IMG/VR virus record: IMGVR_UViG_3300034073_003340 | Coordinates: 371,857 to 435,856 of that record | Strand: one strand, 5' to 3' | Length of the DNA: 64,000 nucleotides | Shown: piece after piece, positions 1 through 64,000 of the stretch | How the letters are laid out: each line of letters starts with the position of its first letter | Numbering within the stretch: the stretch's first letter is position 1 | Position numbers and translations under genes: made by a program | Notes under the pieces: generated by a model | What the model was told of the DNA's origin: nothing | What the model saw: the letters and a program-made list of their open reading frames with translations, nothing else | Databases searched by the model: none

Positions 1-2
1 GT

Positions 3-128
3 CCTGGTTATATTGAATTCTATATGCCCAACCGTGGACTAGCAGCGTTATTCATACTAAGTTGGATCGGTGAGGAATCTGTGATGAAGAACAAGCCTGT
101 GCCCCGACCAGGTGGGGATCTCTGCTAA
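3..128 (+). CDS. 3' end of a gene running in from the window edge; possible member of the small FKL-motif family
   Basis: My translation of frame 3 gives PGYIEFYMPNRGLAALFILSWIGEESVMKNKPVPRPGGDLC-stop. IEF...AALFILSW resembles the F...A-x-LFKL-x-W motif seen elsewhere in the window. Confidence 0.4.
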   Translation, partial: PGYIEFYMPNRGLAALFILSWIGEESVMKNKPVPRPGGDLC

Positions 129-189
129 CCTAGATATAGACGTGGCCCTGGTGTAATAAGTAAAATACACATATAAACAGAGGCCACTA

Positions 190-1542
190 ATGAATCAAAA
201 TAGCTCATCAGATTATATCCTAGACACCAGTCGCGAATACTCAATTTACGTTTGCGAAAGCCGAGCAATTCCAAAAGTTGCTGACGGTCTCAAAGACGCC
301 CAACGCAAGGCGTTATGGTTGGTTCGCAATAGATCAGATAAAACAAAAACCGTTTCGCTAGCTGGTGAAATGATTTCCAGCGGCCTTTATCTACATGGTG
401 ACCAAAGTGCGGCCGGGGCTATCAGCATGTTGGCTGCTCCATATGTTAACAATGTTCCACTTTTGGAAGGTATTGGTTCGTTTGGAACCCGAGTGGCACC
501 GGTAGACGGTATCGGCGCTCCGCGTTATACCTATGTCAAACGTGGAAAAGCGGCCCAAGATCTTATGTTTATGGATCTTGATATCGTACCGGTCAAAGAA
601 AATTATGACGGTTCCACTATCGAACCCCAAAACTTCCTTCCCCTCATCCCAACAGTGCTCTTAAATGGAGTCTCAGGCATTGCTGTTGGTTGGTCTACCG
701 AGATCTTACCCAGATCCTTTAAGAGCCTCGTAGACGCCACATTGGCCATTTTAGACGGAAAAAAGATCAAGCGTATTCCACCTTCCTATGATCTCTACGA
801 CGTGGGGGTCAAACACTTGGAGGATAATTCTTGGGAGTTCACTGGTAAGTTGGAGATTGTTGATACCAGCACGATCAAAGTTACCGAACTGCCTCCAGAA
901 CTCACGTTGGAGAAATTCAAAGAACGTCTCAACACCTATGAAGACGAAAATAAGATCTCTTCATATACTGATCGTTCAACTGATACCATTGATATCACGA
1001 TCAAAATGGCTAGAGGGTCTTGTAAGGGTTGGTCTTCTACTAGAGCTATTGAATATTTCAAACTCAAGCAGAAGAAGTCAGAACGTATTGTGGTTATCGA
1101 CTGGAATGGATCCTCTATTCGTCAGTATGAAAGCGCCGAAAAGCTTGTTGAGGATTTTGTTGAATGGCGACTGGGATGGTATAAGACCCGCTATGAAAAC
1201 AAAGTGGCCAAGGACGAATATGAACTAGGATTTTGGAAGGGGGTCAAGCTTTGCTTTGATGATAAACTTCCTGCTCGACTAGGTGCTATCAAGAGTCGAT
1301 CTGAACTAGATCAGGACGTCAACAACGTTACATCAAAGCTTGCCCTTGATAACAAGCGTATTGACCGCATCGTCAATCTCCCAGCTCATCGTTGGACCAA
1401 GGATGCGTATGGTGATGTTTTGGCCAAAATCAAAGAGCTAGAAGCTAACATTAAGGAATACAAGCGTATTCTAAAGGATCCTGAGGAGCGAAAGTCCATC
1501 TACCGATCAGAAGTAGAGGCTCTAAAAAAGACCAAGTTCTAA
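190..1542 (+). CDS. Type II DNA topoisomerase, GyrA/ParC-like (T4 gp52-like) subunit
   Basis: Motifs RAIPKVADGLKDAQRK, YLHGDQS, GAPRYTY (catalytic Tyr), PLIPTVLLNGVSGIAVGWST and ITELP; 450 aa, matching the T4 gp52 size class. Confidence 0.93.
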   Translation: MNQNSSSDYILDTSREYSIYVCESRAIPKVADGLKDAQRKALWLVRNRSDKTKTVSLAGEMISSGLYLHGDQSAAGAISMLAAPYVNNVPLLEGIGSFGTRVAPVDGIGAPRYTYVKRGKAAQDLMFMDLDIVPVKENYDGSTIEPQNFLPLIPTVLLNGVSGIAVGWSTEILPRSFKSLVDATLAILDGKKIKRIPPSYDLYDVGVKHLEDNSWEFTGKLEIVDTSTIKVTELPPELTLEKFKERLNTYEDENKISSYTDRSTDTIDITIKMARGSCKGWSSTRAIEYFKLKQKKSERIVVIDWNGSSIRQYESAEKLVEDFVEWRLGWYKTRYENKVAKDEYELGFWKGVKLCFDDKLPARLGAIKSRSELDQDVNNVTSKLALDNKRIDRIVNLPAHRWTKDAYGDVLAKIKELEANIKEYKRILKDPEERKSIYRSEVEALKKTKF

Positions 1543-1544
1543 GC

Positions 1545-1571
1545 AAATGGGGAGGCTCAGCCTCCCCATTT
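1545..1571. terminator. Bidirectional intrinsic terminator between convergent genes
   Basis: Perfect 12-bp stem AAATGGGGAGGC-tca-GCCTCCCCATTT. Confidence 0.85.
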
Positions 1572-1576
1572 CTTTA

Positions 1577-2830
1577 TCAGTAATCAAAGTTATCATCCAC
1601 CAACACGATATCTCCACTATGGGTGGTCTTGATCTTGATAGTATACTTGGTCACCTCATCAGGCATGTGGGTATGTGGTTGACGTTCAGGCTCGTGTAGA
1701 CTTCGGTTATATCCATAACTAAGGGTTCTTGCCGGTTGGGTGCTGACAAACTCACAATCGTTATCGATTTTGTCCTTGTCCCATGAATAGATCCAAACTT
1801 TATCAAAACCGTTGCGATTTCGAGCACAAGTTTCATGATACTGATTCATCGAGAAAGAGCACCAGCGATCTTTCTGTCCAGGCATGAAGCCAAAGAATGT
1901 CCCCTTTTTATATTTGCTGGCTTCCACAAACGGCAGAGTCTCCGGTATAATGATCAGATCACTTTTTTTTGGCGGCTGGGTTGTTACAGCTGAAATTCGA
2001 CCCCGGTAGCTGGGGCTAGTTTCGCTTACAGCTGAATGATAATGGTTGGTCTTAATAGTCTTGATACAAGCCGCATTGATCTCTTTCTCGGCGGCTTCCT
2101 GCGTCAGAGAGCCGTCTCCGGGAATGATTTCAGCCAACTTGGGCGTTGCGACGCTATCCCAGCTATCACCGTTCTTGAAGAGCCAGCGTTGTTTGTCACC
2201 TAGTATCTGAGCAATACTGGAGTAGCTATAAGAGCTATAAATGAGATAAAACTTTCCGTAGAAGATTCCTTCGTTGCCGTTCTGCATGACAACTTTGTCG
2301 CCAAGCTTGAGGTCTTTGAGGCTGGCCTTCTTGGCTGCTCGCTCCGTATTCTGCTGAGCGGCGCGATAGGCATCACTATCAACAGGAACCAAAACATTCT
2401 CTGATCCGAGCCGACCCCAAATCAACTGTTCCTGAATCTCACCCCTTTCCAGGGTACAGTTCATGATGATCTGAGCAAAGTTGGGGCTGGAAATTTCCAG
2501 CTCAAACCCACGCGGGTCTTCAATCCGCCATTTGACATTTCCTTGCCCAAAGCTACTTGAACGCCGAATTTCCCGTGAAAGCTTGAAACCCACCATGGGC
2601 TTGTTTTCATAGGTAACACTGGGGACTTTTTCCTGTTTGGGCTGACCATGATACTGATATGGAGTTGCCCATTTGTCGACACTTTCCTTGCGCTTCTTAG
2701 CCGCAGCGTCAGTGCCGTCTGGAGTCATAAACCCAAGCGGGCAGTTATCCTGAGAAGGGCGGCTTTGAAACCCCACATAATGATGTGAAGGGAATTTGAT
2801 ATCTTTGTTGTCAGCTGAAATCTTACTCAT
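1577..2830 (-). CDS. Conserved-looking large-phage hypothetical protein (417 aa)
   Basis: Long ORF with GAGG RBS; WRIEDPRGFELEISS block resembles uncharacterised jumbo-phage proteins (recognition only). Confidence 0.8.
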   Translation of the reverse strand: MSKISADNKDIKFPSHHYVGFQSRPSQDNCPLGFMTPDGTDAAAKKRKESVDKWATPYQYHGQPKQEKVPSVTYENKPMVGFKLSREIRRSSSFGQGNVKWRIEDPRGFELEISSPNFAQIIMNCTLERGEIQEQLIWGRLGSENVLVPVDSDAYRAAQQNTERAAKKASLKDLKLGDKVVMQNGNEGIFYGKFYLIYSSYSYSSIAQILGDKQRWLFKNGDSWDSVATPKLAEIIPGDGSLTQEAAEKEINAACIKTIKTNHYHSAVSETSPSYRGRISAVTTQPPKKSDLIIIPETLPFVEASKYKKGTFFGFMPGQKDRWCSFSMNQYHETCARNRNGFDKVWIYSWDKDKIDNDCEFVSTQPARTLSYGYNRSLHEPERQPHTHMPDEVTKYTIKIKTTHSGDIVLVDDNFDY

Positions 2831-2841
2831 AAATCCCTCTT

Positions 2842-3075
2842 TTAGCTTTGAAGTTTCAAAAACATCGCATATCGCTTTTCGATCTTTTCGATCGCTTCAA
2901 GATACGGTTTGGCGGCTTCTTCCGCCGCCAATCGTTTTGCTTGATTCATTTCCAGCTTGAGATCTTGTATTTGATTCCACATATCCGTGATAGCAGAACC
3001 TTCACTAAGGATCTCCTGCTCGGTTGACTCGGATTTACCCATCAACTGTTTACGGATATCAGCAAGAATACTCAT
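2842..3075 (-). CDS. Small coiled-coil hypothetical protein
   Basis: 77 aa, helical; start overlaps the stop of the upstream gene (ATGA-type coupling). Confidence 0.7.
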   Translation of the reverse strand: MSILADIRKQLMGKSESTEQEILSEGSAITDMWNQIQDLKLEMNQAKRLAAEEAAKPYLEAIEKIEKRYAMFLKLQS

Positions 3076-3524
3076 GCGAAGTTGACCTCAAACCCACACT
3101 GGCGCAGCTCTTCTATACTATTCAGTATACTCTTTTCACGATTTAGAGGATCATCGCCTGTCGAACGTTCCAGTTCAGCTGTTTGGACTGATGTCTCTGC
3201 TTTTTCAATAGCTGCCTTTGATTCCACCAAACCCAAATTGGTCATGCTCCGCAGGACCTTTATGGCCCGGATCTTGAATCCAATGCCGGATCCACCGCTT
3301 CGATAAAGATCATCATCAACAAGGCGAAATGAAATTCGGCCAGTAACTTGATATAGATTGGATAGCTTATTGAGGATCACGCGATCCTTCCATGACTTGC
3401 CAAGTGTTCCTTCAAGCGCAGAAATCGCTTGATTAGCAGTCTCCGCCCCAAACGTAAGGTTGACCACCCGCAGAAACTGCTGACTTATTTCGTCCAGCAA
3501 TTGGGTATCCACCTTGTTTTCCAT
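3072..3524 (-). CDS. Protein with C-terminal ribosomal protein bL12 (L7/L12) CTD-like domain
   Basis: KIRAIKVLRSMTNLGLVESKAAIEKA matches the bL12 consensus KI-x-VIK-x-VR-x2-TGLGLKEAK-x2-VE; ends ELRQCGFEV like the LEEAGA-x-V end of bL12; AGGAG RBS. Confidence 0.7.
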   Translation of the reverse strand: MENKVDTQLLDEISQQFLRVVNLTFGAETANQAISALEGTLGKSWKDRVILNKLSNLYQVTGRISFRLVDDDLYRSGGSGIGFKIRAIKVLRSMTNLGLVESKAAIEKAETSVQTAELERSTGDDPLNREKSILNSIEELRQCGFEVNFA

Positions 3525-3624
3525 AAAGTCTCCTATTACAAGACAGGTTGTATACTCTAGATAACATCTGTCAAGCTTCTAGATAAGTATTGTGATAGAA
3601 AGGAGACTTTGCTAGACAGAACGA

Positions 3625-4221
3625 ATGCCTTGGACCTTTGAACAGAGAATCCATAAAGCGTGTAATGCGTTGGTAGATCGTAGCCTGCTAGATGAGTCAC
3701 AGATCGAGACTCTTCGCAGACCACTATACTTTGGGCAGTACGCCTATAGTATTGGCTTATCTTTGAATCTGGCCCATTGGGGCGATTGGCGGGAAATCAA
3801 ACAATTTCTTCATGGAGTTTTTGAACCCATGAATGCCACAATTCAAAGCAATCAGCGGACCTATCAGTTTAATGCTTTTTCCAGCGATCCTAATATGCTT
3901 CGCTGGTTCATCCGTCATCAGTCCATGTTTACATTCAATCATATCCGCATTGTCGACAGATCGTGCTGGCATCTTAGTCTTCCCAAGCCTCGCCCCAAAG
4001 CGAAGTTTTATGGAGAGTTCGGATGGCGGTTCGAGTTTAAAGATTCAAAATGGGGATTGGATGCTGACAATGTTGCTGAACTTGATAAGCTGTCAGGCCC
4101 AGTCAAGCTGGTAACAAAACCACGCACCTTTCTCTATTTGGATAAGCTATCAGATGTTCTCATGTTCAAACTCATCGTAGGTGAGCAACTTCTGAGCTTG
4201 GATGACCGACATACCTTGTAG
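3625..4221 (+). CDS. Hypothetical protein with C-terminal FKL-family motif
   Basis: 198-aa ORF; ends FLYLDKLSDVLMFKLIVG. Confidence 0.7.
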   Translation: MPWTFEQRIHKACNALVDRSLLDESQIETLRRPLYFGQYAYSIGLSLNLAHWGDWREIKQFLHGVFEPMNATIQSNQRTYQFNAFSSDPNMLRWFIRHQSMFTFNHIRIVDRSCWHLSLPKPRPKAKFYGEFGWRFEFKDSKWGLDADNVAELDKLSGPVKLVTKPRTFLYLDKLSDVLMFKLIVGEQLLSLDDRHTL

Positions 4222-4227
4222 GTTTTG

Positions 4228-4257
4228 TTGACATCCAACCTCTCTCCGAGGTATAAA
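4228..4257 (+). promoter_or_regulatory. sigma70-type promoter for the SleB-like gene
   Basis: TTGACA-N18-TATAAA upstream of a GAGGTG RBS. Confidence 0.6.
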
Positions 4258-4290
4258 GGGAGTTCGGATCAACAATTCATGAGGTGATGG

Positions 4291-4833
4291 TTGAGATTTT
4301 TTGGATTAATGATGCTTTTCTTGTTCTGTTTGCTAACGCCAAAACCAGCCGAAGCAGGAACACTTACTAGATACCAGGGGCTGCATACTGCGGTTCGCAA
4401 AGCTGGACCACTGATTCCTCAGATTCAGCAAGCCAATGCGACCGATCAGGACCAGATGTTATGTATGGCACTTAACATCTATCATGAGATTCGAGGGGGG
4501 ACTTCTCGAGATCAGTGGGCGGTGGCGTTTGTGACTATCAATAGAACAAAACGGAGCGCGTTTCGTGCTCGTACGGTTTGTGCTGTTGTTTGGTCGCCAA
4601 GCCAGTTCTCTTGGACTCGTAAGCCAATGAAAGCACAGATACCGCGTGAGAAGTCAGCATGGGCAGAAAGCCAACGCAAAGCTGCCTTGATTCTTACAGG
4701 TGAGAGAATGAATGATCCTACGAACGGAGCGACGCACTTTAGTCGATCGCTCAATCAATCATGGGCTAGAAACCTGATTAACAAAGTTCGTATCGGAGCC
4801 CACTGGTTCGCGAGGTTGCCTGGCAGCAACTAG
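4291..4833 (+). CDS. SleB/Hydrolase_2-family cell wall hydrolase with signal peptide
   Basis: CMALNIYHEIRG (catalytic Glu), AVAFVTINR, TVCAVVW..QFSW and DPTNGATHF; hydrophobic N-terminus ending AEA. Confidence 0.88.
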   Translation: MRFFGLMMLFLFCLLTPKPAEAGTLTRYQGLHTAVRKAGPLIPQIQQANATDQDQMLCMALNIYHEIRGGTSRDQWAVAFVTINRTKRSAFRARTVCAVVWSPSQFSWTRKPMKAQIPREKSAWAESQRKAALILTGERMNDPTNGATHFSRSLNQSWARNLINKVRIGAHWFARLPGSN

Positions 4834-4858
4834 GATTTCCACAAACTCAAAAGAAAGA

Positions 4859-4887
4859 AGAGCCCGCCCCTAATAAGGGCGGGCTCT
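4859..4887. terminator. Bidirectional intrinsic terminator
   Basis: Stem AGAGCCCGCCC / GGGCGGGCTCT between convergent genes. Confidence 0.8.
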
Positions 4888-4911
4888 ATAGTTTTCGGAT
4901 AGTCTGATAAA

Positions 4912-5451
4912 TCAGCCAATATATAAGGCTGAATTTGAACCATGTTCAAAACATTCTACCGAAACAAGACGAACGTCCGGATTGACAGCATAACGACCCA
5001 ATTCGCCAGTCTTCATCTTTTCCAGTAGTTCAGATGCTTTATCATAAACCAACTTTGCTGTTAGTTCACATCCTACACCAGGAACGATCCTGAGGTTACA
5101 TACCCTTCCTTCTTCAAAAGGCTCAGCTTCGGAGTCAGGTTCTAGGCCATCGTAAACAGAATGAATGGAAAAGCTGGCTAGCTCTTTGAACTTTTCAAGG
5201 GCCGGATCATCCTTGGCGACCAAGATAGTGTGATCAAACATATAGTCTAGGTATTCCTTAATTGGCTTCATACCGCCAAAATCAAAACACCAGTTCTTTT
5301 CATCAAGGGTCTCTGATTCAAAGACAAACTTGAAGCCCAGACTATATCCGTGAAGCGTAGAACAGTGCGAGTGATTTGCCTTCCACTGACGGAAGCAACA
5401 GGAGAGACCACGGTCGGTTCCGTAGGTCTTGGTAGATTGAAACTTTGCCAT
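4912..5451 (-). CDS. queD: 6-carboxy-5,6,7,8-tetrahydropterin synthase (QueD/PTPS family)
   Basis: SCCFRQWKANHSHCSTLHGYS (Zn-binding His and Cys), WCFDFGG, FDHT, GCELTA and VECFEH..NSA. Start placed at MAKF (5451) rather than the track start 5466. Confidence 0.88.
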   Translation of the reverse strand: MAKFQSTKTYGTDRGLSCCFRQWKANHSHCSTLHGYSLGFKFVFESETLDEKNWCFDFGGMKPIKEYLDYMFDHTILVAKDDPALEKFKELASFSIHSVYDGLEPDSEAEPFEEGRVCNLRIVPGVGCELTAKLVYDKASELLEKMKTGELGRYAVNPDVRLVSVECFEHGSNSALYIG

Positions 5452-5550
5452 TTTTATGGTTCTCATTTTCGTGACACAGAATCTTTAAAGAGGGATGAGT
5501 CGTCGTCCTCTATCATTCATTTATATAGAACTGGACAAAAATCTGCAATA

Positions 5551-5579
5551 TAGACTTCACCAGAATTGAACCATATAAG
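5551..5579 (+). promoter_or_regulatory. sigma70-type promoter for the Smr gene
   Basis: TAGACT-N17-TATAAG, ending 8 nt upstream of ATG 5587. Confidence 0.45.
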
Positions 5580-5586
5580 GTCCAAT

Positions 5587-5961
5587 ATGTCACAGAATTT
5601 AACACCACAGGACCAAGCTATTTGGGATCAGGTTACCAAGGATGTGATACCTCTGGATAATCGCCCAGAGAAGCCCTGTGAGAACCTCGCTCGACTTAGG
5701 GTAGCCGAGCCCCGTAGCGTTCCTTTTAGCCCTCGTATGGACCTACACGGCGCTACAATACACGACGCTTTTGGTAGAGTACAGGAACATATCTATCAGG
5801 GTTCTCAGAATGGATATAAGAGGTTGATTATCATCACCGGACGTTCCGGACAAATCAACCAAGAACTACCAAGATGGCTAGAGAAAAACGCTCTGGTAAG
5901 ATCGGTCAAACAACTCTCAAACGGTGGATCATGGGAAGTAACAATCAAACCCGCTATATAG
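5587..5961 (+). CDS. Smr-domain (small MutS-related) endonuclease
   Basis: MDLHG...IIITGRSG...LPRWL...GGSW Smr core; N-terminal DQAIWDQVTKDVIPL resembles stand-alone proteobacterial Smr proteins. Confidence 0.85.
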   Translation: MSQNLTPQDQAIWDQVTKDVIPLDNRPEKPCENLARLRVAEPRSVPFSPRMDLHGATIHDAFGRVQEHIYQGSQNGYKRLIIITGRSGQINQELPRWLEKNALVRSVKQLSNGGSWEVTIKPAI

Positions 5962-6206
5962 ATGCTGATAAGCTCAAAGAAGCTTTGGCGTCCATGTACG
6001 CTGACTCTGGTACCAAATACACAAATGGGCAGATTGAGAGCCAAATCAATCAAATGATTTCTGGGGCGATCATGATCTCTCTCGAGGCTTTCAAGCACCA
6101 AATCATCGATGCGATCGATAAAGCATCAGTGCCCTACGACAAGTGTATGCTTTGTGTTCAGCGCGATTCCTGCATACCCCAGCATCCACTAGGTGAGAAA
6201 CCTTAG
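5874..6206 (+). CDS. Hypothetical protein (start uncertain, possibly 5931)
   Basis: ORF fills the gap downstream of Smr; C-terminal CxxC..C. Confidence 0.5.
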   Translation: MAREKRSGKIGQTTLKRWIMGSNNQTRYIDADKLKEALASMYADSGTKYTNGQIESQINQMISGAIMISLEAFKHQIIDAIDKASVPYDKCMLCVQRDSCIPQHPLGEKP

Positions 6207-6559
6207 ATCTCAATCTCTACATCACCACCATTGTCTTTGATATGACGCATGATGTCTAGACCATAAGGGGTGAACGTATAGGTTTCAATACTAGCAGGTT
6301 TGGATGAGTCGTCAGGCCAGTTCCAATCTATGCCACACTTGATCAGTCCAATCTTTTCAAGGCGGCGAAGTTCTGTAACTCTGAACCCTCGACAAATAGG
6401 AGCAACCTCCCTGGCTGTTAGAAAAAGCTCTTGACCTGGATCGCTTGCCAACTTCTTCATTACCAACCTGGAATTCATGACTTTGAGAAATTCATAGGCA
6501 GGTGATCCTTCGCTTATCACCGCGTAGTTGGATCCGTCGATTACCTCAATGTCATACAT
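6203..6559 (-). CDS. Hypothetical protein
   Basis: 118-aa ORF with GAGG RBS, last gene of a minus-strand run. Confidence 0.65.
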   Translation of the reverse strand: MYDIEVIDGSNYAVISEGSPAYEFLKVMNSRLVMKKLASDPGQELFLTAREVAPICRGFRVTELRRLEKIGLIKCGIDWNWPDDSSKPASIETYTFTPYGLDIMRHIKDNGGDVEIEI

Positions 6560-6573
6560 AATTGATCCTCTGA

Positions 6574-6873
6574 CTAATGGGTTTTACAGGCAAGCGTTCC
6601 TAGCCATACTAACTTGAAATAGATAGCATCTTGCTTGTTTTCAAAAGATATATTGTGAGGTGTCGTCGTATTATCAATGGAGTAACAAGCTTTGGTATGT
6701 TTGTTCAACCAAATTGTTTCTTCCATATTGGGTTTGCGAACCAGTCCAATCTGATATTGGTAATATTTGAGGGACTGGCGATGGGGATATCTCCAGACAC
6801 TAAGACGCTGGTGGTCTGCGGGAGTCAGCCGGTGCTTGATATCCCAATATTTCCGGCTCACTGTCCACTCCAT
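6574..6873 (-). CDS. FKL-family small protein
   Basis: IWLNKH...ISFENKQDAIYFKLVW. Confidence 0.7.
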   Translation of the reverse strand: MEWTVSRKYWDIKHRLTPADHQRLSVWRYPHRQSLKYYQYQIGLVRKPNMEETIWLNKHTKACYSIDNTTTPHNISFENKQDAIYFKLVWLGTLACKTH

Positions 6874-7148
6874 GTCAACTTGAACAATACAGCTTCATTG
6901 ACATCAGAAAACCAGATGTCAACCACAAATTGAAAAGCGATGTCGTTGCCATTGATATATATTGGCTCATAGGTTGAAACATAGACATCATTTTCGCAGT
7001 GGTCCCTTATCCATCTGCACATCTCGTCAGATAACGATGGAATAGATGATGACGATTCAATCTCAGGGTGATTTACTGGCAGGGCAACAGAGAAAAACCC
7101 AGCCTTTTTCCTGAATGTTTCGCTGCGGTTGTAGAGAAATATATTCAT
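6858..7148 (-). CDS. FKL-family small protein
   Basis: RWIRDH...IWFSDVNEAVLFKLTW; start overlaps the upstream stop. Confidence 0.75.
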   Translation of the reverse strand: MNIFLYNRSETFRKKAGFFSVALPVNHPEIESSSSIPSLSDEMCRWIRDHCENDVYVSTYEPIYINGNDIAFQFVVDIWFSDVNEAVLFKLTWSGQ

Positions 7149-7375
7149 AGGAAAGTTAGTTTAAACAGCAAAGCATGGTCAAGCTTTTCAAAACACCAAG
7201 TTACCACAAAATGAGGCTCGGGTGTTTTAACTAGTTTCCATCCCGCAGTCGTAACTCTACCTGTATTGTGGTCTTTCATCCATTGTTTGAACACCGGGGT
7301 CGCCACTGGATTATTTCTTATTCCCCTGGTTACCGTTAGACTGTTGGCCGGCACCGTGACATGATACTTTTTCAT
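7145..7375 (-). CDS. FKL-family small protein
   Basis: QWMKDH...WCFEKLDHALLFKLTFL; ATGA-type coupling. Confidence 0.75.
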   Translation of the reverse strand: MKKYHVTVPANSLTVTRGIRNNPVATPVFKQWMKDHNTGRVTTAGWKLVKTPEPHFVVTWCFEKLDHALLFKLTFL

Positions 7376-7635
7376 AGAAATGTCAACTTGAACATCGCCG
7401 CGTGGACCTGGTTGCTGAAGAAGATCTTGGTGGGAAGCTCTTTGATCAGGTTGTGACTAATGTTCATGATGATCCAGTGGTCACGAACTGGCGTGTATTG
7501 GTGTTGGTCAGGGTGGCGGAACTGTCGAGGCCCAACAACCCTTTCCAACCACTCTTCAGCTTCCTGGGTCAACTTTACCGCATAGCCTGGCATCCATACA
7601 CGATCATTGTCGCGATGGACGCTAATTGAAATCAC
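7372..7635 (-). CDS. FKL-family small protein
   Basis: EWLERV...IFFSNQVHAAMFKLTFL; ATGA-type coupling. Confidence 0.75.
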   Translation of the reverse strand: MISISVHRDNDRVWMPGYAVKLTQEAEEWLERVVGPRQFRHPDQHQYTPVRDHWIIMNISHNLIKELPTKIFFSNQVHAAMFKLTFL

Positions 7636-7922
7636 GAGAACTTGGCCTCGAACTCCTGAGCTACCTCGATTCGATCCTTGGGGAAGAACACGGTTGTGAT
7701 GTCGTGCTCGTCCGACGAACGCGAGGTCATGACCTCGATACCATGGCCCTCAATGAAGGCACGAGCCTCATCGCCGATCACCCAATGAAAGGTGTCCGGC
7801 CACTTGTGATCCGTTTCCTTCTTCATATGAGCGAAGCCGACCATGCGTACGGGAATACACAGGGCCTGCTTCGCCCGTATGCGCTCAAAAGCGGACATGA
7901 TCTCGGCGTGACGGTCGGTCAT
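7632..7922 (-). CDS. Small hypothetical protein, possible divergent FKL-family member
   Basis: Coupled ORF; ends VFFPKDRIEVAQEFEAKFS. Confidence 0.65.
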   Translation of the reverse strand: MTDRHAEIMSAFERIRAKQALCIPVRMVGFAHMKKETDHKWPDTFHWVIGDEARAFIEGHGIEVMTSRSSDEHDITTVFFPKDRIEVAQEFEAKFS

Positions 7923-9055
7923 GCTTCGATCGCCAGCAGTTCTTCCTTGGTTCGCGTAAACCGACTGAATACCCAGGCATTCTCCAGCATCCGCAGCCGC
8001 TGACCCATGGCCGGGCCAGGCTTCATACCCAGTGCCAGCAGATCCTTACCCGTTACCGGGAAAGTGGGAACCTTGAACGCCTCGGCATGACGTGCCAGCG
8101 AGGGCTCGCCTGCGATCTCCAGCATGGAAACCACATGATCCAGGGGGAACTTGTCGCGAGTCAGCATAACCTCAACCCGCTCTTCGGTCCAGTTCAGACC
8201 GCGATTGCGAATCAGGTTGCGCACCTTGGCTTCTTCGGCACTGCTCATCTTCCAAAACTTGAAGAAGTTCTCTTCATCGGTGTTGGCGATCAGCGTCGAC
8301 AGAGCAGCAACCGCATCATCCGACCGAGCCAGCTCAACGGGGTTGAACCGGAAAACACCCAGCGCACGATTGACGCCGGTCTTGAACATCGCGTCAACGA
8401 TCCGAACCCGAGCCGGCATCTTGGGATCCAGCAGCTTGCTCATTTCCTGCCAAAAACGCTCCACACTGACAAGGTTCAGTTTGTCCAGAACTTCGGCATC
8501 GCTGAACAGATCCAGATCGTCCTGGCTCATCGTGCTGTCGAAACGAGCAGCAAAGCGGAAGTAGCGCAGAATACGCAGGTAATCTTCCTGGACTCGCAGT
8601 TCCGAAACACCAACAAAGCGCACAACCTTGTTCTTCAGATCCTCGCGACCACCAAAGTAGTCGTAAACCAGACCGTTGAAGTCCATGCTCATTGCGTTGA
8701 TGGTCAGGTCGCGACGCTCAGCATCAATTTCGAAGCTGCGAGTAAACTCAACCTCGGCATGTCGACCGTCAGTCTCGACATCCACGCGCAGGGTGGTGAC
8801 CTCAAATGCTTCGCCGTCCACGACCAGCGTTGCCGTGCCGTGCTGGACACCGGTGGCAATGAAACCAAACTTGTTGGTGTTAGCAATAGCTTTCATTTCG
8901 TCCGGAGTAGCATCGGTGCAGAAGTCCACATCCTTGGGGACCACACCCAGCAGAGCGTCACGGACGCAACCACCAACAAAGCGGATCTCGAAACCGGCAG
9001 AAGAAAATGCTTCTCCCAGCTTGCGCGTTTCCGGTGTCATCAGCTTGTCCAGCAC
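7919..9055 (-). CDS. cca: Class II tRNA nucleotidyltransferase (CCA-adding enzyme)
   Basis: VGGCVRD, DVDFCT (DxD), EVTTLR, GRHAEV flexible loop, DAERRDLTINAM, GGREDL and EDYLRILRYFRF; no HD domain; GAGGAG RBS with GTG start. Confidence 0.92.
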   Translation of the reverse strand: MLDKLMTPETRKLGEAFSSAGFEIRFVGGCVRDALLGVVPKDVDFCTDATPDEMKAIANTNKFGFIATGVQHGTATLVVDGEAFEVTTLRVDVETDGRHAEVEFTRSFEIDAERRDLTINAMSMDFNGLVYDYFGGREDLKNKVVRFVGVSELRVQEDYLRILRYFRFAARFDSTMSQDDLDLFSDAEVLDKLNLVSVERFWQEMSKLLDPKMPARVRIVDAMFKTGVNRALGVFRFNPVELARSDDAVAALSTLIANTDEENFFKFWKMSSAEEAKVRNLIRNRGLNWTEERVEVMLTRDKFPLDHVVSMLEIAGEPSLARHAEAFKVPTFPVTGKDLLALGMKPGPAMGQRLRMLENAWVFSRFTRTKEELLAIEA

Positions 9056-9092
9056 GTCGATCTCCTCTTTGTTACAAGGGTAGTTCTAACAC

Positions 9093-9821
9093 CTATTCGG
9101 GAGACGTCAACCTATTTGATTTTATTGTCAGCATTCTGGCTTTGAATTCTTCAGCAAGATCAGGGCGAAACAAAAATACCATAGCAAGCTGCCAAATACG
9201 CTGCTGTCTCCGCTCCTCAGACTTTTTGTTTCTCTCGGCATCGCGGATTTGCTTTGCTCCGGACAGCTTGCGATTTCGCTTGGTCCAGAGTTCGGGATTC
9301 TGTCGCGCTTTGAGAAAATCCTCAAAGGGTTCAGTTTGGCGATCACTGTTACATAGGGTACAAGCGAGAGCCAGATTACTCAGCTTATCAGTGCCGCCAT
9401 ACATCTGAGGAATCTTATGATCCACCGTGGCCATTTGCTTTACCAGCATACCTTCCGGCGGACGCTGTTTTTTAACACCCTCAACTGGTAGCCAGGTTTG
9501 ACAATTACAAAATACGCAACGTCCATCCTGTTGGTTGAAGAGCTTGATGAGCTTTTTGCGCCTACTCATAGTGAATTTGGTATACCACCACTCCTTTTGA
9601 TCGGGCGTTGGCCACTTTCGATTGACACCAGCTCGTATGACCTGACTATACGTCATATGATCAAGATGGCCAGCATGAATTTTATTTGTCTGGCTTACTG
9701 GGGATGCGATTGTAGATGTCTCGCATAACAAAGATGGGAAACATGATGAGTCGGACTGCTCCAACAACGAGTCGTTCTTGAATTCCTCGATTCTTTCCAT
9801 GTTCCATTTTGTAATCTCCAT
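9093..9821 (-). CDS. HNH endonuclease
   Basis: CVFC...ATVDHKIPQMYGGTDKLSNLALACTLCN HNH/zinc-finger signature. Confidence 0.85.
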   Translation of the reverse strand: MEITKWNMERIEEFKNDSLLEQSDSSCFPSLLCETSTIASPVSQTNKIHAGHLDHMTYSQVIRAGVNRKWPTPDQKEWWYTKFTMSRRKKLIKLFNQQDGRCVFCNCQTWLPVEGVKKQRPPEGMLVKQMATVDHKIPQMYGGTDKLSNLALACTLCNSDRQTEPFEDFLKARQNPELWTKRNRKLSGAKQIRDAERNKKSEERRQQRIWQLAMVFLFRPDLAEEFKARMLTIKSNRLTSPE

Positions 9822-9838
9822 ATCATTACAACCGTAGT

Positions 9839-10084
9839 CTATTCACCACCAAAGGTCAACTTGAAAAGAATAGCAGTCTGTTTGCTTTCAAAGGCAAAGA
9901 CATCCCGAGCTCTCTCACGACCCAGATAGTCATAATCTTGGACGATTTCCAAGTTGGCTTCTCTTAGCCAAAACTCTATTTCTCGCATTCTTCGCCCGAC
10001 CGCCGTTTTGACAACATGACGGGATGATATATTACTCAAATCCATCATCAAACCCCATATCAAAATACTGTGCGTCGTCGTCAA
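9839..10084 (-). CDS. FKL-family small protein (true start probably downstream of the track start)
   Basis: EFWLREA...FAFESKQTAILFKLTFGG. Confidence 0.65.
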   Translation of the reverse strand: MTTTHSILIWGLMMDLSNISSRHVVKTAVGRRMREIEFWLREANLEIVQDYDYLGRERARDVFAFESKQTAILFKLTFGGE

Positions 10085-10745
10085 ACATTCGGTCTAGTTC
10101 ATGTTTCTCAATATCATCTGCCCCCATAGAATCAAAATAATCGTCATCCTCTGAGTCTACTTGATGCCACTCTGCTTCATTGAAGTTCTTAAATTTGAAG
10201 TCCCGCTCAAGCAAAGCAACATAGAAGATATAATGTGGATCTCCCAGATCAGGAACATAGGTTATCTCAAGTGTGTATATACCATAAGCCCCTAGGCTCT
10301 GTTTAAGCCTTTGTGTGAGATTTTTTAAATTTTCTGGAAATCTCACCTTGAGTTGTCCAGACCATCCCTTGCCAAAAACCGCCTCGTCATCATTTAACCC
10401 AATATAGAAAATGGTGTCGATGTCATCGACAGTCATGTTTCTAAATTCCATATTTCGCGGACGGAAAAATATCTTTTCGTCCATGTCAAGGTGATTCAAA
10501 GGCACGTTATTGAGTGGCAATGGATTGGCATTAAGCCAGTTCTCAACCCCTTTTAAAGAATTGATGCTTTGGAGATTGTTTCTATGAATCTTATACTGAT
10601 CAACAATCATTCGCAGACGGCGATAGGTCTCGGGTGATGCGGTTGACCACCGACGATCAGAAACAGCGTTATTGACTGAAAGAGCAAATTGTCTGAATTC
10701 AAACCATGAGCTGAATCTACGGTTATCCAAAACACTCCTGATCAT
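10032..10745 (-). CDS. Hypothetical protein with very acidic C-terminus
   Basis: 237-aa ORF coupled to the upstream gene; tail DSEDDDYFDSMGADD...DDDAQYFDMGFDDGFE. Confidence 0.7.
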   Translation of the reverse strand: MIRSVLDNRRFSSWFEFRQFALSVNNAVSDRRWSTASPETYRRLRMIVDQYKIHRNNLQSINSLKGVENWLNANPLPLNNVPLNHLDMDEKIFFRPRNMEFRNMTVDDIDTIFYIGLNDDEAVFGKGWSGQLKVRFPENLKNLTQRLKQSLGAYGIYTLEITYVPDLGDPHYIFYVALLERDFKFKNFNEAEWHQVDSEDDDYFDSMGADDIEKHELDRMFDDDAQYFDMGFDDGFE

Positions 10746-11869
10746 AGAGCTTTAACCCTTGTCAACACTGTGCTCTTGTTACCCTTGAATTCATTATGGT
10801 CCTTGACCGTTCCGCGGATCTTTATGGTCTTGCCCACGTGGCTTTTGAGAGCCGGCTTGGTGGCAAACCACGTAAAGCGATTACCATGCCCATCGCGCAT
10901 CTTATGGAGATAGCTGAATTCGAGGGTGCGAACTTCGTCCACTGTTACTTCGATCTCCATTTTCTGTCCCTTGACTCCCTGGAAAGTGGAGGAAGCCCCC
11001 TTGGGACGCATCCGGGCATAATAGCTACCAACGATAGAAGCCGCAATGCCAATGCTGCGAGGCTCGATAGCTTCAGCAAGTGCCACTACGCGAATATTGT
11101 GCTCATAGTCCGAGAGATCACCGTCGAGCTCGCTTGCCCAGTCGCGAGCCGCGATAGCAAGGTTACGAGCACCTTCGCTTACAATAGGCAACTGCTGGTG
11201 CATTCTTGCGAATACATCATCGGCAGTGCTTTTGCCGCCGGTTTCCTTGGCCTGCTTCTTACTCGTCCAGCCGCGATCCAAGACACTTTCAGCGCAAAGC
11301 TGAAGGAACATCTCGGTACCAATCCAGCGATGATCGATCAGGCTGCTGCCGTCTTCGCCCTTGTTCCAGGCCATACGCTTGAGTTCACCCAAGCTCGCAA
11401 TAAGCTCAGCCATCTTGGCCCACTTGTCAGCCTCACCGTGCCCCAAGAAATCCTTGAGGCACGAGCTACCAACCTGTCGAAATCCTTCAGCTTCGTTGAA
11501 GACCACAAACGTGTCGCGCCGACGACGCTTGTGACCACAGTGGTCGCAAACGGGTTCGCTGGTTCGGTATTCTTCGGGAAGTTCGCGCACATCAGTGGTG
11601 CGGACGATATTACCGGCTTCGTTGGCGTGGTCGATACGAGCCACGAACTCCCACCCAGCCAGCTTGGGCTCAGGGCAAGAAACAAATACTTCCATGATCT
11701 TCTGATTGAAGAACTTGGAATCCTTGGATTCTTCGAAGTGAAAACCCACAACGGTCATGAAGAGACGCTCTCCGGTGAGTTTTTGGGCCCGCTTACCAAT
11801 ACGGGTCATCTGGTCCTTGAACCATTCAAAACCTGCTGCCGGAATGTCGAACGTCTTGCCTTCTGCCAT
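10742..11869 (-). CDS. Phage protein with zinc-ribbon and C-terminal OB-fold-like domain
   Basis: CDHC...QVGSSCLKDF; C-terminal IRGTVKDHNEFKGNKSTVLTRVK is OB-like. Start set at MAEGK behind a GGAG RBS. Confidence 0.7.
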   Translation of the reverse strand: MAEGKTFDIPAAGFEWFKDQMTRIGKRAQKLTGERLFMTVVGFHFEESKDSKFFNQKIMEVFVSCPEPKLAGWEFVARIDHANEAGNIVRTTDVRELPEEYRTSEPVCDHCGHKRRRRDTFVVFNEAEGFRQVGSSCLKDFLGHGEADKWAKMAELIASLGELKRMAWNKGEDGSSLIDHRWIGTEMFLQLCAESVLDRGWTSKKQAKETGGKSTADDVFARMHQQLPIVSEGARNLAIAARDWASELDGDLSDYEHNIRVVALAEAIEPRSIGIAASIVGSYYARMRPKGASSTFQGVKGQKMEIEVTVDEVRTLEFSYLHKMRDGHGNRFTWFATKPALKSHVGKTIKIRGTVKDHNEFKGNKSTVLTRVKAL

Positions 11870-11895
11870 TGTTGATCTCCTCATCTGTTGCCCTG

Positions 11896-11923
11896 TTTCT
11901 ACAATCAGGTGAGGAGATGTCAA
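11896..11923 (-). promoter_or_regulatory. sigma70-type promoter
   Basis: TTGACA-N16-TAGAAA on the minus strand, just downstream of a terminator. Confidence 0.5.
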
Positions 11924-11938
11924 CCAGAATTTCACTCA

Positions 11939-11972
11939 AGAAAATGGTCCCAGTTTCCCAGGACCATTTTCT
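11939..11972 (-). terminator. Intrinsic terminator with GAAA tetraloop
   Basis: Minus strand AGAAAATGGTCCTGG-GAAA-CTGGGACCATTTTCT. Confidence 0.85.
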
Positions 11973-11981
11973 ATTCTAGAT

Positions 11982-12359
11982 TTATTCTGGTTCTTCGTCA
12001 GAGAAAGTATCAGCTTCCTCTTCGATTTCTACCTTATCTTCAGTGGCATCAGCAAAGTGCCAGCCAACAACGCTGCCATCGCCTAGCGTGGCCTTATGCG
12101 CGGAAATCTTCACAACGCGCAGGATGTTATCATCTAGGTCGCGAACGCTCAGGGTCATTTCACCTGTTAGTAGATCAGCAATGTCTTTATCAACGAGAGC
12201 GCATACACCAGTGTCACCACCAGCATTGACTTCAAAACGCTTGGAGCCGCGCTGACGAACGATATGGCCTTCAGTTGGCCCCGATCCGATATTTGCCTGA
12301 ACACGAAAATCCATACCTGGACCAGTGCCAAAATACTTCTTGTTAAGTGGTCGTCCCAT
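11982..12359 (-). CDS. Late-expressed, probably virion-associated protein
   Basis: MGRPLNKKYFG N-terminus typical of large-phage proteins; AGGAG RBS; TAAATA box upstream. Confidence 0.7.
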   Translation of the reverse strand: MGRPLNKKYFGTGPGMDFRVQANIGSGPTEGHIVRQRGSKRFEVNAGGDTGVCALVDKDIADLLTGEMTLSVRDLDDNILRVVKISAHKATLGDGSVVGWHFADATEDKVEIEEEADTFSDEEPE

Positions 12360-12393
12360 AAAAATCTCTCCTAATAGAGTAGGGTGTTTAGAC

Positions 12394-12399
12394 TATTTA
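12394..12399 (-). promoter_or_regulatory. T4-like late promoter box TAAATA
   Basis: TATTTA on the plus strand, 35 nt upstream of the 12359 start. Confidence 0.55.
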
Positions 12400-12412
12400 G
12401 CGAGATTGGGAC

Positions 12413-12853
12413 TTACACGGAGAGTTTGAGAAGCAATACCCTTCTAGGGACTTCGCTTAGTGGCGAATCTATCATGTTGGCCACATGAGTGATCATATTC
12501 TGAAAATCAGAACATTTGAAGTCGCTGTTGATGATGAAATCTTCGCCACTTTGCCAAAGCTTGTTCCAAGACATAATTCCGCCTTTGCTGAATTGACTGC
12601 CTTGTACACCAATGCCGTCTAGGTAAGTCAAAAAGGCAAAGACTATCTTTTTCTGACTTTCGTCAACAAATAAAGTTTCCAGATGGTAGCCCAAGCGGAT
12701 ACAAGAACGGGTCATTCTCCCCCGCTCATAAGGTGTCATGTTGTCAGGCTCGATTTCCTTGAGGTTGAGCGCTTTTTTATGGGCCAAGGAAACATTCCTG
12801 ACCACCCGTAGATGCTTGACTATATCTTTGTAGAGATCAGTCCTGTCGCACAT
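12413..12853 (-). CDS. Hypothetical protein
   Basis: 146-aa ORF; start overlaps the NADAR stop. Confidence 0.65.
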   Translation of the reverse strand: MCDRTDLYKDIVKHLRVVRNVSLAHKKALNLKEIEPDNMTPYERGRMTRSCIRLGYHLETLFVDESQKKIVFAFLTYLDGIGVQGSQFSKGGIMSWNKLWQSGEDFIINSDFKCSDFQNMITHVANMIDSPLSEVPRRVLLLKLSV

Positions 12854-13386
12854 CAGAGGGCTGCGCTGGGCTTCAACGAGTAGCCCTGTCGGGTCGTAGG
12901 AGCCATCGACTTGCGTAGAGTAATGATATCCCGGCGAACTTGTGTGATGATCTCACCCAGCCAGTTGGTTCCTTGCCAAGTGCTACGATCAAGAGCCCGA
13001 GGATCACTAGCATCCAAACCAATACCCCAAATTTTATCCCAGGGACTGGCTTCTACCAATGTGGTTCCATCAGTAGATAGAAGCCACTCAAGAAATTCAT
13101 CATTCTGTGTGAACTTGGCAAAGTTGGCACGATAGACAAACAGCTTGGCGTTCTTTTCCCAAGTTTCCTGATCGAAGTTCCTGACCGTCCGGCCTGTCGC
13201 CTTCTGTATCTTTGGGTTATCGGTCCCCATGATGATCTGAAGAGCGTCGTCATCGCCAAAGAGGATGGCTTTCTGCGCCATCATATATTGCTCGGCGGTA
13301 TTGTAGACGACCCCGTCTACAGTGAAAAAGCTAGAGGCCCACTGACTGGCATAGCCACCATAGAAGAATGTGAACTTTTCAGTCAT
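12853..13386 (-). CDS. NADAR (YbiA-like) family protein
   Basis: SQW, YNTAEQYMMAQKAILFGD, KFTQN, LVEASPWDKIWGIG and WQGTNWLG. Start set at MTEKF, right after the nuclease stop. Confidence 0.92.
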   Translation of the reverse strand: MTEKFTFFYGGYASQWASSFFTVDGVVYNTAEQYMMAQKAILFGDDDALQIIMGTDNPKIQKATGRTVRNFDQETWEKNAKLFVYRANFAKFTQNDEFLEWLLSTDGTTLVEASPWDKIWGIGLDASDPRALDRSTWQGTNWLGEIITQVRRDIITLRKSMAPTTRQGYSLKPSAAL

Positions 13387-13387
13387 A

Positions 13388-13825
13388 TCAGCACCATCCT
13401 GCGCGTTTGCCACCGGCATATGGGCGAGCATATCCCTGTATGATCATCAGTTGAGCCAGGCTCTCGCCATTAGAAAGATAAACATCGGCGCCGACTCGTC
13501 CGCCGTATTTGTCCCACTTTAGGCCTTGGAGAGTGACCCGATTGCCGCTCAGCTTGAGCATACGAGTAGTAAAGAGCTTGGCTCCTGCCGCCGTCCGGCG
13601 TTCTTCATTACACTTGCCCCGCATCTCCGCGGTATCAATACCGCGAACCCGGACACCGATACGTCGTAGTTCCGGGGGAAGACCTGGCATATCAATGTAA
13701 AAGGTGTCACCGTCATAAACGCCAGTGACATTGTATTCATAGCGGGCTTGGGACAGTTTGGCGTCAGCAGTAGCTGATCCAAAGAACGCGAAGGCCATAG
13801 CAGCCAAGATGGTGAACTTTTTCAT
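13388..13825 (-). CDS. Thermonuclease (SNase-like) with signal peptide
   Basis: VTGVYDGDTF, VRVRGIDTAEM, DKYGGRV and LAQLMIIQGYARPY; N-terminal MKKFTILAAMAFAFFGSATADA. Confidence 0.88.
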   Translation of the reverse strand: MKKFTILAAMAFAFFGSATADAKLSQARYEYNVTGVYDGDTFYIDMPGLPPELRRIGVRVRGIDTAEMRGKCNEERRTAAGAKLFTTRMLKLSGNRVTLQGLKWDKYGGRVGADVYLSNGESLAQLMIIQGYARPYAGGKRAGWC

Positions 13826-13832
13826 ACATGAC

Positions 13833-13861
13833 CTTATATAGGCAAACACCTATAATGTCAA
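13833..13861 (-). promoter_or_regulatory. sigma70-type promoter for the nuclease-NADAR operon
   Basis: TTGACA-N17-TATAAG. Confidence 0.6.
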
Positions 13862-13870
13862 CCAGTCATG

Positions 13871-13900
13871 GAAAAGGCCCCAGTTTCCCAGGGCCTTTCC
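13871..13900 (-). terminator. Intrinsic terminator with GAAA tetraloop after the TelA-like gene
   Basis: Minus strand AAGGCCCTGG-GAAA-CTGGGGCCTTTT. Confidence 0.8.
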
Positions 13901-13905
13901 GGTGA

Positions 13906-15126
13906 TTATGCTCGGAGAGCAGCTTGGCGATTTGCCGCGCTGAGCAGCGTTTCCTTGAGCTTCTGTTCCGCACTCTGCAGGGCAGTTTCAGCGGCAGCGC
14001 GCTTGGCCTTGCCCTGTTCAGCAAGATCAATGCTGTCATTGATCGTCTGCATCAGCAAGTCGTTTGCCTGAACCGCTGCTTCGACATCAAAGATGCCACG
14101 TTCGATTTCAGTTCGAGCAACCTTGTTGCTCTGATTGAGTTGCTTGGCACTTGTCACCAACAGATCGTTGGTAAAATCAGTCGCCGCCTTGGAAGCCTTG
14201 CCAGCTTCTTCAGCCCGCCATGCTGCGATGCTGACTGCCATCGTGCGCTTCCAAAGGGGAACCGACGTCAGCAGCTGAGTCTGGATCTTCTCTGCCAATC
14301 CCTTGTCGTTGGACTGAACGATGCGAATGCTCGGCAGTGCCTGGATCGTCACATTACGAGTGAGCAGCAGGTCCGCCCGCTTACGCTCCAGAGAATCACG
14401 AGCTTCAGTCATGTCTCGCACCGCCTGGGTGTCGTTCATGTCCTGCGTTTCGTTTGCCTTGGCCTGTAGTGCTGGGATTTCCTTGGTGTTGACCTCATTC
14501 AAGAGATAATCGATAGCAGCAATCTGTTCATCGAGCGCATCGAGAAGTCCGAGGGTCGCTTCGTATTGCTTGTCCAATGCCACAATATCCTTGAGCATCT
14601 GAACCCGGTGACCTTCGAGAATGTTGGCGCTAGCAATCAGCTGAGCTTCAACCGTCTTGTATTTGTCCAAGAACTTCTGGAGGACGCTCGCGCCACCGAA
14701 TAGCTTTTTGAGGAAGCCGGGCTTTTTGCCAGTAGCCAGCTCGCCAAAGTCCAGGCCCTTCATTTCCCGGACCATTGCGTTCATCTGTTCACCCACCGGG
14801 CCAGTGTCCTTGGTGCGAACTCCCTGGAGCATCTGTTCCGATACCGCAGTGGTTGCCTTTTGAGCTTCAACGCCGAACGTGATGATGGACTGGCTATCGC
14901 GCAGATTGATCTTGCTGGCCAGTTCACGGGCGCGTTCCACTGAAACCTTGGAGCCGGCTCGACCTACCTGGTCGTTCAGCGAAACGATTTCCTGTGAACC
15001 AATTTCAGGAACGATCAGTGCGTTCTCAGAAGTTGGGGTGGAGAGAAGTTCACCGGTAAGCGACGGGGTTTCCGTAGCCACGCCGATCTTAGTAGGATCA
15101 GATGCCATAATTTCAGATTCCTTCAT
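13906..15126 (-). CDS. telA: TelA/KlaA toxic-anion resistance family protein
   Basis: SIITFGVEAQ, KKPGFLKKLFGG, KFLDKYKTVEAQL, IRIVQSNDKGLAEKIQ...VPLWK and ERGIFDVE, the characteristic TelA blocks. Confidence 0.88.
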   Translation of the reverse strand: MKESEIMASDPTKIGVATETPSLTGELLSTPTSENALIVPEIGSQEIVSLNDQVGRAGSKVSVERARELASKINLRDSQSIITFGVEAQKATTAVSEQMLQGVRTKDTGPVGEQMNAMVREMKGLDFGELATGKKPGFLKKLFGGASVLQKFLDKYKTVEAQLIASANILEGHRVQMLKDIVALDKQYEATLGLLDALDEQIAAIDYLLNEVNTKEIPALQAKANETQDMNDTQAVRDMTEARDSLERKRADLLLTRNVTIQALPSIRIVQSNDKGLAEKIQTQLLTSVPLWKRTMAVSIAAWRAEEAGKASKAATDFTNDLLVTSAKQLNQSNKVARTEIERGIFDVEAAVQANDLLMQTINDSIDLAEQGKAKRAAAETALQSAEQKLKETLLSAANRQAALRA

Positions 15127-15775
15127 TTTGGAGACGGCCCTTCATAACCGTAAGATTGACGTCAAAATCCATGACATCGTTGGCCAAGAGTTTATCAAGC
15201 AACTCCTGGAACTTCTGCTCGATTGTATCGAGAAGCTCGTCGAATTGGGCCATTTGCTTTTGGGCTTCGATGCTGCGAGCACCGGTGCGACTCAGTTGAG
15301 CATACCCCTTGACCAGATTGATCGTCTCATCAAGGTAGCTGTTGAGCCATGACTGTGCGAGTCTGACATCCTTGGGATCCTGTCGGAAGTCCTCAACGAT
15401 CTTAAAGCCCAGGGCAACAATATGTTTGATCCTACGAGTCACGTTTGGCGCTCGGATCTGAAGAGATTCGTGTTGGATCCGCTCAAGCTTTTCAGTGCCA
15501 ACGCGGATAGCTTCCACTACCTCGGCAGTGGTAACACCACTGTTTTGTGTGTTGGCAATGCCGTCAATTTTGGCATAGAGATCTTTGATCTCTTGGCTCG
15601 TCACCGGACGGCGACCTGGCCACCAGTACCAAATACCTAGACCAGTAGCAGCGGCAAGCGGAGTCGCCAGCGCGAGATCTGCTACAAAGCCTAGTGGAAA
15701 AGCTGCCATACCTCCGGCAAATACACATGCGGCTCCACTTAGGGCAGCAACCTTGCTAATCGTGCTATTTTTCAT
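15113..15775 (-). CDS. XpaC-like (5-bromo-4-chloroindolyl phosphate hydrolysis family) membrane protein
   Basis: Two N-terminal TM segments; DPKDVRLAQSWLNSYLDETINLVKGYAQL and DFDVNLTVM; directly upstream of and overlapping telA, the known XpaC-TelA arrangement. Confidence 0.78.
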   Translation of the reverse strand: MKNSTISKVAALSGAACVFAGGMAAFPLGFVADLALATPLAAATGLGIWYWWPGRRPVTSQEIKDLYAKIDGIANTQNSGVTTAEVVEAIRVGTEKLERIQHESLQIRAPNVTRRIKHIVALGFKIVEDFRQDPKDVRLAQSWLNSYLDETINLVKGYAQLSRTGARSIEAQKQMAQFDELLDTIEQKFQELLDKLLANDVMDFDVNLTVMKGRLQNEGI

Positions 15776-15801
15776 CGAAGTCCTCTTTGAATTTAGACTC
15801 A

Positions 15802-15829
15802 GTTATACTCCTAAATAGCAACGTGTCTA
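15802..15829 (-). promoter_or_regulatory. sigma70-type promoter for xpaC-like/telA
   Basis: TAGACA-N16-TATAAC followed by a GAGGA RBS. Confidence 0.5.
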
Positions 15830-15846
15830 CTTTTCTTTGGAAGAAA

Positions 15847-15876
15847 GGAAAGGGTGGCAATTTTGCCACCCTTTCC
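15847..15876. terminator. Intrinsic terminator after the flotillin gene
   Basis: Perfect 14-bp arms GGAAAGGGTGGCAA / TTGCCACCCTTTCC. Confidence 0.85.
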
Positions 15877-15895
15877 CGTAGAAGCCCTGTGAGGC

Positions 15896-17629
15896 TCACT
15901 GGTCGTCAGTGTGAATCCCAGCAAGTCGCTGTAGCTCTTCCTTGTCAGTAGGGGCGAGAGGTTCGTCCTTGACCCGACGAGCATTAGACTTTGCGGGAGC
16001 CTTTGCCGCAACAGCTTCACCGACCGGAATAACCTCGGCCATGCTGCTCAGCATACCGTTCATACCCTGGCTTAGATCAAGCCCCAGTTCCTTGGCTAGC
16101 GTGTCAACTACTGGAACCTGTAGTCGATAATTCAGCAGCGCATCAGTCATCTGAGTAGGGAGATTAGGACTGCCGTTTCCCACGGTTTCTCCCTCAACAG
16201 ATCCAGATGCCTGACCGCCCATACCGCCGTTCATATGAACTACACGGAAGCTATCAATCTTCTCGATGGGCTTGCCCATCTGCTCAAGAATAGCAGGCAG
16301 CTTTTCAATGAGCTTGAGTCGAATCTGCAGGGCGGCCTGTTCGGGCGACATTGTGTTTGCCGCTTCGTTGAGGGCGCGCTGACCTTCCGACTCAACTTCA
16401 TAACGCTTGGCTTCAGCCTCGATGAGGCGTTCCTTGGCCTTGGCCGACGCATCTGCTGCTGCTAGTTCAGCTTCAGCACGAATACGAACTGCTGCCGCAT
16501 CTTCCTGCGCGCGACCCTCGGCCGCAATCACAGCCACTCGCTGGTCTCGTTCTGCCCTGGCCGTTGCCTCAACAGTCTTAACCTCTTCGCTGGCCCGAAC
16601 CGCTTCAGCCCTGGCTGCGTCTGCTGCCGCGCGAGCTTCTGATTCTTCCTGAGACTTGGCAGCGACCTTGATTCGCTGATCCTGACTTGCCAGCTCAAGA
16701 TCTCGGGCAGCTTCGGCCTGCGCAATCTTAATCTTGCGCTCACTTTCAACCCTGGCTTCTTCAGTGGCCTGCTCGGCATGAATTACAGCAAGATCAGTTT
16801 CACGCTGGCGATCAGCACGGGTTCGCGCCAGTTCAGCTTCCTGTGCTGCTCGACGGGTTTCCACTTCACGCTGCTGTTCAAGCGTAGCAAATTCATCCTG
16901 CTGGCGAATTTCCAGAGAACGCTTGTTGGCCTCAAAGTTGCGCTGCTCAATAGCAACACGATTTTCCTGCTCGATATCGTTTCGCTCTTTCTTGCGCGTT
17001 TCCGTGACCGACGTCAGCTTGGCAAGACCTTCAGCGTCGAAAGCGTTGTTGGGATTGAAGTGTTCCACAGAAGTCTGATCAAGACCAGTCAGCGACACCG
17101 ATTCAAGTTCAAGACCATTGGCCTTGAGATCCTCGGCCGCCGTGGTCTTAACCGTCTTCACGAACTCAGCCCGCTGGGTGTGGAGGTCCTGCATGTCCAT
17201 TCCAGCAGCAACCGCGCGAAGGACGTCAACGAACTTACCTTCAATAAGTTCACTGAGCTGCTGGGGGTTCATAGTCCGGCGACCCAGTGTCTGTGCTGCC
17301 GCTGCGATGCTGCCATCGTCAGGTGAAACCCGAACATAGAACTCAGCCTTGACATCAACGCGCAGACGGTCCTTGGTGATAAGCGAGTCCTTGGCCTTTC
17401 GCTCAACAGTCAGACGCAGGGTCTGCATATTGATAGGAATGGTTTCATGAAACACCGGCAGCACAATTGCGCCGCCATCCTTGACGACTTTCTGTCCGCC
17501 CATACCAGTTCGGACGAATGCTTGTTCCTTTGAGGCTCGCTGGTAGAGCCTGGTCATGAAGATGACCATTGTGAGAATAACGACGATTGCCGCTACCACA
17601 ATGCCACCAATGAATGCTAGATTTTCCAA
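15896..17629 (-). CDS. Flotillin/SPFH-domain membrane protein (YqiK-like)
   Basis: N-terminal TM; YQRASKEQAFVRTGMGG, LITKDRLRVDVKAEFYVRV and GLELESVSLT..FNPNNAFDAEGL; long Ala/Glu coiled coil; GGAG RBS with TTG start. Confidence 0.92.
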   Translation of the reverse strand: MENLAFIGGIVVAAIVVILTMVIFMTRLYQRASKEQAFVRTGMGGQKVVKDGGAIVLPVFHETIPINMQTLRLTVERKAKDSLITKDRLRVDVKAEFYVRVSPDDGSIAAAAQTLGRRTMNPQQLSELIEGKFVDVLRAVAAGMDMQDLHTQRAEFVKTVKTTAAEDLKANGLELESVSLTGLDQTSVEHFNPNNAFDAEGLAKLTSVTETRKKERNDIEQENRVAIEQRNFEANKRSLEIRQQDEFATLEQQREVETRRAAQEAELARTRADRQRETDLAVIHAEQATEEARVESERKIKIAQAEAARDLELASQDQRIKVAAKSQEESEARAAADAARAEAVRASEEVKTVEATARAERDQRVAVIAAEGRAQEDAAAVRIRAEAELAAADASAKAKERLIEAEAKRYEVESEGQRALNEAANTMSPEQAALQIRLKLIEKLPAILEQMGKPIEKIDSFRVVHMNGGMGGQASGSVEGETVGNGSPNLPTQMTDALLNYRLQVPVVDTLAKELGLDLSQGMNGMLSSMAEVIPVGEAVAAKAPAKSNARRVKDEPLAPTDKEELQRLAGIHTDDQ

Positions 17630-17642
17630 AAAATTTCTCCTG

Positions 17643-18311
17643 TTAGATCTTACGGACTATAAAGGCAATTTCACGATCCTTGTGTGGCCCTAGTAACACC
17701 ACCTGTGAACCACTAGCAATATGTTCGTTGCTTTCTGAACAGACCACAAGATTATGGTCAGTCCCAAAATTATCAGTGAATCTAGCAATACCAAAATCCA
17801 CTGGACCTATAGGTCCAGCAGTCAGTATTCCGCTTGATCCGATCAAGCTTTCAACCTTGATCGCGCTTGTTTCATCTTTTGGAAGCAACGGAGCAATGGA
17901 GGCAGACAGTGACCTGACGATTGGCAAGGTGCAGGCTAAAACCACTGGGCCTACTAGAAGTGCTGGCATCAAGCCTGAAGCTATGCCATTATAGATCCAT
18001 TGTGCGCTATATCCCAAGATACTGTAGATACCAGAGAAAAGAATAATAAAAACAGTGCTTGGAACATGGCCAGGGTTGACCCATAGAAAAATTGAAGAAT
18101 GACCAGCTTCGAGATAATCCGGGACACCATTCCCGTTAGCGTCCAGGGTAAAATCAATTTCAGCGTCTACCTGGAATAGGTCATGACCTATACCAAAGAT
18201 GATTGAAATCATTCCCAGGATGAGCAAGGCTATAACAATACAGCCGGCGATTAGAAAGGCAGTGTTTTCTGCTGCGGTGATGAAATTCAGCATGTCCATG
18301 CTGGACTTCAT
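17643..18311 (-). CDS. YqiJ-like (NfeD-type OB-fold) membrane protein, flotillin partner
   Basis: Three hydrophobic segments; PKDETSAIKVESLIGSSG and DNFGTDHNLVV; immediately upstream of flotillin as in yqiJ-yqiK. Confidence 0.75.
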   Translation of the reverse strand: MKSSMDMLNFITAAENTAFLIAGCIVIALLILGMISIIFGIGHDLFQVDAEIDFTLDANGNGVPDYLEAGHSSIFLWVNPGHVPSTVFIILFSGIYSILGYSAQWIYNGIASGLMPALLVGPVVLACTLPIVRSLSASIAPLLPKDETSAIKVESLIGSSGILTAGPIGPVDFGIARFTDNFGTDHNLVVCSESNEHIASGSQVVLLGPHKDREIAFIVRKI

Positions 18312-18322
18312 AACAAGAGGAT

Positions 18323-18745
18323 TTACCTCTTGTCAATTGAATCGCTCCTAGTCTTTGGAATAATTTTTGAATCAGCCAATTTTGCTAATATTTGGCCATG
18401 ACAGGCCTGTGGGTGACACCAGCAACCTAGACGTTTGCCCTTTAGCTCGTGAAGGGCATCCATCAAATGCGGCTGCTCAACAATCCAATCGGCATATTGT
18501 TTGATACATTCTTCACGGGTGCCATCTCTACCAACCACAAATGGATTACCCCATTTGGTCTTGCGATCAATACGGACGTCATAATGATCTTCTTTGAGAT
18601 TAACTACCGTGGTGCTGGGCGGTGGCCAAGAGAATAGATCATCTTTCATCGATCTACTTATTATAGAGGTAGGGGACCTGGGAAGAATTTGCGACCCTGA
18701 CCCAGGTCCCCAAACGGTTAGCAAAGAGGGGTTTGCCACCGCCAA
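18323..18745 (-). CDS. DUF4326-like protein
   Basis: RIDRKTKWGNPF and LKGKRLGCWCHPQACHGQIL. Confidence 0.8.
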   Translation of the reverse strand: MAVANPSLLTVWGPGSGSQILPRSPTSIISRSMKDDLFSWPPPSTTVVNLKEDHYDVRIDRKTKWGNPFVVGRDGTREECIKQYADWIVEQPHLMDALHELKGKRLGCWCHPQACHGQILAKLADSKIIPKTRSDSIDKR

Positions 18746-18846
18746 TTAAGGTTTAGCAACTAAAAATGATTGCGCAACTCTTTTTGCGACGAACTGTGTG
18801 ATTATTCACAATCAGTGAATCAAATATTATTAACAATAAAGTAACG

Positions 18847-19200
18847 TTAAAATATTGCGTTGAGATGTTTTTCTATCTCACAGACCCTATAGGGTTTAGT
18901 TAAAATGGGCCATTGCTGAAATACTGTAGGTAGCTCTTGTGAATCCATGCCACTACATACCACAACAGGAATATTGAGCGCCGCTAGCATATTGGCTGCT
19001 CCGATGCTGGACTCGTCCCTGAGACCGACATCAAGAAACACACAAGAGATTTCATCCCCTTGCTCTTTGATGATAGTTTCAGCTTCAGAGTTGGTTGTAG
19101 CAGGTCCTAAAAGAGACAGCTCGTTGTCTTCACAAATGTCTTCCCATAAGAGATGAAGCAAGATTTGATCCTCAACGAGCAGAACACGGCCTTTAGCCAT
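18847..19200 (-). CDS. Single-domain response regulator (receiver only)
   Basis: VLLVED acidic pocket, FLDV phospho-acceptor Asp, PVVVCSG and ILTKPY; AGGAG RBS. Confidence 0.88.
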   Translation of the reverse strand: MAKGRVLLVEDQILLHLLWEDICEDNELSLLGPATTNSEAETIIKEQGDEISCVFLDVGLRDESSIGAANMLAALNIPVVVCSGMDSQELPTVFQQWPILTKPYRVCEIEKHLNAIF

Positions 19201-19216
19201 GGTAGTCTCCTTTGTG

Positions 19217-19741
19217 TTAGGACATCAGCTTTGCCAACATCACCTGATTTACTGTGCCATTGTCGATAATCATTGCGCTACTGGGCTTACCAACACGAAC
19301 CAATGCGCTAAGAACGTCTTCGTTGCCTTGCCCACTTTTAAAGAGCTTGGCATAAATGGTTCCCTTTTCACTGATTTGCTTTACCGTGCCCATTACCATA
19401 TCAACGCGAGCACCTTCTGTGCCGCGAGGAAACAGGATTGTGTGGCCGATTTCAATACGACGACCCATGAGGTCATTATAGAATGGGGTTGCTTTGTCTT
19501 CAGCAAAAAAGGTGCCACCTGCCCAATTGACCAAATGCTCAAGAAACGAGCCCTTTACCCAAAAGGGCCGCTTGCCCTTTACCGAGAGCCTATATTCATG
19601 AGCGCTATAATATTTGCTGGAAACCTGCATCACTCGGCCGATTGTTCCTGCTCGCGGCCCGGCAATCACCTTGGCATACTGCGGCCCATCTTCCATGGCT
19701 TTTAGCAGACCCATCGCAGTTTGGTAATTGTTAAGGCTCAT
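19217..19741 (-). CDS. Hypothetical protein with SH3/KOW-like beta domains
   Basis: KVIAGPRAGTIGRV KOW-like segment; GAGG RBS. Confidence 0.65.
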   Translation of the reverse strand: MSLNNYQTAMGLLKAMEDGPQYAKVIAGPRAGTIGRVMQVSSKYYSAHEYRLSVKGKRPFWVKGSFLEHLVNWAGGTFFAEDKATPFYNDLMGRRIEIGHTILFPRGTEGARVDMVMGTVKQISEKGTIYAKLFKSGQGNEDVLSALVRVGKPSSAMIIDNGTVNQVMLAKLMS

Positions 19742-19979
19742 ATACGACCTCTTTGAAATTTTTCAATTTTCTACGCTAGCAGAGCGCAACTAAAAAAGCA
19801 TGAATGCGTTAATAGCTGTTAAAGCATGATCTATAACCTAACGATCCACGAGTCTAGTGGATAGTCTGGAGCCGTCTAAAAAAAATTTACATATTGCCTG
19901 TTTGTTAGCTCTTGACATTTTGAAACTCACAGAAAAAGTGCAGGTCGAGATGGCCCACACTTTTCTGTGATTTTAGATT

Positions 19980-20165
19980 TCAGACTAGTTCGTTATCAAA
20001 CTGTAGACGAAATTTGAAGGCATCGTCGATGTTTGAAAATCCAACTTCTAAACCGTCAACTGCCGGATTCAAGACATAGCCCTGCACTTGCTCGTCTTCA
20101 AGCCATTTTTCAACTTTGGTTTTGGAATCGGGTCGTGCCCGCATAACCCACGAATTTGCGACCAT
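19980..20165 (-). CDS. FKL-family small protein
   Basis: GAGGT RBS; EKWLED...VGFSNIDDAFKFRLQF. Confidence 0.7.
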   Translation of the reverse strand: MVANSWVMRARPDSKTKVEKWLEDEQVQGYVLNPAVDGLEVGFSNIDDAFKFRLQFDNELV

Positions 20166-20244
20166 TATTACCTCAACTGGTTTCTTGCTAGAAAACGATT
20201 ACTAGCTGGTGTAACCAGGCTGAATCAATATTTTTGAAGGGTTT

Positions 20245-20690
20245 TGCGACGATCCGAAATAGACCTGCGTATCTATCATCAGTAGAGGAAAAACGGCCCG
20301 TTCTGTTGTTACGCCGGGACCATGCGCCACCTAGGGAGTTGATCCCCTAGGGATTGTTGAGGCATAGGAATCTACCGTAGCTTTTTCCTAACCTCGCTAC
20401 CCTTAGGCAGCGAGCGCCTCGACAACATCGTTGTCGTTGACAGTTACGTCGTTGATCTTTTCAGAACAGATGTTCCCAGGGAATCACCCCTCGTCATCGC
20501 TTCACTGGTTTCCCAGATCGTCTCTCAACCGTTCGCTTCCACGTCGATCCTAGTTCAGGCCCATCAGTTACAACGCCCACAGCGTCCGTGGTCTATATCC
20601 TGTCAATTCAGGACCGCGTTGTAAGTGGTGGACCTGCCGGGTACCGCCCCCGGGTCCGCTAGTCACTAATAAGTTTCGGTCATCAATAAC
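20245..20690 (-). ncRNA. ssrA: Circularly permuted (two-piece) tmRNA
   Basis: Minus strand carries first the T-arm CCGGG-GGCGGTA-CCCGG and 3' acceptor CAGGTCC-A-CCA (20636-20626), then a 63-nt intervening segment, then the 5' acceptor GGGCCTG (20562-20556), giving a 7-bp stem with a G3-U70 Ala determinant. Tag ORF 20441-20403 reads VNDNDVVEALAA-stop. Outer ends are approximate. Confidence 0.93.
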
Positions 20691-20696
20691 TTTTTC

Positions 20697-20725
20697 AATA
20701 TAGTAGATAAGGATCCATATGTCAA
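20697..20725 (-). promoter_or_regulatory. Near-consensus sigma70 promoter of the tmRNA
   Basis: TTGACA-N17-TATATT, placing +1 at about 20690. Confidence 0.8.
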
Positions 20726-20728
20726 GCA

Positions 20729-21004
20729 TTAACCTACAAAAACATTAGGTGAACCAGTGGCTACTTTGCTCTTACACATAACCGGATCACCTTTTCGTCC
20801 CTGCTGCCGACCGTTAGTAAAAACAGTGCTAGAGCCCCTGGCTAGCTTGCTGGTGTGATCTTTATGAAAAGCCCACATATCACCTTGTCTATGCGCTGGT
20901 TTGCCATTTATAAAAACATCAGGCGAGCCTTGTAGATTTGGTCGCGGCTTTGCGTCGCCGTGCCCGGTACACTTATCACCCAAGCGAGCCGCTGGCTTAC
21001 CCAC
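20729..21004 (-). CDS. PAAR-domain spike-tip protein (T4 gp5.4-like)
   Basis: KPAARLGDKCTGH, GSPDVFINGKPAHRQGD and ATGSPNVFVG. Confidence 0.92.
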   Translation of the reverse strand: MGKPAARLGDKCTGHGDAKPRPNLQGSPDVFINGKPAHRQGDMWAFHKDHTSKLARGSSTVFTNGRQQGRKGDPVMCKSKVATGSPNVFVG

Positions 21005-21866
21005 CGATCACCGCCGCCGCTGCTCCGGTGGCCACACTTCCTAATAGACTTCTGAGACATGGATCATCAGGAAGATTTGCCATTAGATCCGCAAGTCCTT
21101 GTCGGGCTTGCGCCAACAACGCTTTGGCAAACTTTTCCACCTCTGCTTTTGCCATAGCAATCAACTTTGCGATTTCAGCTTTGGCTACCGCGATAGCCGC
21201 TTTGATTTCGTCAATAAGAGGTCCAATCTGAGCATCAACCCATGCCCTAGCGTCTTCCAACGCTTTATTGATTTCACTCTTTATGTCGTTGAGTATGGCT
21301 TTTCCTTCATCCATAATGGATCCAAGAAATCCACTTAGACCAATACATGGATTACTGAGAAGATTCATAACAGTATCAAGAGCCAATGCCGCTTGGGCAA
21401 TACCAGCAAGACTTGGTAGGTTATTGGTCAGGCGATCAGTATGGTCTTCGAAAGAATCTAGATCACCAATTATTCCACTATCCCCATCCGGTCCATAGAC
21501 GTCTTCCAAGAATTCAATTCTATAGGTAGTCCATGTTCCGTCATCGCTAAAACGACCATCCATATAATTGACGAGGGAAACTAGATCATCTCTTATAGGA
21601 TCCATCAAGCAAGAGGTTGGGTTAGCCAAAACCCCATGATAAGGATTATAGACACCAAGAGAATTGATCTGTTCAACATGCTCACGAAGTTCAAAAGGAA
21701 CATCACTCACGCTCAATAGGGCAGGTTTTCTCGGCTCTTGTAGGCTGGTATTTGACCCCGGAGGTTGGGTCTCCATGATTTCCTGTAATGCTATTGCCCT
21801 AGGATCAATCGGGGGATTGTAGAGCCCGTTTTCCAATGCTTCTCGGTTGAGTAAATTGGATGTCAT
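20997..21866 (-). CDS. Hypothetical, probably baseplate-associated protein with amphipathic helical C-terminus
   Basis: 289-aa ORF overlapping the PAAR start; Ala/Lys/Glu helices. Confidence 0.65.
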   Translation of the reverse strand: MTSNLLNREALENGLYNPPIDPRAIALQEIMETQPPGSNTSLQEPRKPALLSVSDVPFELREHVEQINSLGVYNPYHGVLANPTSCLMDPIRDDLVSLVNYMDGRFSDDGTWTTYRIEFLEDVYGPDGDSGIIGDLDSFEDHTDRLTNNLPSLAGIAQAALALDTVMNLLSNPCIGLSGFLGSIMDEGKAILNDIKSEINKALEDARAWVDAQIGPLIDEIKAAIAVAKAEIAKLIAMAKAEVEKFAKALLAQARQGLADLMANLPDDPCLRSLLGSVATGAAAAVIGG

Positions 21867-22119
21867 TTTCTCTCTCCAAAGGTGGATTCAGATGAACCTG
21901 GTGGGTATAATCTATCCCATCATTTCCACTGTTGATAACCAGATGTTGGTCGGAACTTAAAATCAAGTTACCAGTTGCGTGTATCTGGAAATCTCCAGTA
22001 ATCAGCAGTCTCTGACTTACAGGATCATAAAATATAGGACTTCCTTTTGTGACTTTTTCTAAGTCATTAGGTGCCATCAAAACCTGTAATGCTAGTTTTA
22101 CTCTGCTGATAAGTCCCAT
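21805..22119 (-). CDS. Hypothetical protein
   Basis: 104-aa ORF within the operon. Confidence 0.6.
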   Translation of the reverse strand: MGLISRVKLALQVLMAPNDLEKVTKGSPIFYDPVSQRLLITGDFQIHATGNLILSSDQHLVINSGNDGIDYTHQVHLNPPLERENDIQFTQPRSIGKRALQSPD

Positions 22120-22121
22120 AG

Positions 22122-22418
22122 TCAGCTCATTATAGCTTGTTCATATTGTTCAGCAGCATCTTCCCTAGCAGGCGAAACCGCTACCACATGAGCGTTCTTG
22201 ATAGTGATGACTTCTTTACCAGCCGACACCATCCATGGTGTAAACATAACTCTAGTTTGCTGAGGATTTTCAGGATTCTCAGCCATTACCATTGCTAGAG
22301 GTCGACTAACAATCAGATGATTGTCATCGTCGCTTAGTTTTCTAGCAATAATCTCTTCGCCAGTTATGAGCTTTACAGCAATTACCTGGGTATTGTCCGG
22401 AGTCTTTTCTTTTAACAT
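22122..22418 (-). CDS. Sm/SH3-like barrel hypothetical protein
   Basis: VIAVKLITGEEIIAR...IVSRPLAM...FTPWM, a common large-phage small beta-barrel pattern. Confidence 0.7.
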   Translation of the reverse strand: MLKEKTPDNTQVIAVKLITGEEIIARKLSDDDNHLIVSRPLAMVMAENPENPQQTRVMFTPWMVSAGKEVITIKNAHVVAVSPAREDAAEQYEQAIMS

Positions 22419-22438
22419 TGGTTATTTATCCATGTATT

Positions 22439-22960
22439 TTATAATTTGTGACGCTGATTCAAAAGTGCTTTGTGGAAACCTTTGTAGTTTTCCAAGGTCA
22501 TATACCCTATGAATCTACTATTGAGCATAAGAGGATAACGATTCCATTCATCAACTCTTATGACGGAATCGCCAAATCTGACTAGATCGTCATCCATGAT
22601 CATAAATGTATCACCGTTGTCGACTTGTATTTGCCAACCGTGATGATGAACTTCCATACTTGTGCCCACAAACTCAGATGACCCATCCCATAACCGGACT
22701 TCATATGTCGGAGTTGGTAAAACTCTAGTTTCTGCTGCTAGAGTTTCTGATCTCTCAAGAATCTGATTGATTCTTTCCTTCTGCCCCAATCCATTGGTGG
22801 CCTTGAGTGTAGATAGTGCCTCTTTGACCCAGAGAGGTTCACTGAGGGCCGCTATGTCGTCGGACGACATATTGGCTACATTGTCTACTAGAGCCTGTAA
22901 CCGTGGCTTTTTCTTAGCCACGGCTATCAGCATTTCATCCTTGGAGTAGAGAGATCTCAT
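22439..22960 (-). CDS. Hypothetical protein
   Basis: 173-aa ORF coupled to glutaredoxin. Confidence 0.65.
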   Translation of the reverse strand: MRSLYSKDEMLIAVAKKKPRLQALVDNVANMSSDDIAALSEPLWVKEALSTLKATNGLGQKERINQILERSETLAAETRVLPTPTYEVRLWDGSSEFVGTSMEVHHHGWQIQVDNGDTFMIMDDDLVRFGDSVIRVDEWNRYPLMLNSRFIGYMTLENYKGFHKALLNQRHKL

Positions 22961-23196
22961 GAAGCGTTCTTAAAATGCTCCACTAGTTCGTTGTATCCAC
23001 CGATATAGGTGTCGTTGAGCCAAATCTGAGGCACTGTTCGAGGAGCGGCACCAGTTGCTGCTTTGACTCGCTCGATTAGTTCATCGCGCTTATCAACTGC
23101 GCTTTCCTCAGTATAACCAATACCCTTTTCGTCGAGCAACTTCTTGGCTCGAACGCAGAATGGGCAATTGGGCTTGCTGTAAACGGTAGCTGTCAT
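22957..23196 (-). CDS. Glutaredoxin
   Basis: YSKPNCPFCVRAK, TVPQIW and IGGY; follows nrdB. Confidence 0.93.
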   Translation of the reverse strand: MTATVYSKPNCPFCVRAKKLLDEKGIGYTEESAVDKRDELIERVKAATGAAPRTVPQIWLNDTYIGGYNELVEHFKNAS

Positions 23197-23205
23197 TTTA
23201 TTTCC

Positions 23206-24336
23206 TTAAAGCTTGAAGGTGTTGAAGTCGTCGTTCTGTGCGTCTTGCTTGACACCGCCAACCACATAGCTGGAAATCTCAGTTTCCTGTGGGGCAACCT
23301 GTACCGACTTGGAAGCAATCCAGCTACTGGTCCACGGTAGTGGGTTACGTGCTGGAACGGTAAATGGTGGCTTGAGTCCTACCCCACGCATACGAGTTCC
23401 CGCGATGTAGTCCACATACTCATTCAAGAGAGCTTCATTGAGACCAATGATGCTGCCATCCTTGAACAGATACTTTGCCCATTCCTTTTCCTGACGAATA
23501 GCGGACATGTACATTTCAATTGCCTGCTCCTCACACTCAGAAGCAATCTTGATGAAGTCAGGATCGTCCTGCTTGAGAATGTTGCGGAGCAAATTCTGGG
23601 AACCAGCAAGGTGAAGGTTTTCATCGCGAGCAATGAACTTAATCAGCTTGGCATTACCTTCCATGCGCTTGGTTTCAGCAAATGCCCATGAGCAGGCAAA
23701 CGAAACATAGAAGCGAACTCCCTCGAGGATATTGACACTCATGAGGCAGAGCCAGAGCTTTTTCTTGAGGTCATAGAGATCAACCGTAATCTTCTTGCCG
23801 TTGATGTTGTGAGTTCCCACACCAAGCAGCTCATACCACTTGGACGCTTCAATCAGTTCATCATAGTTCTTGCTGATGTCTTTGGCGCAATCCACAATTT
23901 CCTGAATATCCTTCATTGAATCGAAGATCTCACCAGGGTTTGGATATACATTACGAATAATGTGGGTGTAGGAACGACTATGGATAGTTTCAATAAACGC
24001 CCAAGTCTGTGCCCATGTTTCCATTTCTGGCAGCGATGTAATATTGCCAAAGGCCTGAGTTGGTGAACGACCCTGTACCGAGTCCAAAAGGATCTGACGC
24101 TTGAGGTTGGAGGTAAAGATATGCTTTTCGTGATCGGTTAGTTTACCGAAGTCACCACGATCTGTATTGAGATCAACTTCTTCAGGACGCCAAAAGAAAC
24201 CCAACTGCTGATTGGTTAGATGCTCTAGCTCAGGATATTTGACCTGGTCAAAACGCTGGATATCCACAGGACCGCTTGGGTCAAAGAACATCTTAGCTGT
24301 AAGGTGATCAACTTTATTTAGATTGAATACGGACAT
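23206..24336 (-). CDS. nrdB: Class Ia ribonucleotide reductase beta subunit
   Basis: FFWRPEEV, LLDSVQGR, ETIHSRSYTH, LEGVRFYVSF, IARDENLH and APQETEISSY. Start set at MSVF behind a GAGAGG RBS. Confidence 0.96.
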   Translation of the reverse strand: MSVFNLNKVDHLTAKMFFDPSGPVDIQRFDQVKYPELEHLTNQQLGFFWRPEEVDLNTDRGDFGKLTDHEKHIFTSNLKRQILLDSVQGRSPTQAFGNITSLPEMETWAQTWAFIETIHSRSYTHIIRNVYPNPGEIFDSMKDIQEIVDCAKDISKNYDELIEASKWYELLGVGTHNINGKKITVDLYDLKKKLWLCLMSVNILEGVRFYVSFACSWAFAETKRMEGNAKLIKFIARDENLHLAGSQNLLRNILKQDDPDFIKIASECEEQAIEMYMSAIRQEKEWAKYLFKDGSIIGLNEALLNEYVDYIAGTRMRGVGLKPPFTVPARNPLPWTSSWIASKSVQVAPQETEISSYVVGGVKQDAQNDDFNTFKL

Positions 24337-24438
24337 TTTCTGCCTCTCTGTTATATGTGTCAGAATACTGTATTTCACCAGTTTTGTCTATTTGTGACAG
24401 GTGAGCCCATGACTTTTTCAGCCATGGGCCCACAAATC

Positions 24439-26754
24439 TCAAAGTTTACAACTGTCGCAATCATCTTCCTGTAGAAGCTCAAGATCCTCGTCTTCTACCA
24501 GCTTTTCACTTTCAATAGTCTGGATTGCTGCCGCATCTTCCTGACCATCATATGTGTTAAAGTAGTACAAATTCTTCCCGCCATACTTGTAAAAGGTAAG
24601 AAGATCCATGATCATTTCCTTCATGGAAATCTCACGATCAGGATAATGATCAGGATTGTAGCTGGTGTTTACACTTGCGCTCTGGTCAATATACTTGAGT
24701 AAAACACACGACACCTTCAAGTAACCACGCGGACTCTTCTGATCCCAGAGAAGCTCATACTTGTTCTTCAGCTTACCAATCTCAGGAACAACCTGCTTGA
24801 GAATACCATGCTTGGAAACTTTTTCAGAAACCAAAGCTCTTACTGGTTCAATACCATTCGTGCTGTTTGATAGCTGAGCTGAAGTTTCAGCAGGCATCAA
24901 GGCCATCAGCGTTGTGTTGCGGATGCTTGTTTCCAATAGCTGCTGACGGAGATCATCCCAAGGCATGCGAAGCTTTGGCACAACTAATTCATCAACGTCG
25001 CTTTTGTAGGTATCAATTGGCAAAATACCCTTGCTGTATTTGCTCATGTGAGCACCCGAACAGGCACCCTTTTCCACTGCCAAATCAGCCGAGGCTTTGA
25101 TCAGATAATAAGCCATTCCTTCCATATATTCATCAATAATTGGAAGGGCAGCATCGTCATATTTCAAGCCGTTCTTAGCAAGAAAATAAGCCAGATTGAT
25201 AATACCCACACCAAGTGGTCTTAACTCCTTGGTGGCTAGCTCTGCGGCTTTAACTGGATAGTTCTGATAGCTAAGGATTTCATCCAAGAATCTAACCACC
25301 AACTTGGCCGGCTTTTCAAAATCATGTGGAGACTTAACTCTTCCCCAGTTCAAAGCACTCAACGTACAAAGGCTGATTCGTCCATCTGGATCATCATGAA
25401 ACTGCATGGGACGAGTAGGGAGGGTAATCTCTTGACAAAGATTGCTCTGTGTGATCGGAGCCAACTTGGGTAGATAGCTACCATGAGTGTTGGCGTGATC
25501 AATGTTCATGAGATAGATGCGACCAGTTTCCTTGCGCTCGGTCAAGAACGCAATGAACACATCTAAAGCCTTCATGGAATGCTTGCGAATCGAGGGATCG
25601 TTTTCATACTTGACATATAGACGATCAAACTCGTCCTGGTCCGCATAAAAGGCATCAAGAAGACCAGGAACGTCTCTGGGTGAAAAGAAGGTAATATCTC
25701 CACCTTCGACCAAACGCTGATACATCATGCGGTTGAATAGAAAGCTATAATCCAACTGACGAATACGATTGAATTCAGTTCCCTTATTGTTTTTGAGAAC
25801 CACCAGGCTTGGGAATTCAAAGTGCCATAGTGGGAAGTGAACGGTGGCAGCACCACCGCGAACACCACCCTGTGAGCAGCTCTTGACCGCAGCCTGCATC
25901 CAACGCAGGAATGGCAGAAGACCAGTATGCTCAGCATCACCATTGCGAATCTTAGATCCCAATGCGCGGATACGGCTCATGTCAATACCAAGACCGGCCT
26001 TTTGACTGATATACTTTACCACACTAACGTTGGTGGCAGCCAAGCTATCAAGAGAGTCATCAGTTGAAATGGTCACGCACGAGCTGAATTGCTTTTGTGG
26101 AGTTCGTAGACCGGCCATGATAGGAGTCGGTAGACTGATATCAAACTGACTGATGCTATCGTAGAAATCCTTGATGTATTCCATACGAGTGTCAGCAGGA
26201 TAAGACATAAAGCCCAGAGCGCTAATCAGAACTAGAGCAATCTGTGGAGTTTCAAAAAATTGGCCAGTGACACGATCCTTTACCAGGTATTTTCCTCGCC
26301 ACTGTTCCATTCCAGCATATGCTATTAGATCATCGCGAGAATGCTTGACGATTTTCTCAATCTTTTTCCAATCGTCCTCGCTGAAATTGTCTAGAAGTTC
26401 CTGAGTATAATGACCAAGCGCCACATTATGCTCAACTACCTGCTTGACCGTCCAAGGTTCATATCGACCATAGACTTCTTTTCTCAATTGATAGCTAGCT
26501 AGACGACTGGCCACGAACTGATAGTTGGGAGTTTCTTCACTAATCAGTTCACTTGCGCTCTTTACCAAGAGCTCATGAATATCAGTGCTGCGGACGCCAT
26601 CTTCTAGCTGAAGTTGAGCTCTCAACTCAACCTCAGACGGGGAAACCCCCGTCAGATCTTCGCACGCCCAAAACACAACCTTATGAATTTTTTCGAGGTT
26701 CAAAGCCTCTCTTCGACCGTCACGCTTGACGACCATAATTGGTGTGTTGCCCAT
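24439..26754 (-). CDS. nrdA: Class Ia ribonucleotide reductase alpha subunit with ATP cone
   Basis: VVKRDG ATP cone, PTPIMAG, QFSSC, SQGGVRGG, QSNLCQEI, CTLSALN and C-terminal CDSCKL. Confidence 0.97.
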   Translation of the reverse strand: MGNTPIMVVKRDGRREALNLEKIHKVVFWACEDLTGVSPSEVELRAQLQLEDGVRSTDIHELLVKSASELISEETPNYQFVASRLASYQLRKEVYGRYEPWTVKQVVEHNVALGHYTQELLDNFSEDDWKKIEKIVKHSRDDLIAYAGMEQWRGKYLVKDRVTGQFFETPQIALVLISALGFMSYPADTRMEYIKDFYDSISQFDISLPTPIMAGLRTPQKQFSSCVTISTDDSLDSLAATNVSVVKYISQKAGLGIDMSRIRALGSKIRNGDAEHTGLLPFLRWMQAAVKSCSQGGVRGGAATVHFPLWHFEFPSLVVLKNNKGTEFNRIRQLDYSFLFNRMMYQRLVEGGDITFFSPRDVPGLLDAFYADQDEFDRLYVKYENDPSIRKHSMKALDVFIAFLTERKETGRIYLMNIDHANTHGSYLPKLAPITQSNLCQEITLPTRPMQFHDDPDGRISLCTLSALNWGRVKSPHDFEKPAKLVVRFLDEILSYQNYPVKAAELATKELRPLGVGIINLAYFLAKNGLKYDDAALPIIDEYMEGMAYYLIKASADLAVEKGACSGAHMSKYSKGILPIDTYKSDVDELVVPKLRMPWDDLRQQLLETSIRNTTLMALMPAETSAQLSNSTNGIEPVRALVSEKVSKHGILKQVVPEIGKLKNKYELLWDQKSPRGYLKVSCVLLKYIDQSASVNTSYNPDHYPDREISMKEMIMDLLTFYKYGGKNLYYFNTYDGQEDAAAIQTIESEKLVEDEDLELLQEDDCDSCKL

Positions 26755-26787
26755 GTTTTTCCTTGTTCTTTTTATCTTTAGGGCAGA

Positions 26788-26825
26788 TATTTAGTGGGTC
26801 AAAATAAGCATTTTCCAGGTATTTA
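26788..26825 (-). promoter_or_regulatory. Two tandem late-promoter boxes upstream of nrdA
   Basis: TATTTA at 26788-26793 and 26820-26825; the second lies inside the inverted repeat TTCCAGG/CCTGGAA. Confidence 0.5.
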
Positions 26826-26846
26826 GAACTCCTGGAACCATGCTAA

Positions 26847-27299
26847 TTAGACTTCCGTGTGTCCACCCTCGGGGTTCACGCGGTAACTCACCAAGTATGT
26901 ACAATTTGCCCGCTCTGTGTCAAAATTCAGGACCTCTGAATGGATATAATTCAGAGCCCATTTGTTATCCACCAAAAGAACCATGGTCTCCATGCTCTCT
27001 TTTTGGTTTCTAACATAGTGTAGTCTAAGTCGTTCTGGATTCCACCCTATCATAATCAGGGTTTGCTCCATTAGATATGCTTTGGCGGTATCGTCAAAAT
27101 CACCACCATTGATTAATTCCCAAGGACCTGGCCAAGAAGCAGAGTCATAGATATCTAGCACATATGTAGAAAGTGGTGCCATGGCAACCCATTCAGCAAC
27201 ACGATTAAGTTGCTCATGCTCTTCTAGATTCTCAAGACTTTGGCGAAATGCTCTCCACTCAACAAGACGCTCACTATTGGGTAGAAGAAACGGATTCAT
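26847..27299 (-). CDS. Conserved-looking large-phage hypothetical protein
   Basis: RLVEWRAFRQSL...WPGPWELI; GGGGA RBS. Confidence 0.72.
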   Translation of the reverse strand: MNPFLLPNSERLVEWRAFRQSLENLEEHEQLNRVAEWVAMAPLSTYVLDIYDSASWPGPWELINGGDFDDTAKAYLMEQTLIMIGWNPERLRLHYVRNQKESMETMVLLVDNKWALNYIHSEVLNFDTERANCTYLVSYRVNPEGGHTEV

Positions 27300-27318
27300 G
27301 TTATTCCCCTAGGAGAAG

Positions 27319-27921
27319 TTATACCACAGGTGTTGACCACTCACGACCGTTTATAGTCAAGGTAAAATCAGAAGAAATTCCTGTTTTACAACTCAACCAC
27401 GAAACACCGTTGTCAGTTCCCTCGCTCGATAAACGAGTAAGTCTGAATTCAACTGAACTGGTATCGGGTTGACCCAGTGTTGATTTAAAGACTACTCCGA
27501 TCTGTGATAAATCTGGATCGCTAGGGTGAACACATACTGATAGCTCACCTAAAATTTTCAAATTGCCGTTATTGGCACTGAGCCCAAAGTCATAGATTGC
27601 GAACTCTCTAGAGCCATGGGCAAAAAGAGGAACACAAGAGACAAATACGCTAGAAATATTAGATGGCAGTTCCGCGGCCGCTAGGGCACCATGATGGTAG
27701 ACATCGCCTTTTATGCCTCGTTGAACATCTAATTCAGTAATGATCTTGATATTCTGATATGGATAGGAGCGACGTCCGGACACCGCCGGATGATTAGGCG
27801 CACCATAGAATATCTCTCCGGTATCAGTTGTCATTCCAATTTCACCGTCCGCCAAGGCATCTGGTAACTCACTGGCGGTGCCTCTGCGATGCTGAATACG
27901 ACTGATCTGATAAACCGCCAT
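27319..27921 (-). CDS. Virion structural protein with Mtd-N-like N-terminus
   Basis: IQHRRGTASELPDALADGEIGMTTDTGEIFYG matches tail-fibre/Mtd N-terminal motifs; GGAGG RBS; late box upstream. Confidence 0.75.
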   Translation of the reverse strand: MAVYQISRIQHRRGTASELPDALADGEIGMTTDTGEIFYGAPNHPAVSGRRSYPYQNIKIITELDVQRGIKGDVYHHGALAAAELPSNISSVFVSCVPLFAHGSREFAIYDFGLSANNGNLKILGELSVCVHPSDPDLSQIGVVFKSTLGQPDTSSVEFRLTRLSSEGTDNGVSWLSCKTGISSDFTLTINGREWSTPVV

Positions 27922-27943
27922 TGTCTGACCTCCAATTGTAGTG

Positions 27944-27949
27944 TATTTA
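27944..27949 (-). promoter_or_regulatory. Late promoter box TAAATA
   Basis: TATTTA 23 nt upstream of the 27921 start. Confidence 0.6.
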
Positions 27950-27960
27950 TTGCGTTTGGC

Positions 27961-27988
27961 TTGACAATCTTGCCACTTTTGTTACACT
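27961..27988 (+). promoter_or_regulatory. sigma70-type promoter for the SWIM gene
   Basis: TTGACA-N16-TACACT. Confidence 0.55.
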
Positions 27989-27993
27989 AAGGA

Positions 27994-28407
27994 ATGAACA
28001 TAACAAAGATACCAGCTATTGGGACTAGAGTCTCAGTTGAGACTCTATATTCCATTGAATGGATGAACTTCCCAAAGCCTGCCATTGTTGGCATTGTCGC
28101 TCCCAGTAATCCTTGGGATCAACCAGGGACCTTCAAAATAACCAATCGAGAAGACGCCCTGGCTCGTCATAAGCATGACAGTGTTATTTCCATTGAGCGG
28201 GTCAAAAGTCTAAAAATACTAGACTCAAAGCCCAATCAAGAATCACCTATGGAAAATGCGGTCAATACCTTTGAGATCAAAGGCAGCAAGGGTGATATCT
28301 ACACCGTGGTCCTGGATGGTGAAAAGGCGTCCTGTAACTGCCAAGCTGGCTCTCATGGTCGCCTGTGTAAGCATATCAAGACTGCTCGCCAGATGCAGAT
28401 TGGTTGA
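27994..28407 (+). CDS. Protein with C-terminal SWIM zinc finger
   Basis: GSKGDIYTVVLDGEKASCNCQAGSHGRLCKHIK (CxC...CxH). Confidence 0.8.
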   Translation: MNITKIPAIGTRVSVETLYSIEWMNFPKPAIVGIVAPSNPWDQPGTFKITNREDALARHKHDSVISIERVKSLKILDSKPNQESPMENAVNTFEIKGSKGDIYTVVLDGEKASCNCQAGSHGRLCKHIKTARQMQIG

Positions 28408-29071
28408 AGAATATATCAAGACGTTCTAACCATTCATCAGTGGCTTTGGTAAACTCTTCACCTTCAAAAACAAATTCTTGAAAGCTAAGATCTCTAGCCA
28501 CCATAAAGATCACACCCCGTTTGATTTCAGTTCCAAACAACTCATTGTGAGCAAGCGCATACGCAGATAGCTGACAGGCATAGTTGTTGATTTTGTCTTT
28601 GCTTTTCATCTTATTGGTGGTTTTATAATCCATAATGGCAGGTTCACCGTTGTGAATACCAATTAGGTCAGCAGTTCCCGCATATAGTTTGGGAAAATAA
28701 AGCATTTCCTCCATGGCCCAAACTTCGCTTACGTTAACCAAACCTCTGTGAATAATGACATCGGCCATATTGCTAGCCATTTGCCTCACTAGATTATTTC
28801 CTCTTGGTCTTTCAATCTGCATCATCCAGTTTTCCAAATGGGTATGCATCAGAGATCCTAGACCAGTGGCTTCATCTCTTATTTGATCAGCCTTTTTGTC
28901 ACCTACCCATGCTCTCCACTCCATGAGTCCGGTTTTATCTTCAGTTGCTCCCAGAATGGTAGTAACACTTGATAATTGATTCCCCTCAGGGCAAACATAA
29001 AATCTATTGCCATCAGGGTGTGTCACACGTTCAAGAGTGTGATAATTGAAATGTTTTTTAACGGGGATCAT
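28376..29071 (-). CDS. PD-(D/E)xK exonuclease (RecB/Cas4-like phage exonuclease)
   Basis: LSSVTTIL, GSLMHTHLE, YAGTADL, IMDYKTT and QLSAYALA. Confidence 0.85.
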   Translation of the reverse strand: MIPVKKHFNYHTLERVTHPDGNRFYVCPEGNQLSSVTTILGATEDKTGLMEWRAWVGDKKADQIRDEATGLGSLMHTHLENWMMQIERPRGNNLVRQMASNMADVIIHRGLVNVSEVWAMEEMLYFPKLYAGTADLIGIHNGEPAIMDYKTTNKMKSKDKINNYACQLSAYALAHNELFGTEIKRGVIFMVARDLSFQEFVFEGEEFTKATDEWLERLDIFFNQSASGEQS

Positions 29072-29138
29072 GAGCTCTTTTCTTTCTAGTATATAGGTTC
29101 TGGATAATCTGAGTCTATATCCGATCTACTGCTCATGG

Positions 29139-29171
29139 ATGAAGCGGATGTTTCCATCCGCTTCATATTTA
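29139..29171 (-). promoter_or_regulatory. Late promoter box fused to a perfect 12-bp GAAA-loop hairpin
   Basis: Minus strand TAAAT-ATGAAGCGGATG-GAAA-CATCCGCTTCAT; TAAATA at 29171-29166. Confidence 0.7.
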
Positions 29172-30821
29172 TTAGCGCTCTGAGACCTTCTTTGTGATCA
29201 CCTTTGGTGAGGTTTTCTTATTGGAGCGGGCATCGTTATCAAATTCCTCAAGAGAACCATATTCAAATTCAGCTTGTTTGATTATTTCACCATCAAGTTT
29301 GGGATCTCCAAATAGTTTTGCGCAAACTGCTTTGATGACCTGATTGATGTGGGACTGTGGGTTTCTCTTGATGGTTGCCCTCACGACTCTCAGCGCATGG
29401 GCTATCTGTCCTACCGTAAGCTTATAGCCTTTCATCATGCGTTCATTGACTTCTTCATCTTGGGTCTCGGCATGAATAGCTTCAAAAAAGCCCTTAGACA
29501 GCTCTTCTAGGCGTGCTCTGGTTTCGTGGACTGTAGGTGTAGAGGAAACCGGAGAGGCCCCGTGACGGACTCCTGCGAGTCTCTGAGCTTCCATGATTTG
29601 CTGTTGGAAGAATACTTCCTCGGTAGTCTCATCAACAATTTCTTCAACAGTTTCAGAATTAGCATCTTCATAGAACTGACGATACTCACCGATGGGCAAG
29701 ACGTCGATGCCAAGAACATAGGCACCTTCTGACAATGATACGGGGATGGTTCCTGCGGATACTTGGGCAGCAACAGCGCGGGCCGAGCCATAATCAGCAA
29801 AACCTTCTTGGACTAGAATCGTTTCAGTCCCAGCGGTTGCCCAGCTTGGATTCACAGCCGAACCAATGTTCTCCATGATCTGCGTGTGGACGACGACCAC
29901 AAAATTATTGGCTTCCATTACTGCTTCCTCCTCTGATAGTTCTTCTTCAATGCCGGCCTCACAAACAGGGAGGTCCAAATTATCATCAAACAGATCAACA
30001 TCAGGTCTGTTATTTTCCTGAATAGTATCTTCATAGAACTGGTCCTCCACATCGGTAAGGAGGGCATCAGTCTCCATGATATATTTCAAAGCACGAGCAC
30101 GAAATTCATCTTCAGACAATAGACCGAAATCGTGCATATAGGGTGTTCCCTGATAGTGCTTATAGCCCAGACTCAACACGGTGTTGACATCAGCACCCTC
30201 GCCTAGACCACCCCATTCAAGACATTCCTGTAGGTCTCCACGGTTCAAGCCTTCAGCTATTTCACTTAGACCTTCTGCTAGGCTTTCTGAGACTTTTCGA
30301 GCCACCATGATTGGGCTTTTGATGTTTTTGCCCAATAAGCCGCGCCTTTTGAAATCAGCATATGTTTCTTGGCGAGCCAACATCGCATGACTTTTAGAAG
30401 CACTAAAAGCAATGACCTGAAAATGCTCCATGTCAAATTCAGTACAGCCGCCATACATCGTTGTTGGCTTAAAGGTTACGCTCTTGAAAGCTTTGATGGC
30501 TTCATTTTTGTTAGAGTAACCCAACATGACTTTGTCTTCATCAAACTTGGATCCATCAACAGTCATTTGGTGCATGACGTATACTTTGGCATCCTTCTTT
30601 GGATTCTTCCTGACATAACAATCCAAATGCTCACCATCTGGACTGTGTGTTCCTTTGATATAACCATAGTGGGCCGGTACCTTGACTGCCCATTCCTCAC
30701 CAGTCTTTTTGTTTTTGCCTCTTCTGAATCCGTCGGCAGGAACTTCAATGCTAATATCCAGTCCTTCGAAGTTCATATGGCGGTGAAGCTTGGCTTCATT
30801 AAGGCTTCTAATAAAGTCCAT
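29172..30821 (-). CDS. Probable internal virion protein with N-terminal inorganic-pyrophosphatase-like (InPase) domain
   Basis: HYGYIKGTHSPDGEHLDCYV...FDEDKVMLGY PPase-fold motif, followed by an acidic region. Start set at MDF (TAATG overlap). Confidence 0.75.
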   Translation of the reverse strand: MDFIRSLNEAKLHRHMNFEGLDISIEVPADGFRRGKNKKTGEEWAVKVPAHYGYIKGTHSPDGEHLDCYVRKNPKKDAKVYVMHQMTVDGSKFDEDKVMLGYSNKNEAIKAFKSVTFKPTTMYGGCTEFDMEHFQVIAFSASKSHAMLARQETYADFKRRGLLGKNIKSPIMVARKVSESLAEGLSEIAEGLNRGDLQECLEWGGLGEGADVNTVLSLGYKHYQGTPYMHDFGLLSEDEFRARALKYIMETDALLTDVEDQFYEDTIQENNRPDVDLFDDNLDLPVCEAGIEEELSEEEAVMEANNFVVVVHTQIMENIGSAVNPSWATAGTETILVQEGFADYGSARAVAAQVSAGTIPVSLSEGAYVLGIDVLPIGEYRQFYEDANSETVEEIVDETTEEVFFQQQIMEAQRLAGVRHGASPVSSTPTVHETRARLEELSKGFFEAIHAETQDEEVNERMMKGYKLTVGQIAHALRVVRATIKRNPQSHINQVIKAVCAKLFGDPKLDGEIIKQAEFEYGSLEEFDNDARSNKKTSPKVITKKVSER

Positions 30822-31171
30822 TACCAGAGTATCCTCCATTTAAAGGTGTTACCAGTGTTGGCCTTCAGGGGTGTCACTTGATAACCTAGATCCACAAATG
30901 TCTTGCGGACGATGTTAATCTGTTCGGTCAAAGTTCTGATGTTGACATCGGTGAAAAGAGTTGCGAAATAGTCGCTTGGATCAATCACATCTTCATTTTG
31001 GTAATTCACATCCAATGGATTTGTCATTGGACTATTTGAAATTTCAACCTCATATTCGCCCTGTTCTATCGCTTGATAGATTGCTTGCTCGATGGCTCTG
31101 ATTTCCGCGTGAATGATTAGATTATTGCGGGAACCTGCTCTTGCTTCTGCTGCGGTAGGAAAGGTGCTCAT
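30821..31171 (-). CDS. Late hypothetical (virion) protein
   Basis: Coupled ORF in the late block; ends TFKWRILW. Confidence 0.7.
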   Translation of the reverse strand: MSTFPTAAEARAGSRNNLIIHAEIRAIEQAIYQAIEQGEYEVEISNSPMTNPLDVNYQNEDVIDPSDYFATLFTDVNIRTLTEQINIVRKTFVDLGYQVTPLKANTGNTFKWRILW

Positions 31172-31533
31172 TCGCTATTATTCCTTTCTACGGAACGAAG
31201 GGCCGCTGAACGAATATTCTTTTCATCCTTTTCAGCTTGCTTTTGATCAACCTGACGGCCGGCCGTCGGATTTTCCCAAAATATAGTCATTTGTCCAGTT
31301 TCTGGGTCTGTTTCAATCTTGATACCCTTGGTATTAGCAAGAGCTTGATTCACCAAATCAGATTCCAAACGAAAGCCTTCAAAGTCTGGTGATTTGTTTA
31401 GCTGATCGATTACCTGCTGAACGGTAATACTGTCCATGCCTTGTGCCTTTAACGGCGCGATGATATCCATGATATAGCTCTTGGCCATAGTCACGACACT
31501 CATCTCTTCTGTAACTATCTCGTTCCAGCGCAT
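31168..31533 (-). CDS. Late hypothetical (virion) protein
   Basis: AGGAG RBS; late box at 31555-31560; MRWNEIVTE start. Confidence 0.75.
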   Translation of the reverse strand: MRWNEIVTEEMSVVTMAKSYIMDIIAPLKAQGMDSITVQQVIDQLNKSPDFEGFRLESDLVNQALANTKGIKIETDPETGQMTIFWENPTAGRQVDQKQAEKDEKNIRSAALRSVERNNSE

Positions 31534-31554
31534 AAACGTCTCCTAATTTCATAC

Positions 31555-31560
31555 TATTTA
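31555..31560 (-). promoter_or_regulatory. Late promoter box TAAATA
   Basis: TATTTA 22 nt upstream of the 31533 start. Confidence 0.6.
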
Positions 31561-31582
31561 CCGTATATCGTTCAGAGACAGC

Positions 31583-31608
31583 GAAGCCCTGGATTTCTCC
31601 AGGGCTTC
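31583..31608 (-). terminator. Hairpin/terminator with GAAA tetraloop
   Basis: Minus strand GAAGCCCTGGA-GAAA-TCCAGGGCTTC, a perfect 11-bp stem. Confidence 0.75.
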
Positions 31609-31614
31609 ACTATT

Positions 31615-33756
31615 TTACTTTTCAGAAGCTTCGCTATCCGATTCGTTGTTCTTTACAAATGGATTGCCCTTTGACTTCTTGGCCTTTGGCTTTTCAGTTT
31701 TTGGCTCTTCTTTTGGGGCTTCTTCAGCCGTTGGGGCTTCTTCAACCTTTGGTTCAGGAGCACCACCTTCAGTCTTAGCGGGGCCACTTGGATTTGCCTT
31801 GAGCTTTCCGTAATCGGTAGAAAACGGTTCTCCCTTGTACTGACCCATGGTATCAACTGGCCAATGCGCGGCGTTGATGTTTTCATCCAGTTCTTGGCTA
31901 CTTTCGTCAGTTACGCCTTGAATGTCAACATTGCCTTCATGCTTGTCGGCCCACGCCATGTATGCGGCACCATTCTTAAACGTCTTATCAAAACGCTTAT
32001 TATTCATGCCCATTAGACCATAAGCACGAACCTTGCCTACCCAACCACCGTTTGGATCTTCAGATTCATTCATACCGGTCTGTTTGTCGTCAGATACAAG
32101 GCTTGCTGCCTTCTGCGCAAAGTCACCAGCATTCTTAGGAGCGTTGCCATCCTTTTTCAACTGATTAAGAATCTTAGTAGCAGCGGTGCGTTCTTGACCA
32201 GTTAGACCAGTCATAGCACTTGAAACACTCTTTGTGGCTGCGGTTTTATCGTTCCCCATGGCGCTTCCCAGCTTGGCTAGGGCAGAGTTTCCATTTTTCT
32301 TGTCCATTGGATTCAGAGTGGAAAACTCACGAAGCTTTGAAACACTATAGGCAGCTGGTTTCATTCCAAATTCGGAAACAAATGCTTCTACCACAATAGC
32401 TTCTAGGTCTTCGCTTCCTTCAACTAGATTCTTACCAGCTAGATAAGAAACGGCTTCTTTTACAGCCTTGGCAGCATTGCCTTTGTTTTCGCGCTTGATT
32501 GAAGCCTCAATCAATCTAGCAATAGCATGGGCCGCAATAACGGTCTCATCTAGTTTGTCATCACCCTTGCGCTTGCGAGCACTTTTGCGTTCAACATCTT
32601 TGGACTTCTTTTCCCAAGAATCTTCGTCATCGTTGGCCTTGTAGGTTTTTCCTTCGTCAACCTTGTCGTCGCCCTTGCGTCTACGAGCAGCCTTGCGTTC
32701 AACATCTCTGGATCTAACATCGTCCATATCAGCATCTTCGCCACGCTTGTAGGTCTTTCCCTCATTGACAGATTCTGACCAATACCAACCATCTTCTTTC
32801 TTCATGATCGAGAAGTTGGTTCCTTCGGACCCGCCGCCAATTTCACTCTTGGCGTCAGCTCTGGCGGCCATTTTACTACTGAATGGACCATAGCAATCAG
32901 ACTTGCCGGCTCTTGATTCAACAAGGCCGAGATCAGGCGTACGGTCTTGAGTAAAGGTTGGTTCAGCAAGTTGAACCATTGCTGCCATACCGTGCTTCTT
33001 TTTGCCAATCCAACCTGCTAGTTTCGCAGGATCGCTTGCTGCTTTTTGAGCAATGCTGGTAGCAAATGATCTAAAATGTTCTTCTGGCATGCCTGCCGCT
33101 GCCTCATTTAGAACCCAACTAATAAGAGAGCTCAAACCCTCTTCCTTAATTAGTCTACGACCGGCAGATTCAAGGATAAGAGACTCATTGAGGGCTTTTC
33201 CGCCTTCAACTGATTCTTTACGCGCACGACCCAGTGGTTCGTCTTCTGGACCCGCAGCCGCATCAGCTGCTCCAAAATCATCCATTGCTGCGTCAACGGC
33301 ATCAGCGTCATCTGCCGGTGCCATTTCATCCGACGAAGCCATTTCATCAGATGCCATATCATTTGCTGGAATTTTACCTTCCAGCTTTAGAACAGCATTA
33401 CCCAGTTCATCTTTTGCGTGACGGACCGTATTCATAGCGTCTGAAATTGCTTCCTGAGAAGTGACTTCAAAGGTATGAGCGGCTTCTGGTCCAAAGGCGC
33501 CCTTCATCTTATCAACAAGAGGAAATAGATCCTGGGCATTCATCTTTGCTAGATCTTCAGCCATGTTCTGAAGCTTGTGCATCAGATCCTGGGCCGCTAG
33601 GATAAGTTCAGCCTGGTCCAGGTCGTTCTCTAGTAGAGTTGACAAGCTAACTGGCTTAGCAGCTTCTTCAAGCTGACGAGCCTTCATGAGAGCAGCCTGC
33701 GTTCGAGCAAACTCCTCCTTGATCGCCAGCAGCCTTTTCATTTTGGTGTCTGTCAT
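31615..33756 (-). CDS. Large acidic head-internal/scaffold-like protein with internal repeat
   Basis: 713 aa; coiled-coil N-terminus (LLENDLDQAELILAAQD), many x-x-E-S/G motifs and a 36-aa tandem duplication; AGGAG RBS. Confidence 0.75.
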   Translation of the reverse strand: MTDTKMKRLLAIKEEFARTQAALMKARQLEEAAKPVSLSTLLENDLDQAELILAAQDLMHKLQNMAEDLAKMNAQDLFPLVDKMKGAFGPEAAHTFEVTSQEAISDAMNTVRHAKDELGNAVLKLEGKIPANDMASDEMASSDEMAPADDADAVDAAMDDFGAADAAAGPEDEPLGRARKESVEGGKALNESLILESAGRRLIKEEGLSSLISWVLNEAAAGMPEEHFRSFATSIAQKAASDPAKLAGWIGKKKHGMAAMVQLAEPTFTQDRTPDLGLVESRAGKSDCYGPFSSKMAARADAKSEIGGGSEGTNFSIMKKEDGWYWSESVNEGKTYKRGEDADMDDVRSRDVERKAARRRKGDDKVDEGKTYKANDDEDSWEKKSKDVERKSARKRKGDDKLDETVIAAHAIARLIEASIKRENKGNAAKAVKEAVSYLAGKNLVEGSEDLEAIVVEAFVSEFGMKPAAYSVSKLREFSTLNPMDKKNGNSALAKLGSAMGNDKTAATKSVSSAMTGLTGQERTAATKILNQLKKDGNAPKNAGDFAQKAASLVSDDKQTGMNESEDPNGGWVGKVRAYGLMGMNNKRFDKTFKNGAAYMAWADKHEGNVDIQGVTDESSQELDENINAAHWPVDTMGQYKGEPFSTDYGKLKANPSGPAKTEGGAPEPKVEEAPTAEEAPKEEPKTEKPKAKKSKGNPFVKNNESDSEASEK
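32555..32770 (-). repeat. Two-copy 108-bp (36-codon) intragenic tandem duplication
   Basis: EGKTYKRGEDADMDDVRSRDVERKAARRRKGDDKVD / EGKTYKANDDEDSWEKKSKDVERKSARKRKGDDKLD; units start at 32555 and 32663. Confidence 0.85.
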
Positions 33757-33768
33757 ATGGTTTGCTCC

Positions 33769-34125
33769 TTACGCGGAAGTCTTCTTGGATCGCTTGATAC
33801 GCTTTGGGGCAACTTCGCTAAGAAAGATGCCAATTGCTTCCTGGATTAAAACAGCTTTGGTGTAAGATGGATCATTGTTGTAGGAGTTAAAAGCAGACTC
33901 CTTGACAATTCTGCTGCGTTCAAGACCATACATCTCATAGATGCTTTGGAGTTGAGCCAAGCTTTCGGCAGCATCAAAATCTATCGTCAATCCGTAGAGC
34001 GACTCAAGGACGGTTAAAACCCTTGAGAGACGATAACTTGCGCTGGTGTTGAGTTCATCAATAACCATGGCATCCTTCCAGGTAGGTAAGCTGCGATATT
34101 CTGTATATTTAGTCAGGTAAGTCAT
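33769..34125 (-). CDS. Late hypothetical protein
   Basis: 118-aa ORF in the late block. Confidence 0.7.
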   Translation of the reverse strand: MTYLTKYTEYRSLPTWKDAMVIDELNTSASYRLSRVLTVLESLYGLTIDFDAAESLAQLQSIYEMYGLERSRIVKESAFNSYNNDPSYTKAVLIQEAIGIFLSEVAPKRIKRSKKTSA

Positions 34126-34172
34126 TCAGTCAGCAAGATGTTACTGGCTACCTACCAGTAACAATCTATTGC

Positions 34173-34880
34173 TCAACGGAGAGATTCTAATATGCTCTTG
34201 ATTTGATCCTGGGCTACCAGAGCATTGGCTTTTGCCACATTGAATCTATTTTTGAAAACTTCGGCCGCCGCCGTTTCGTTCAATTCCATAGAACGAGTAT
34301 AGCGAGCTTTATGCTTTGCCGTTTCAAGACGATTTCGATTAAAATCTTCTTCCAAATCAATAACTTCTTGAACTCTAGAAGAATCAAAGCTCAAACCTTT
34401 GTTCATAAGCTTCATAATAGCTTGAGCTGACTCCTGAAGTCTCAGATTGCTCACAACATCGCGACGATTACTATCCACTACATTGTAGGTTCTAATCTCT
34501 TTGCCATTGCTCTCTTTTAGAGAGATCAGAACTTCAAAAGAACCAGGGCTAGTTTTCTGTGCCAAACTAGTTTCAGTTAGGGTAGTTCGACCAACAGTAG
34601 GGGAAGCCTGTTCTGAAATCTGATCCTCGCCGCTTATGTTGTTGAGTTTGGCAAGGATATTTTTCATAGCATCTATGTCTTCTCGACTAGTGCCAATTGA
34701 AGGAGAGTAATGAGCAGTATTATGACTTTCTCTCAGAGGCTGGTTTCCACCAGTGTAAAAGGCTTGCTGGGGCTGCTGAACGGCCGGAACATTCGTGCCC
34801 TCCATAATGGCTCTCAGTCTGGCCATTTCCTGGATATCTCGAGCACTAGGCATGTTTGAGGGAATTAGATCGTTTGACAT
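34173..34880 (-). CDS. Late hypothetical (probable head) protein
   Basis: 235 aa; MKNILAKL, LRES and LTET motifs. Confidence 0.72.
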   Translation of the reverse strand: MSNDLIPSNMPSARDIQEMARLRAIMEGTNVPAVQQPQQAFYTGGNQPLRESHNTAHYSPSIGTSREDIDAMKNILAKLNNISGEDQISEQASPTVGRTTLTETSLAQKTSPGSFEVLISLKESNGKEIRTYNVVDSNRRDVVSNLRLQESAQAIMKLMNKGLSFDSSRVQEVIDLEEDFNRNRLETAKHKARYTRSMELNETAAAEVFKNRFNVAKANALVAQDQIKSILESLR

Positions 34881-34881
34881 T

Positions 34882-35112
34882 TTATCTCCAAAGGTCCTCT
34901 AGACCACTTACAACATAAAAGAGGGATCCTTCACGTTGGGATCTTTCTAGAATACCCCTACTTACCATCTTTCTAGCAAGCTCTTTCTGTCGCTCATTGA
35001 GATCTTGTCTCTTAATGATTTGGCCTTCTTGTGATTCGATCATATCAAGTAATTCCTGTTCCTCACTGGAAACAGGAATCTGAATTCCGCCTCGAATCTC
35101 TAGAAAACGCAT
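34882..35112 (-). CDS. Small late protein, winged-helix-like
   Basis: MRFLEIRGGIQIPVSSEEQELL...LARKMVSRGILER. Start set at MRFLE, just after the upstream stop. Confidence 0.7.
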   Translation of the reverse strand: MRFLEIRGGIQIPVSSEEQELLDMIESQEGQIIKRQDLNERQKELARKMVSRGILERSQREGSLFYVVSGLEDLWR

Positions 35113-35113
35113 C

Positions 35114-36493
35114 TTACTTCTTGCGACGTTCGCCGAGATAATCACGACCCATCATCTGAGCCTGATTTGTTAGATCCTGAAGCTTCTGGATAAGGGACTT
35201 ATATTCAGAAAGACGAATATCAGCAAGCCCGGCCTGAATACTATTCAGGGCATCTTCAATTTGTGCCATTGCTTCGCTCTGTGAAGGAACGTTACCAACC
35301 GTCATGACCGGATCACTACCAACAGCACCGGGGATACCTGCGTCTGCGGGTAGATCCAAAGTTCCGGTAGTTTCTACATCATCAACTGGAACATCAAAAG
35401 AGAGATCTTCTGGCTCTTCCATCCCACCGTCCATATCGGCCATTGGTTCCTCTACTGGGTCAGCACCAATACCATCTAGTTCCATATCTACAATTTTGTC
35501 ACCTACTGGACCAGCCGCGAGAACGCCTTCGGGATCAATTTCAGGTGCTTCTACGACTTCAATACCGGCAAAGTCGTCGTTTTCTAGTGGTAGACCTGCG
35601 AGTTCGCGCAGGCGGAATAGTGGATTCACTGGCTTCATCATGCCTATCACTCCCTCGTCTAAACGGCTTACTTCTGATTCAGCAACCATTTCTAGTTGAC
35701 CGTTCATGATAACACCGATGGTTCCATTAGGTCCGTGAGGAATTTTGATTTGGCCAACAGCTTCGCCGACCATAACGTCCTCACCAATTTCAAATTCGAT
35801 CTCCTCATCAAAGCGAGGCTTGTGCTTGGCACCGCGTCCAAACTTGTCTACCTTGCGAGGGTCCTTACCGCCATCATGCGCACCAGCACCACTACGGGTC
35901 TTTACCGCTGCGATTACAGGATTACGTGGCTTCATGAGTTCAATCTTTTTCTTGGCGTCTTTGGCGCGCTTTTCTGGCTTCTTGCTCATCTTTTCCTCTA
36001 TTTCAACAGAATCGCGAACTGTCTGCTTTCTAAGGATTTCTGAGAGAGCTCGTCCAGTGCGATATGCCACGTTACGATCACCACATTCAATACGGTAAGC
36101 AACAGGGCTGGTAGCCTGGTATTCTACCTGGTTTTCATCCAACCAGTCAAGAACTCTATCCCTGGTTTGTTCAGAAACCTCAACGGAGTATGAAAATCCT
36201 TCATCAAGTTTTGTCATACATCCGAATGTCTCATCCAGGGTCTCGCCTGAACGTAGACTTTCAAACTTTGCGTTCAGATAATCATCGCTCATTGTGGTTC
36301 TCCCCAGCTTGATACCATATTTACCAAGTAATTTTTCGGCTTCGACCTGGCCCTGATAGGGTCGGCTTGTGTTTTTGAAAGCTTGAACCAAATTCATAAG
36401 GTCATTGCCGTTTACTTCACCTTTGAAGCGCTCAGCAGCTTTTTCGTCTACTCCTCGACGAATCAGTTCATCGGCAATATCCATCTTATCCAT
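35114..36493 (-). CDS. Large acidic late (probable head-internal) protein
   Basis: 459 aa; LDET, LDEG and RLRELAGL motifs. Confidence 0.75.
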   Translation of the reverse strand: MDKMDIADELIRRGVDEKAAERFKGEVNGNDLMNLVQAFKNTSRPYQGQVEAEKLLGKYGIKLGRTTMSDDYLNAKFESLRSGETLDETFGCMTKLDEGFSYSVEVSEQTRDRVLDWLDENQVEYQATSPVAYRIECGDRNVAYRTGRALSEILRKQTVRDSVEIEEKMSKKPEKRAKDAKKKIELMKPRNPVIAAVKTRSGAGAHDGGKDPRKVDKFGRGAKHKPRFDEEIEFEIGEDVMVGEAVGQIKIPHGPNGTIGVIMNGQLEMVAESEVSRLDEGVIGMMKPVNPLFRLRELAGLPLENDDFAGIEVVEAPEIDPEGVLAAGPVGDKIVDMELDGIGADPVEEPMADMDGGMEEPEDLSFDVPVDDVETTGTLDLPADAGIPGAVGSDPVMTVGNVPSQSEAMAQIEDALNSIQAGLADIRLSEYKSLIQKLQDLTNQAQMMGRDYLGERRKK

Positions 36494-36662
36494 GTTTCTT
36501 CGCCTTTTTGACTACAATGCGAGTCTTGATCTTCGGTCCACGAGATTCACGAATTATGCCGTCAAACTGACGAGCCCATAACACTGATGCCTGTTCTAGG
36601 AACTTTCGTTCCTCAACAGATATAGAAAGAGGGTCGTCCCCAAAGAGCTCAGAAAGAGTCAT
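36486..36662 (-). CDS. Small late protein (58 aa; true start inside the track ORF 36486..36923)
   Basis: MTLSELFGDD... begins 30 nt after the late box at 36692-36697. Confidence 0.55.
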   Translation of the reverse strand: MTLSELFGDDPLSISVEERKFLEQASVLWARQFDGIIRESRGPKIKTRIVVKKAKKHG

Positions 36663-36691
36663 TGATTTCTCACAATTAGGATATCCTTTGG

Positions 36692-36772
36692 TATTTAGCG
36701 TATCACTATCAAGTTGAACAGAATGTGGGTAGTTAAAGCAAGTGAGTGTATTCATTGGACTTTGAATAAATA
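36692..36772. promoter_or_regulatory. Back-to-back divergent late promoters
   Basis: TATTTA at 36692-36697 (leftward) and TAAATA at 36767-36772 (rightward, 32 nt before ATG 36805). Confidence 0.6.
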
Positions 36773-36804
36773 TCACGCAAGTCGCGTATCGGGAGACTAC
36801 CTTC

Positions 36805-37050
36805 ATGGGTGATATAATCAAGAGTGTAGTCGAGATGATCGCTAAAGGAGACGGAGGGGCTTTAACGGCTCTTCTCCTTGGTATCATTGGAGTCTTGGGT
36901 TGGTATTGTTTTCGCTTGACCAAGCAATTGGAAAAGAAAGACGAAAAGATTTACAAGATTATCGATGACTATTCAAAAAACAACATTACCATAACTGAAG
37001 CCATGAATGGCCTCAAACTGGTTCTAATTGAGATCAAGGCAAAACTCTAA
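36805..37050 (+). CDS. Small single-TM membrane protein, BhlA-like holin candidate
   Basis: 81 aa; GGGAG RBS; TM ALTALLLGIIGVLGWYCF followed by basic RLTKQLEKKDEKIYKIID and a helical tail, the layout of BhlA-type holins. Confidence 0.55.
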   Translation: MGDIIKSVVEMIAKGDGGALTALLLGIIGVLGWYCFRLTKQLEKKDEKIYKIIDDYSKNNITITEAMNGLKLVLIEIKAKL

Positions 37051-38720
37051 TGATGAAATGGCTGTTTGAAAGCAAAGAAGCTGCTGCCAAACGGACGTTG
37101 CGTGCTGAGACCTTGAAAGCGGCTCTGGAATCCAGTGAAGCTCTTGAAAAAGCCGCCAAAGGAACTTTGGATCTTGCGGCTGATGTAACAGAAACTCTGC
37201 AGGCCAGAATTGATGACTACACGACTCAAATTGATCAGACAGCAAGACTGCTGAATGACGCCCTGATGTTGGTAAGTCCAGAAGGCGAAATACAGAGTTA
37301 TAATCCAGCAGCTGAATCCATGTTTGGCTGGAAAAAGAGGGAAGTAATTGGCAAGAAGATTAGTCTCCTTTTTCAATTCCCAAAAGAAACCGAACTAGAC
37401 GTTAGCTTCATGGAATCTCTGGTAACTCAGGTGAATACCAATGACGAGTTTACCAGTGTAAATTATGAAGATTTCATGGGTATACGAAAAGACGGTAGTA
37501 TCATCTACATAGACGTCTCCGCTAGTAAAGTGGTTCGCAGCGACAAAAAAGTTTACTATATCATGTTGGTCAGAGATGTCACACATCAGGTCAACAATAG
37601 CAAAATGATTCGAGAATTAGCTGAGCATAATCAAGAACTACTCACTACGATTGATGCGTCTAGCACCGGATTTATGATTCTCAATCCAGATGGTTCTGAC
37701 TTCAGTATAAGCTTTGTAAATGAAGGATTTGCCAAGCTTATTGGTTTCAAACGATCCGCTATAAAAAAGATGAATCTCAGGGATCTGTTTGGAACAGATT
37801 CTACCTTCTGGACCATTCGCAGAACTTTGCTTGAAGGTGTTGAAGGACGTCACGAAATACAGTTTGATATCGGGGTCAGCCAGACGGTTGTTTTCGAGGT
37901 CCATTTGACACCAGTGAAGAAGGGACCCAATCCGGTTCAATGGATATTGGTTTTCTATGAAACAACTGAGCTAAAGAAAGCCTATCAAGAACTTGGAAAA
38001 AGCCAAGCTACATTCAAAGCATTCAGTGACGCTAGCTCTGAAAGTTTGATCATCCATGACCATACACGCCTAATGGAATGGAACGACAGGGTCATACTCT
38101 TGACAGGATATTCAGACTCGGAACTTGAAACTATGAATCCTTCTGATTTACTTCATCCTCTTGAAAGAGAGAGAATGTTGTTCAAGAAGAATGAAGTCGA
38201 AGATTCCTCATACGAGACCCTGTTCCTCACCAAGAGCGGTGAAGTAAAGGATGTGGCAATCAACAGTAAGCCAATTGAATGGGACAATACCGAGGCCCGA
38301 ATTGCTATCGTCAGAGACGTCACAGCATTCAAGGATGTAGAAACTCAACTCAAAACATCAAGAGAGCGATATAAGACAGTAGTGGACAACACCATTGATC
38401 TCATTGTTTGCTTTAATAAAGACTTTGAAATTACTTTTTCAAATCAAACATTTCGTGATTACTTTGATGTAGAGGTTGAAGATATAAACGGGTTCAGTCT
38501 CTTGGAGATCATACCTGAGTCAGACCACCAGAAATTCATCAAATATATGTTGGAAGTTCTACCGGGCCAAGAGATTCGCCGCGGAGTTCATAGGGTCAAG
38601 AGACATGACGAGATACGCTGGCAGGACTGGATCGATCGAGGAATTTTTGATGAAGAAGGTATCTTGATAGAAGTTCAAAGCGTCATACGTGACATCACAC
38701 ATCTGATTCCCAGTCAATAA
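37050..38720 (+). CDS. Multi-PAS sensor protein (coiled coil plus four PAS/PAC domains, no output domain)
   Basis: Four units starting YNPAAESMFGW, FVNEGFAKLIGF, WNDRVILLTGY and FSNQTFRDYF and ending VRDVT, FYETT, VRDVT and IRDIT; stops 6 aa after the last PAS; TAATG overlap with the upstream gene. Confidence 0.9.
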   Translation: MMKWLFESKEAAAKRTLRAETLKAALESSEALEKAAKGTLDLAADVTETLQARIDDYTTQIDQTARLLNDALMLVSPEGEIQSYNPAAESMFGWKKREVIGKKISLLFQFPKETELDVSFMESLVTQVNTNDEFTSVNYEDFMGIRKDGSIIYIDVSASKVVRSDKKVYYIMLVRDVTHQVNNSKMIRELAEHNQELLTTIDASSTGFMILNPDGSDFSISFVNEGFAKLIGFKRSAIKKMNLRDLFGTDSTFWTIRRTLLEGVEGRHEIQFDIGVSQTVVFEVHLTPVKKGPNPVQWILVFYETTELKKAYQELGKSQATFKAFSDASSESLIIHDHTRLMEWNDRVILLTGYSDSELETMNPSDLLHPLERERMLFKKNEVEDSSYETLFLTKSGEVKDVAINSKPIEWDNTEARIAIVRDVTAFKDVETQLKTSRERYKTVVDNTIDLIVCFNKDFEITFSNQTFRDYFDVEVEDINGFSLLEIIPESDHQKFIKYMLEVLPGQEIRRGVHRVKRHDEIRWQDWIDRGIFDEEGILIEVQSVIRDITHLIPSQ

Positions 38721-38723
38721 CAC

Positions 38724-38751
38724 TTGACCCCAGAGTTCTAGATGCTATCTC
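38724..38751 (+). promoter_or_regulatory. Possible sigma70 promoter of the 31-aa ORF
   Basis: TTGACC-N16-TATCTC. Confidence 0.4.
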
Positions 38752-38771
38752 TTTGATTAGAGGAGACGCAC

Positions 38772-38867
38772 ATGGAAATTATCAAACGCGGAATCTATAC
38801 TATCATCATTGATCGGGAACATGAACGACGGGCAATCGAGGCAATTCGAGCTCGCAAGTCTTCCTGA
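38772..38867 (+). CDS. 31-aa small protein not in the ORF track
   Basis: AGAGGAG RBS, then ATG: MEIIKRGIYTIIIDREHERRAIEAIRARKSS-TGA, followed directly by a terminator. Confidence 0.6.
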   Translation: MEIIKRGIYTIIIDREHERRAIEAIRARKSS

Positions 38868-38870
38868 CGC

Positions 38871-38906
38871 AAAAGAGCCCCGGAGTTTCCCCCGGGGCTC
38901 TTTTTT
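38871..38906. terminator. Bidirectional terminator with GAAA loop (minus strand)
   Basis: AAAAGAGCCCCGGAG-TTTC-CCCCGGGGCTCTTTTTT. Confidence 0.88.
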
Positions 38907-38922
38907 AGATCCTAATCAAGGA

Positions 38923-39267
38923 TTAGAAATCAGCAGCAGCTACCACGAAAGTGGCAGTTGAGGCACCAGTTGCGCGAAGCGCAGCCTGGCCAGCAGCATT
39001 GAAGTCTGCCAGAGTGTTTGGAGCAACCGAAGTTCCGAAAACATCAGCGTGCTCAACAGCAAACGCAAAACCAGTTGCGGTTACTGCGCCCAGGATAACT
39101 GGCTGTGCGCGAGTAGAGATGATTTCGATAACCTTGTCCAGGTTAGAAGTGCCGTTAGCAGGATCAGCGGTCAGGTCAAAGTTAGAAACAGTGACAGTGT
39201 AACGCTTAACTGCGCCGGACAGGAACTGGTCATTGCCAGAAGCGAAGCCGTTTACTTTCTCAGTCAT
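38923..39267 (-). CDS. Small virion structural protein (decoration-like)
   Basis: Ala/Thr-rich 114 aa; AGGAG RBS; late box at 39302-39307. Confidence 0.75.
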   Translation of the reverse strand: MTEKVNGFASGNDQFLSGAVKRYTVTVSNFDLTADPANGTSNLDKVIEIISTRAQPVILGAVTATGFAFAVEHADVFGTSVAPNTLADFNAAGQAALRATGASTATFVVAAADF

Positions 39268-39301
39268 AGTGAATTCTCCTATAGAGAGTTTCTGTTAGAA
39301 G

Positions 39302-39307
39302 TATTTA
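39302..39307 (-). promoter_or_regulatory. Late promoter box TAAATA
   Basis: TATTTA 35 nt upstream of the 39267 start. Confidence 0.6.
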
Positions 39308-39321
39308 TCTAAGAGCATCTT

Positions 39322-39513
39322 TTAGCGACGTAAAACTGTTGGTTTGGTATGAGGCTTACGCTTCTTCTCAGCAGCGTCATAGATACCCTTATGCCCATTT
39401 GAATCGAATCCTGCACCAATGGCACCCACCGAGGTTGCCACTGCGCCTGCGGCTGTAGCACCGCTGCTAGCAGTTTCTAAAATTGGTTTACCTACAATCT
39501 CACTCCATCGCAT
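39322..39513 (-). CDS. Small late head-internal-type protein
   Basis: MRWSEIVGKPILETASSGATAAGAVAT, a leader/protease-site pattern. Confidence 0.7.
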   Translation of the reverse strand: MRWSEIVGKPILETASSGATAAGAVATSVGAIGAGFDSNGHKGIYDAAEKKRKPHTKPTVLRR

Positions 39514-39514
39514 A

Positions 39515-40435
39515 TTACAACCTCACACCAAACCGTTTGAGTTCCGCCTTGGGAACTTCTACTTTCAAGTTATTTAAGCGCTCAACATAGATTTTGTAGA
39601 TTTTCAAACGTTCAGGAATCGTATATGTTGATGTCATGGTAACTGATATAGTTTCAAACGACGTCATATAATCCAAAATTTTTGAGGGTAGATGTTGATC
39701 AAAAACCATCTCTACCACTTGTTTTGGATCATCTATAATATCAGTTCTAGCCGGGGTGGCACTTGGGTAAATTTTCAAGAACTCTTCTTTGGTAAGTTCC
39801 TTGAATTCCTTTACTCTCCCGTTGCCGTCCTTGCGCATAGGACGATGTCTATATCTCCAGACACACCCCTTATCATGGAAAAAGGTAGGACCTACTCTGG
39901 CCACCATCTCTCCATTTTCTTCCAACACCCAATCACTATTGAATGCCACTAACGCTTTGATAAGCTCAGTTCTATATAGACCTTTGAGGCAGCTTTTCTT
40001 TGATGTTTGTCCCCAATAATAGAAACCATCGGTATACTCAGGATCGTATTCAGGTGAAAAATAGCTGAACTTCTGCCACTCATAATTGCCAAACATGAAG
40101 TCAACCTGAACATACCCGTTTTTAGGGTCTCCGTTGATCGGAACCGCGGTGAAGATCTGGTTGTTACCAGGGCGAGCCTTGACATACTGTGATCCCAAGA
40201 GAGCAGATAGCTGTTGTGCTACCTTCTCCTGATCATATAGCTCAATTCGCATATTCAGATCAATGTCGCCACTCGTTGGATTCTTACCGGCACTACCAAG
40301 TAGGTGGTTCATGTATTTCCCACCCTGGATGCTTGAATCCTTCCAGTTTCTAGTTAGCCAGTCTAATGTCTTGGGTATGTCCTCTTTGGCGATCCTCTGT
40401 GTAATACCCTCAAACGCCTTACCGCCCATCTTCAA
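39515..40435 (-). CDS. Pol-beta superfamily nucleotidyltransferase
   Basis: LLGSAGKNPTSGDIDL (GS-x(n)-DxD) plus a third Asp in VQVDFM. Confidence 0.78.
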   Translation of the reverse strand: MKMGGKAFEGITQRIAKEDIPKTLDWLTRNWKDSSIQGGKYMNHLLGSAGKNPTSGDIDLNMRIELYDQEKVAQQLSALLGSQYVKARPGNNQIFTAVPINGDPKNGYVQVDFMFGNYEWQKFSYFSPEYDPEYTDGFYYWGQTSKKSCLKGLYRTELIKALVAFNSDWVLEENGEMVARVGPTFFHDKGCVWRYRHRPMRKDGNGRVKEFKELTKEEFLKIYPSATPARTDIIDDPKQVVEMVFDQHLPSKILDYMTSFETISVTMTSTYTIPERLKIYKIYVERLNNLKVEVPKAELKRFGVRL

Positions 40436-41588
40436 TCCTTTTTCTTGTATCGCTGAACATATTCAATGTTCGTTGATGTAATTGTCCCGAATATACTAGT
40501 AATTCTTGCCTGGCTCCGACCCTGTAAACGTGATGTAGAATATGTCGATTGTCTAGATATCGTTTGAGAAGCGTATCTAGTCTTTTCAGACGTTTTTCCT
40601 TGGGCCAGTCTTTGGTTCTAGATAGGAAGCTGGGACGAGCCGGTCTACTGCCTCCTACCAACCAGTATTTGATAAAATGAGTAAAGCGATTGGCCGCCTG
40701 GAATGATTCTCGATCAACTATTTTGAATTTACCCTGATTGCTTTCAACTACGACACCTTCCACAAACGAGCCGGCTCCAATAACACTTGGTTGTTCAAGC
40801 ACTAGAACTCGATAGGCAATATCTTTAAACATCAGAATCATAGATCGGAATACCTGCTTGAGGTCATCGCGTTCCTTTGAAATCTCTTTCTTGAGATCAT
40901 TCCAATTCCGATCACCACATTTGTGATGCTTCTTGGATAGGTTGATATCTAGGATGTCAAAAACGTTGAAGCCTTCAATCCTAGTGTCTTGCTGAAACCA
41001 ATGATCCAATACCGTTCTGAGTTGCTTGGCGTGGGTTGACAGTCTAGCTTGGACCAATTGCCTCGACGTTTGCGGGTTTATAAACGCCAACCACCGTTGC
41101 TTTTCTTTAAAAAGCTCTCTGGAAAATCCATCTGGACTTTGATGGTATTCAACATCAAGCTTACACTTGAAATCGTCAAGGAGCCTTATATGCCCTTCAC
41201 CAAATTCAAAATCAGCAGAAGTGATAATGAGAAGACCGCTGATTGAACTAGATAACAGGTATCGAATAGTATTGGGCATATTACCGTGGATGATTTCAGC
41301 ACCCAATTTCTGCCCAGGCTTGATAAGATTTTCCTTGACTAGGGCTTCAACTATCATAGCACCAACGTTATGGGCAATGCGATAACTCGAAGCCCAGCAT
41401 TCATTTGGCCAATCTTCTACACAATAGCAGAATTGACCTCCCTTGCGGTAACTATAATATCTTCCAGCGTCGTCTAAACCAAATCCCAAGAAGCTACCGT
41501 CAAGCTTTTCGCTCGGCCACCACATTAAGTCAAGGCTATCATATATGGCCCTGGCACTTAGTTCTTCATAATGGGGAATACTAACCAT
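40419..41588 (-). CDS. ATP-dependent ligase-fold (covalent nucleotidyltransferase) protein
   Basis: SEKLDGS (motif I KxDG), GAEIIHG (III), VEGVV (IV) and KFKIVD (V). Confidence 0.72.
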   Translation of the reverse strand: MVSIPHYEELSARAIYDSLDLMWWPSEKLDGSFLGFGLDDAGRYYSYRKGGQFCYCVEDWPNECWASSYRIAHNVGAMIVEALVKENLIKPGQKLGAEIIHGNMPNTIRYLLSSSISGLLIITSADFEFGEGHIRLLDDFKCKLDVEYHQSPDGFSRELFKEKQRWLAFINPQTSRQLVQARLSTHAKQLRTVLDHWFQQDTRIEGFNVFDILDINLSKKHHKCGDRNWNDLKKEISKERDDLKQVFRSMILMFKDIAYRVLVLEQPSVIGAGSFVEGVVVESNQGKFKIVDRESFQAANRFTHFIKYWLVGGSRPARPSFLSRTKDWPKEKRLKRLDTLLKRYLDNRHILHHVYRVGARQELLVYSGQLHQRTLNMFSDTRKRIEDGR

Positions 41589-41630
41589 CCTCTGGCTCTA
41601 GCATACCAGAGGATCGGTTCGCATTATTTA
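41587..41630 (-). promoter_or_regulatory. Late promoter box plus leader hairpin covering the start codon
   Basis: TAAATA at 41630-41625 overlaps the upstream stop; stem ATCCTCTGG/CCAGAGGAT includes the AT of ATG 41588. Confidence 0.55.
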
Positions 41631-42686
41631 GGTTCTAGAACGTAGAAGCGCATATCCAATTCTCGCCAATACATCAATGTCGCTATCCTGCATACGACCA
41701 TATCCTTTGTCAGCAGTATCTTTGACATATTGGGTAATCTGCTTGAGCTTGGAATCGCCGATCTCTAGCTCTCGCTTGAGAATACTAGACATCTCAGTTA
41801 TATCATATGGGCCCACCGAGGTGGATTTATCAGAACTCTTTTTAGACGATGAACCCTGTGACATTTTTTGGCTTGCTAAATCTGCCATAGCATCAGCAGT
41901 GTCGTTGACAGGACCATTCAATAGATATTCATCATTGATATGACCTGCGCTGGCATCCATGAGTTCATCAACGACCTCATCATCCAACACCTCTGAATCA
42001 GATTCCATGATAGATTCAACGTTGGTTTGTGGGTTTTGAGGCTTACCAACTGAACGGGAAAACGACGCTTTGCCGAGAATCAGTTTGTCTCCCACTGGCA
42101 TATTGGCCAATTTTGCTGAAATTTTCTCACGATCCCATTCGCCATTTGATAAGCGATAGTCTTTGGGATCCGCTTTGATTTCACCATGATCCTTTTTGCC
42201 ATCGTCTTTTTCAACATCAATACCGACCTTGCCAAAATCACTAAGCTTGGTATTCAAGTCTTTGGGAATAGGGACACCGTCTTCTTTTTCAGCAGCAGAT
42301 TTCTGGTCCTTGTCTACTTCACCACCTCGAGCTATTTTGCGCTCAGGAGGAGATTGGTCTGGCGAGTCAGAAGAGTCAGCTACCTCAGGAGACTTAGATT
42401 TATCAAAAACTTTGTCTTTGACAATGGCAACATCTTTGTCAGAAAATCCAATGCGTGCTCGCATAAAGCGATCCATGTCATCGTCAGTTCCTTGACGTCC
42501 CGTCTGACCAAGCCATTTCAGCCATTCCTGCTTGAGACGATGTGCCATTTCGGCTCGCTCTTTACTACCAAGACGACGGATTCGCTTATTCTTGAGATTG
42601 GTGAGCCATCCTTCAAGGAGAACTGGCTCCTGCGTGCTTTCTACAAGGCTCATAAGGCGGCGGATGTCAGAACTATTATTTGCCAC
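41628..42686 (-). CDS. Late head-internal-type protein
   Basis: MANNSSDIRRLMSLVESTQEPVLLEG leader; charged low-complexity middle. Confidence 0.75.
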   Translation of the reverse strand: MANNSSDIRRLMSLVESTQEPVLLEGWLTNLKNKRIRRLGSKERAEMAHRLKQEWLKWLGQTGRQGTDDDMDRFMRARIGFSDKDVAIVKDKVFDKSKSPEVADSSDSPDQSPPERKIARGGEVDKDQKSAAEKEDGVPIPKDLNTKLSDFGKVGIDVEKDDGKKDHGEIKADPKDYRLSNGEWDREKISAKLANMPVGDKLILGKASFSRSVGKPQNPQTNVESIMESDSEVLDDEVVDELMDASAGHINDEYLLNGPVNDTADAMADLASQKMSQGSSSKKSSDKSTSVGPYDITEMSSILKRELEIGDSKLKQITQYVKDTADKGYGRMQDSDIDVLARIGYALLRSRT

Positions 42687-42945
42687 GCTTGCTCTCCTCG
42701 ACCTTGCGATATTCTCTAATCTTGCGATTGAACTTATCGGGATCCTTATTCTTTATAGCATTGATGAATCGACGTTGTAGTTCGTCGGCTTCCTCATCAC
42801 TAAAGCTTTCAGATATAAGATTCAAAAGATTGACGGCCCCAGCAATCACATTAGATGCGCGAGCTTCTACAATCTGGTGTTTGTCTCTTTGAGGAACAAA
42901 TAAATCGAGTTCCTCTATTAGACTTTTGACGCGACCGTCTTTCAT
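42676..42945 (-). CDS. Conserved-looking small late protein
   Basis: MKDGRVKSLIEEL...ASNVIAGAVNLL...LQRRFINAIKNKDPDKF. Start set at the AAGGGA RBS. Confidence 0.72.
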   Translation of the reverse strand: MKDGRVKSLIEELDLFVPQRDKHQIVEARASNVIAGAVNLLNLISESFSDEEADELQRRFINAIKNKDPDKFNRKIREYRKVEESKRGK

Positions 42946-42955
42946 CGTGGTTCCC

Positions 42956-43240
42956 TTACTTGCTGGAGTAACCAGAATGGCGTTCCAACAGTCTTTCGAG
43001 CATGTTGGCGGCAAGTGCCAATCCTTCTTCAACGCCGCGAGCATAGTCAAGATTACCGTCAGGTTCTCCATAACTGCGAAGCTTGAAAACTATATCATTT
43101 AGATCTTCAAGCAAAAGGGCAGAGGTATCCACATCTTCAACGTGGATACCCCCATAAGTCATATCTTCGGTAACATCCGACACTGAAGAGGATTCAGTAA
43201 GTCTGATATACCTCCTAATGTCATCTGGATGACTGAACAT
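42956..43240 (-). CDS. Small late protein
   Basis: AGGAG RBS; DDIRRYIRLTES leader; late box at 43271-43276. Confidence 0.7.
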   Translation of the reverse strand: MFSHPDDIRRYIRLTESSSVSDVTEDMTYGGIHVEDVDTSALLLEDLNDIVFKLRSYGEPDGNLDYARGVEEGLALAANMLERLLERHSGYSSK

Positions 43241-43270
43241 TCATGACTCTCCTAAATGGCGCGCTTTGTA

Positions 43271-43276
43271 TATTTA
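43271..43276 (-). promoter_or_regulatory. Late promoter box TAAATA
   Basis: TATTTA 31 nt upstream of the 43240 start. Confidence 0.6.
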
Positions 43277-43289
43277 GCCTAATGCCAAT

Positions 43290-44792
43290 TTAGTCGCTCA
43301 GCTTCCTAGCTAGGTTACGTAGTTGAGCCCCGTTGGCTTGTACCTTAGACGGAGGAGTAGCCTCAGGGCGTGCTAGTATAGGATTCTGTGCGGCTGGCCC
43401 TGTAGGCCCCTTATCAGGGCTGTAAGACGTGCCTATGTTCTTGGGAACAACCGTAGTGACTTTGTTAGCCAAACCTGCCTGTAAGCCGCCCACCCCTGAT
43501 CCACGACCTTCTAGCATTTCCTGAGGAGCATCCTCAATCCTCAATGTATTGGGATCAATCTTCAAGAAGATCTTCTGACCAACTCCTGACGACGAACGTG
43601 TCTTAAGGAACTGGATCTGATATTCACCACGATCCTTCATTGCTGCGGTTGTAAGAATCGCGAGCACATTGTCAGCCGTATTAATCTTTGAGATACCACC
43701 AGCAATGTGGCTGGCGTCAAAGTCCTGCTCTTGGATAGAAGCACGGTTGAGCTGTGACGCGGTAGCGCACAAGATGTTCCATTCCACTGCCAGCGCGCGA
43801 AGCTCTTCCGACGTGAACTTGTCCTTGATGAACTGGTCACTGACGTTGATCTTACCACTGTTTGGATGCATCAAATCCAGATAGTCTACCACGATGGCAT
43901 CAGGACGAGTTCCAGTTTGGATTTCAAACTCTTGTAGATAGGCCCTAATATCATTGGCGGTGGTTCCCGCCATTGGCAGTTTCTTGATTTGTAGCTTGCC
44001 CCATTTATGGGTCTTGCCACCAGCTTTTCTCATCATACCCAGTCGCATTGCGACATCGTTGATGTCTTTGAAGATCATCTTCGTTGGGGTCTCGGTGATC
44101 ATCGCATCATACCGGAGTCCAACTAGCTCTTCGCTTAGTTCCATAGTAATATAGATGACACTCAGACCCATCTGAACCCAATTCAGGGCTAGATTCTGTA
44201 GAAACAAACTCTTACCCGTGCCTGGGCCTCCGCAGAAAAAGGTTATCTCTCCGCGATTCATACCACCATACAACTTGCTGTCGATATCTCTCCAGCCCGT
44301 AGAGGTAGTATCAGTTTTATCTCTCATTCGCTCAAGGCGTTCTAGTGGATTTTCAAAATAGTCCGTGCCCAGTTCAGTCTGTAGACTGATGAGCATGTTT
44401 TCTTTTGAACGCCTCTCTAGTTCCGCATAGTCACCCTGAGCAATTAGCTGAGGGCCATCATACACCAAAGCTTCCATGGCTTTATGACGACAGAACCCAC
44501 TTATCTCATCCAGGAACCAGTCAACATGGTTGCTCTGGATATTAGGAATAATGGGTAAATCGAGATTTGTTTCAGCCTTGACCTGTTCTGGTGTTGGCAA
44601 TGCTCGATATTGCTCGGTGAACTTTTTGATAAAGCGAACGGCTGGACGAAGACGCTCATTCCAATATTCTGGCTTAACGATATTCTGACAACGAACGTAG
44701 GCGCTGTTGTCGGTAAGCATGAACTGAATGAGGACCTTCTGGACCTCTTCGCTATATTCCTTGAGCTCTTGTTGTTCTTTTCTTTGGCTCAC
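43290..44792 (-). CDS. Replicative DnaB-like helicase (T4 gp41-like)
   Basis: STGWRDID, GGPGTGKS Walker A, ITMELSE, IVVDYLDL, TASQLNR and KINTADNV. Confidence 0.93.
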   Translation of the reverse strand: MSQRKEQQELKEYSEEVQKVLIQFMLTDNSAYVRCQNIVKPEYWNERLRPAVRFIKKFTEQYRALPTPEQVKAETNLDLPIIPNIQSNHVDWFLDEISGFCRHKAMEALVYDGPQLIAQGDYAELERRSKENMLISLQTELGTDYFENPLERLERMRDKTDTTSTGWRDIDSKLYGGMNRGEITFFCGGPGTGKSLFLQNLALNWVQMGLSVIYITMELSEELVGLRYDAMITETPTKMIFKDINDVAMRLGMMRKAGGKTHKWGKLQIKKLPMAGTTANDIRAYLQEFEIQTGTRPDAIVVDYLDLMHPNSGKINVSDQFIKDKFTSEELRALAVEWNILCATASQLNRASIQEQDFDASHIAGGISKINTADNVLAILTTAAMKDRGEYQIQFLKTRSSSGVGQKIFLKIDPNTLRIEDAPQEMLEGRGSGVGGLQAGLANKVTTVVPKNIGTSYSPDKGPTGPAAQNPILARPEATPPSKVQANGAQLRNLARKLSD

Positions 44793-44811
44793 AGGACCTC
44801 CTGGTCTCTTA

Positions 44812-45837
44812 TTATTTTAAGCGTTGTCGTTGTATACCTATTGATAACCTATCTTTGGTTCTGGCGTCAATAATCGACCATATCGTATAGAGCTTACCAT
44901 AGGCTTTTACGGCGTCTGCTGCGTCTTTTATTCCTTCATCCCAACGAGGGAAGGACACATACCAGCCTTGTGCTAGAGCAGTATCAACTAACCGTCCTCC
45001 CTGATTGGTGCGATCAGGTACGACAATTTTGGTTTTACCGGTTTGATTCAACCACTGAATCTGTTCAGGTGTTATTTTATCACCTAGCATCGCGACACCA
45101 TTTACCGCGATTCCGTCAAATGGGCCTTCATTTATAAAAAGATATTCCCAATCCTCTTTGACGATATCGGTGTTGAAAATATAATGCGGTTGAACGTCAC
45201 TATAATAGCGGCGACTGCTAGATCCGTTTACAATTCTAGCTGTCCAACCCACTATTTCATTTTCCCAGTAAAACGGGATGATAACCCTCTGATTCATATG
45301 ATCAGTAGTATCTGGGGTCCAATAATAGTCATAGGAAAGTAAAATATCCTCTCCTCTGTTGGCAACGTAAGTGAGAACTTCTAGGAAATGAGGATCTTCA
45401 CAGTTCTCTTCGAGCCAGAAGCTTATGGGCTTTGCCGACTTTGGTAGATTCCTGGATTCAAAGGTAATAGAAGCAGAGGCTTGCCGGGTAAATGATTGTT
45501 CAATACCACCGCCTTCGAGCATATTCTTACGGAGAAGAGATACATCAAAGTCAAGACGTCTGATCTTCTCACTAGGCATGCCTAGCCATTCAAAATACTT
45601 TTTCCACTTTGGAGAAAATCGAGCACCGGGTGACCAGCCGGCTCGGAACCCACAGTTAAAGCAGGAAACCGAAGTCCGGCCGTCAGAGTCAAACAAGATA
45701 CCAGATCTCTTTTTGGTGTCTGCCCTCATCTGTCCGTTATGAATACAGCATGGACCATTGAATGTGGTCCAGCGACTGGGGGTCTGCTTGCCCCCAGGTA
45801 TACAGCTCATTAGAGCACTATAGATGAGGGTAGACAT
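44812..45837 (-). CDS. DNA primase (zinc finger plus TOPRIM, T4 gp61-like)
   Basis: CCIH...CFNCG zinc-binding domain, RVIIPF..VGWTARI, INEGPFD and VVPDRT..G. Confidence 0.88.
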   Translation of the reverse strand: MSTLIYSALMSCIPGGKQTPSRWTTFNGPCCIHNGQMRADTKKRSGILFDSDGRTSVSCFNCGFRAGWSPGARFSPKWKKYFEWLGMPSEKIRRLDFDVSLLRKNMLEGGGIEQSFTRQASASITFESRNLPKSAKPISFWLEENCEDPHFLEVLTYVANRGEDILLSYDYYWTPDTTDHMNQRVIIPFYWENEIVGWTARIVNGSSSRRYYSDVQPHYIFNTDIVKEDWEYLFINEGPFDGIAVNGVAMLGDKITPEQIQWLNQTGKTKIVVPDRTNQGGRLVDTALAQGWYVSFPRWDEGIKDAADAVKAYGKLYTIWSIIDARTKDRLSIGIQRQRLK

Positions 45838-47543
45838 CAGGCAAAGAGACCGTTGTTTACTATCTGCATTTTGGGCTTGTTTTCAGCAAGATGTGGTGCT
45901 TCTGCTTCTTTCTTAGCCTTTAACACATTAACGTGATCCTTTTGGTTGGCAACCTCGAACAACTGAAGATCCAAGACTCCCCTTTCCGCATTGTCACTAG
46001 CTAGATAGTTGAGAACCTTGCGATTTCTCTCAATAACAGACATTGGAGTTTCGCTGTTGAATACATCTTCAACAACCGATTTGATTTCAAGAAGTTGCTG
46101 AGGAACAGCCGCTGGGTCGCCCTTGTCATATAGATCCTGCGATTCGTAAACCCCCTCGAGGTGAACCTGGACATTATGGTTCATCAACATCGCATAGGTG
46201 ACTACGTCCCACGTTGAAGTAAACTTTGGATCCACGTTAACACAGATGTCGCCCATCTTGAGCTGCTCACCAATCTGAGTTCTAACAAACCTAGAGCCAT
46301 CAACTCCGTCTAGACGTTCATGAAACATCTCTTCCAGCACATCGAGGAATGGACGATCAGCGTCTTTTCCCTTCTTGGGTAGAGGAATCTTATTACCAGA
46401 ATCATCAAGAAGATATTTGATGCGGTCCTTTCCGGTTGAGATCATCTCATAACCAAGTTGTTCAACTCCTTCATCGTCAAGATAGGTGTTGGTTGGTAGA
46501 TAATTTCGACCGTCTAGTTTCTCACCCTGAATACTCCAGCTGTCTTTGTTCAAGTTGTAGCCAAGGAAAACTTTACCATAAGCAGCTAGAGTAAAGGGTG
46601 AGCTCACGTCATACGAGATAGTGAAATTGGGGTTAATCTGTTCACGAACTTGTCTCTGAATGGTCGTGTAGACACAACCATGTTGGAACTTACCAACACC
46701 CAAGAAGTGCATCCAGTCACGATCCTGTAGGACTCCGTCATCTCTCATATTAATGATTCGACCCAGAGACATCTCAAAGTTCTCTTTGTGATGAGACGCA
46801 AGAGACCAACCCTCAAAGGGATAGTGCTTGACATTCTCATACCATATTTTTGACTCGCTGGCGTTTCGTCCCTGAACCACATTTAAAAACTTAGTAGCAC
46901 CAGGGACCCTGTTCTTCACAAAGTAATCGTTATTGATTAGAGTCTGAAGCATACAGGCATAGAACAGACGATCGTTCTTATTGTTGATGTTTCCGCCATT
47001 TTTGATAATCAGGTCATCCAGAGCATCCTTGTTTCCTGAATCCACAATATTGGGATCTAAAGGACTTTCAAGTCGCTGTAGATGTTGGTCAATATTACCA
47101 ATCTGAATACCGCCAGTTGGGAAGTCGAGAATCATCGACCAATCGCAATTGGCTTCCATCCAGCGCATCATCCTCTCGCGAGTTTTGTCACCCTCAAACT
47201 TGATAGCACCGGTCTGAATCTGGAATCCACCCGAGTCACCTAGAACTGTTGTAGAGCCACGATCACGACCGGTGACCATATCTTTACGTTCAGTAATACC
47301 ACTGCTCTTTGCGGCCTGCCCAGCTGAATACAGAGCACTGGGCAGATAGAACAAGCTGCTATTAGGGTTGAAGAAGTTCAGTTCCTCGCGTGGAATAGGT
47401 GGCTCACGCTTGGGGTTTTCCGCATTGACATAGCGGACATACATTTCTGAAATGGCAGGAGTAAACCGCGCATAATCGCGGTATCTCTTGGAATAATCAA
47501 TTCCGGGCATTGACGGCCTCTTGTTTTGTTCGTGTTTAACCAC
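45837..47543 (-). CDS. tRNA-guanine transglycosylase-fold protein (DpdA-like base-exchange enzyme candidate)
   Basis: GDSGGFQI (catalytic Asp), MILDFP, NVVQG, MHFLGVG, SYDVSSP and MNHN; lacks the CxCxxC Zn cluster of tRNA TGTs. Confidence 0.82.
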   Translation of the reverse strand: MVKHEQNKRPSMPGIDYSKRYRDYARFTPAISEMYVRYVNAENPKREPPIPREELNFFNPNSSLFYLPSALYSAGQAAKSSGITERKDMVTGRDRGSTTVLGDSGGFQIQTGAIKFEGDKTRERMMRWMEANCDWSMILDFPTGGIQIGNIDQHLQRLESPLDPNIVDSGNKDALDDLIIKNGGNINNKNDRLFYACMLQTLINNDYFVKNRVPGATKFLNVVQGRNASESKIWYENVKHYPFEGWSLASHHKENFEMSLGRIINMRDDGVLQDRDWMHFLGVGKFQHGCVYTTIQRQVREQINPNFTISYDVSSPFTLAAYGKVFLGYNLNKDSWSIQGEKLDGRNYLPTNTYLDDEGVEQLGYEMISTGKDRIKYLLDDSGNKIPLPKKGKDADRPFLDVLEEMFHERLDGVDGSRFVRTQIGEQLKMGDICVNVDPKFTSTWDVVTYAMLMNHNVQVHLEGVYESQDLYDKGDPAAVPQQLLEIKSVVEDVFNSETPMSVIERNRKVLNYLASDNAERGVLDLQLFEVANQKDHVNVLKAKKEAEAPHLAENKPKMQIVNNGLFA

Positions 47544-47567
47544 TTTAGGCTAAACACGGGCCATCAG

Positions 47568-48401
47568 TCAATTTCTAAACACCAGTTTTGTGACTTTACC
47601 TAGATCCTCTTCTAGTGGAGGTTCACCGTATGGGTTCTGATCGTTTTGATTGAAGATCTTTACTCTCCACCACATCAAATTGGCCTCAAAAGAGTATCCT
47701 TGAGTTGAGGTCTCGTGGTCAAACTCATGAGTCTGTATGGTAAACCATTCCTCTTCCGTTGGTGTTCCCTCTTCAACTGACCCTTCAATGATAAGTTCGC
47801 CAGTGAAATTATCCAGATAAGCAGCTAGCGTATGAACACCAGTATAGTCGTCAACTTGAAGAGATCCTGGAATCGCAGAAGTTGCTCTATAGGCTATACG
47901 GCCATCCACTGGCATCTGGGTGGATAAAAGAAGCTCTTCGTATGTGACTGTTTCACTTATCCTAGGTAAGAACCTAGGACCTTGGAGAAGTTCAAAGAAC
48001 CCTCTTTGGGTCTCATTGGCATCCACATACAAGAGATGAACCGCACCGTCAGGATTGGTTACCGCAACTTGATAGCTATAGGTTTGAAGAAACCAATCCG
48101 CCATGATATCTGGTTCAATTGTGAGCTTACAGATGCCTCTGGCTTCGTTTATAACCCTTAGCTCTTTTCGCCATAGTTCGCGATCTATTCTGTGGTCGTA
48201 AAAGATGATCTCAGCTGAGCGACCCATCATGTTTATGGGTTTTCGATCGGTATCTCTTACCACGAACTCGATTGTATTCTGCACGTCTCTGAAAACGCGG
48301 AAGTCATTTGTGTTCATGGGAAGATTCCAATTCACTGTGCCGCCAGTTTCTCTGAGGGTCATTTCAATCTTTCGCTTTTTATCTATTAGAAAGACTGTCA
48401 T
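47568..48401 (-). CDS. Late structural protein (BppU/baseplate-like N-terminal domain)
   Basis: VQNTIEFVVRDTDRKPINM...GICKLTI; late box upstream. Confidence 0.68.
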   Translation of the reverse strand: MTVFLIDKKRKIEMTLRETGGTVNWNLPMNTNDFRVFRDVQNTIEFVVRDTDRKPINMMGRSAEIIFYDHRIDRELWRKELRVINEARGICKLTIEPDIMADWFLQTYSYQVAVTNPDGAVHLLYVDANETQRGFFELLQGPRFLPRISETVTYEELLLSTQMPVDGRIAYRATSAIPGSLQVDDYTGVHTLAAYLDNFTGELIIEGSVEEGTPTEEEWFTIQTHEFDHETSTQGYSFEANLMWWRVKIFNQNDQNPYGEPPLEEDLGKVTKLVFRN

Positions 48402-48429
48402 GACACATCCTCAGATTGTCCAAAAACGG

Positions 48430-48452
48430 CTGGACTAAATATCCAGTATTTA
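48430..48452. promoter_or_regulatory. Overlapping face-to-face late promoters
   Basis: CTGGAC-TAAATA-TCCAG-TATTTA; plus box at 48436-48441, minus box at 48447-48452; genes diverge on both sides. Confidence 0.6.
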
Positions 48453-48476
48453 TTAGAGAGTATAGGTTGTTTTAAA

Positions 48477-48839
48477 GTGTTGCCCCAGCTAGAGAATTTT
48501 CCATTTTTGACTTTGGGTCGATACTTAGATCAAGAGTATCTTGGCATCGTGGGAAACTCTGACAACCAGATAACATCGATGTATGTTTACAACTCCTTAC
48601 CAGACGAAGAACATAAAAAATTGTTTCTCCAACTGGGCGATGAATGGTGGTGGGAAACAAATCGACAGATGCCAATCAACGTTACTCTAAAGGAAAGATG
48701 GGCAGTTTTTCGTCCATACCTTAAAACGTTCATCAGTAGCGATTTTGAAATTCTACAGGGACCTTGTGTTAGTCTTGATTCCGTCATGGTCAAACGAGTT
48801 AAGCGTCGACAGATTCAGCTAGTTCGCAAGCAGGACTAA
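48477..48839 (+). CDS. Conserved-looking large-phage hypothetical protein
   Basis: FPFLTLGRYLDQEYLGIVGNSD...WWWETNRQMPIN...VKRVKRRQIQLVR. Confidence 0.75.
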   Translation: MLPQLENFPFLTLGRYLDQEYLGIVGNSDNQITSMYVYNSLPDEEHKKLFLQLGDEWWWETNRQMPINVTLKERWAVFRPYLKTFISSDFEILQGPCVSLDSVMVKRVKRRQIQLVRKQD

Positions 48840-49234
48840 AAAGACAGCTTGAACCTTAGAGCATCAGTTAGATTCTTAAAGCTAAAGCTCAATGTATTTT
48901 CTGAACCTATACCAAGATGTGGCACATTGATATCAAATCCCCAGTTATCAGTGACGTTCTGAGAAATCCAATCCAGCCTCTCAGTGAATAAGGTTTCATA
49001 GGAATTCCATTCATTTTTGAAACTTATATCCACGGTATAATCATATATCTCATCTGAGAATAATGAGAATCTACCAGAATTTAAAGATTCCTCACCAGTT
49101 ACCAGACGAGCCATTCTAATTGAGAACATAAAATACTCAGAAGCTTCTAGATCAATCCATGCTTCTACATCAAGCCACGGCTGATCGGCATAATGGTAAG
49201 ATATCTTTCGATACGTCCTATTCTCCGGTGGCAT
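48836..49234 (-). CDS. FKL-family protein
   Basis: LDWISQN...FSFKNLTDALRFKLSF. Confidence 0.7.
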   Translation of the reverse strand: MPPENRTYRKISYHYADQPWLDVEAWIDLEASEYFMFSIRMARLVTGEESLNSGRFSLFSDEIYDYTVDISFKNEWNSYETLFTERLDWISQNVTDNWGFDINVPHLGIGSENTLSFSFKNLTDALRFKLSF

Positions 49235-49826
49235 TAGCTTGTTCCAAGAGTAGGTTGAGCTGAACTACTATCACGTGGGCGTAGCTAACGCTATGAGCCT
49301 TTTTGAAGCCATAAAGTGATTCATCACCGGGTGACCAGATATCCTTTTTTATGTCATCCCATTCAAGCCCTATCAGGTGTTTCTTTCTTGGACGGATCAA
49401 AGCTAAGAAAATGGCCAAGTCCATGATAGATCGAGGCTTATAGGCACTCAGGAGGTCACTTGTGGGAATACCATCAATAACACCACCTAGTTGGAAGAGC
49501 TGTTCAACAATCAACGGATCATCCAACAGTTCCCACATGGGTTCTCTGGACAAAAGATCATTTAGATGATCCTCGTCTCGGACCTGTTTGTAGATGTTGA
49601 GATTCAAAAAGTCGATTTTGAAGTAGCCACGCTCCTCGGCATCTTCATAAGGTATGCTAGAATAGCCCGTAAGAGGGTCTTGTGGGATCGCCTGCATATA
49701 GACACCCACAACATGCTTTCTCAGATCATCACGCTCTATGCGACTCGCAGGTATGTGGACAAGCCCCTCTAACGCATGATCTCGGTTAGCAAAATCTATA
49801 TCGACGTCTGGTACGAATTTTCCCAT
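49218..49826 (-). CDS. Miniature DNA polymerase III alpha (DnaE)-like catalytic core
   Basis: PDVDIDF (two catalytic Asp), KHVVGVY, GYFKIDFL (third Asp), LFQL, LALIRP and YGFKKAHSVSYA in only 202 aa. Confidence 0.85.
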   Translation of the reverse strand: MGKFVPDVDIDFANRDHALEGLVHIPASRIERDDLRKHVVGVYMQAIPQDPLTGYSSIPYEDAEERGYFKIDFLNLNIYKQVRDEDHLNDLLSREPMWELLDDPLIVEQLFQLGGVIDGIPTSDLLSAYKPRSIMDLAIFLALIRPRKKHLIGLEWDDIKKDIWSPGDESLYGFKKAHSVSYAHVIVVQLNLLLEQANATGE

Positions 49827-49848
49827 GTCACCAGTTTATGATGACTGA

Positions 49849-50196
49849 TTATCGTACGTCAATTTTGTTAGCTAGGTCGTTTTCAATCTGACGGAGTTTG
49901 TCCATGATACGGTTGTTGGCTTTGATCAAACGCTGTTGCTTGGTTTCAAGATCACGGATTTTATTGCGGGCTTCTCGTAGCTGAGTTTCCATTTGAGCTA
50001 CATACTCCGCTTTTGGAAAAGTGTGAAGCTCACCATCGATTTCAACAGTTTTCGTATGGCTGTTTTGAGCCTTCATACCGCCAATCACTCGGCTAGCCAA
50101 TTTAGTGGCTGACACGGGCGACACCGGCTTTTGCGGTTTGTCGTCGCGGTAAATGCTACCGCCATACATAGAACTAAAATACGAATCGTCTGACAT
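49849..50196 (-). CDS. Coiled-coil hypothetical protein
   Basis: Start set at MSDDSYF; C-terminal coiled coil. Confidence 0.62.
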   Translation of the reverse strand: MSDDSYFSSMYGGSIYRDDKPQKPVSPVSATKLASRVIGGMKAQNSHTKTVEIDGELHTFPKAEYVAQMETQLREARNKIRDLETKQQRLIKANNRIMDKLRQIENDLANKIDVR

Positions 50197-50203
50197 CAGA
50201 TAT

Positions 50204-50560
50204 TTAGTAGTTTGGGCTATCGCCCACCTTACAAATATTGGTGTGTCCAAGACGAAACTTACCCTTGCTAATCAAGTAGGCAATCTTTTGACCAGGATCC
50301 ATTTTGTTCATTTCATCCCAGTTCAAACCAATCCTGATATACTCTTCGCTGTCAGCTAGTTTGATCTGCATAGCGAGCTTGTGAAAAGCTGCGTCTCGTT
50401 CAGCCTTGGCAAGTTCGTAGACTTCTTGGGCGGTGTCGTATTCTGACAATGCTTTACGATAGAAAACATTGCCAGAATTACGAGCAAAATCCACCATGTC
50501 ATCACGATTCAATTCCATTGAATCTTTGGTTAGCTTCATAGGATGAGGCCCTTTAGCCAA
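50204..50560 (-). CDS. Hypothetical protein, paralog of the upstream gene
   Basis: Shares the KLA-x-x-(I/V)KL-x-DSEE motif with 50536..51162. Confidence 0.62.
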   Translation of the reverse strand: MAKGPHPMKLTKDSMELNRDDMVDFARNSGNVFYRKALSEYDTAQEVYELAKAERDAAFHKLAMQIKLADSEEYIRIGLNWDEMNKMDPGQKIAYLISKGKFRLGHTNICKVGDSPNY

Positions 50561-51162
50561 TTCATAATACCAAATTTTGTTTGAATTGGCTTAGTTTGGT
50601 TTTTCTCGTCATCACTCGAATTTTTTGAAATAGACGATTTTGGCGAGTTAGACAAATTAGGCATACCGTTGATAAGACCAGTTGTCTGAATAGAATTGAA
50701 ATTAGAAGAAGGCAGCCAACCATAAGAATTATTCAGACTCATCTTTTTAAAAATAGAATCAAGATCAGTGGATTTGGCCCGACGTTCTATCTCTTCGCTA
50801 TCAGTTAGCTTTACCGCACTGGCTAACTTGTTCGCAGAACGGTGGAGAGCACTCTGTGCCTTTTCAAACTCCTCCAGGACTTGTTCATAAAGGGGGTTTA
50901 GCTGATTCTCTCTGGCAATATCAATGATGATATCAAAATTAGGAATTACAGCATGTCCACGTGGAAAGAATGTCTTCAGAGCTTCCATCTTTTCACGATA
51001 TTCAGCTTCCCTGAGTTCTCTATCACGACGATACTGATCCATTCGCTCCAGTTCTTCAATGCTCGGCTGGTAACCAGACATAGCCTCTCTACTGATCACC
51101 GTGTTATTGAGATAATCATCTAATGAAAGGGAAACGCTTTTACCTGAATTATTGGAAATCAT
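50536..51162 (-). CDS. Hypothetical protein
   Basis: 208 aa; KLASAVKLTDSEE. Confidence 0.65.
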   Translation of the reverse strand: MISNNSGKSVSLSLDDYLNNTVISREAMSGYQPSIEELERMDQYRRDRELREAEYREKMEALKTFFPRGHAVIPNFDIIIDIARENQLNPLYEQVLEEFEKAQSALHRSANKLASAVKLTDSEEIERRAKSTDLDSIFKKMSLNNSYGWLPSSNFNSIQTTGLINGMPNLSNSPKSSISKNSSDDEKNQTKPIQTKFGIMNWLKGLIL

Positions 51163-51911
51163 TATACACCTGCCTCTTGAAGGATCAGTCGAATGTTTTC
51201 AACTTCTGCTTTGTTGTCCCTAATCTTAGGTAACCAAAACATAGGATTGATCCATTCCTTTACTAACCCTAGCTGCTCATCAGTCAGTCTGTCAAATAAT
51301 GGCTGACCGACGCCTGAGTAGAGCAACCAGGGAGAGATACGTCCTTTTCTTATCCAGATAGTTGCTTGACTGGGAGAAACCTTTCTAAAGAAATCTACCC
51401 AGTTCTCATCATATTCTCTGCCCCATTGCTCCATGAGGAGAATATTCCGTTCTACCGCTTTCATTGGATCTTCTTTCTTGGCCAATTCTCTTGTCCAAGA
51501 TTCATACCAGACTTCATTTGTCCAATCATCTAATCGGACGTTTCCTTTGATCAAGAACTCAGTAAATCCCATTGGTTCAATGGCCACTATATTCTCAATA
51601 TGTCTTCCAAATTTGGTGAAGGCAGTAAAATACTTGCTATCCATGAATTCTTCATAGGTTTTGGCCTTCTTGGATTTGAGACTGAGCTCATAAAACTTTT
51701 GAAACGCCATAAAACCAATACGAATATACTTTTCATCTCTCCACAACCATCTGCGTTTCTTTTCACACATATGGTTGATAAGACTCTTTTCTCGAGAGAA
51801 TTCTTTCTTACAAAACTCACAACGAAAGGTTGGCTCAACGGGTTCAACCGCAATCTTTTTGGATCTTTTGGTTTTTGTTGAAATCTCAGCCATTGATCTT
51901 TTTGAACTCAT
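51162..51911 (-). CDS. C2H2 zinc-finger-containing conserved phage protein
   Basis: FRCEFCKKEFSREKSLINHMC. Confidence 0.78.
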   Translation of the reverse strand: MSSKRSMAEISTKTKRSKKIAVEPVEPTFRCEFCKKEFSREKSLINHMCEKKRRWLWRDEKYIRIGFMAFQKFYELSLKSKKAKTYEEFMDSKYFTAFTKFGRHIENIVAIEPMGFTEFLIKGNVRLDDWTNEVWYESWTRELAKKEDPMKAVERNILLMEQWGREYDENWVDFFRKVSPSQATIWIRKGRISPWLLYSGVGQPLFDRLTDEQLGLVKEWINPMFWLPKIRDNKAEVENIRLILQEAGV

Positions 51912-52452
51912 CCATCAAAGGTTTGATGTCACTATCTGGTTTGCCCATATCTAGCAAAAGCTGCTTGAAGGATTCTCTGGTGAACTTACTTCGAAGAATG
52001 GATAGTTCTTCGTTGTTGAGCTGTGGATAAAGTTCCAGCAGGACCGCATCAATCTTACCGACCTTTTTCCTTGATGTGGCGAGAGGAATCCAGCCATGCT
52101 TGAATGGCTTACCTAATCCAACGGCACACATAAGCCGCCACTGGAGATCCGGATAGCGACTCAAATCCCAGAACCCTTGGTTTACCACCTCATTCACGGT
52201 GATGATAAAATCAGCAGTTTCTTCAGGTGTTGCTCGAACCAGACTGGGATCATCATACCCGGTTGGAGATTGTAAGACGCTTTGCCATTTCATAGCCACA
52301 ATAGGACTGAATGTTTTTGCCATCTCCGGTGTTTGGTTATCTAGCCAATCAAAGACCTTGTAATCACTATACAGCATTTCGTCCTTGATATCCAGGCTGG
52401 GCTTTTTTTCTGCCGGTGATTTCTTTGCTGCGGCCGGCTTCTTTGCTGCCAT
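51886..52452 (-). CDS. Possible clamp-loader small subunit (T4 gp62-like)
   Basis: FSPIVAMKWQS...LQWRLMCAVG..HGWIP pattern and replication context. Start set at MAAKK (TAATG overlap). Confidence 0.45.
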   Translation of the reverse strand: MAAKKPAAAKKSPAEKKPSLDIKDEMLYSDYKVFDWLDNQTPEMAKTFSPIVAMKWQSVLQSPTGYDDPSLVRATPEETADFIITVNEVVNQGFWDLSRYPDLQWRLMCAVGLGKPFKHGWIPLATSRKKVGKIDAVLLELYPQLNNEELSILRSKFTRESFKQLLLDMGKPDSDIKPLMDEFKKING

Positions 52453-52736
52453 TATCTTCCACCCCAAGTTAGTTTGAACAAGAGCGCATCGCGCGGACTC
52501 TTGAATAAAAATAGACAATCCTCTGGCTTGAATGAGCTAGTGTTGGCGATGTTCGATCCAATGACAACTTTGAGAGCATTTGAGCCCAGTATGATTACCT
52601 CATATTCGTCAACAATATTAGCCCTTAGCCAGGCTAAAATGGCTTCGTCTTCTTCCCTATCAGGATGATTCCATATGACCGGATAGGGTTGAGCAATGGT
52701 AATTTTGGCTTCCATACTCAACCCTAGCGCGGTCAT
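52452..52736 (-). CDS. FKL-family small protein
   Basis: LAWLRAN...FLFKSPRDALLFKLTWGG. Confidence 0.72.
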   Translation of the reverse strand: MTALGLSMEAKITIAQPYPVIWNHPDREEDEAILAWLRANIVDEYEVIILGSNALKVVIGSNIANTSSFKPEDCLFLFKSPRDALLFKLTWGGR

Positions 52737-52751
52737 CTATGTTTCGTCAAT

Positions 52752-53105
52752 TTATAGCATTCGCTTGCCTCGAATATACTCCAAAGCAGTGTTTTTCCAA
52801 ACGGCCTTCCATCGTCTCACATCTTCCTCTTTGAAACGTCGGTTTGACAGCTTGAACTCTTGTTTCCAAAAATAATCTCTAACGTCCCGGTGCCATACAT
52901 CTAGATTGTTGGTAGTAAACTTTTGCTCAGCAAAAGTTGACAACACTTCTTTCATGACTATCTCGGTTGCCCTATCCACCAAGGTATTCTTGCTTGGTGG
53001 GAACAAATCTACACCCGGAAAAATCAGTAGTTTCCCCATCATACCAATTGTGTGATATCCAGGGCTTCTGGAATCTTGTTTGTGTCCTTGACGAAGAAAC
53101 AACAT
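52752..53105 (-). CDS. Hypothetical protein (start uncertain)
   Basis: ORF in the operon; a likely start is MGKLLIFP. Confidence 0.55.
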   Translation of the reverse strand: MLFLRQGHKQDSRSPGYHTIGMMGKLLIFPGVDLFPPSKNTLVDRATEIVMKEVLSTFAEQKFTTNNLDVWHRDVRDYFWKQEFKLSNRRFKEEDVRRWKAVWKNTALEYIRGKRML

Positions 53106-53539
53106 TGTGGTGATGGTTCGTCACTCAAAGGAGCAGCAAGAATATGCCCATATTTGAGTTTGGGAAAATACCATTTTACATCTGGGAAGACATTCATGAT
53201 TTCAATATCATGAAAGTGTGGCATATAGCCATTGATGGGATTGATAGAAAACGCATCGAATGGTCGGTCGTTCAGTTGCTTGAGAGAAATGATCTCAAGA
53301 TCACCTGAATTCTTGTCACCGATTACGATACTCCAATCCATTGGCATTTGAATACGATATTCTCCTAGTCGAAGATCAACGGCTGGGCTGTTGAAGCTTT
53401 CTAGAAAAAGTAATGGGATAAAAAGGTAGTCAACATTCTGCTGGTCACTGTAATCTAGAACGCAATAGCGAATGTCTTCTACTTCATCCGGAATATTATT
53501 CATCTCAAAGGTAGAATTGTTAGTCGTAAGAATTCGCAT
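53039..53539 (-). CDS. Conserved-looking large-phage hypothetical protein
   Basis: MRILT...FIPLLFLESFNSPA...WYFPKLK; coupled to uvsW. Confidence 0.75.
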   Translation of the reverse strand: MRILTTNNSTFEMNNIPDEVEDIRYCVLDYSDQQNVDYLFIPLLFLESFNSPAVDLRLGEYRIQMPMDWSIVIGDKNSGDLEIISLKQLNDRPFDAFSINPINGYMPHFHDIEIMNVFPDVKWYFPKLKYGHILAAPLSDEPSPQCCFFVKDTNKIPEALDITQLV

Positions 53540-55032
53540 CAGGATAGATCCTTGATATAGTCCACTTTGTGAACTTTGTATGGGTAGTTGGCGGCCTTGT
53601 AGGTCTTTTTCCGTTCAGTCACATGCTTGGCACTAAACTTACAGGTAGAAGCAATATCGTAGACTTGAACAAAATCTTTGTCCTTGGCCTTACGAATTCC
53701 TCGTCCAATTGATTGTATTACCCGGACAAAGCTTTTACCCGGTTCAACCAAAATGAGATTGAAGATGCGTGGAATATTGATACCCACGGCGGCAACCCCA
53801 TAGGAGGCAATAACGATTTGATTGGTTCCCTGACCAATCTCTTCATAAGCTTCCTGTCTATCCTTGGCTTTGCTATTTCCATAAACAAAGGTAGCCTCTG
53901 GCAGGCGTTCTGCCAGTTGCTTACCAGTTTCGATGCGATTAATCAGCACCAACGTATTACCAGTCAGTGCTGTATTCTTAGTGAACTCACTAATCCAATC
54001 AAGATGATTGGGATCAGTTACTAGGAAATTATTCTCTTCATGAAAAGATTCAAACTCCATGCTGTCCATTAACTGCAGAATGTCAATCTGCAGGTTTGAT
54101 AAAACACCCATGTCCATGAGATCGCTAGCAGCTAGACGATTGACCACTGGGCCAAGACTGGCTAGGATGCTAGTATATTCATGTTCCTCCTTGGGGACTG
54201 TACCTGTTAGTCCCCAGCGGATTGGAACATTGGCAAACGGACCACATAACAGGGATTTCAACTTATCTGCTTTGGCCATATGAGTCTCATCGACCATGAT
54301 AGCCACAACATCCTTAGTGAAAGTATCAATGTCCTGTTGTGTTGGTTTCAGCTTGTTTTTCTTGGAATTCTTATCCAAGATATCAAGACTTTGCCAAGTA
54401 CAAATGGTGTGTGTTTTTCCATAGTCTTTTCGGTCTCCATAATAGACACCTACATCTAGACCAAGATTCTTGTAGTCAGCTTCAGTCTGATCGACCAAGC
54501 TCTTATTGGGAACGATAACAATGGTTCTTCCGTGCGCTTCGCACAAATGACTCAAAGTCGCAGTGAGTAGAGTTTTTCCTGCACCAGTAGCAATCTCTTG
54601 AATACTTTGTGGATTTTCAAGAAATGCCCTGATGATTTCTACCTGATATCCTCTCAAACCAATTGCTTCACCAGCTGCCGGATGACCAGCAGGCCAAACT
54701 GGATTAGGAGCGTTGAGTGCGATATAATCTTCGTCAACATATGGAAATTCAAAAACCCTAGGGGTCCTGTTATCCACTAGCTCAATTTCGTAACCATTGC
54801 CAACGACAATGTCCAAAACCTTTTCTAGAAGGTTGACGTGAGTGTTCCCGTTAAGAGCAAAGAAGCTGACGCACCCGTCCCATCTGCCAAGCTTGAAAGC
54901 TGGCATATGACGCGCGGCGTGGATAAAAAACTTGAGTGCGGCATTACAGTCGCGACGAGTTTTTGGATCCAAATCTTCAAATGTTGCGTTGACCTCATCT
55001 TTGATGATGAGTCTGCATTTCTTGATTGTCAT
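53539..55032 (-). CDS. uvsW: UvsW-like superfamily 2 DNA helicase
   Basis: LRGYQ, ATGAGKT, VDETH, GLTGT, VAAVGINIP and QSIGRGIR. Confidence 0.9.
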   Translation of the reverse strand: MTIKKCRLIIKDEVNATFEDLDPKTRRDCNAALKFFIHAARHMPAFKLGRWDGCVSFFALNGNTHVNLLEKVLDIVVGNGYEIELVDNRTPRVFEFPYVDEDYIALNAPNPVWPAGHPAAGEAIGLRGYQVEIIRAFLENPQSIQEIATGAGKTLLTATLSHLCEAHGRTIVIVPNKSLVDQTEADYKNLGLDVGVYYGDRKDYGKTHTICTWQSLDILDKNSKKNKLKPTQQDIDTFTKDVVAIMVDETHMAKADKLKSLLCGPFANVPIRWGLTGTVPKEEHEYTSILASLGPVVNRLAASDLMDMGVLSNLQIDILQLMDSMEFESFHEENNFLVTDPNHLDWISEFTKNTALTGNTLVLINRIETGKQLAERLPEATFVYGNSKAKDRQEAYEEIGQGTNQIVIASYGVAAVGINIPRIFNLILVEPGKSFVRVIQSIGRGIRKAKDKDFVQVYDIASTCKFSAKHVTERKKTYKAANYPYKVHKVDYIKDLS

Positions 55033-55125
55033 TGCGACCCTCTTTGTTCTTTTTTGTTTTGTGGGTCATAGGAAAGCCCTACTAGTCCCCTGAGTATACG
55101 GAGTCCGGTAGGGCTATGTCTATAA

Positions 55126-55154
55126 ACTGGAGGTAGTTCCCACTCCAGTATTTA
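55126..55154 (-). promoter_or_regulatory. Late promoter box fused to an inverted repeat upstream of uvsW
   Basis: Minus strand TAAAT-ACTGGAG...CTCCAGT. Confidence 0.55.
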
Positions 55155-55171
55155 TCGAGAAATCCAGCGTT

Positions 55172-56713
55172 TTAGCGAAGATTCTTGTAAATTTCTTCTT
55201 CGAAAGTGCTCAGAATGATTCCATTTACAATACGAGTGCCCGTTACTGAAGTAGCCTCTTTGATACTATCCCAATATTCTTGACTCATAGGAGGGTCTAC
55301 CATGAAGAGAAAGTTACTGGCTTTCAACAGATCTGGTTCATTTATCAAATCTTCTACGGTAACAACTAGATTGCTAATAGGGGTCCTGATCTTGTCCCAC
55401 CAATCAACTGGCAAACTCCTGAAGATAATTGGATCAAGGTATCGTGTCAGAATGCGCTCCCTATCATCTGATGATAGTATCTCTAGCTGATTGCCCATGG
55501 ACAACATCAAAGACCGCCGAACATCCTGGCTTTCTGTCAGGAACAAACATTTTGTCAAACGATTGGCCAACTGAGTATGAACGCTCTTAAGATGTTGGAC
55601 TTTAAGACTAGCCCACTGTGGGGTCTTTAAGCCCCCTATAAGGGTCATAGAGGGTCTATCTCCATTCAGCGCACGCTGTACAATATTTGATACTGTCAGC
55701 CCTGTCTCCTCTTCTATGAGTCGCTCTCGCTTGAATATGCGATATAGACCACTAGCACTGTTATCTTTTTTCTTTACTGAAACCAATGATTTGATGGTTG
55801 CGTCGTAGAACGTTATTGGAGTCCTAGCGCCACTTGTGCTTTCCAGGAGATGACTTGATATGCCAAACAAACTCAAGATCTTCAGTCTATCAACCCCGGC
55901 ATATCCTATAGATGCCAGATAATCCTCACACTCCTTTATATCATAGTTGTTTGCTATGGCATCAAGATGTTTTACACCTGGCCACATATAGGTTGTAATA
56001 GTCTCTCCAATGAATTGGAGAGCTTTGCTCTTATTTGTCTGAATGCTAGCAAGGATATCTTTGCCTGGATCAGTCGGCAGATCGTTGATGTCTTGAATGA
56101 AGATAGGCTTTGGCACCTCATAGAATAAGCCATTGACCCCGCTACCCCATTTATAATTTACGGCACCAGGATAACTGAGCTCCTCAACGATAGTCTGTTC
56201 AATATCTACAGTATTGAACAAATCATGCCAGATCAATCCACCATAACTGGTTACAAAGAAGTCTGCTTCAAGATCAGGTCTTTCTGAGAACTCCACTCCT
56301 TGTGGAAAATTCGCAGACTTTTCCATATACCTAGGATTGCCAAACACGCTGATTTTGGAATCAGGAAAGGCATCACGAATCATTTGAGCCCACACGTGAT
56401 AAAATTTGGGCTGAGCCATGATTACAGTTCGACCCCCGGAAAGCCAGGCATTGGCAAGGGAAATATGTCGCCCTTGCTCAGGTCGGTCACATAAGATCAT
56501 CCCACGGCCTTGCCAATCTCGAATGAACTGTAAACTTTCTAGTTGGCGACTGTTCAACTGAAACGCAAAGTCTTGAAGATCCTTTGGACTCAATAGATCT
56601 CTAAACGCCAAGTCTGCCAACTTCTGGTCAAAATCAAGTCCGTGAATTTGACTAAAGGCCAATAGACGACGAGCTAGCCCGGGAGTAGCCGTAAACTTTT
56701 TTACATCATACAT
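55172..56713 (-). CDS. SNF2-like helicase-fold protein with degenerate catalytic motifs
   Basis: LNSRQ (Q motif), ILCDRPEQGRH (Walker A position), VIMAQP..W, VTSY, IVEEL (Walker B position), KCLFLT and TFEEEIY. Confidence 0.6.
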   Translation of the reverse strand: MYDVKKFTATPGLARRLLAFSQIHGLDFDQKLADLAFRDLLSPKDLQDFAFQLNSRQLESLQFIRDWQGRGMILCDRPEQGRHISLANAWLSGGRTVIMAQPKFYHVWAQMIRDAFPDSKISVFGNPRYMEKSANFPQGVEFSERPDLEADFFVTSYGGLIWHDLFNTVDIEQTIVEELSYPGAVNYKWGSGVNGLFYEVPKPIFIQDINDLPTDPGKDILASIQTNKSKALQFIGETITTYMWPGVKHLDAIANNYDIKECEDYLASIGYAGVDRLKILSLFGISSHLLESTSGARTPITFYDATIKSLVSVKKKDNSASGLYRIFKRERLIEEETGLTVSNIVQRALNGDRPSMTLIGGLKTPQWASLKVQHLKSVHTQLANRLTKCLFLTESQDVRRSLMLSMGNQLEILSSDDRERILTRYLDPIIFRSLPVDWWDKIRTPISNLVVTVEDLINEPDLLKASNFLFMVDPPMSQEYWDSIKEATSVTGTRIVNGIILSTFEEEIYKNLR

Positions 56714-56714
56714 A

Positions 56715-57389
56715 TCAGGATTCCAGATTATGAATAGAGTTCAACCAAGCATTCAGAAGACTATCATTCTTGACGACAACCGTAATGGTGTCATCGTCAA
56801 CTATGACCTCACTTCTTTGGCCGCTGCTGTTTTCAATATTCATAAAGAATTCGGCAACATTGTCATCAAATGAAAAGCGATGACGTTTGATAACATCCAT
56901 TACCTTTTGGTAATTGCCACTGTTGACATCAACTAGCCAAAGTTTCTCTTTGGTGAAAGTTGGAAAATAGTTTGGTAAGAAAATGTTATTGCCGTTGAGC
57001 TTTTTGATATCTTCAATGATACCAGCATTATACTTACATCTGAAAACCAGCTTGTTGTCACCGGCCCAGCGAACCTCCCTTGGGAGTAGAGTGGATTGAT
57101 ATGGGGGTATGGCAAATCTTGGAAACTCTAGTAGCTGATCCAACTCTGAAGTTGTGAGCCCGCAGCAAACTAGATGATCTTTGTAACGGTCGATCAATTT
57201 CAGAACGACTGCGCTTTGTGCGGTGCTGATAGCTTTTTGGTTGCGTGAATGCTCAGCTACGTCGCTCAAAAAGCGCCTGTCCCAAACGTTAGATATCTCA
57301 AAGATCTGGCCAGTAGCATCGGTTACCGGTCGACGACAGATATCTTCTAGTTTCTTAAGACAGGTCTCCACTGTTATCATTTCGCACAA
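56715..57389 (-). CDS. Hypothetical protein with HARP-like segment
   Basis: KLVFRCKYNAGIIEDIKKL...KLWLV; abuts the SNF2-like gene. Confidence 0.6.
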   Translation of the reverse strand: MCEMITVETCLKKLEDICRRPVTDATGQIFEISNVWDRRFLSDVAEHSRNQKAISTAQSAVVLKLIDRYKDHLVCCGLTTSELDQLLEFPRFAIPPYQSTLLPREVRWAGDNKLVFRCKYNAGIIEDIKKLNGNNIFLPNYFPTFTKEKLWLVDVNSGNYQKVMDVIKRHRFSFDDNVAEFFMNIENSSGQRSEVIVDDDTITVVVKNDSLLNAWLNSIHNLES

Positions 57390-57888
57390 CCTTCAAATCT
57401 TCAATAGTCATGCGAACTAACATAGCATCGTCCCGAGAAGCAAAATTGAATATTAGAAATTTGCGTTGATCAACAGGGACATCAATGAGAGAGTCAGCAT
57501 TGGGAACTCCCTCGCTGCCAATAACCTGACTGGTTTTTATTTGGTCTTTGATAGTCCGTTCATCGGAATGCCAAACCCAATCATCCTTACAGATGTTTCC
57601 CACATCGTTCAATGTAGAGCGGATACGATCCGCCATATCAGCTTCCCAATGTCTATTGAAACCCATCACTGATCCCATATCCAACTCCAGTCGGGTCCAA
57701 TCCTGATTGGGCTGTTTGAGTTGGACCCAGCGGTCAGCGTATGGCATCGTAAGACGTTCAGCGCGTTCATCCTCGAAGAGGATTTCGCGAGACAGGGCGG
57801 TCATTACAACACGCCCCATGATGTTTGATTTGTGGCTTGTCATGAGGACCTCTGCCTCAACAGGGTCACTTCTGCTATCCGTTCCCAA
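57355..57888 (-). CDS. Divergent FKL-family protein (start uncertain)
   Basis: Ends IFNFASRDDAMLVRMTI. Confidence 0.6.
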   Translation of the reverse strand: MGTDSRSDPVEAEVLMTSHKSNIMGRVVMTALSREILFEDERAERLTMPYADRWVQLKQPNQDWTRLELDMGSVMGFNRHWEADMADRIRSTLNDVGNICKDDWVWHSDERTIKDQIKTSQVIGSEGVPNADSLIDVPVDQRKFLIFNFASRDDAMLVRMTIEDLKVVRNDNSGDLS

Positions 57889-59000
57889 TTGCTATTACCC
57901 TGCCTCAAACTCGCAAGCTGACCCACCTTACGCAGAGACAGTTCGCGAAACCGTCTAGCGTTCTTATGCGTCCAATCAAGGACTTCGTCAACCTCTTTGG
58001 GGTCCAGTTTGAATTGAGTCTCCAGCATTCTGAGATCACGGGCGACATGATCTATGCGAATCAGCTTTTCCCGAATGGTGTCGATGGTCAGATCCAGATA
58101 TAAGCAACGGCTCATGATAGCCTCTAGGTGAGGGGCGAGCTTAGCTGTTCCCTTTTCCACAATCTTTTCAAAGTTAATGTTGGTAATGAAGATAACACTT
58201 CCCTTGAACTCAAATTGACTGGGAGCATCTGTTCCATTGCGAGAATTTGATCTCCAGCTGATAAGTCGACGCCCGCTGGTATCAAGAGCAGCTTTGAGAA
58301 GATTCAGTGAAGTCTCGTCGCCAAGGACTGCGTCACAGTCATCAAATACAAGGGTTTCCTTGCTCTCGCTATATTCATACAGCGTTGAATATAACGCAGG
58401 AGCACTGCTGTAGCCTTTGATGATGTTATAACGAGCTTTGAAACTCCCATCCCGGCCTACTCGCCTGTGATTTTGATCACCGGCGTCTGCGTTGAAGCTT
58501 AGCTTGTCCATGAGCGAGTCACGATTAAGAGCAGCTTCGACTTCATGGGATTTACCTACCCCTGAGGCGCCACTAACCACCAATCCCTTGATATGACCTC
58601 TGGCAATATCAGCCGTTAGGTTTCCAAGGATAGTAAAACGCTCAATTATGCGTTCACGAATCTCATCGTCGGTTTCTGATTGGGGACGACTTGATCCTGG
58701 GACCAGCTGATCGAGAATATCCCCAGTTCCCAAGAACTTCTGGATTCTTGGATCAGGGGAACCAGTAAACTGACGACGAGCTCTTGGCGCAAATATGTCA
58801 GCATTCTTGTCTTCCAGAACCATGTCAGAAGGATCAGAAATGCCAATGCGAAAATTTCGCTGCGGATATCCCGCGACCCCTGAACCGTCAACCGTAATAA
58901 AGGGCCCCTTCTGCCCAATTGACAAGCCTCGATTCAGCTCAAAGGTCTTATTCAAAATTACCTGATTGTTCCAGTCGCCACGCTTGACCAATACCTTCAC
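57840..59000 (-). CDS. AAA+ ATPase
   Basis: SGASGVGKS Walker A, LVFDDCD Walker B, LLKAALD and VIFITN; GGAG RBS with GTG start. Confidence 0.85.
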   Translation of the reverse strand: MKVLVKRGDWNNQVILNKTFELNRGLSIGQKGPFITVDGSGVAGYPQRNFRIGISDPSDMVLEDKNADIFAPRARRQFTGSPDPRIQKFLGTGDILDQLVPGSSRPQSETDDEIRERIIERFTILGNLTADIARGHIKGLVVSGASGVGKSHEVEAALNRDSLMDKLSFNADAGDQNHRRVGRDGSFKARYNIIKGYSSAPALYSTLYEYSESKETLVFDDCDAVLGDETSLNLLKAALDTSGRRLISWRSNSRNGTDAPSQFEFKGSVIFITNINFEKIVEKGTAKLAPHLEAIMSRCLYLDLTIDTIREKLIRIDHVARDLRMLETQFKLDPKEVDEVLDWTHKNARRFRELSLRKVGQLASLRQGNSNWERIAEVTLLRQRSS

Positions 59001-59038
59001 TTATTTCTCCGATCGCTAACGGCATCGTTATTCGCCAC

Positions 59039-59066
59039 AGCATACGGCGACATATGGCGACGTCAA
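59039..59066 (-). promoter_or_regulatory. sigma70-type promoter for the AAA operon
   Basis: TTGACG-N16-TATGCT. Confidence 0.6.
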
Positions 59067-59081
59067 CTCCTATCTAGAACT

Positions 59082-59125
59082 GAAATAGAAAAAGGCCAAT
59101 GTTTCCACTGACCTTTTTCTATTTC
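59082..59125 (-). terminator. Intrinsic terminator with GAAA tetraloop
   Basis: Minus strand GAAATAGAAAAAGGTCAGTG-GAAA-CATTGGCCTTTTTCTATTTC. Confidence 0.82.
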
Positions 59126-59155
59126 AATGAAGATTACCCGATGTTGTTATCTGGG

Positions 59156-59641
59156 TCAACCAGCGTTTCCATTATCAACTGAGTAGTCTTCAAAACCGGC
59201 CGCCTTGAGTCGGGTTAGATTACTGATCTGCCAATTCTTGGCATCCAATCCCTTCATAATGGCCAGATACTGATTTCGAACCAGAGCAATCTGATTGATC
59301 AGAAGAGCAATCTCAATCACCTTGTCATCAGCGTCAGCATACTTTTCAGCGTCACGTGAGCTCAGGCTTCTCTGATATCCCTCAAGATACTTTTTAAAAG
59401 CAGCCCCTTTTACCTGATCAAAACGGATATTCAGATATTTGAGAATAGCTTCAACCTCTTGAAGCTGACCAAAGCGTAGGGTCGTGATACCTGGTAGGCG
59501 ACTTGATGCCTTTTCCAAGCTGCCCTTGAGGTGAGTCTCAGAACGGGCAACTTCTAGTTCACCTTCAAAATATACAATGGCGTCAATCAGAGGACTGAAA
59601 TCAGATGGGTCTGCGGTGACCCTTGAATACCATTTGCTCAT
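59156..59641 (-). CDS. uvsY: UvsY-like recombination mediator
   Basis: LKGSLEKASSRLPG..RFGQLQEVEAILKYL...YADAD...KGLDAKNWQISNLTRLKAAG; downstream of uvsX. Confidence 0.72.
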   Translation of the reverse strand: MSKWYSRVTADPSDFSPLIDAIVYFEGELEVARSETHLKGSLEKASSRLPGITTLRFGQLQEVEAILKYLNIRFDQVKGAAFKKYLEGYQRSLSSRDAEKYADADDKVIEIALLINQIALVRNQYLAIMKGLDAKNWQISNLTRLKAAGFEDYSVDNGNAG

Positions 59642-59656
59642 ATGCTTTCCCTTTAA

Positions 59657-59692
59657 AGTGGTTACACCGATTGGATTACCAGTGTAACCACT
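59657..59692. terminator. Stem-loop between genes
   Basis: 11-bp arms AGTGGTTACAC / GTGTAACCACT. Confidence 0.6.
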
Positions 59693-59695
59693 CCT

Positions 59696-59926
59696 TTATT
59701 CGTCTTCGCTATCGTAGTCGTCTTCATGTGGCTCATCGTCAATGACAGCAATAATTGCTTCATCTAGATACTCACATTCGCCTTCAATCTCGGCTTGTTC
59801 TACTTCGATACCGTATTCTTGAAACAATCTCAGGAGATGCGTTGCCGCATCCTGACGCTTACTGGAAGCAATCATATCCCTGAAATAGTCCCAAAGTTCA
59901 ACTACCAACTTACTTTCGCTGCTCAT
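59696..59926 (-). CDS. Small acidic hypothetical protein
   Basis: 76 aa, directly after uvsX. Confidence 0.7.
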   Translation of the reverse strand: MSSESKLVVELWDYFRDMIASSKRQDAATHLLRLFQEYGIEVEQAEIEGECEYLDEAIIAVIDDEPHEDDYDSEDE

Positions 59927-59927
59927 T

Positions 59928-61034
59928 TTACTCTTCGTTTTCTGCGGCTTCGGCAGCAGCCATTTCAGCCAACTCAGCTGCCTTTTCAGCCGCCTTTGCT
60001 TCTTCTCTGCGGTCCATGTGAACCTGGAACTCAGACATTACAAGATCAAGTAGGTCATGATCAATTTGTTTGCGGAACTTTTTGATTTCCTCGCCAGCCA
60101 AAGTGGTATACTTGAGTTTGTTACCATCCTTGACAAATAGTCCCTTGGCTTCAAACATATCCAGCAGACCAGAGTAAGGGTCCAGGCCGCTGTCCCAAGG
60201 AATTCTGAGTTCAACCGTCTCGAACGGCTTGTTATATCTAGTCTTCATGATTTTGATCTGAGACCGGATACCGTTGACCGTTGTGGTCTTATTACCGTCT
60301 TCGTCTTCCTTGAGCTTGAGCTTGCGCATCGCAAGCACAATCGAAGAAGCGTAGATAAAGCCCTGACCGCCAGTGATCTTGTCATCGGGGTCAAACATAT
60401 CCTGGCTGGCGTAGCTGTGGTTGGTACATACGAGACCTACGTCCCACTCACCAAACATATTCACACAGTTGCGAACCAAAGCATTTAGTGCCTTGGGCTT
60501 GCGACCCATGTCACCCTTCATTTCACCAGCTTCAAACTGGTTTACATCAGTTGGAGTCAGCAACATTCCAAGAGAGTCAACAACGAAGAGAACCTTGGGG
60601 CGGTCTTCGCGAGGGGTGCTGGCATAGGCACCCTTGAAGTTCTTCATGAAATCGCTGATGATTTTCGCAACATCGTCAATCATCGCAGCGTTGATCTTCA
60701 ACAGCTTGTCTTCACTGACGTCTACATCTAGCGCAGTTAGCCAATCAGAATCAAGAGCGTTCTCGCTGTCGATTAGAACAACAAAATATCCCTGATCCTG
60801 TGCGTTCTTAACGAGGTTGCCAGAAGCAAGATACGACTTCCCTGAACCCGACTGGCCGGCAAACATCGTTACCTTACCAAGAGGGATGCCTTTAGTGAAG
60901 TCGCCACTGACGGCATAATTGAGGGCAAAGTTGCCCGTGCTGACCCAATACTTTGGGTCATTAAAGCCGACGGAAATGCCGTCGAGGCCCTTGGTGATAT
61001 CTTTTCTAAACTTGGATAAATCAACAGGCTTCAT
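59928..61034 (-). CDS. uvsX: RecA/UvsX recombinase
   Basis: STGNFALN, GQSGSGKS Walker A, IDSENALD, FVVDSLG, GDMGRK, TNH and GGQGFIYASS. Confidence 0.93.
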   Translation of the reverse strand: MKPVDLSKFRKDITKGLDGISVGFNDPKYWVSTGNFALNYAVSGDFTKGIPLGKVTMFAGQSGSGKSYLASGNLVKNAQDQGYFVVLIDSENALDSDWLTALDVDVSEDKLLKINAAMIDDVAKIISDFMKNFKGAYASTPREDRPKVLFVVDSLGMLLTPTDVNQFEAGEMKGDMGRKPKALNALVRNCVNMFGEWDVGLVCTNHSYASQDMFDPDDKITGGQGFIYASSIVLAMRKLKLKEDEDGNKTTTVNGIRSQIKIMKTRYNKPFETVELRIPWDSGLDPYSGLLDMFEAKGLFVKDGNKLKYTTLAGEEIKKFRKQIDHDLLDLVMSEFQVHMDRREEAKAAEKAAELAEMAAAEAAENEE

Positions 61035-61162
61035 GGTTATGTTCTCTTTCTATTTGAGCCAAAGTGTCAAAGCCTTCTATTTCAAAGGCATCCTCCGAAC
61101 CACGCGGCATGACACGCCCGCATTAATGTGGTCACCAGGACGATCTAAACTGAAAGAAAAGA

Positions 61163-61192
61163 GGTGGGGAGACCAGGAGTAGCCTCCCCACC
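61163..61192 (-). terminator. Intrinsic terminator after the SSB gene
   Basis: Arms GGTGGGGAG / CTCCCCACC followed on the minus strand by TCTTTTCTTT. Confidence 0.75.
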
Positions 61193-61198
61193 AGTAGA

Positions 61199-62203
61199 TT
61201 AGCCGTTGAGGCCAGCCTGCTTTTCCTTGATGCGACGGAGGATTTCCGAAGCGTCAGGAGTTCCAGCAGGGCGAGCAACCGGGGCAGCGGTTTCTTCAAC
61301 CGGTGCTGCCGGAGCAGGGGCTGCCGCAGCGCGCTGAAGAGCTGCGAAAGGATCGGCAGCAGGCGCCGCTGACGTCTGAGGCTCTGCCGCCGGAGTAGCA
61401 GTCTGGTTCGACCAGTTACCGCCACCAGCTGGCTTGTAGAACTGACTCCAACGAGCAGGATCGTAGGCTTCATCGTTGACCGATGCCTGGAACATCTCCT
61501 TGATAGCTTCAAGCTGCTCAGCGGTTGGCTTAGCAGGCAGGAACTCAGAAAGGTTCTTCAGACCATGGGTTTCAATAGCCTGCGCTTCGTCTTCACTCAG
61601 AGGACGAGGCTTCATGCTCCACTTGCTGGTGCTGTAGTTGGCAAAACCACCCTTAGTGGTTTTGATCAGGCGGAAATCGCGACCAGCAACATAATCGGTT
61701 GGAAGGTCTTCCATTTCAGGATCCATCAGCGATCCCTTGATGATATCAAAGATGCTAGGGTTGATCATGAAACGACGGATTGGGTTCTCAGGAGTTTCCT
61801 TTTCCTCAAATCCGCTCTGAACAACAAAGCCCTGGAATAGATAGGACTTCTTCTTCCAATACTTGCGGGCAAGTGCCTGAAGAGAATCATCCTTCCACCA
61901 AGGGCGGGTTTCAGCTAGGATAGGGCAGGTTTCGCCATACATTTCCATGCAGGGAACCTGAACTAGGACTTCGCGGTCGTGTTCACCCTTAATACCCTGG
62001 AACGGAAGCTTGATAACAAGACGTTCTTTCCAGAAAAAGGTGTTGTTGGGATCACCGTCAGGGAGGAAGCGGATCATTGAAGATCCACCCTCTGGGACAT
62101 TCCAAAACGGATACATGGAGTTGTCACCGCCGGTGCGGTTGCCGCTTTCAGACTTTGTCTGCTGGGCTAGAAGCTTTGCTCTGATTTCATCTAGAGTTGC
62201 CAT
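61199..62203 (-). CDS. Single-stranded DNA-binding protein (T4 gp32-like)
   Basis: MATLDEIRAKL, IRFLPDGD, VPCMEMYGETCPI, KKKSYLFQGFV, GRDFRLIK..GGFANYSTSKW and C-terminal EILRRIK. Confidence 0.92.
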   Translation of the reverse strand: MATLDEIRAKLLAQQTKSESGNRTGGDNSMYPFWNVPEGGSSMIRFLPDGDPNNTFFWKERLVIKLPFQGIKGEHDREVLVQVPCMEMYGETCPILAETRPWWKDDSLQALARKYWKKKSYLFQGFVVQSGFEEKETPENPIRRFMINPSIFDIIKGSLMDPEMEDLPTDYVAGRDFRLIKTTKGGFANYSTSKWSMKPRPLSEDEAQAIETHGLKNLSEFLPAKPTAEQLEAIKEMFQASVNDEAYDPARWSQFYKPAGGGNWSNQTATPAAEPQTSAAPAADPFAALQRAAAAPAPAAPVEETAAPVARPAGTPDASEILRRIKEKQAGLNG

Positions 62204-62261
62204 GGTAGGTACCTTCTTTCTTATATTTTTGGGCTATATATGGAGCCATGTTTTGAGCTAT

Positions 62262-62302
62262 TATACAGAAGAGCATTCGCGCTTTCTGTATACTCTTATT
62301 TA
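62262..62302 (-). promoter_or_regulatory. Late promoter box followed by a leader hairpin upstream of SSB
   Basis: TAAATA at 62302-62297, then TATACAGAA...TTCTGTATA arms (62262-62292). Confidence 0.55.
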
Positions 62303-62430
62303 GCATTCTGATCACCAGAAAAGCAAAATAGAAATGGTGAAAAACCTATTTTCATACCATCTTTTGTGAGTTTTTTGCTCACTTTTTATCATACAAAATC
62401 AGGACACCTGGTGTCACTAATCAAAAAGGT

Positions 62431-62458
62431 GACGGGGACCAGTTTCCTAGTCCCCGTC
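62431..62458 (-). terminator. Intrinsic terminator with GAAA tetraloop
   Basis: Minus strand GACGGGGACTAG-GAAA-CTGGTCCCCGTC, then ACCTTTTT. Confidence 0.82.
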
Positions 62459-62469
62459 TGTTTTATCCT

Positions 62470-64000
62470 TTATTTACGGAAGTTTGCGTTCTTCAACAGT
62501 TCAGCTAGCTGTTCTTTGAACACATCGCTTTCTGTCATTGAAACACCACGACGTGCCAGTTCAGAACGTAGCTGCTCGCAGTATCCTGCGTAGTTGGGAT
62601 CGTTAGATGCCAACTTGAGCTTGTTCTTCAGCATATCATCGCTATAACCCGCAAATACATCAGAGGCTGCTTCGTCAACTCCGAACTTATCAGCGTATTC
62701 TCTATCTGAGCGGTTCTTTTCCATCTTATCAGCCCATTCAGCATCCAGGTCAGGCTTCTTGGTGTCGTTGATCAGATCTTCACCTTGATCGCCACCTAGG
62801 ACCTCTTCGCCCTCAGATTCAAAGGTCATACCACCTTCAAAGCTCATGTCGCTGATCTTGTCCTTGATGAAGCCGCTGAGAACCTGAGAGAGGCCGTTCA
62901 AGAAATTCATTTCTTGCTCTTGTCGGTCATCAACGCCAACTGGTAGCTCAATACCAAACTTCTCAGGATCAGCCATTACCTTATCTGCGAACACCTTGAG
63001 CTCGTCAATGATGGCTTCAAACCTGCCTGGTTTAAATGCTGCTTCATTCATATCCTGACCACGGATCTGACCCAATGCCTTGCTAATACCTTCATTGCGC
63101 ATTTTATCAAAATTGATCCTTAGAAGCTTTCTCTTTTCTGGTTCAACACGATATCCACCAGCCTTAGAGAGAACGCCCTTGGTCATCGTAACAGTCTTTG
63201 AATCTGGAAGACGAGCATGTGGTGTATCAAAAACAACCTTAGCCATTTTCTCATCAACCGCTAGGACTTCTCCGGCACCATAAACCTTATGAGTTACTCT
63301 GTCACCAACGTTGATAGTCGAGTCGAATTCAGGATTTACCGGGGCAGCTTTTTCCTTTGGTGGAAGAGCAAAGTTAACTTCTAGAACAGTCTTTGGGTCA
63401 AATTCTTCAAACCATTCTGCTAGTTCTGCTTCTTCACCAAAAGATGCCAGGCCGGAAACCTTATCCATATCATCAACATGGATTTTACGGGCTCCACCAT
63501 TCATGAACTCGATAGAAGCAATGTCTCCCTCGATACCCATGATGGTCGCTGGTCCCATGTCAGTCGCCACATGGTCACCAACTTCAAATCCATGATCCGA
63601 GAACTCTTCATCATTCTCAGCAAATTCCTTGATGGATTCATCAAGAGAATAGCCGCGCTGTTCAACATAGTCCTTGACCTGTGGGAATAGTTCTTCAGCC
63701 CAAGTCTTGAATTGACCCTTGGTAGCATCCCAACCAAGATTATCCATACCAACAGCAAAATATCCGTCGAGATTGGACATGATATATTCTTTTTCAAGAG
63801 GATCTTGCTTTTCCTCATCGTGCTTTACGATAGGATAGATATCCTCAACGAATTCCTGGACGTTGAACTGGCCAATAAGCGACTCGATATCACTATCATA
63901 CTCAGCATCATTATCGCCGCTATATGGATTTGGGTTGTAATATGACTCGTCAACTTCTCCGGCATTCAAATCATCTTCAAGCGTCTGAATCAATTTGCTC
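62470..64000 (-). CDS. 3' part of a large acidic protein with two SH3/Tudor-like modules (5' end outside the window)
   Basis: Frame is open to the window edge; FEVGDHVATDMGPATI and INVGDRVTHKVYGAGEV modules; LDES, MNEA, VDEA and MTES motifs as in the head-internal block. Confidence 0.75.
   Translation of the reverse strand, partial: SKLIQTLEDDLNAGEVDESYYNPNPYSGDNDAEYDSDIESLIGQFNVQEFVEDIYPIVKHDEEKQDPLEKEYIMSNLDGYFAVGMDNLGWDATKGQFKTWAEELFPQVKDYVEQRGYSLDESIKEFAENDEEFSDHGFEVGDHVATDMGPATIMGIEGDIASIEFMNGGARKIHVDDMDKVSGLASFGEEAELAEWFEEFDPKTVLEVNFALPPKEKAAPVNPEFDSTINVGDRVTHKVYGAGEVLAVDEKMAKVVFDTPHARLPDSKTVTMTKGVLSKAGGYRVEPEKRKLLRINFDKMRNEGISKALGQIRGQDMNEAAFKPGRFEAIIDELKVFADKVMADPEKFGIELPVGVDDRQEQEMNFLNGLSQVLSGFIKDKISDMSFEGGMTFESEGEEVLGGDQGEDLINDTKKPDLDAEWADKMEKNRSDREYADKFGVDEAASDVFAGYSDDMLKNKLKLASNDPNYAGYCEQLRSELARRGVSMTESDVFKEQLAELLKNANFRK

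What the first reader, a model, noticed from the sequence alone, without database searches (positions are those of the whole stretch)
3072..20725. Dispersed ribosome-rescue and translation-maintenance kit
Within 18 kb lie a bL12-CTD protein, an Smr nuclease, a CCA-adding enzyme and a complete tmRNA. Together they map onto one established pathway: collided ribosome, Smr cleavage, tmRNA rescue by EF-Tu-delivered Ala-tmRNA, and maintenance of CCA ends. I infer that the phage installs its own trans-translation loop to clear ribosomes stalled by host tRNA- or mRNA-cutting abortive-infection systems. SmpB is not in the window, so the host copy would be needed.
Basis: inference. Interest (0 to 1): 0.72.

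Follow-up and report, generated by a model that had tools for sequence, protein, structure and literature searches.

The report
Jumbo-phage translation genes, not one kit
A 436-kb phage of alphaproteobacteria really does carry a two-piece tmRNA, an SmrB-like nuclease, a CCA-adding enzyme and an L12-like protein within 18 kb, but they are separately transcribed, separately distributed accessory translation genes of a known kind rather than a demonstrated ribosome-rescue kit.

Summary
All four items exist where stated. The window is the last 64 kb of a 435,856-bp phage genome. That genome has 59 tRNAs, bS21, IF-3 and ClpX, and no SmpB.

- **tmRNA:** complete, permuted and alpha-type. It has its own sigma-70 promoter, a G3:U70 acceptor stem, an encoded CCA and the tag VNDNDVVEALAA.
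- **Smr protein:** 124 aa, of the SmrB type. It has an N-terminal hook-helix motif and DLHG.
- **"bL12" protein:** a virus-specific two-domain protein. It has an L12-CTD-like fold but no L12 N-terminal domain, so it is not a stalk orthologue.
- **CCA enzyme:** best explained by the tRNA array, since about 14 of the 59 tRNA genes lack an encoded CCA.

The four lie in four transcription units among about 25 unrelated genes. Their order is conserved only as part of general synteny in the Phosso / AP-J-162 / Atu_ph07 jumbo-phage lineage. Outside that lineage, tmRNA and CCA occur without Smr or the L12-like gene in at least 8 phages. Atu_ph07 has Smr and CCA but no tmRNA. CCA homologues occur in 483 phage records.

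Cooperation between Smr and tmRNA in ribosome rescue is plausible but inferred. An anti-defence role has no support. The parts are known kinds, and the phage SmrB-like subfamily is the freshest element.

The parts
3072..3524 (-). Virus-specific L12-CTD-like protein (150 aa). It has an N-terminal three-helix bundle (residues 8-55) and a C-terminal beta-alpha-alpha-beta-alpha-beta domain (residues 63-149).
   Evidence: Pfam PF00542 at 29.1 bits, over residues 84-115 only. TIGR00855 L12 equivalog at 20 bits against a cut-off of 84.4. AlphaFold2 on 44 homologues gives pLDDT 88. Best structural match is the M. tuberculosis L7/L12 CTD: Z 7.0, rmsd 2.8 A, 71 of 72 residues, 22% identity; ClpS follows at Z 6.0-6.3. 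The nearest Atlas cluster is 100% viral.
4912..5466 (-). QueD/PTPS-like 6-carboxytetrahydropterin synthase. It lies between the L12-like and Smr genes and keeps that position in relatives.
   Evidence: Pfam PTPS at 48.8 bits; TIGR03367 QueD at 30.9 bits, below cut-off. Same position in Phosso, L064, L065 and L080.
5587..5961 (+). SmrB-like stand-alone SMR nuclease (124 aa). It has an N-terminal helix motif QDQAIW followed by VTKDVIPL, a short linker, and an SMR domain with DLHG and TGRSG.
   Evidence: Pfam Smr at 32.4 bits. Family alignments A3 and A5. The motif definition comes from the SmrB paper. Predicted complex with uS2 gives weak support.
7919..9055 (-). Class II tRNA nucleotidyltransferase (CCA-adding enzyme family). 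It heads a minus-strand run of six small ORFs (6203-7922).
   Evidence: PolyA_pol at 115 bits plus tRNA_NucTran2_2; NF009814 at 201 bits, below the 290 cut-off; phrog_2244. The translation shows GGCVRD, DVD, ERRD and EDYLR motifs.
20697..20725 (-). Sigma-70-type promoter of the tmRNA gene: TTGACA, 17-nt spacer, TATATT.
   Evidence: 11 of 12 consensus matches, the best site in 2500-21500; sequence.
20626..20690 (-). tmRNA acceptor piece: 5' strand of the inter-piece helix, T-arm CCGGG/GGCGGTA/CCCGG, 3' acceptor strand CAGGTCC, discriminator A and encoded CCA (3' end at 20626). The 5' end is approximate.
   Evidence: Rfam alignments; anatomy script.
20563..20625 (-). Intervening segment between the two tmRNA pieces, expected to be removed by processing.
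   Evidence: It lies between the CCA end and the GGGCCTG 5' acceptor strand. No RNA-library contig bridges it at high identity.
20290..20562 (-). tmRNA coding piece. The 5' acceptor strand GGGCCUG gives G3:U70. The tag reading frame runs 20441-20403: GUC resume codon, VNDNDVVEALAA, UAA. A 3' hairpin with a U-run lies near 20290-20320.
   Evidence: Short contigs from RNA libraries cover only 20295-20549 at 94-98% identity.

Best explanation
The stretch belongs to the large auxiliary (host-takeover and translation) region of a 436-kb jumbo phage. The phage falls in the Sinorhizobium phage Phosso / AP-J-162 / Agrobacterium phage Atu_ph07 lineage, so its host is probably an alphaproteobacterium. 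The four genes are independent accessory translation genes inherited together only because the whole region is syntenic in this lineage.

**Most likely roles**
- **tmRNA.** The two-piece tmRNA is transcribed from its own strong promoter and processed into an acceptor piece and a coding piece. It is then charged by host AlaRS (G3:U70) and delivered with host SmpB and EF-Tu. It tags stalled products with VNDNDVVEALAA for ClpX-type proteolysis. This keeps ribosomes recycling during a long infection in which the host's own supply may fall.
- **Smr protein.** It is a short-linker SmrB-type nuclease. Its N-terminal helix docks on uS2, and it cuts mRNA at collided ribosomes, creating the non-stop ends that tmRNA needs.
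- **CCA enzyme.** It matures the roughly 14 phage tRNAs whose genes lack CCA. It also repairs the CCA ends of the other tRNAs and of the tmRNA.
- **L12-like protein.** It is not a stalk subunit. It presents an L12-type helix 4/5 surface and may bind a translational GTPase or another partner. Its role is unknown.

**Shown:** presence, anatomy, conservation and distribution. **Inferred:** every biochemical step, and any cooperation between the genes.
For: **Genome context**
- The window is positions 371857-435856 of a 435,856-bp record with terminal repeats.
- The genome has 59 tRNAs, mostly at 292-326 kb.
- It has bS21 at 359.0 kb, and IF-3 and ClpX homologues at 362.0-363.8 kb.
- Peptide deformylase lies at 151 kb, and class II aaRS-like genes at 98, 306 and 319 kb.

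**Synteny**
- Phosso shares the order IF-3 / ClpX / topoisomerases / L12-like / PTPS / Smr / CCA / TelA / SPFH / PAAR.
- The same order and strands of the four genes occur in G001, G003, G006, L064 and L065.

**tmRNA**
- It passes two Rfam models.
- All 13 phage tmRNAs examined keep the T-arm, ACCA and G3:U70, with compensatory changes at acceptor pairs 4-7.
- All encode tags of the form xNDN...(L/V/I)AA.
- RNA-library contigs match only the coding piece.

**Smr**
- DLHG and W13 are invariant.
- The N-terminal (D/E)xx(L/I/M)W...VTKDVTPL motif is shared with 160-210-aa bacterial stand-alone Smr proteins.
- This matches the SmrB-clade hook helix described in bioRxiv 10.1101/2021.08.16.456513.
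- A complex prediction with S. meliloti uS2 scored 0.55, against 0.00 for the best of 3 controls. The tool's verdict was 'weak support'. In its calibration the mark was reached by 51 of 78 solved complexes and 2 of 108 mismatched pairs. Scores of 0.60 or under were seen in only 5 of those 78 solved complexes, and in all 4 mismatches that passed.
- The confident contacts are Smr residues 3-23 and uS2 residues 7-50. Because a SmrB-disome structure exists, this shows likeness rather than binding.

**CCA**
- About 45 of 59 tRNA genes encode CCA and 14 do not.
- CCA homologues occur in 483 GenBank phage records.

**Prior knowledge**
- Huge phages are known to carry tmRNA, CCA-adding enzymes and L7/L12 (PMC7162821).
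- The relative AP-J-162 is reported with a tmRNA, L7/L12, S21 and IF-3 (PMC11242549).
Against: - No experiment exists for any step.
- The host is unknown. Two scans of bacterial genomes gave no useful match.
- The phage Smr has GRS where SmrB has GxG, and its own hook motif has one acidic residue rather than two.
- Sequence similarity of the SMR domain to solved structures is weak: MutS2 at E 0.0012 with the family profile, and E. coli SmrA/YdaL at E 0.37.
- The RNA contigs come from relatives at 94-98% identity, at low depth, and one library may contain DNA.
- The micro-synteny L12-like / PTPS / Smr persists down to about 30% protein identity. This could reflect functional linkage that my reading underrates.
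Confidence: 0.6

Rival explanations
1. One reading: the four genes form a dedicated, co-selected trans-translation loop. The phage installs it to clear ribosomes stalled by host anticodon nucleases or mRNA-cutting abortive-infection toxins.
For: - All four genes are single-copy and lie within 17.3 kb (P about 2e-4 genome-wide).
- Order and strand are conserved in G001, G003, G006, Phosso, L064 and L065.
- Smr is SmrB-like, and in E. coli SmrB feeds tmRNA.
- Phosso has a polynucleotide kinase between its CCA and Smr genes.
- NADAR, a known counter to ADP-ribosylating toxins, lies in the same stretch.
Against: - The genes lie in four separate transcription units among about 25 unrelated genes.
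- tmRNA and CCA occur without Smr or the L12-like gene in G008/G009, XM05, EliS-L02, CcrColossus, Caulobacter C2, Bambus, MD18 and RcXuper.
- Atu_ph07 has Smr and CCA but no tmRNA or L12-like gene.
- Smr sits without CCA or an L12-like gene within 10 kb in the 637-kb and 259-kb contigs.
- This genome has no RtcB, polynucleotide kinase or RF-1-domain rescue factor.
- The conserved order is no more than the general synteny of the region.
Confidence: 0.12
2. The Smr protein acts on DNA as a nicking or repair-type SMR endonuclease, like SmrA or the MutS2 SMR domain. It would work in phage replication or recombination, next to the topoisomerase genes, and has nothing to do with ribosomes.
For: - Source annotations call relatives 'DNA-nicking Smr family endonuclease'.
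- In all relatives the gene lies a few kb from the topoisomerase genes.
- The profile's best PDB matches are MutS2 SMR domains.
Against: - The N-terminal hook-helix motif that defines the ribosome-binding SmrB clade is conserved and contains an invariant Trp.
- The predicted contact with uS2 runs through exactly that helix, although support is weak.
- B. subtilis MutS2 is itself a ribosome-collision factor (PMC10897456, listed).
Confidence: 0.15
3. The phage tmRNA is not mainly a rescue device. It would be a manipulator: a sponge for host SmpB, a way to retag proteins so as to alter host tagging and proteolysis, or a sensor of stalled ribosomes that times lysis.
For: - None of the 13 phage genomes tested encodes SmpB, so phage tmRNA must compete for the host protein.
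- Published speculation includes 'counteracting host tmRNA-related tagging' (PMC5648845) and sensing of host state (PMC7162821).
- Six of the 13 phage tags begin with Val rather than Ala.
Against: All 13 tags keep the NDN-type start and the (L/V/I)AA end, and all keep a G3:U70 acceptor stem with CCA. This is the pattern expected if charging, tagging and ClpX-type degradation are all under selection. A mere sponge would not need a conserved reading frame.
Confidence: 0.1
4. The L12-like protein is a true replacement stalk protein that enters host ribosomes and changes factor recruitment in favour of phage translation.
For: - It has the L12 CTD fold, at 22-26% identity to real L12 CTDs.
- The near-invariant residues K84, I85, I88, K89, R92, L99, K103 and E107 align with the conserved helix 4/5 residues of L12.
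- A phage bL12-domain protein was found in E. coli 70S preparations (PMC6375957).
Against: - The N-terminal 60 residues show no sequence similarity to the L12 dimerisation and L10-binding domain, and there is no Ala/Gly-rich hinge.
- The bL12 equivalog model scores 20 bits against a cut-off of 84.4.
- The N-terminal domain matches only a viral cluster.
- The same 30-aa motif occurs in 3-7 tandem copies in over 100 unrelated proteins, so it is a mobile module.
- ClpS is nearly as close in fold.
Confidence: 0.15

Closest known systems
Two-piece (circularly permuted) tmRNA of Alphaproteobacteria (Rfam RF01849 / RF04321), and phage-borne tmRNAs already reported in Sphingobium phage Lacusarx, Sinorhizobium phage AP-J-162 and huge phages
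   Same: - Permuted gene order, with the acceptor piece (T-arm and CCA) first, then an intervening segment, then the coding piece.
- G3:U70 in the acceptor stem.
- A tag of ANDN...LAA type ending in ALAA.
- Its own promoter.
- Dependence on SmpB encoded elsewhere.
   Different: - The resume codon is GUC (Val), not GCN (Ala).
- The gene stands alone beside a PAAR gene, whereas most other phages carry it inside the tRNA array.
- ARAGORN does not detect it.
- No bacterial genome held here has the same acceptor arm.
E. coli SmrB, the ribosome-collision mRNA endonuclease (proteobacterial stand-alone SMR clade)
   Same: - Architecture of N-terminal helix with the acidic-xxx-aromatic motif, then a linker, then a C-terminal SMR domain.
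- The DLH(G) catalytic motif.
- The predicted contact with uS2 uses the N-terminal helix.
   Different: - It is 124 aa, against 183 aa for SmrB and 160-210 aa for bacterial relatives, because the linker is cut to about 25 residues.
- It has TG(R/L)SG instead of the GxG loop.
- Overall sequence similarity is weak.
- There is no matching PHROG family, and no paper on phage SmrB-like proteins was found.
Virus-encoded bL12-domain proteins (Mizuno et al. 2019, PMC6375957) and cellular bL12
   Same: - The C-terminal domain has the bL12 CTD fold and keeps the conserved helix 4/5 residues.
- As in other phages, the domain is joined to unrelated sequence.
   Different: - The N-terminal three-helix domain is unrelated to the L12 N-terminal domain, and there is no hinge.
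- It forms its own family of about 150 aa, found in huge-phage contigs.
- Mizuno et al. found bL12 domains only in phage genomes under 80 kb among cultured phages.
Phage CCA-adding enzymes (phrog_2244) of tRNA-rich phages, e.g. Atu_ph07, Caulobacter phiCbK-like phages, roseophages
   Same: Class II nucleotidyltransferase head and body. It is 37-45% identical to those of Atu_ph07, Phosso and Caulobacter or Brevundimonas jumbo phages. It co-occurs with a large tRNA set.
   Different: Nothing notable. An HNH endonuclease gene is inserted next to it (9093-9821).
Translation gene complements of huge phages (Al-Shayeb et al. 2020, PMC7162821)
   Same: tRNAs, aaRS-like genes, IF-3, bS21, L7/L12-like protein, CCA-adding enzyme, QueD, tmRNA and peptide deformylase in one genome.
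   Different: Some of those phages carry SmpB. This lineage never does, in 0 of 13 genomes tested. An SmrB-like nuclease is not in that paper's list, as far as the passages read show.

Membership tests
Two-piece alpha-type tmRNA | Covariance-model score above the curated threshold | tested here: met
   RF01849 at 76.6 bits (gathering score 50) and RF04321 at 89.3 bits (gathering score 47), full-length model matches.
Two-piece alpha-type tmRNA | tRNA-like domain: T-arm, 7-bp acceptor stem with G3:U70, discriminator A, CCA | tested here: met
   GGGCCUG pairs with CAGGUCC, followed by ACCA. The same features are present in all 13 phage tmRNAs, with compensatory changes at pairs 4-7.
Two-piece alpha-type tmRNA | Tag reading frame with resume codon, stop codon and a C-terminal degron | tested here: met
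   GUC AAC GAC AAC GAU GUU GUC GAG GCG CUC GCU GCC UAA encodes VNDNDVVEALAA. All 13 phage tags end in (L/V/I)AA.
Two-piece alpha-type tmRNA | Expressed and processed into two RNAs | tested here: inconclusive
   RNA-library contigs of 192-272 nt cover only the coding piece (20295-20549) at 94-98% identity. Nothing covers the flanking genes, and nothing at high identity spans the intervening segment. The contigs come from relatives, at low depth, and one library may hold DNA.
Two-piece alpha-type tmRNA | SmpB partner | tested here: not met
   There is no PF01668 match in this genome or in 12 related or comparable phage genomes. The host copy would be needed. This does not affect the identity of the RNA.
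SmrB clade of SMR nucleases | SMR domain | tested here: met
   PF01713 at 32.4 bits, cut-off 25.7.
SmrB clade of SMR nucleases | DxH catalytic motif | tested here: met
   D52-L53-H54-G55 are invariant in 17 phage and 19 mixed phage/bacterial sequences.
SmrB clade of SMR nucleases | GxG RNA-binding loop | tested here: not met
   The phage family has TG(R/L)SG where bacterial relatives have TGKG. In E. coli the GAG mutant had no visible effect in vivo, so the weight of this feature is low.
SmrB clade of SMR nucleases | N-terminal helix with two acidic residues, three variable residues and one aromatic residue | tested here: met
   The family pattern is x(D/E)xx(L/I/M)W with an invariant Trp. Relatives show EDSELW, DEREMW and EELELW. 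This protein has QDQAIW, with one acidic residue. The motif aligns with the same motif in 160-210-aa bacterial Smr proteins (definition).
SmrB clade of SMR nucleases | Binds uS2 of ribosomes and cleaves mRNA at collisions | tested here: inconclusive
   The complex prediction with RS2_RHIME scored 0.55, against 0.00 for the best of 3 controls, and the verdict was 'weak support'. The mark was reached by 51 of 78 solved complexes and 2 of 108 mismatches. Scores of 0.60 or under were seen in only 5 of the 78 solved complexes and in all 4 mismatches that passed. The result may reflect memory of the solved SmrB-disome. The interface is Smr residues 3-23. Cleavage is not testable here.
Ribosomal protein bL12 | C-terminal domain fold with conserved helix 4/5 residues | tested here: met
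   VIA-align Z 7.0, rmsd 2.8 A, 71 of 72 residues of the M. tuberculosis L7/L12 CTD. Foldseek top hits are L12. K84, I85, I88, K89, R92, L99, K103 and E107 are near-invariant.
Ribosomal protein bL12 | N-terminal dimerisation and uL10-binding domain plus flexible hinge; full-length equivalog score | tested here: not met
   TIGR00855 scores 20.1 bits against a cut-off of 84.4, and only residues 84-114 match. The N-terminal domain is a three-helix bundle whose only related cluster is viral. It should not be filed as bL12.
Class II CCA-adding enzyme | Nucleotidyltransferase head domain and motifs A-D | tested here: met
   PF01743 at 115 bits. The translation contains GGCVRD, DVD, RRD and EDYLR.
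Class II CCA-adding enzyme | CCA-adding rather than A-adding or poly(A) activity | tested here: inconclusive
   The best model is the CCA equivalog NF009814 at 201 bits, below its cut-off of 290. PcnB and A-adding models score lower.
Co-selected gene module ('kit') | Co-transcription or tight adjacency | tested here: not met
   The genes lie on both strands in four units, with a bidirectional terminator at 4859-4887. The tmRNA has its own promoter.
Co-selected gene module ('kit') | Joint presence or absence across independent lineages | tested here: not met
   All four occur together only in the Phosso-like subclade. Other combinations elsewhere are tmRNA with CCA only, Smr with CCA only, and Smr alone within 10 kb.

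The most novel reading that the evidence does not exclude
Jumbo phages of Rhizobiales-type hosts run a partly self-encoded ribosome quality-control pathway. A phage-specific short-linker SmrB-like nuclease docks on host uS2, possibly beside phage bS21, and cuts mRNA at collided ribosomes. The phage two-piece tmRNA borrows host SmpB, AlaRS and EF-Tu and tags the products with a phage-specific tag for a ClpX-type unfoldase, which the phage also encodes 28 kb away. This would be the first viral collision-sensing rescue pathway. It could be tested directly in Phosso on S. meliloti.
Probability: 0.25. Interest if true: 0.7.

Novelty: new member of a known kind. Interest (0 to 1): 0.4.

Why it matters
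The finding shows that a whole lineage of 260-640-kb phages carries an SmrB-type collision nuclease. It also shows that two-piece tmRNAs are near-universal in tRNA-rich phages of Alphaproteobacteria, always without SmpB, and are often missed by ARAGORN.

If the Smr-tmRNA pairing is functional, phages maintain ribosome quality control during takeover and not only initiation and decoding. A cultured relative, Phosso on S. meliloti, would make this testable.

The finding is also a caution. Closeness of thematically related genes in a large syntenic phage genome is weak evidence for a functional module.

Tried and rejected
- ARAGORN on the window found no tRNA or tmRNA. The permuted tmRNA is seen only by Rfam models.
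- Megablast of the region against GenBank phages gave only a 37-39-nt hit. It lies in the tmRNA tag region of Erythrobacter phages, not in a protein gene.
- phmmer of Smr and of the L12-like protein against PDB sequences gave only marginal hits.
- PHROGs has no family for either protein.
- AlphaFold2 on 6 sequences of the L12-like protein gave pLDDT 53 and was discarded.
- Two host or donor searches of bacterial genomes failed. One, using the exact acceptor arm, gave 0 hits. The other, using the tag-region 19-mer, gave 9 hits, about the number expected by chance, one of them in a Paracoccaceae MAG.
- Whole-record searches of the ENA, NCBI and JGI contigs behind L063, L064 and L066 were not possible. 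tmRNA or CCA elsewhere on those contigs therefore remains untested.
- TAG recoding was considered because of the two CUA-anticodon tRNAs. Coding density rises no more with TAG read as sense (0.835) than with TGA read as sense (0.841), from 0.807 under the standard code, so there is no sign of recoding.
- The idea that the tmRNA is an attP remnant was rejected. The gene is complete, with a promoter, both pieces and a tag frame.
- A ClpS-like adaptor role for the L12-like domain was considered (Z 6.0-6.3 to ClpS) and ranked low. Identity to ClpS is 5-10%, against 22-26% to L12.

Full report
**1. What the window is.**
The window is positions 371857-435856 of a 435,856-bp virus record with direct terminal repeats, with G+C about 45%. 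The genome carries 59 tRNA genes by ARAGORN, nearly all in an array at 292-326 kb. The closest cultured relatives by protein similarity and gene order are Sinorhizobium phage Phosso (469 kb) and Agrobacterium phage Atu_ph07 (490 kb). A published relative, Sinorhizobium phage AP-J-162, is 471.5 kb with 47% G+C. It is reported with 66 tRNAs, one tmRNA, L7/L12, S21 and IF-3 (PMC11242549). The host is therefore probably an alphaproteobacterium, which fits the alpha-type tmRNA. Two scans of bacterial genomes did not identify it.

**2. The observation.**
All four items are real; scores and coordinates are given under the observation check.
- Each is single-copy in the genome.
- SmpB is absent from the whole genome.
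- Four random points fall within 17.3 kb of this genome with P about 2e-4.

**3. What lies between and around the four genes.**
The four genes are interspersed with unrelated genes:
- a conserved 198-aa viral protein and a SleB-like cell-wall hydrolase;
- a QueD/PTPS-like gene;
- six small ORFs and an HNH endonuclease;
- NADAR and a staphylococcal-nuclease-like gene;
- TelA, an XpaC-like protein, a flotillin and its YqiJ/NfeD partner;
- DUF4326 and a receiver-domain protein;
- a PAAR protein directly upstream of the tmRNA promoter.

They lie on both strands. A bidirectional terminator sits at 4859-4887. The tmRNA has the best sigma-70 promoter match of the region: TTGACA, 17 nt, TATATT, 11 of 12. 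There are therefore four transcription units, not an operon.

Other translation genes lie outside the window:
- Just upstream: bS21 at 359.0 kb, and IF-3 and ClpX homologues at 362.0-363.8 kb.
- Further away: peptide deformylase at 151 kb, and class II aaRS-like genes at 98, 306 and 319 kb.
- Not found anywhere: RtcB, RF-1 domain proteins (RF, ArfB, PrfH), EF-Tu-type GTPases and peptidyl-tRNA hydrolase.

**4. The tmRNA.**
The gene is circularly permuted, like alphaproteobacterial ssrA. Its parts, in order:
- **Acceptor piece.** It ends in the T-arm CCGGG/GGCGGUA/CCCGG, the strand CAGGUCC, discriminator A and CCA, with its 3' end at 20626.
- **Intervening segment.** About 63 nt.
- **Coding piece.** It starts with GGGCCUG at 20562, which gives G3:U70, the alanine identity pair.
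- **Tag frame (20441-20403).** It reads VNDNDVVEALAA then UAA.

I compared 13 phage tmRNAs: this one, G003, G004, G006, G008, Phosso, MD18, RcXuper, XM05, EliS-L02, CcrColossus, Bambus and Caulobacter phage C2.
- All keep the T-arm, ACCA and G3:U70.
- Acceptor pairs 4-7 covary: GGGCCUG/CAGGUCC, GGGUCUG/CAGAUCC, GGGGAUG/CAUCUCC, GGGGCCG/CGGCUCC, GGGGCUG/CAGCUCC and GGGGGCG/CGCCUCC.
- All tags have an NDN-type start and an (L/V/I)AA end.

This is the signature of selection on charging, tagging and ClpX-type degradation. It argues against a mere decoy.

RNA-library contigs give modest support for expression. Short contigs from a soil metatranscriptome (272 nt) and two other libraries (208 and 192 nt) match only 20295-20549, the coding piece, at 94-98% identity. 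Nothing covers the flanking genes, and no high-identity contig crosses the intervening segment. This is consistent with a stable processed RNA in near relatives. The depth is low, and one library may contain DNA.

**5. The Smr protein.**
The family consists of proteins of about 124 aa, found on phage-like contigs up to 637 kb. No PHROG family matches it.
- Invariant residues include W13, D52-L53-H54-G55 and T84-G85-x-S87-G88-Q89.
- The phage proteins align end to end with 160-210-aa bacterial stand-alone Smr proteins. They share the N-terminal (D/E)(D/E)xxLW..VTKDVTPL segment and differ mainly by a much shorter linker.
[quoted passage not shown] That helix hooks onto uS2 and is required for ribosome binding. 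DLH is the catalytic motif (bioRxiv 10.1101/2021.08.16.456513).
- This phage has QDQAIW. Relatives have EDSELW, DEREMW and EELELW.

A complex prediction with S. meliloti uS2 scored 0.55, against 0.00 for the best of 3 controls. The tool's verdict was 'weak support'. The mark was reached by 51 of 78 solved complexes and 2 of 108 mismatched pairs. Scores of 0.60 or under occurred in only 5 of those 78 solved complexes and in all 4 mismatches that passed. The confident contacts were Smr residues 3-23 and uS2 residues 7-50. Because a SmrB-disome structure exists, this shows likeness and not binding.

Two points differ from SmrB. The GxG loop is GRS here. Similarity of the SMR domain to solved structures is weak. 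I conclude that the protein works like SmrB with moderate confidence.

**6. The L12-like protein.**
Sequence similarity to bL12 is confined to about 30 residues (83-114), which correspond to helices 4 and 5 of the L12 CTD. The bL12 equivalog model scores 20 bits against a cut-off of 84.4.

A profile search of 1.84 billion proteins found two kinds of relative:
- about 40 full-length clusters of 140-180 aa;
- over 100 proteins carrying 3-7 tandem copies of only the 30-residue motif. The motif is therefore a mobile module.

With 44 homologues AlphaFold2 gives pLDDT 88. The model has a three-helix N-terminal bundle (residues 8-55) and a beta-alpha-alpha-beta-alpha-beta C-terminal domain (residues 63-149).
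- The C-terminal domain matches real L12 CTDs best: Z 7.0, rmsd 2.8 A, 22% identity.
- ClpS is next at Z 6.0-6.3 with 5-10% identity.
- The N-terminal domain resembles only a viral 'L7/L12 C-terminal family' cluster.

The near-invariant residues K84, I85, I88, K89, R92, L99, K103 and E107 align with conserved helix 4/5 positions of L12. From my own knowledge, that is the surface bL12 uses to bind translational GTPases. Mizuno et al. already showed that phage bL12 domains are usually embedded in unrelated proteins and were acquired many times (PMC6375957).

This protein is therefore not a bL12 orthologue. It has an L12-type CTD, and its function is unknown. Nothing connects it specifically to delivery of Ala-tmRNA.

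**7. The CCA enzyme.**
It is a class II nucleotidyltransferase, 37-45% identical to those of Atu_ph07, Phosso and the Caulobacter and Brevundimonas jumbo phages. Homologues occur in 483 GenBank phage records, most of them from hosts that are not alphaproteobacteria. About 45 of the 59 phage tRNA genes encode CCA and 14 do not. Maturation and repair of the phage tRNA pool is a sufficient explanation. Repair of the tmRNA end is a possible extra.

**8. Distribution.**
- **All four, same order and strands:** G000, G001, G003, G006, Phosso. L064 (389 kb) and L065 keep the L12-like / PTPS / Smr / CCA order; the tmRNA could not be checked there.
- **CCA and tmRNA only (truncated contig):** the 44-kb fragment G004 holds only CCA and the tmRNA, with CCA cut by the contig end.
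- **Smr / PTPS / L12-like together:** a 3-kb contig whose L12-like protein is only 32% identical.
- **Smr and CCA only:** Atu_ph07.
- **tmRNA and CCA only:** G008/G009, CcrColossus, Caulobacter C2, Bambus, MD18, RcXuper, with the two genes 4 to 100 kb apart. In most of these phages, and in the Erythrobacter phages below, the tmRNA sits in or beside the tRNA array.
- **tmRNA without Smr or the L12-like gene, CCA not tested:** the Erythrobacter phages XM05 and EliS-L02.
- **Smr beside the topoisomerase genes, with no CCA or L12-like gene within 10 kb:** contigs of 637 kb and 259 kb.
- **SmpB:** 0 of 13 genomes.

The conserved arrangement is thus the general synteny of one lineage, with individual genes gained and lost.

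**9. Verdict.**
The mechanism I consider most likely is set out under the best explanation. In short, these are independent accessory translation genes. A tmRNA that depends on host SmpB and an SmrB-like nuclease could plausibly cooperate in ribosome rescue. The CCA enzyme serves the tRNA array, and the L12-like protein has no known role.

A dedicated anti-defence kit is possible but has no specific support (confidence about 0.12). The kinds of gene are known from huge phages (PMC7162821) and from the relative AP-J-162. The phage SmrB-like subfamily, and the constant absence of SmpB beside phage two-piece tmRNAs, are the points worth following up.

Noticed in passing
outside the window: genome positions 99130-99204 and 293258-293333: Two tRNA genes with a CUA anticodon (amber suppressors; ARAGORN labels them 'Pyl'). 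One lies next to a class II aaRS-like gene at 97981-98460. TAG is the rarest stop (46 of 485 long ORFs), but coding density gives no sign of TAG recoding.
   Followed up: partly
window 12853-18311: A run of stress- and membrane-type genes: NADAR, staphylococcal-nuclease-like, TelA, XpaC-like (Halogen_Hydrol), flotillin/SPFH and its YqiJ/NfeD partner. TelA and SPFH are also conserved in Phosso. NADAR and SNase recur in L064, and NADAR with SIR2 in L065. The run may be a counter-defence or envelope-stress module.
   Followed up: no
L057 (Brevundimonas phage Bambus, 1376-1633) and L058 (Caulobacter phage C2, 1478-1787): Rfam tmRNA_permuted detects two-piece tmRNAs at 57.9 and 73.9 bits, beside tRNA genes. 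The paper describing the Brevundimonas phages reports that ARAGORN found no tmRNA (PMC10070969). ARAGORN also misses the tmRNA in this window. Phage two-piece tmRNAs are probably under-annotated.
   Followed up: partly
window 20420-20458; L044 1983-2045; L045 6001-6039: The tag-coding stretch of this tmRNA is 82-95% identical at nucleotide level to that of 150-kb Erythrobacter phages XM05 and EliS-L02, which are otherwise unrelated. Six of the 13 phage tags share a VNDN start, three of them the longer VNDNDVV, with a Val resume codon. This suggests that tmRNA genes are exchanged among phages or derive from one donor lineage.
   Followed up: partly
L051 2127-2594 (Phaeobacter phage MD18): A GOLLD RNA (169.6 bits), with an embedded tRNA, lies directly next to the phage tmRNA gene.
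   Followed up: no
proteins P0040, P0043, P0044, P0048 and over 100 others: Proteins of 190-1056 aa carry 3-7 tandem copies of just the 30-residue L12 helix 4/5 motif. This repeat architecture is probably mis-annotated as ribosomal protein L7/L12.
   Followed up: no
window 9093-9821: An HNH endonuclease gene is inserted immediately upstream of the CCA-enzyme gene. An HNH gene also sits beside CCA in L064. Phosso has no HNH gene there and instead has a polynucleotide kinase on the other side of CCA, which this genome lacks.
   Followed up: partly
window 3625-4833: A 198-aa protein with no family match (Atlas clusters 95-100% viral) and a SleB-like cell-wall hydrolase sit between the L12-like and QueD genes. 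They keep that position in relatives, and the hydrolase is next to Smr even in the 259-kb contig L066.
   Followed up: partly
outside the window: genome 358984-359121, 361974-362486, 362550-363797: bS21, IF-3 and ClpX homologues lie 8-13 kb upstream of the window start. The SmrB paper notes that bS21 and SMR genes are linked in several bacteria and that SmrB contacts bS21. Co-occurrence of bS21 and Smr in this phage lineage was not tested systematically.
   Followed up: partly
window 18323-19200: A DUF4326 protein, and a 117-aa stand-alone receiver-domain protein whose best NCBIfam matches are response regulators of PhyR or DivK type. The latter is a possible host-signalling mimic in a phage of Alphaproteobacteria.
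   Followed up: no

What the first reader, a model, noticed from the sequence alone, without database searches (positions are those of the whole stretch)
20245..20725. Phage-encoded circularly permuted tmRNA with a non-host-like tag
The sequence shows the alphaproteobacterial permuted order, the GGCRGUA-type T-loop, G3-U70, an encoded CCA, a second inter-piece pairing (GATGACCGAA 20684-20675 with TTCGGATCGTC 20258-20248) and a near-perfect sigma70 promoter. The tag (A)VNDNDVVEALAA keeps NDN and the ClpX-type LAA end but resumes on Val (GTC) rather than the usual Ala. I infer it could change adaptor (SspB) recognition or degradation rate of tagged proteins. It is also the best host-range clue in the window.
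Basis: partly seen in the sequence, partly recalled or inferred. Interest (0 to 1): 0.7.

Follow-up and report, generated by a model that had tools for sequence, protein, structure and literature searches.

The report
Two-piece tmRNA gene in a megaphage
A 436-kb bacteriophage carries its own complete, split ("two-piece") ribosome-rescue RNA that adds a degradation tag beginning with valine; such phage genes are already known, but this one belongs to a phage-borne lineage that standard software often misses and sits in a genome that also encodes the ClpXP protease that destroys tagged proteins.

Summary
Rfam scores a circularly permuted, alphaproteobacterial-type tmRNA on the minus strand above both curated thresholds. 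Ten phage relatives confirm the acceptor stem (G3-U70 invariant), T-arm, P2, PK1 and a 3' pseudoknot by compensatory changes. The tag (A)VNDNDVVEALAA and the promoter are correct.

Two details fail:
- The gene ends at about 20295, not 20245.
- The proposed "second inter-piece pairing" lies outside the conserved gene, is no better than 8.7% of shuffles, and is not conserved.

The window is the end of a complete 436-kb phage genome. Its cultured relatives are Sinorhizobium phage Phosso and Agrobacterium phage Atu_ph07, and Phosso has the same gene order (289-aa gene, PAAR, tmRNA).

Phage two-piece tmRNAs are already documented, and a Val resume codon has precedent, so this is a new member of a known kind. 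What is added here:
- GUC(Val)-resume tags recur in many viral-contig tmRNAs, several of them inside phage structural modules.
- The gene is a mosaic of exchanged modules.
- ARAGORN finds only 4 of 11 relatives, and three GenBank phage records leave the gene unannotated.
- The genome lacks SmpB but encodes an intact-looking ClpX, two ClpP-family proteins and amber-suppressor tRNAs.

Function and processing are inferred, not shown.

The parts
20697..20725 (-). Sigma-70-type promoter: -35 TTGACA 20725-20720, 17-nt spacer, -10 TATATT 20702-20697. The predicted start of transcription is near 20690.
   Evidence: 11 of 12 consensus positions; coordinates; TTGAC is invariant in five relatives. The start site is inferred.
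20626..20690 (-). Acceptor piece, about 65 nt: 5' tail plus P2 3' strand 20690-20657, T-arm 20653-20637 (loop GGCGGUA), acceptor 3' strand 20636-20630, discriminator A 20629, encoded CCA 20628-20626.
   Evidence: Rfam alignments; covariation in the T-stem, P2 and acceptor stem; coordinates.
20563..20625 (-). Intervening spacer of 63 nt, predicted to be excised. Its two ends pair (UUACAACGC with GCGUUGUAA), which leaves a conserved UGAU leader just before G1.
   Evidence: the spacer sequence is only 30-38% identical between relatives, yet its ends pair in 8 of 10. TGA just before GGG is invariant and the adjoining T nearly so. Excision is inferred.
20295..20562 (-). Coding piece, about 268 nt: acceptor 5' strand GGGCCUG 20562-20556, GGAUCGAC 20550-20543, P2 5' strand, PK1 (about 20491-20453), tag ORF, stop-loop hairpin 20414-20393, hairpin with AUCAAC loop 20351-20330, and terminal pseudoknot PK2 20327-20295.
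   Evidence: Paired cells: PK1 stem 2, 47 of 50; PK2 helix X, 38 of 40, with 3 of 4 pairs compensatory; 3' hairpin compensatory at 3 pairs.
20403..20441 (-). Tag reading frame: resume codon GUC (Val) 20441-20439, then N D N D V V E A L A A, stop UAA 20405-20403. Codons 2 to 8 can form a 7-bp hairpin (20436-20420) whose stem is nearly invariant (only C-G to U-G at the closing pair) and whose loop codon varies.
   Evidence: The final Ala-Ala codons differ synonymously among relatives.
20287..20294 (-). G followed by a U-run (UUUUU at 20293-20289), directly after the last stem of PK2. This is the probable transcript end.
   Evidence: Sequence. U-runs follow PK2 in 6 of 10 relatives. Inferred.
20729..21004 (-). 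PAAR-motif protein gene immediately upstream. The gene order (289-aa gene, PAAR, tmRNA) is shared with Sinorhizobium phage Phosso.
20248..20258 (-). It is NOT part of the gene: it lies in unconserved sequence downstream of the terminal pseudoknot.

Best explanation
This is a genuine, expressed two-piece (circularly permuted) tmRNA gene carried by a lytic-type megaphage.

Proposed mechanism (inferred unless marked otherwise):
1. One transcript runs from the sigma-70-type promoter (start near 20690) to the U-run after the terminal pseudoknot (about 20295-20289).
2. It folds so that the acceptor stem closes over a structured 63-nt spacer.
3. Host RNase P cuts before G20562, and host 3'-end enzymes trim back to the encoded CCA at 20626. 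This releases an acceptor piece of about 65 nt and a coding piece of about 268 nt, held together by the acceptor stem and P2.
4. Host AlaRS charges it with alanine (G3-U70 and A73 are present).
5. Host SmpB and EF-Tu deliver it to ribosomes stalled on broken or stop-less mRNAs.
6. Translation resumes at GUC and appends (A)VNDNDVVEALAA.
7. The ...LAA end directs the product to ClpXP, which the phage itself also encodes.

Net effect: more ribosome-rescue and clean-up capacity during infection of a cell whose mRNAs are being degraded. The phage's own amber-suppressor tRNAs would also increase read-through to mRNA 3' ends, adding to the demand.

What is shown: the gene's identity, its structure and its conservation. 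What is inferred: processing, charging, tagging and the physiological role.
For: - Identity: Rfam hits exceed both curated cut-offs, and there is a single copy in the genome.
- Structure: 17 of 50 predicted pairs show compensatory changes. G3-U70 is invariant in 10 of 10 relatives while three neighbouring acceptor-stem pairs (positions 4-6) co-vary. PK1 stem 2 and PK2 are supported, matching the canonical PK1-tag-PK2 layout of two-piece tmRNA (PMC3985003).
- The tag is selected as a peptide: every relative ends in [L/I/M]AA, while the last two Ala codons vary synonymously.
- The promoter -35 is conserved. The spacer keeps its closed-stem shape although its sequence turns over.
- Phage origin: complete genome with terminal repeats, 59 tRNAs and no integrase. 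The same locus order occurs in cultured phage Phosso, and the related phage AP-J-162 is reported to carry a tmRNA (PMC11242549).
- Partners: the genome has no SmpB, AlaRS or SspB. It does have a ClpX with zinc finger, GYVG, RKH and IGF motifs intact, and a ClpP with Ser/His/Asp. The same set is present in the 462-kb and 465-kb relatives.
- Suppressor tRNAs: tRNA(CUA) genes occur in all four tmRNA-bearing genomes checked. Suppressor read-through is a known source of tmRNA substrates (Ueda 2002, cited in PMC3985003).
- RNA: short contigs from RNA libraries, 94-98% identical, cover only 20295-20549.
Against: - There is no direct evidence for processing, alanylation or tagging.
- The RNA-library contigs come from relatives, some of those libraries clearly contain DNA, and one record extends past 20295.
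- In S. meliloti a Val resume codon gave only weak tagging (bioRxiv 10.1101/2022.11.12.516264), so this tmRNA may tag inefficiently.
- Without its own SmpB, the RNA depends on compatibility with an unknown host's SmpB.
- Atu_ph07 has ClpX and a tRNA(UCA) but no tmRNA. Neither ClpX nor a suppressor tRNA therefore requires a phage tmRNA, and the co-occurrences could reflect shared ancestry alone.
- PK1 stem 1 and the stop-loop hairpin are poorly supported in the alignment.
Confidence: 0.7

Rival explanations
1. The tag is tuned to the phage's own ClpXP. In this view the phage tmRNA, the phage ClpX/ClpP and the amber-suppressor tRNAs form one semi-autonomous module. The Val-resume/VV tag would distinguish phage-tagged substrates from host-tagged ones, for example by weakening host SspB delivery while keeping recognition by ClpX.
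For: tmRNA, ClpX and two ClpP genes occur together in all three complete megaphage genomes and in Phosso. The related Erythrobacter phages place the tmRNA next to an HslV-type peptidase gene. The phage ClpX keeps the RKH and pore loops. The resume-codon residue is position 2 of the tag, which is part of the E. coli SspB binding determinant (my own knowledge, Flynn et al. 2001).
Against: The genes are not linked: ClpX lies 29 kb from the tmRNA and ClpP about 287 kb away. Atu_ph07 has ClpX without a tmRNA. L109, L126 and Phosso use an Ala resume codon with the same or a related ClpXP set. Nothing here tests binding specificity. Published work attributes phage ClpX to replication control or virion assembly (PMC11242549, PMC7824862).
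Confidence: 0.15
2. Decoy or inhibitor: the RNA competes for host SmpB, EF-Tu or ribosomes and dampens host trans-translation rather than rescuing ribosomes productively, as reported for the CDS-less tmRNA of mycobacteriophage DS6A.
For: There is no phage SmpB. A Val resume codon performed poorly in S. meliloti (bioRxiv 10.1101/2022.11.12.516264). A precedent for an inhibitory phage tmRNA is cited in PMC11915505.
Against: The gene has an intact PK1, resume context and tag ORF. The peptide end is conserved while its codons vary synonymously. A decoy would not need a conserved degradation tag.
Confidence: 0.08
3. Non-functional passenger: a decaying captured host gene, or the remnant of an attachment site for integration into ssrA.
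For: tmRNA genes are frequent integration sites, and fragments of them occur in prophages (PMC9004378, PMC4383910). Relative L125 carries a displaced duplicate of the gene's 3' end.
Against: The gene is complete, with its own conserved promoter. Covariation across ten relatives is extensive. The genome has no integrase. The locus is syntenic with Phosso. No bacterial species representative carries the same 3' block or the same acceptor arm.
Confidence: 0.03

Closest known systems
Alphaproteobacterial two-piece tmRNA (Caulobacter crescentus ssrA; Rfam RF01849 / RF04321)
   Same: Permuted gene order; GGCGGUA T-loop; G3-U70; encoded CCA; P2 joining the two pieces; PK1, then the tag, then PK2; a tag starting x-N-D-N and ending LAA; UAA-N2 before the resume codon (PMC3985003).
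   Different: It is carried by a phage with no SmpB. The resume codon is GUC (Val), not GCA. The hairpin with the AUCAAC loop plus the PK2 sequence block has no exact match to the signature pattern tested in any of 185,579 bacterial species representatives. The window and L009 also have extra hairpins inserted around PK1.
Phage-encoded two-piece tmRNAs (OM43 phage Melnitz, pelagimyophages; 53 unique forms in a survey of 18,146 phage genomes, PMC9004378)
   Same: A permuted alpha-type ssrA in a lytic myovirus-like phage, placed after an early-type promoter and proposed to recycle stalled ribosomes and amino acids.
   Different: No glutamine-riboswitch-like 3' domain was detected (Rfam scan at gathering thresholds). 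The source is subsurface, with relatives in soil and wastewater, rather than marine. The genome is about ten times larger and has its own ClpXP.
tmRNA of the Sinorhizobium jumbo phages AP-J-162 (reported, PMC11242549) and Phosso (found here, unannotated)
   Same: Same phage group: genomes of about 470 kb and about 47% GC (G+C reported for AP-J-162, PMC11242549; not computed for Phosso), many tRNAs, ClpX, and tRNA(CUA). The gene order (289-aa gene, PAAR, tmRNA) is shared.
   Different: Phosso resumes on GCA, has the tag ANDNVSTKVALAA, a spacer of about 400 nt and a separate canonical terminator. Its sequence is too diverged for blastn to detect. By sequence, the window's tmRNA is nearer to those of the 150-kb Erythrobacter siphophages, which implies transfer between phages.
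Helicobacter pylori SsrA (GUA Val resume codon)
   Same: A natural Val resume codon. In E. coli, GUA and GUC replacements are functional (PMC2862035).
   Different: It is a one-piece bacterial tmRNA with an unrelated tag that ends in KAA.

Membership tests
Two-piece (permuted) tmRNA, alphaproteobacterial type | Scores above the curated covariance-model thresholds | tested here: met
   RF04321 89.3 bits (cut-off 47); RF01849 76.6 bits (cut-off 50).
Two-piece (permuted) tmRNA, alphaproteobacterial type | Permuted order: acceptor (3') piece ending in CCA lies upstream of the coding (5') piece, separated by a spacer | tested here: met
   CCA at 20628-20626, spacer 20625-20563, G1 at 20562.
Two-piece (permuted) tmRNA, alphaproteobacterial type | tRNA-Ala-like domain: 7-bp acceptor stem with G3-U70, discriminator A, and a T-arm | tested here: met
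   G-U is invariant in 10 of 10 relatives. Three acceptor pairs and one T-stem pair show compensatory changes.
Two-piece (permuted) tmRNA, alphaproteobacterial type | The two pieces are joined by helix P2 | tested here: met
   All three pairs of P2a are compensatory in 3 to 5 sequences each, and P2b is also supported.
Two-piece (permuted) tmRNA, alphaproteobacterial type | PK1 upstream and PK2 downstream of the tag frame | tested here: met
   PK1 stem 2: 47 of 50 cells paired, 2 compensatory pairs. PK2 helix X: 38 of 40 cells paired, 3 of 4 pairs compensatory. Helix Y: 50 of 60 cells paired. PK1 stem 1 is weak.
Two-piece (permuted) tmRNA, alphaproteobacterial type | Tag frame with a resume codon (usually GCN Ala), NDN, and a hydrophobic ...AA end | tested here: met
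   The frame and the LAA end are present. The resume codon is GUC (Val), a known natural variant (PMC2862035).
Two-piece (permuted) tmRNA, alphaproteobacterial type | Processing into two RNAs, charging with alanine, and SmpB-dependent tagging | not testable with these tools
   Only weak indirect support: contigs of relatives from RNA libraries are confined to the coding piece, and a second set is ambiguous.
Phage-encoded (not host or provirus-junction) tmRNA | Lies inside a complete phage genome between phage genes, is not at an integration junction, and is conserved in related phages | tested here: met
   436-kb record with terminal repeats; PAAR gene upstream; no integrase; present in the 462-kb and 465-kb relatives and in Phosso.
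ClpXP degradation machinery (phage copy) | ClpX with zinc finger, Walker A/B, GYVG, RKH and IGF loops; ClpP with the Ser-His-Asp triad | tested here: met
   Activity and tag specificity were not tested.
   8.7% of shuffles do as well, relatives are inconsistent, and the partner lies beyond the conserved end of the gene.

The most novel reading that the evidence does not exclude
A phage-restricted lineage of alpha-type two-piece tmRNAs exists. It would be marked by a GUC (Val) resume codon and a conserved NDN/VV hairpin in the tag frame, and it would move between unrelated phages as exchangeable modules. In megaphages it would work together with phage-encoded ClpXP and amber-suppressor tRNAs as an integrated system, managing read-through and non-stop translation and routing the products to a phage-controlled protease.
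Probability: 0.15. Interest if true: 0.7.

Novelty: new member of a known kind. Interest (0 to 1): 0.38.

Why it matters
Three points, in order of practical weight.

1. Annotation. ARAGORN at default settings, the tool used in most phage annotation pipelines, finds only 4 of 11 members of this subfamily, and three GenBank phage genomes leave the gene unannotated. Counts of phage tmRNAs are therefore underestimates. Rfam RF04321 recovers them.

2. Biology. This megaphage group carries the tagging RNA, the protease that reads the tag and suppressor tRNAs, but not SmpB. That gives a concrete, testable picture of how very large phages take over host translation quality control. A cultured relative (Phosso on S. 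meliloti) exists in which to test it.

3. The Val resume codon. Its recurrence in phage-borne copies, against weak performance of Val in one host experiment, raises a testable question about tagging efficiency versus ribosome release.

None of this changes what is known about how tmRNA works.

Tried and rejected
- ARAGORN found no tmRNA at default settings. At relaxed thresholds it gave mostly spurious calls.
- Two scans of bacterial genomes were run to find the source lineage or host. The 3'-block signature gave 0 hits. The acceptor 23-mer gave one hit, a 3.9-kb contig in a Flavobacteriales MAG that shares only 37 nt and has no Rfam tmRNA call.
- The supplements of the tmRNA database paper hold no tag lists. 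PMC16621 is not held. The S. meliloti tag I recalled from memory was not found in the library, so I do not use it.
- RNA evidence consisted of assembled contigs from relatives only. Several 'RNA?' libraries contain DNA-like long contigs, so processing could not be shown.
- No HslV gene sits next to the tmRNA here, unlike in the Erythrobacter phages. The downstream 174-aa ORF has no Pfam match.
- Genome-wide TAG recoding was rejected. Coding density is already 82% under the standard code, and 47 of 416 long frames end in TAG.
- A strict link between suppressor tRNAs and tmRNA was rejected, because Atu_ph07 has a tRNA(UCA) but no tmRNA.
- tRNA-array proximity and position in the locus did not separate Val-resume from Ala-resume loci.
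- The 771-aa window protein chosen for kinship turned out to be ribonucleotide reductase, which is uninformative.

Full report
**1. What is at the locus**

Rfam places a circularly permuted tmRNA on the minus strand: tmRNA_permuted at 20684..20403 (89.3 bits, cut-off 47) and alpha_tmRNA at 20729..20364 (76.6 bits, cut-off 50). Element coordinates were fixed by script:
- -35 TTGACA 20725-20720 and -10 TATATT 20702-20697 (11 of 12 consensus positions);
- acceptor piece about 20690-20626, made of the 5' tail and P2 strand, the T-arm 20653-20637 with loop GGCGGUA, the acceptor 3' strand 20636-20630, A 20629 and CCA 20628-20626;
- spacer 20625-20563;
- coding piece from G20562, with acceptor strand GGGCCUG, so that G20560 pairs with U20632 (G3-U70);
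- resume codon GUC 20441-20439;
- tag VNDNDVVEALAA, stop UAA 20405-20403.

It does call exactly this tag in relative L124, whose tag and 3' domain are 147 of 147 identical to the window.

**2. Where the window comes from**

The window is the last 64 kb of a 435,856-bp IMG/VR virus record with direct terminal repeats, rated 100% complete. The genome is 46.3% G+C and has 59 tRNA genes. It has one tmRNA and no tyrosine integrase. The source sample appears to be a subsurface metagenome, and partial matches occur in wastewater, groundwater, soil and marine runs.

**3. Relatives and structure**

Pattern scans of IMG/VR and a phage-database search recovered close relatives:
- in two further complete megaphage genomes of 462 and 465 kb, and in several fragments;
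- in two cultured 150-kb Erythrobacter phages, where the gene is unannotated.

In a ten-sequence alignment, RNAalifold predicts 50 pairs, 17 of them with compensatory changes:
- the acceptor stem, with its G-U invariant and three neighbouring pairs (positions 4-6) co-varying;
- the T-stem;
- P2a, where every pair is compensated;
- P2b, PK1 stem 2 and a 3' hairpin with an invariant AUCAAC loop.

With corrected coordinates, two further helices form an H-type pseudoknot at 20327-20295. Helix X has 38 of 40 cells paired, with 3 of 4 pairs compensatory. Helix Y has 50 of 60 cells paired. This is the PK1-tag-PK2 layout described for two-piece tmRNA (PMC3985003).

The spacer is only 30-38% identical between relatives. 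Even so, its two ends pair in 8 of 10, leaving a conserved UGAU before G1 (TGA invariant, T nearly so). That is the shape expected of an RNase P substrate.

All relatives' tags end in [L/I/M]AA, while the last two Ala codons vary synonymously. This indicates selection on the translated peptide.

**4. What is wrong in the finding**

Conservation stops at about 20295, the end of PK2, followed by a U-run at 20293-20289. The proposed partner at 20258-20248 lies beyond that point.

The best duplex between the 5' tail and the 150 nt downstream is -15.6 kcal/mol. Dinucleotide shuffles give -12.2 +/- 2.2, and 8.7% of them do as well. The same test in nine relatives gives fractions from 0.017 to 0.96 with no shared position.

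The known architecture joins the two pieces only through the tRNA-like domain (PMC3985003). The gene therefore spans about 20725-20289 including its promoter, not 20245-20725.

**5. Expression evidence**

In the first set of RNA libraries, short contigs 94-98% identical to the window cover only 20295-20549, inside the coding piece. In the second set, one record runs past 20295 to 20242, another touches the spacer's edge at 20567, and one 1.6-kb contig also matches 20732-20777 upstream of the promoter. No record bridges the spacer.

These contigs come from relatives. Several of the libraries hold DNA-like long contigs. I therefore treat this as weak support for expression and as no proof of processing.

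**6. Partners**

The genome lacks SmpB, AlaRS, SspB and HslV. It does encode the following, all outside the window:
- a 417-aa ClpX with zinc finger, Walker motifs and GYVG, RKH and IGF loops, scoring 508 bits against E. coli ClpX;
- a 206-aa ClpP with its Ser/His/Asp triad;
- a second ClpP-like protein;
- a 755-aa ClpA/C-like protein.

The 462-kb and 465-kb relatives have the same tmRNA, ClpX and two-ClpP set, and also lack SmpB. The phage ClpX belongs to a large lineage of 65-92% identical proteins on contigs up to about 430-570 kb.

Phage ClpX and ClpP have been noted before, but not in connection with tmRNA (PMC7824862, PMC11242549).

**7. Kinship and host**

The nearest cultured ClpX is in Sinorhizobium phage Phosso (469 kb, 63% identity), followed by Agrobacterium phage Atu_ph07 (54%).

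The 289-aa gene upstream of PAAR has homologues in only those phages among 50,697 records. In Phosso the order is the same: that gene, PAAR, one small ORF, then an unannotated alpha-type tmRNA scoring 108 bits. The Phosso tmRNA has G3-U70, a GCA resume codon, the tag ANDNVSTKVALAA and a spacer of about 400 nt. Atu_ph07 has no tmRNA.

The published Sinorhizobium phage AP-J-162 (471.5 kb, 47.1% G+C, 66 tRNAs, one tmRNA, ClpX) fits the same group (PMC11242549).

An alphaproteobacterial host, possibly in the Rhizobiales, is therefore the best inference. It rests more on these proteins than on the tmRNA type. Melnitz shows that an alpha-type tmRNA can sit in a phage of another class (PMC9004378).

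No bacterial species representative has the 3' block or the acceptor arm, so the gene is not a recent capture from a sequenced species.

**8. The Val resume codon**

Seven of the ten aligned relatives resume on GUC and three on GCA.

L009 and L126 are 100% identical except in the PK1/resume module, where one has GUC and the other GCA. The window and L124 share an identical tag and 3' domain but differ by 25-67% in the 5' modules. The gene is therefore a mosaic of exchanged modules.

Across the fetched viral loci I found 18 distinct GUC-resume VNDN... tags. That sample was enriched by my search pattern. Several of these loci sit inside phage structural modules, next to portal, capsid or baseplate genes.

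Among loci selected only on the T-arm, Val is rare.

Precedents:
- H. pylori resumes on GUA, and GUA or GUC works in E. coli (PMC2862035).
- In S. meliloti, an Ala-to-Val change of the resume codon left only weak tagging (bioRxiv 10.1101/2022.11.12.516264).

I could not test whether bacteria carry GUC-resume alpha-type tmRNAs.

Codons 2 to 8 can form a 7-bp hairpin (-6.8 kcal/mol). Its stem is nearly invariant (only C-G to U-G at the closing pair) and its loop codon varies. The 'VV' of the tag may therefore be an RNA-level constraint.

**9. Suppressor tRNAs**

The genome has two tRNA(CUA) genes. Homologues with the same anticodon occur in both megaphage relatives and twice in Phosso. The nearest Atu_ph07 homologue is tRNA-Trp(CCA).

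TAG is still a stop codon: 47 of 416 long frames end in it, and coding density is 82% under the standard code.

Read-through caused by suppressor tRNAs is a known source of tmRNA substrates (Ueda 2002, cited in PMC3985003), so the phage's own suppressors could create demand for its tmRNA. However, Atu_ph07 has a tRNA(UCA) and no tmRNA. The pattern could also reflect shared ancestry.

**10. Verdict**

This is a real, well-formed, phage-borne two-piece tmRNA, most likely functional with host SmpB. Phage two-piece tmRNAs are already documented: 53 unique forms in PMC9004378, huge-phage tmRNAs in PMC7162821, and 79 phage entries in PMC11915505. I therefore rate it a new member of a known kind and of moderate interest.

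The points worth carrying forward are:
- the ARAGORN blind spot (4 of 11 found) and the unannotated GenBank copies;
- the recurrent Val-resume phage lineage and its modular exchange;
- the co-carriage of ClpXP and suppressor tRNAs without SmpB.

Noticed in passing
G000:C1:99130-99204 and 293258-293333 (outside the window; loci L249, L250): Two tRNA genes with the amber-reading anticodon CUA. Homologues with the same anticodon occur in the 462-kb and 465-kb relatives and twice in Sinorhizobium phage Phosso. The nearest Atu_ph07 homologue is tRNA-Trp(CCA). TAG is still used as a stop codon (47 of 416 long frames), so there is no genome-wide recoding.
   Followed up: partly
G000:C1:362544-363797 (L239:1165-2418, minus strand); L236:1492-2112; L237:1471-2103; L238:1165-3432: The phage encodes ClpX (all functional motifs kept), ClpP, a second ClpP-like protein and a ClpA/C-like double AAA+ protein. 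The ClpX lineage is shared by dozens of uncultured contigs whose longest sizes are about 430-570 kb.
   Followed up: partly
L236:164-1429 (minus strand), next to ClpP: A T4 Rnl1-type RNA ligase (PF09511, 99.8 bits). Together with the 59 tRNAs, this suggests tRNA repair against host anticodon nucleases.
   Followed up: no
L125:3375-3249 (465-kb relative): About 1.35 kb downstream of the complete tmRNA there is a second, displaced copy of only the gene's 3' end, from the end of the tag through PK2. It is of the window type rather than the local type. It looks like the scar of an insertion or a module replacement at the tmRNA 3' end.
   Followed up: partly
PV764938.1 349553-350242 (L248); OL955261.1 about 75730-76150 (L002); PV416404.1 about 149860-150260 (L003): Complete permuted tmRNA genes are unannotated in three GenBank phage genomes (Phosso, vB_EliS-L02, XM05). 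In XM05 a 'hypothetical protein' CDS (XM05_242) is drawn across the gene on the opposite strand.
   Followed up: yes
L002:2129-2578 and L003:2054-2500: In both Erythrobacter phages the tmRNA ends a tRNA array and lies a few hundred bases upstream of an HslV/proteasome-type peptidase gene. This is another pairing of a phage tmRNA with a phage protease.
   Followed up: no
window 15896-18311 (minus strand): A flotillin/SPFH protein (577 aa; Flot and Band_7 domains) followed by a YqiJ/NfeD-like membrane protein (222 aa). This membrane-scaffold gene pair is unusual in a phage.
   Followed up: no
window 18323-19200 (minus strand): A DUF4326 protein (140 aa, 98 bits) and a small protein with a weak response-regulator receiver match (117 aa, below the Pfam cut-off), between the tmRNA and the flotillin pair.
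   Followed up: no
MF403008.1 430713-430787 (Atu_ph07): ARAGORN calls a 75-nt tRNA with anticodon UCA (opal-reading) in Atu_ph07, which has neither a tRNA(CUA) nor a tmRNA.
   Followed up: no
L235 (JADZGG010000368.1, 3.9-kb contig binned as a Flavobacteriales MAG), 1408-1444: The only hit in the bacterial collection to the window's acceptor-arm 23-mer. Only 37 nt are similar and Rfam makes no tmRNA call. It may be a mis-binned fragment or an unrelated tRNA-like element.
   Followed up: partly
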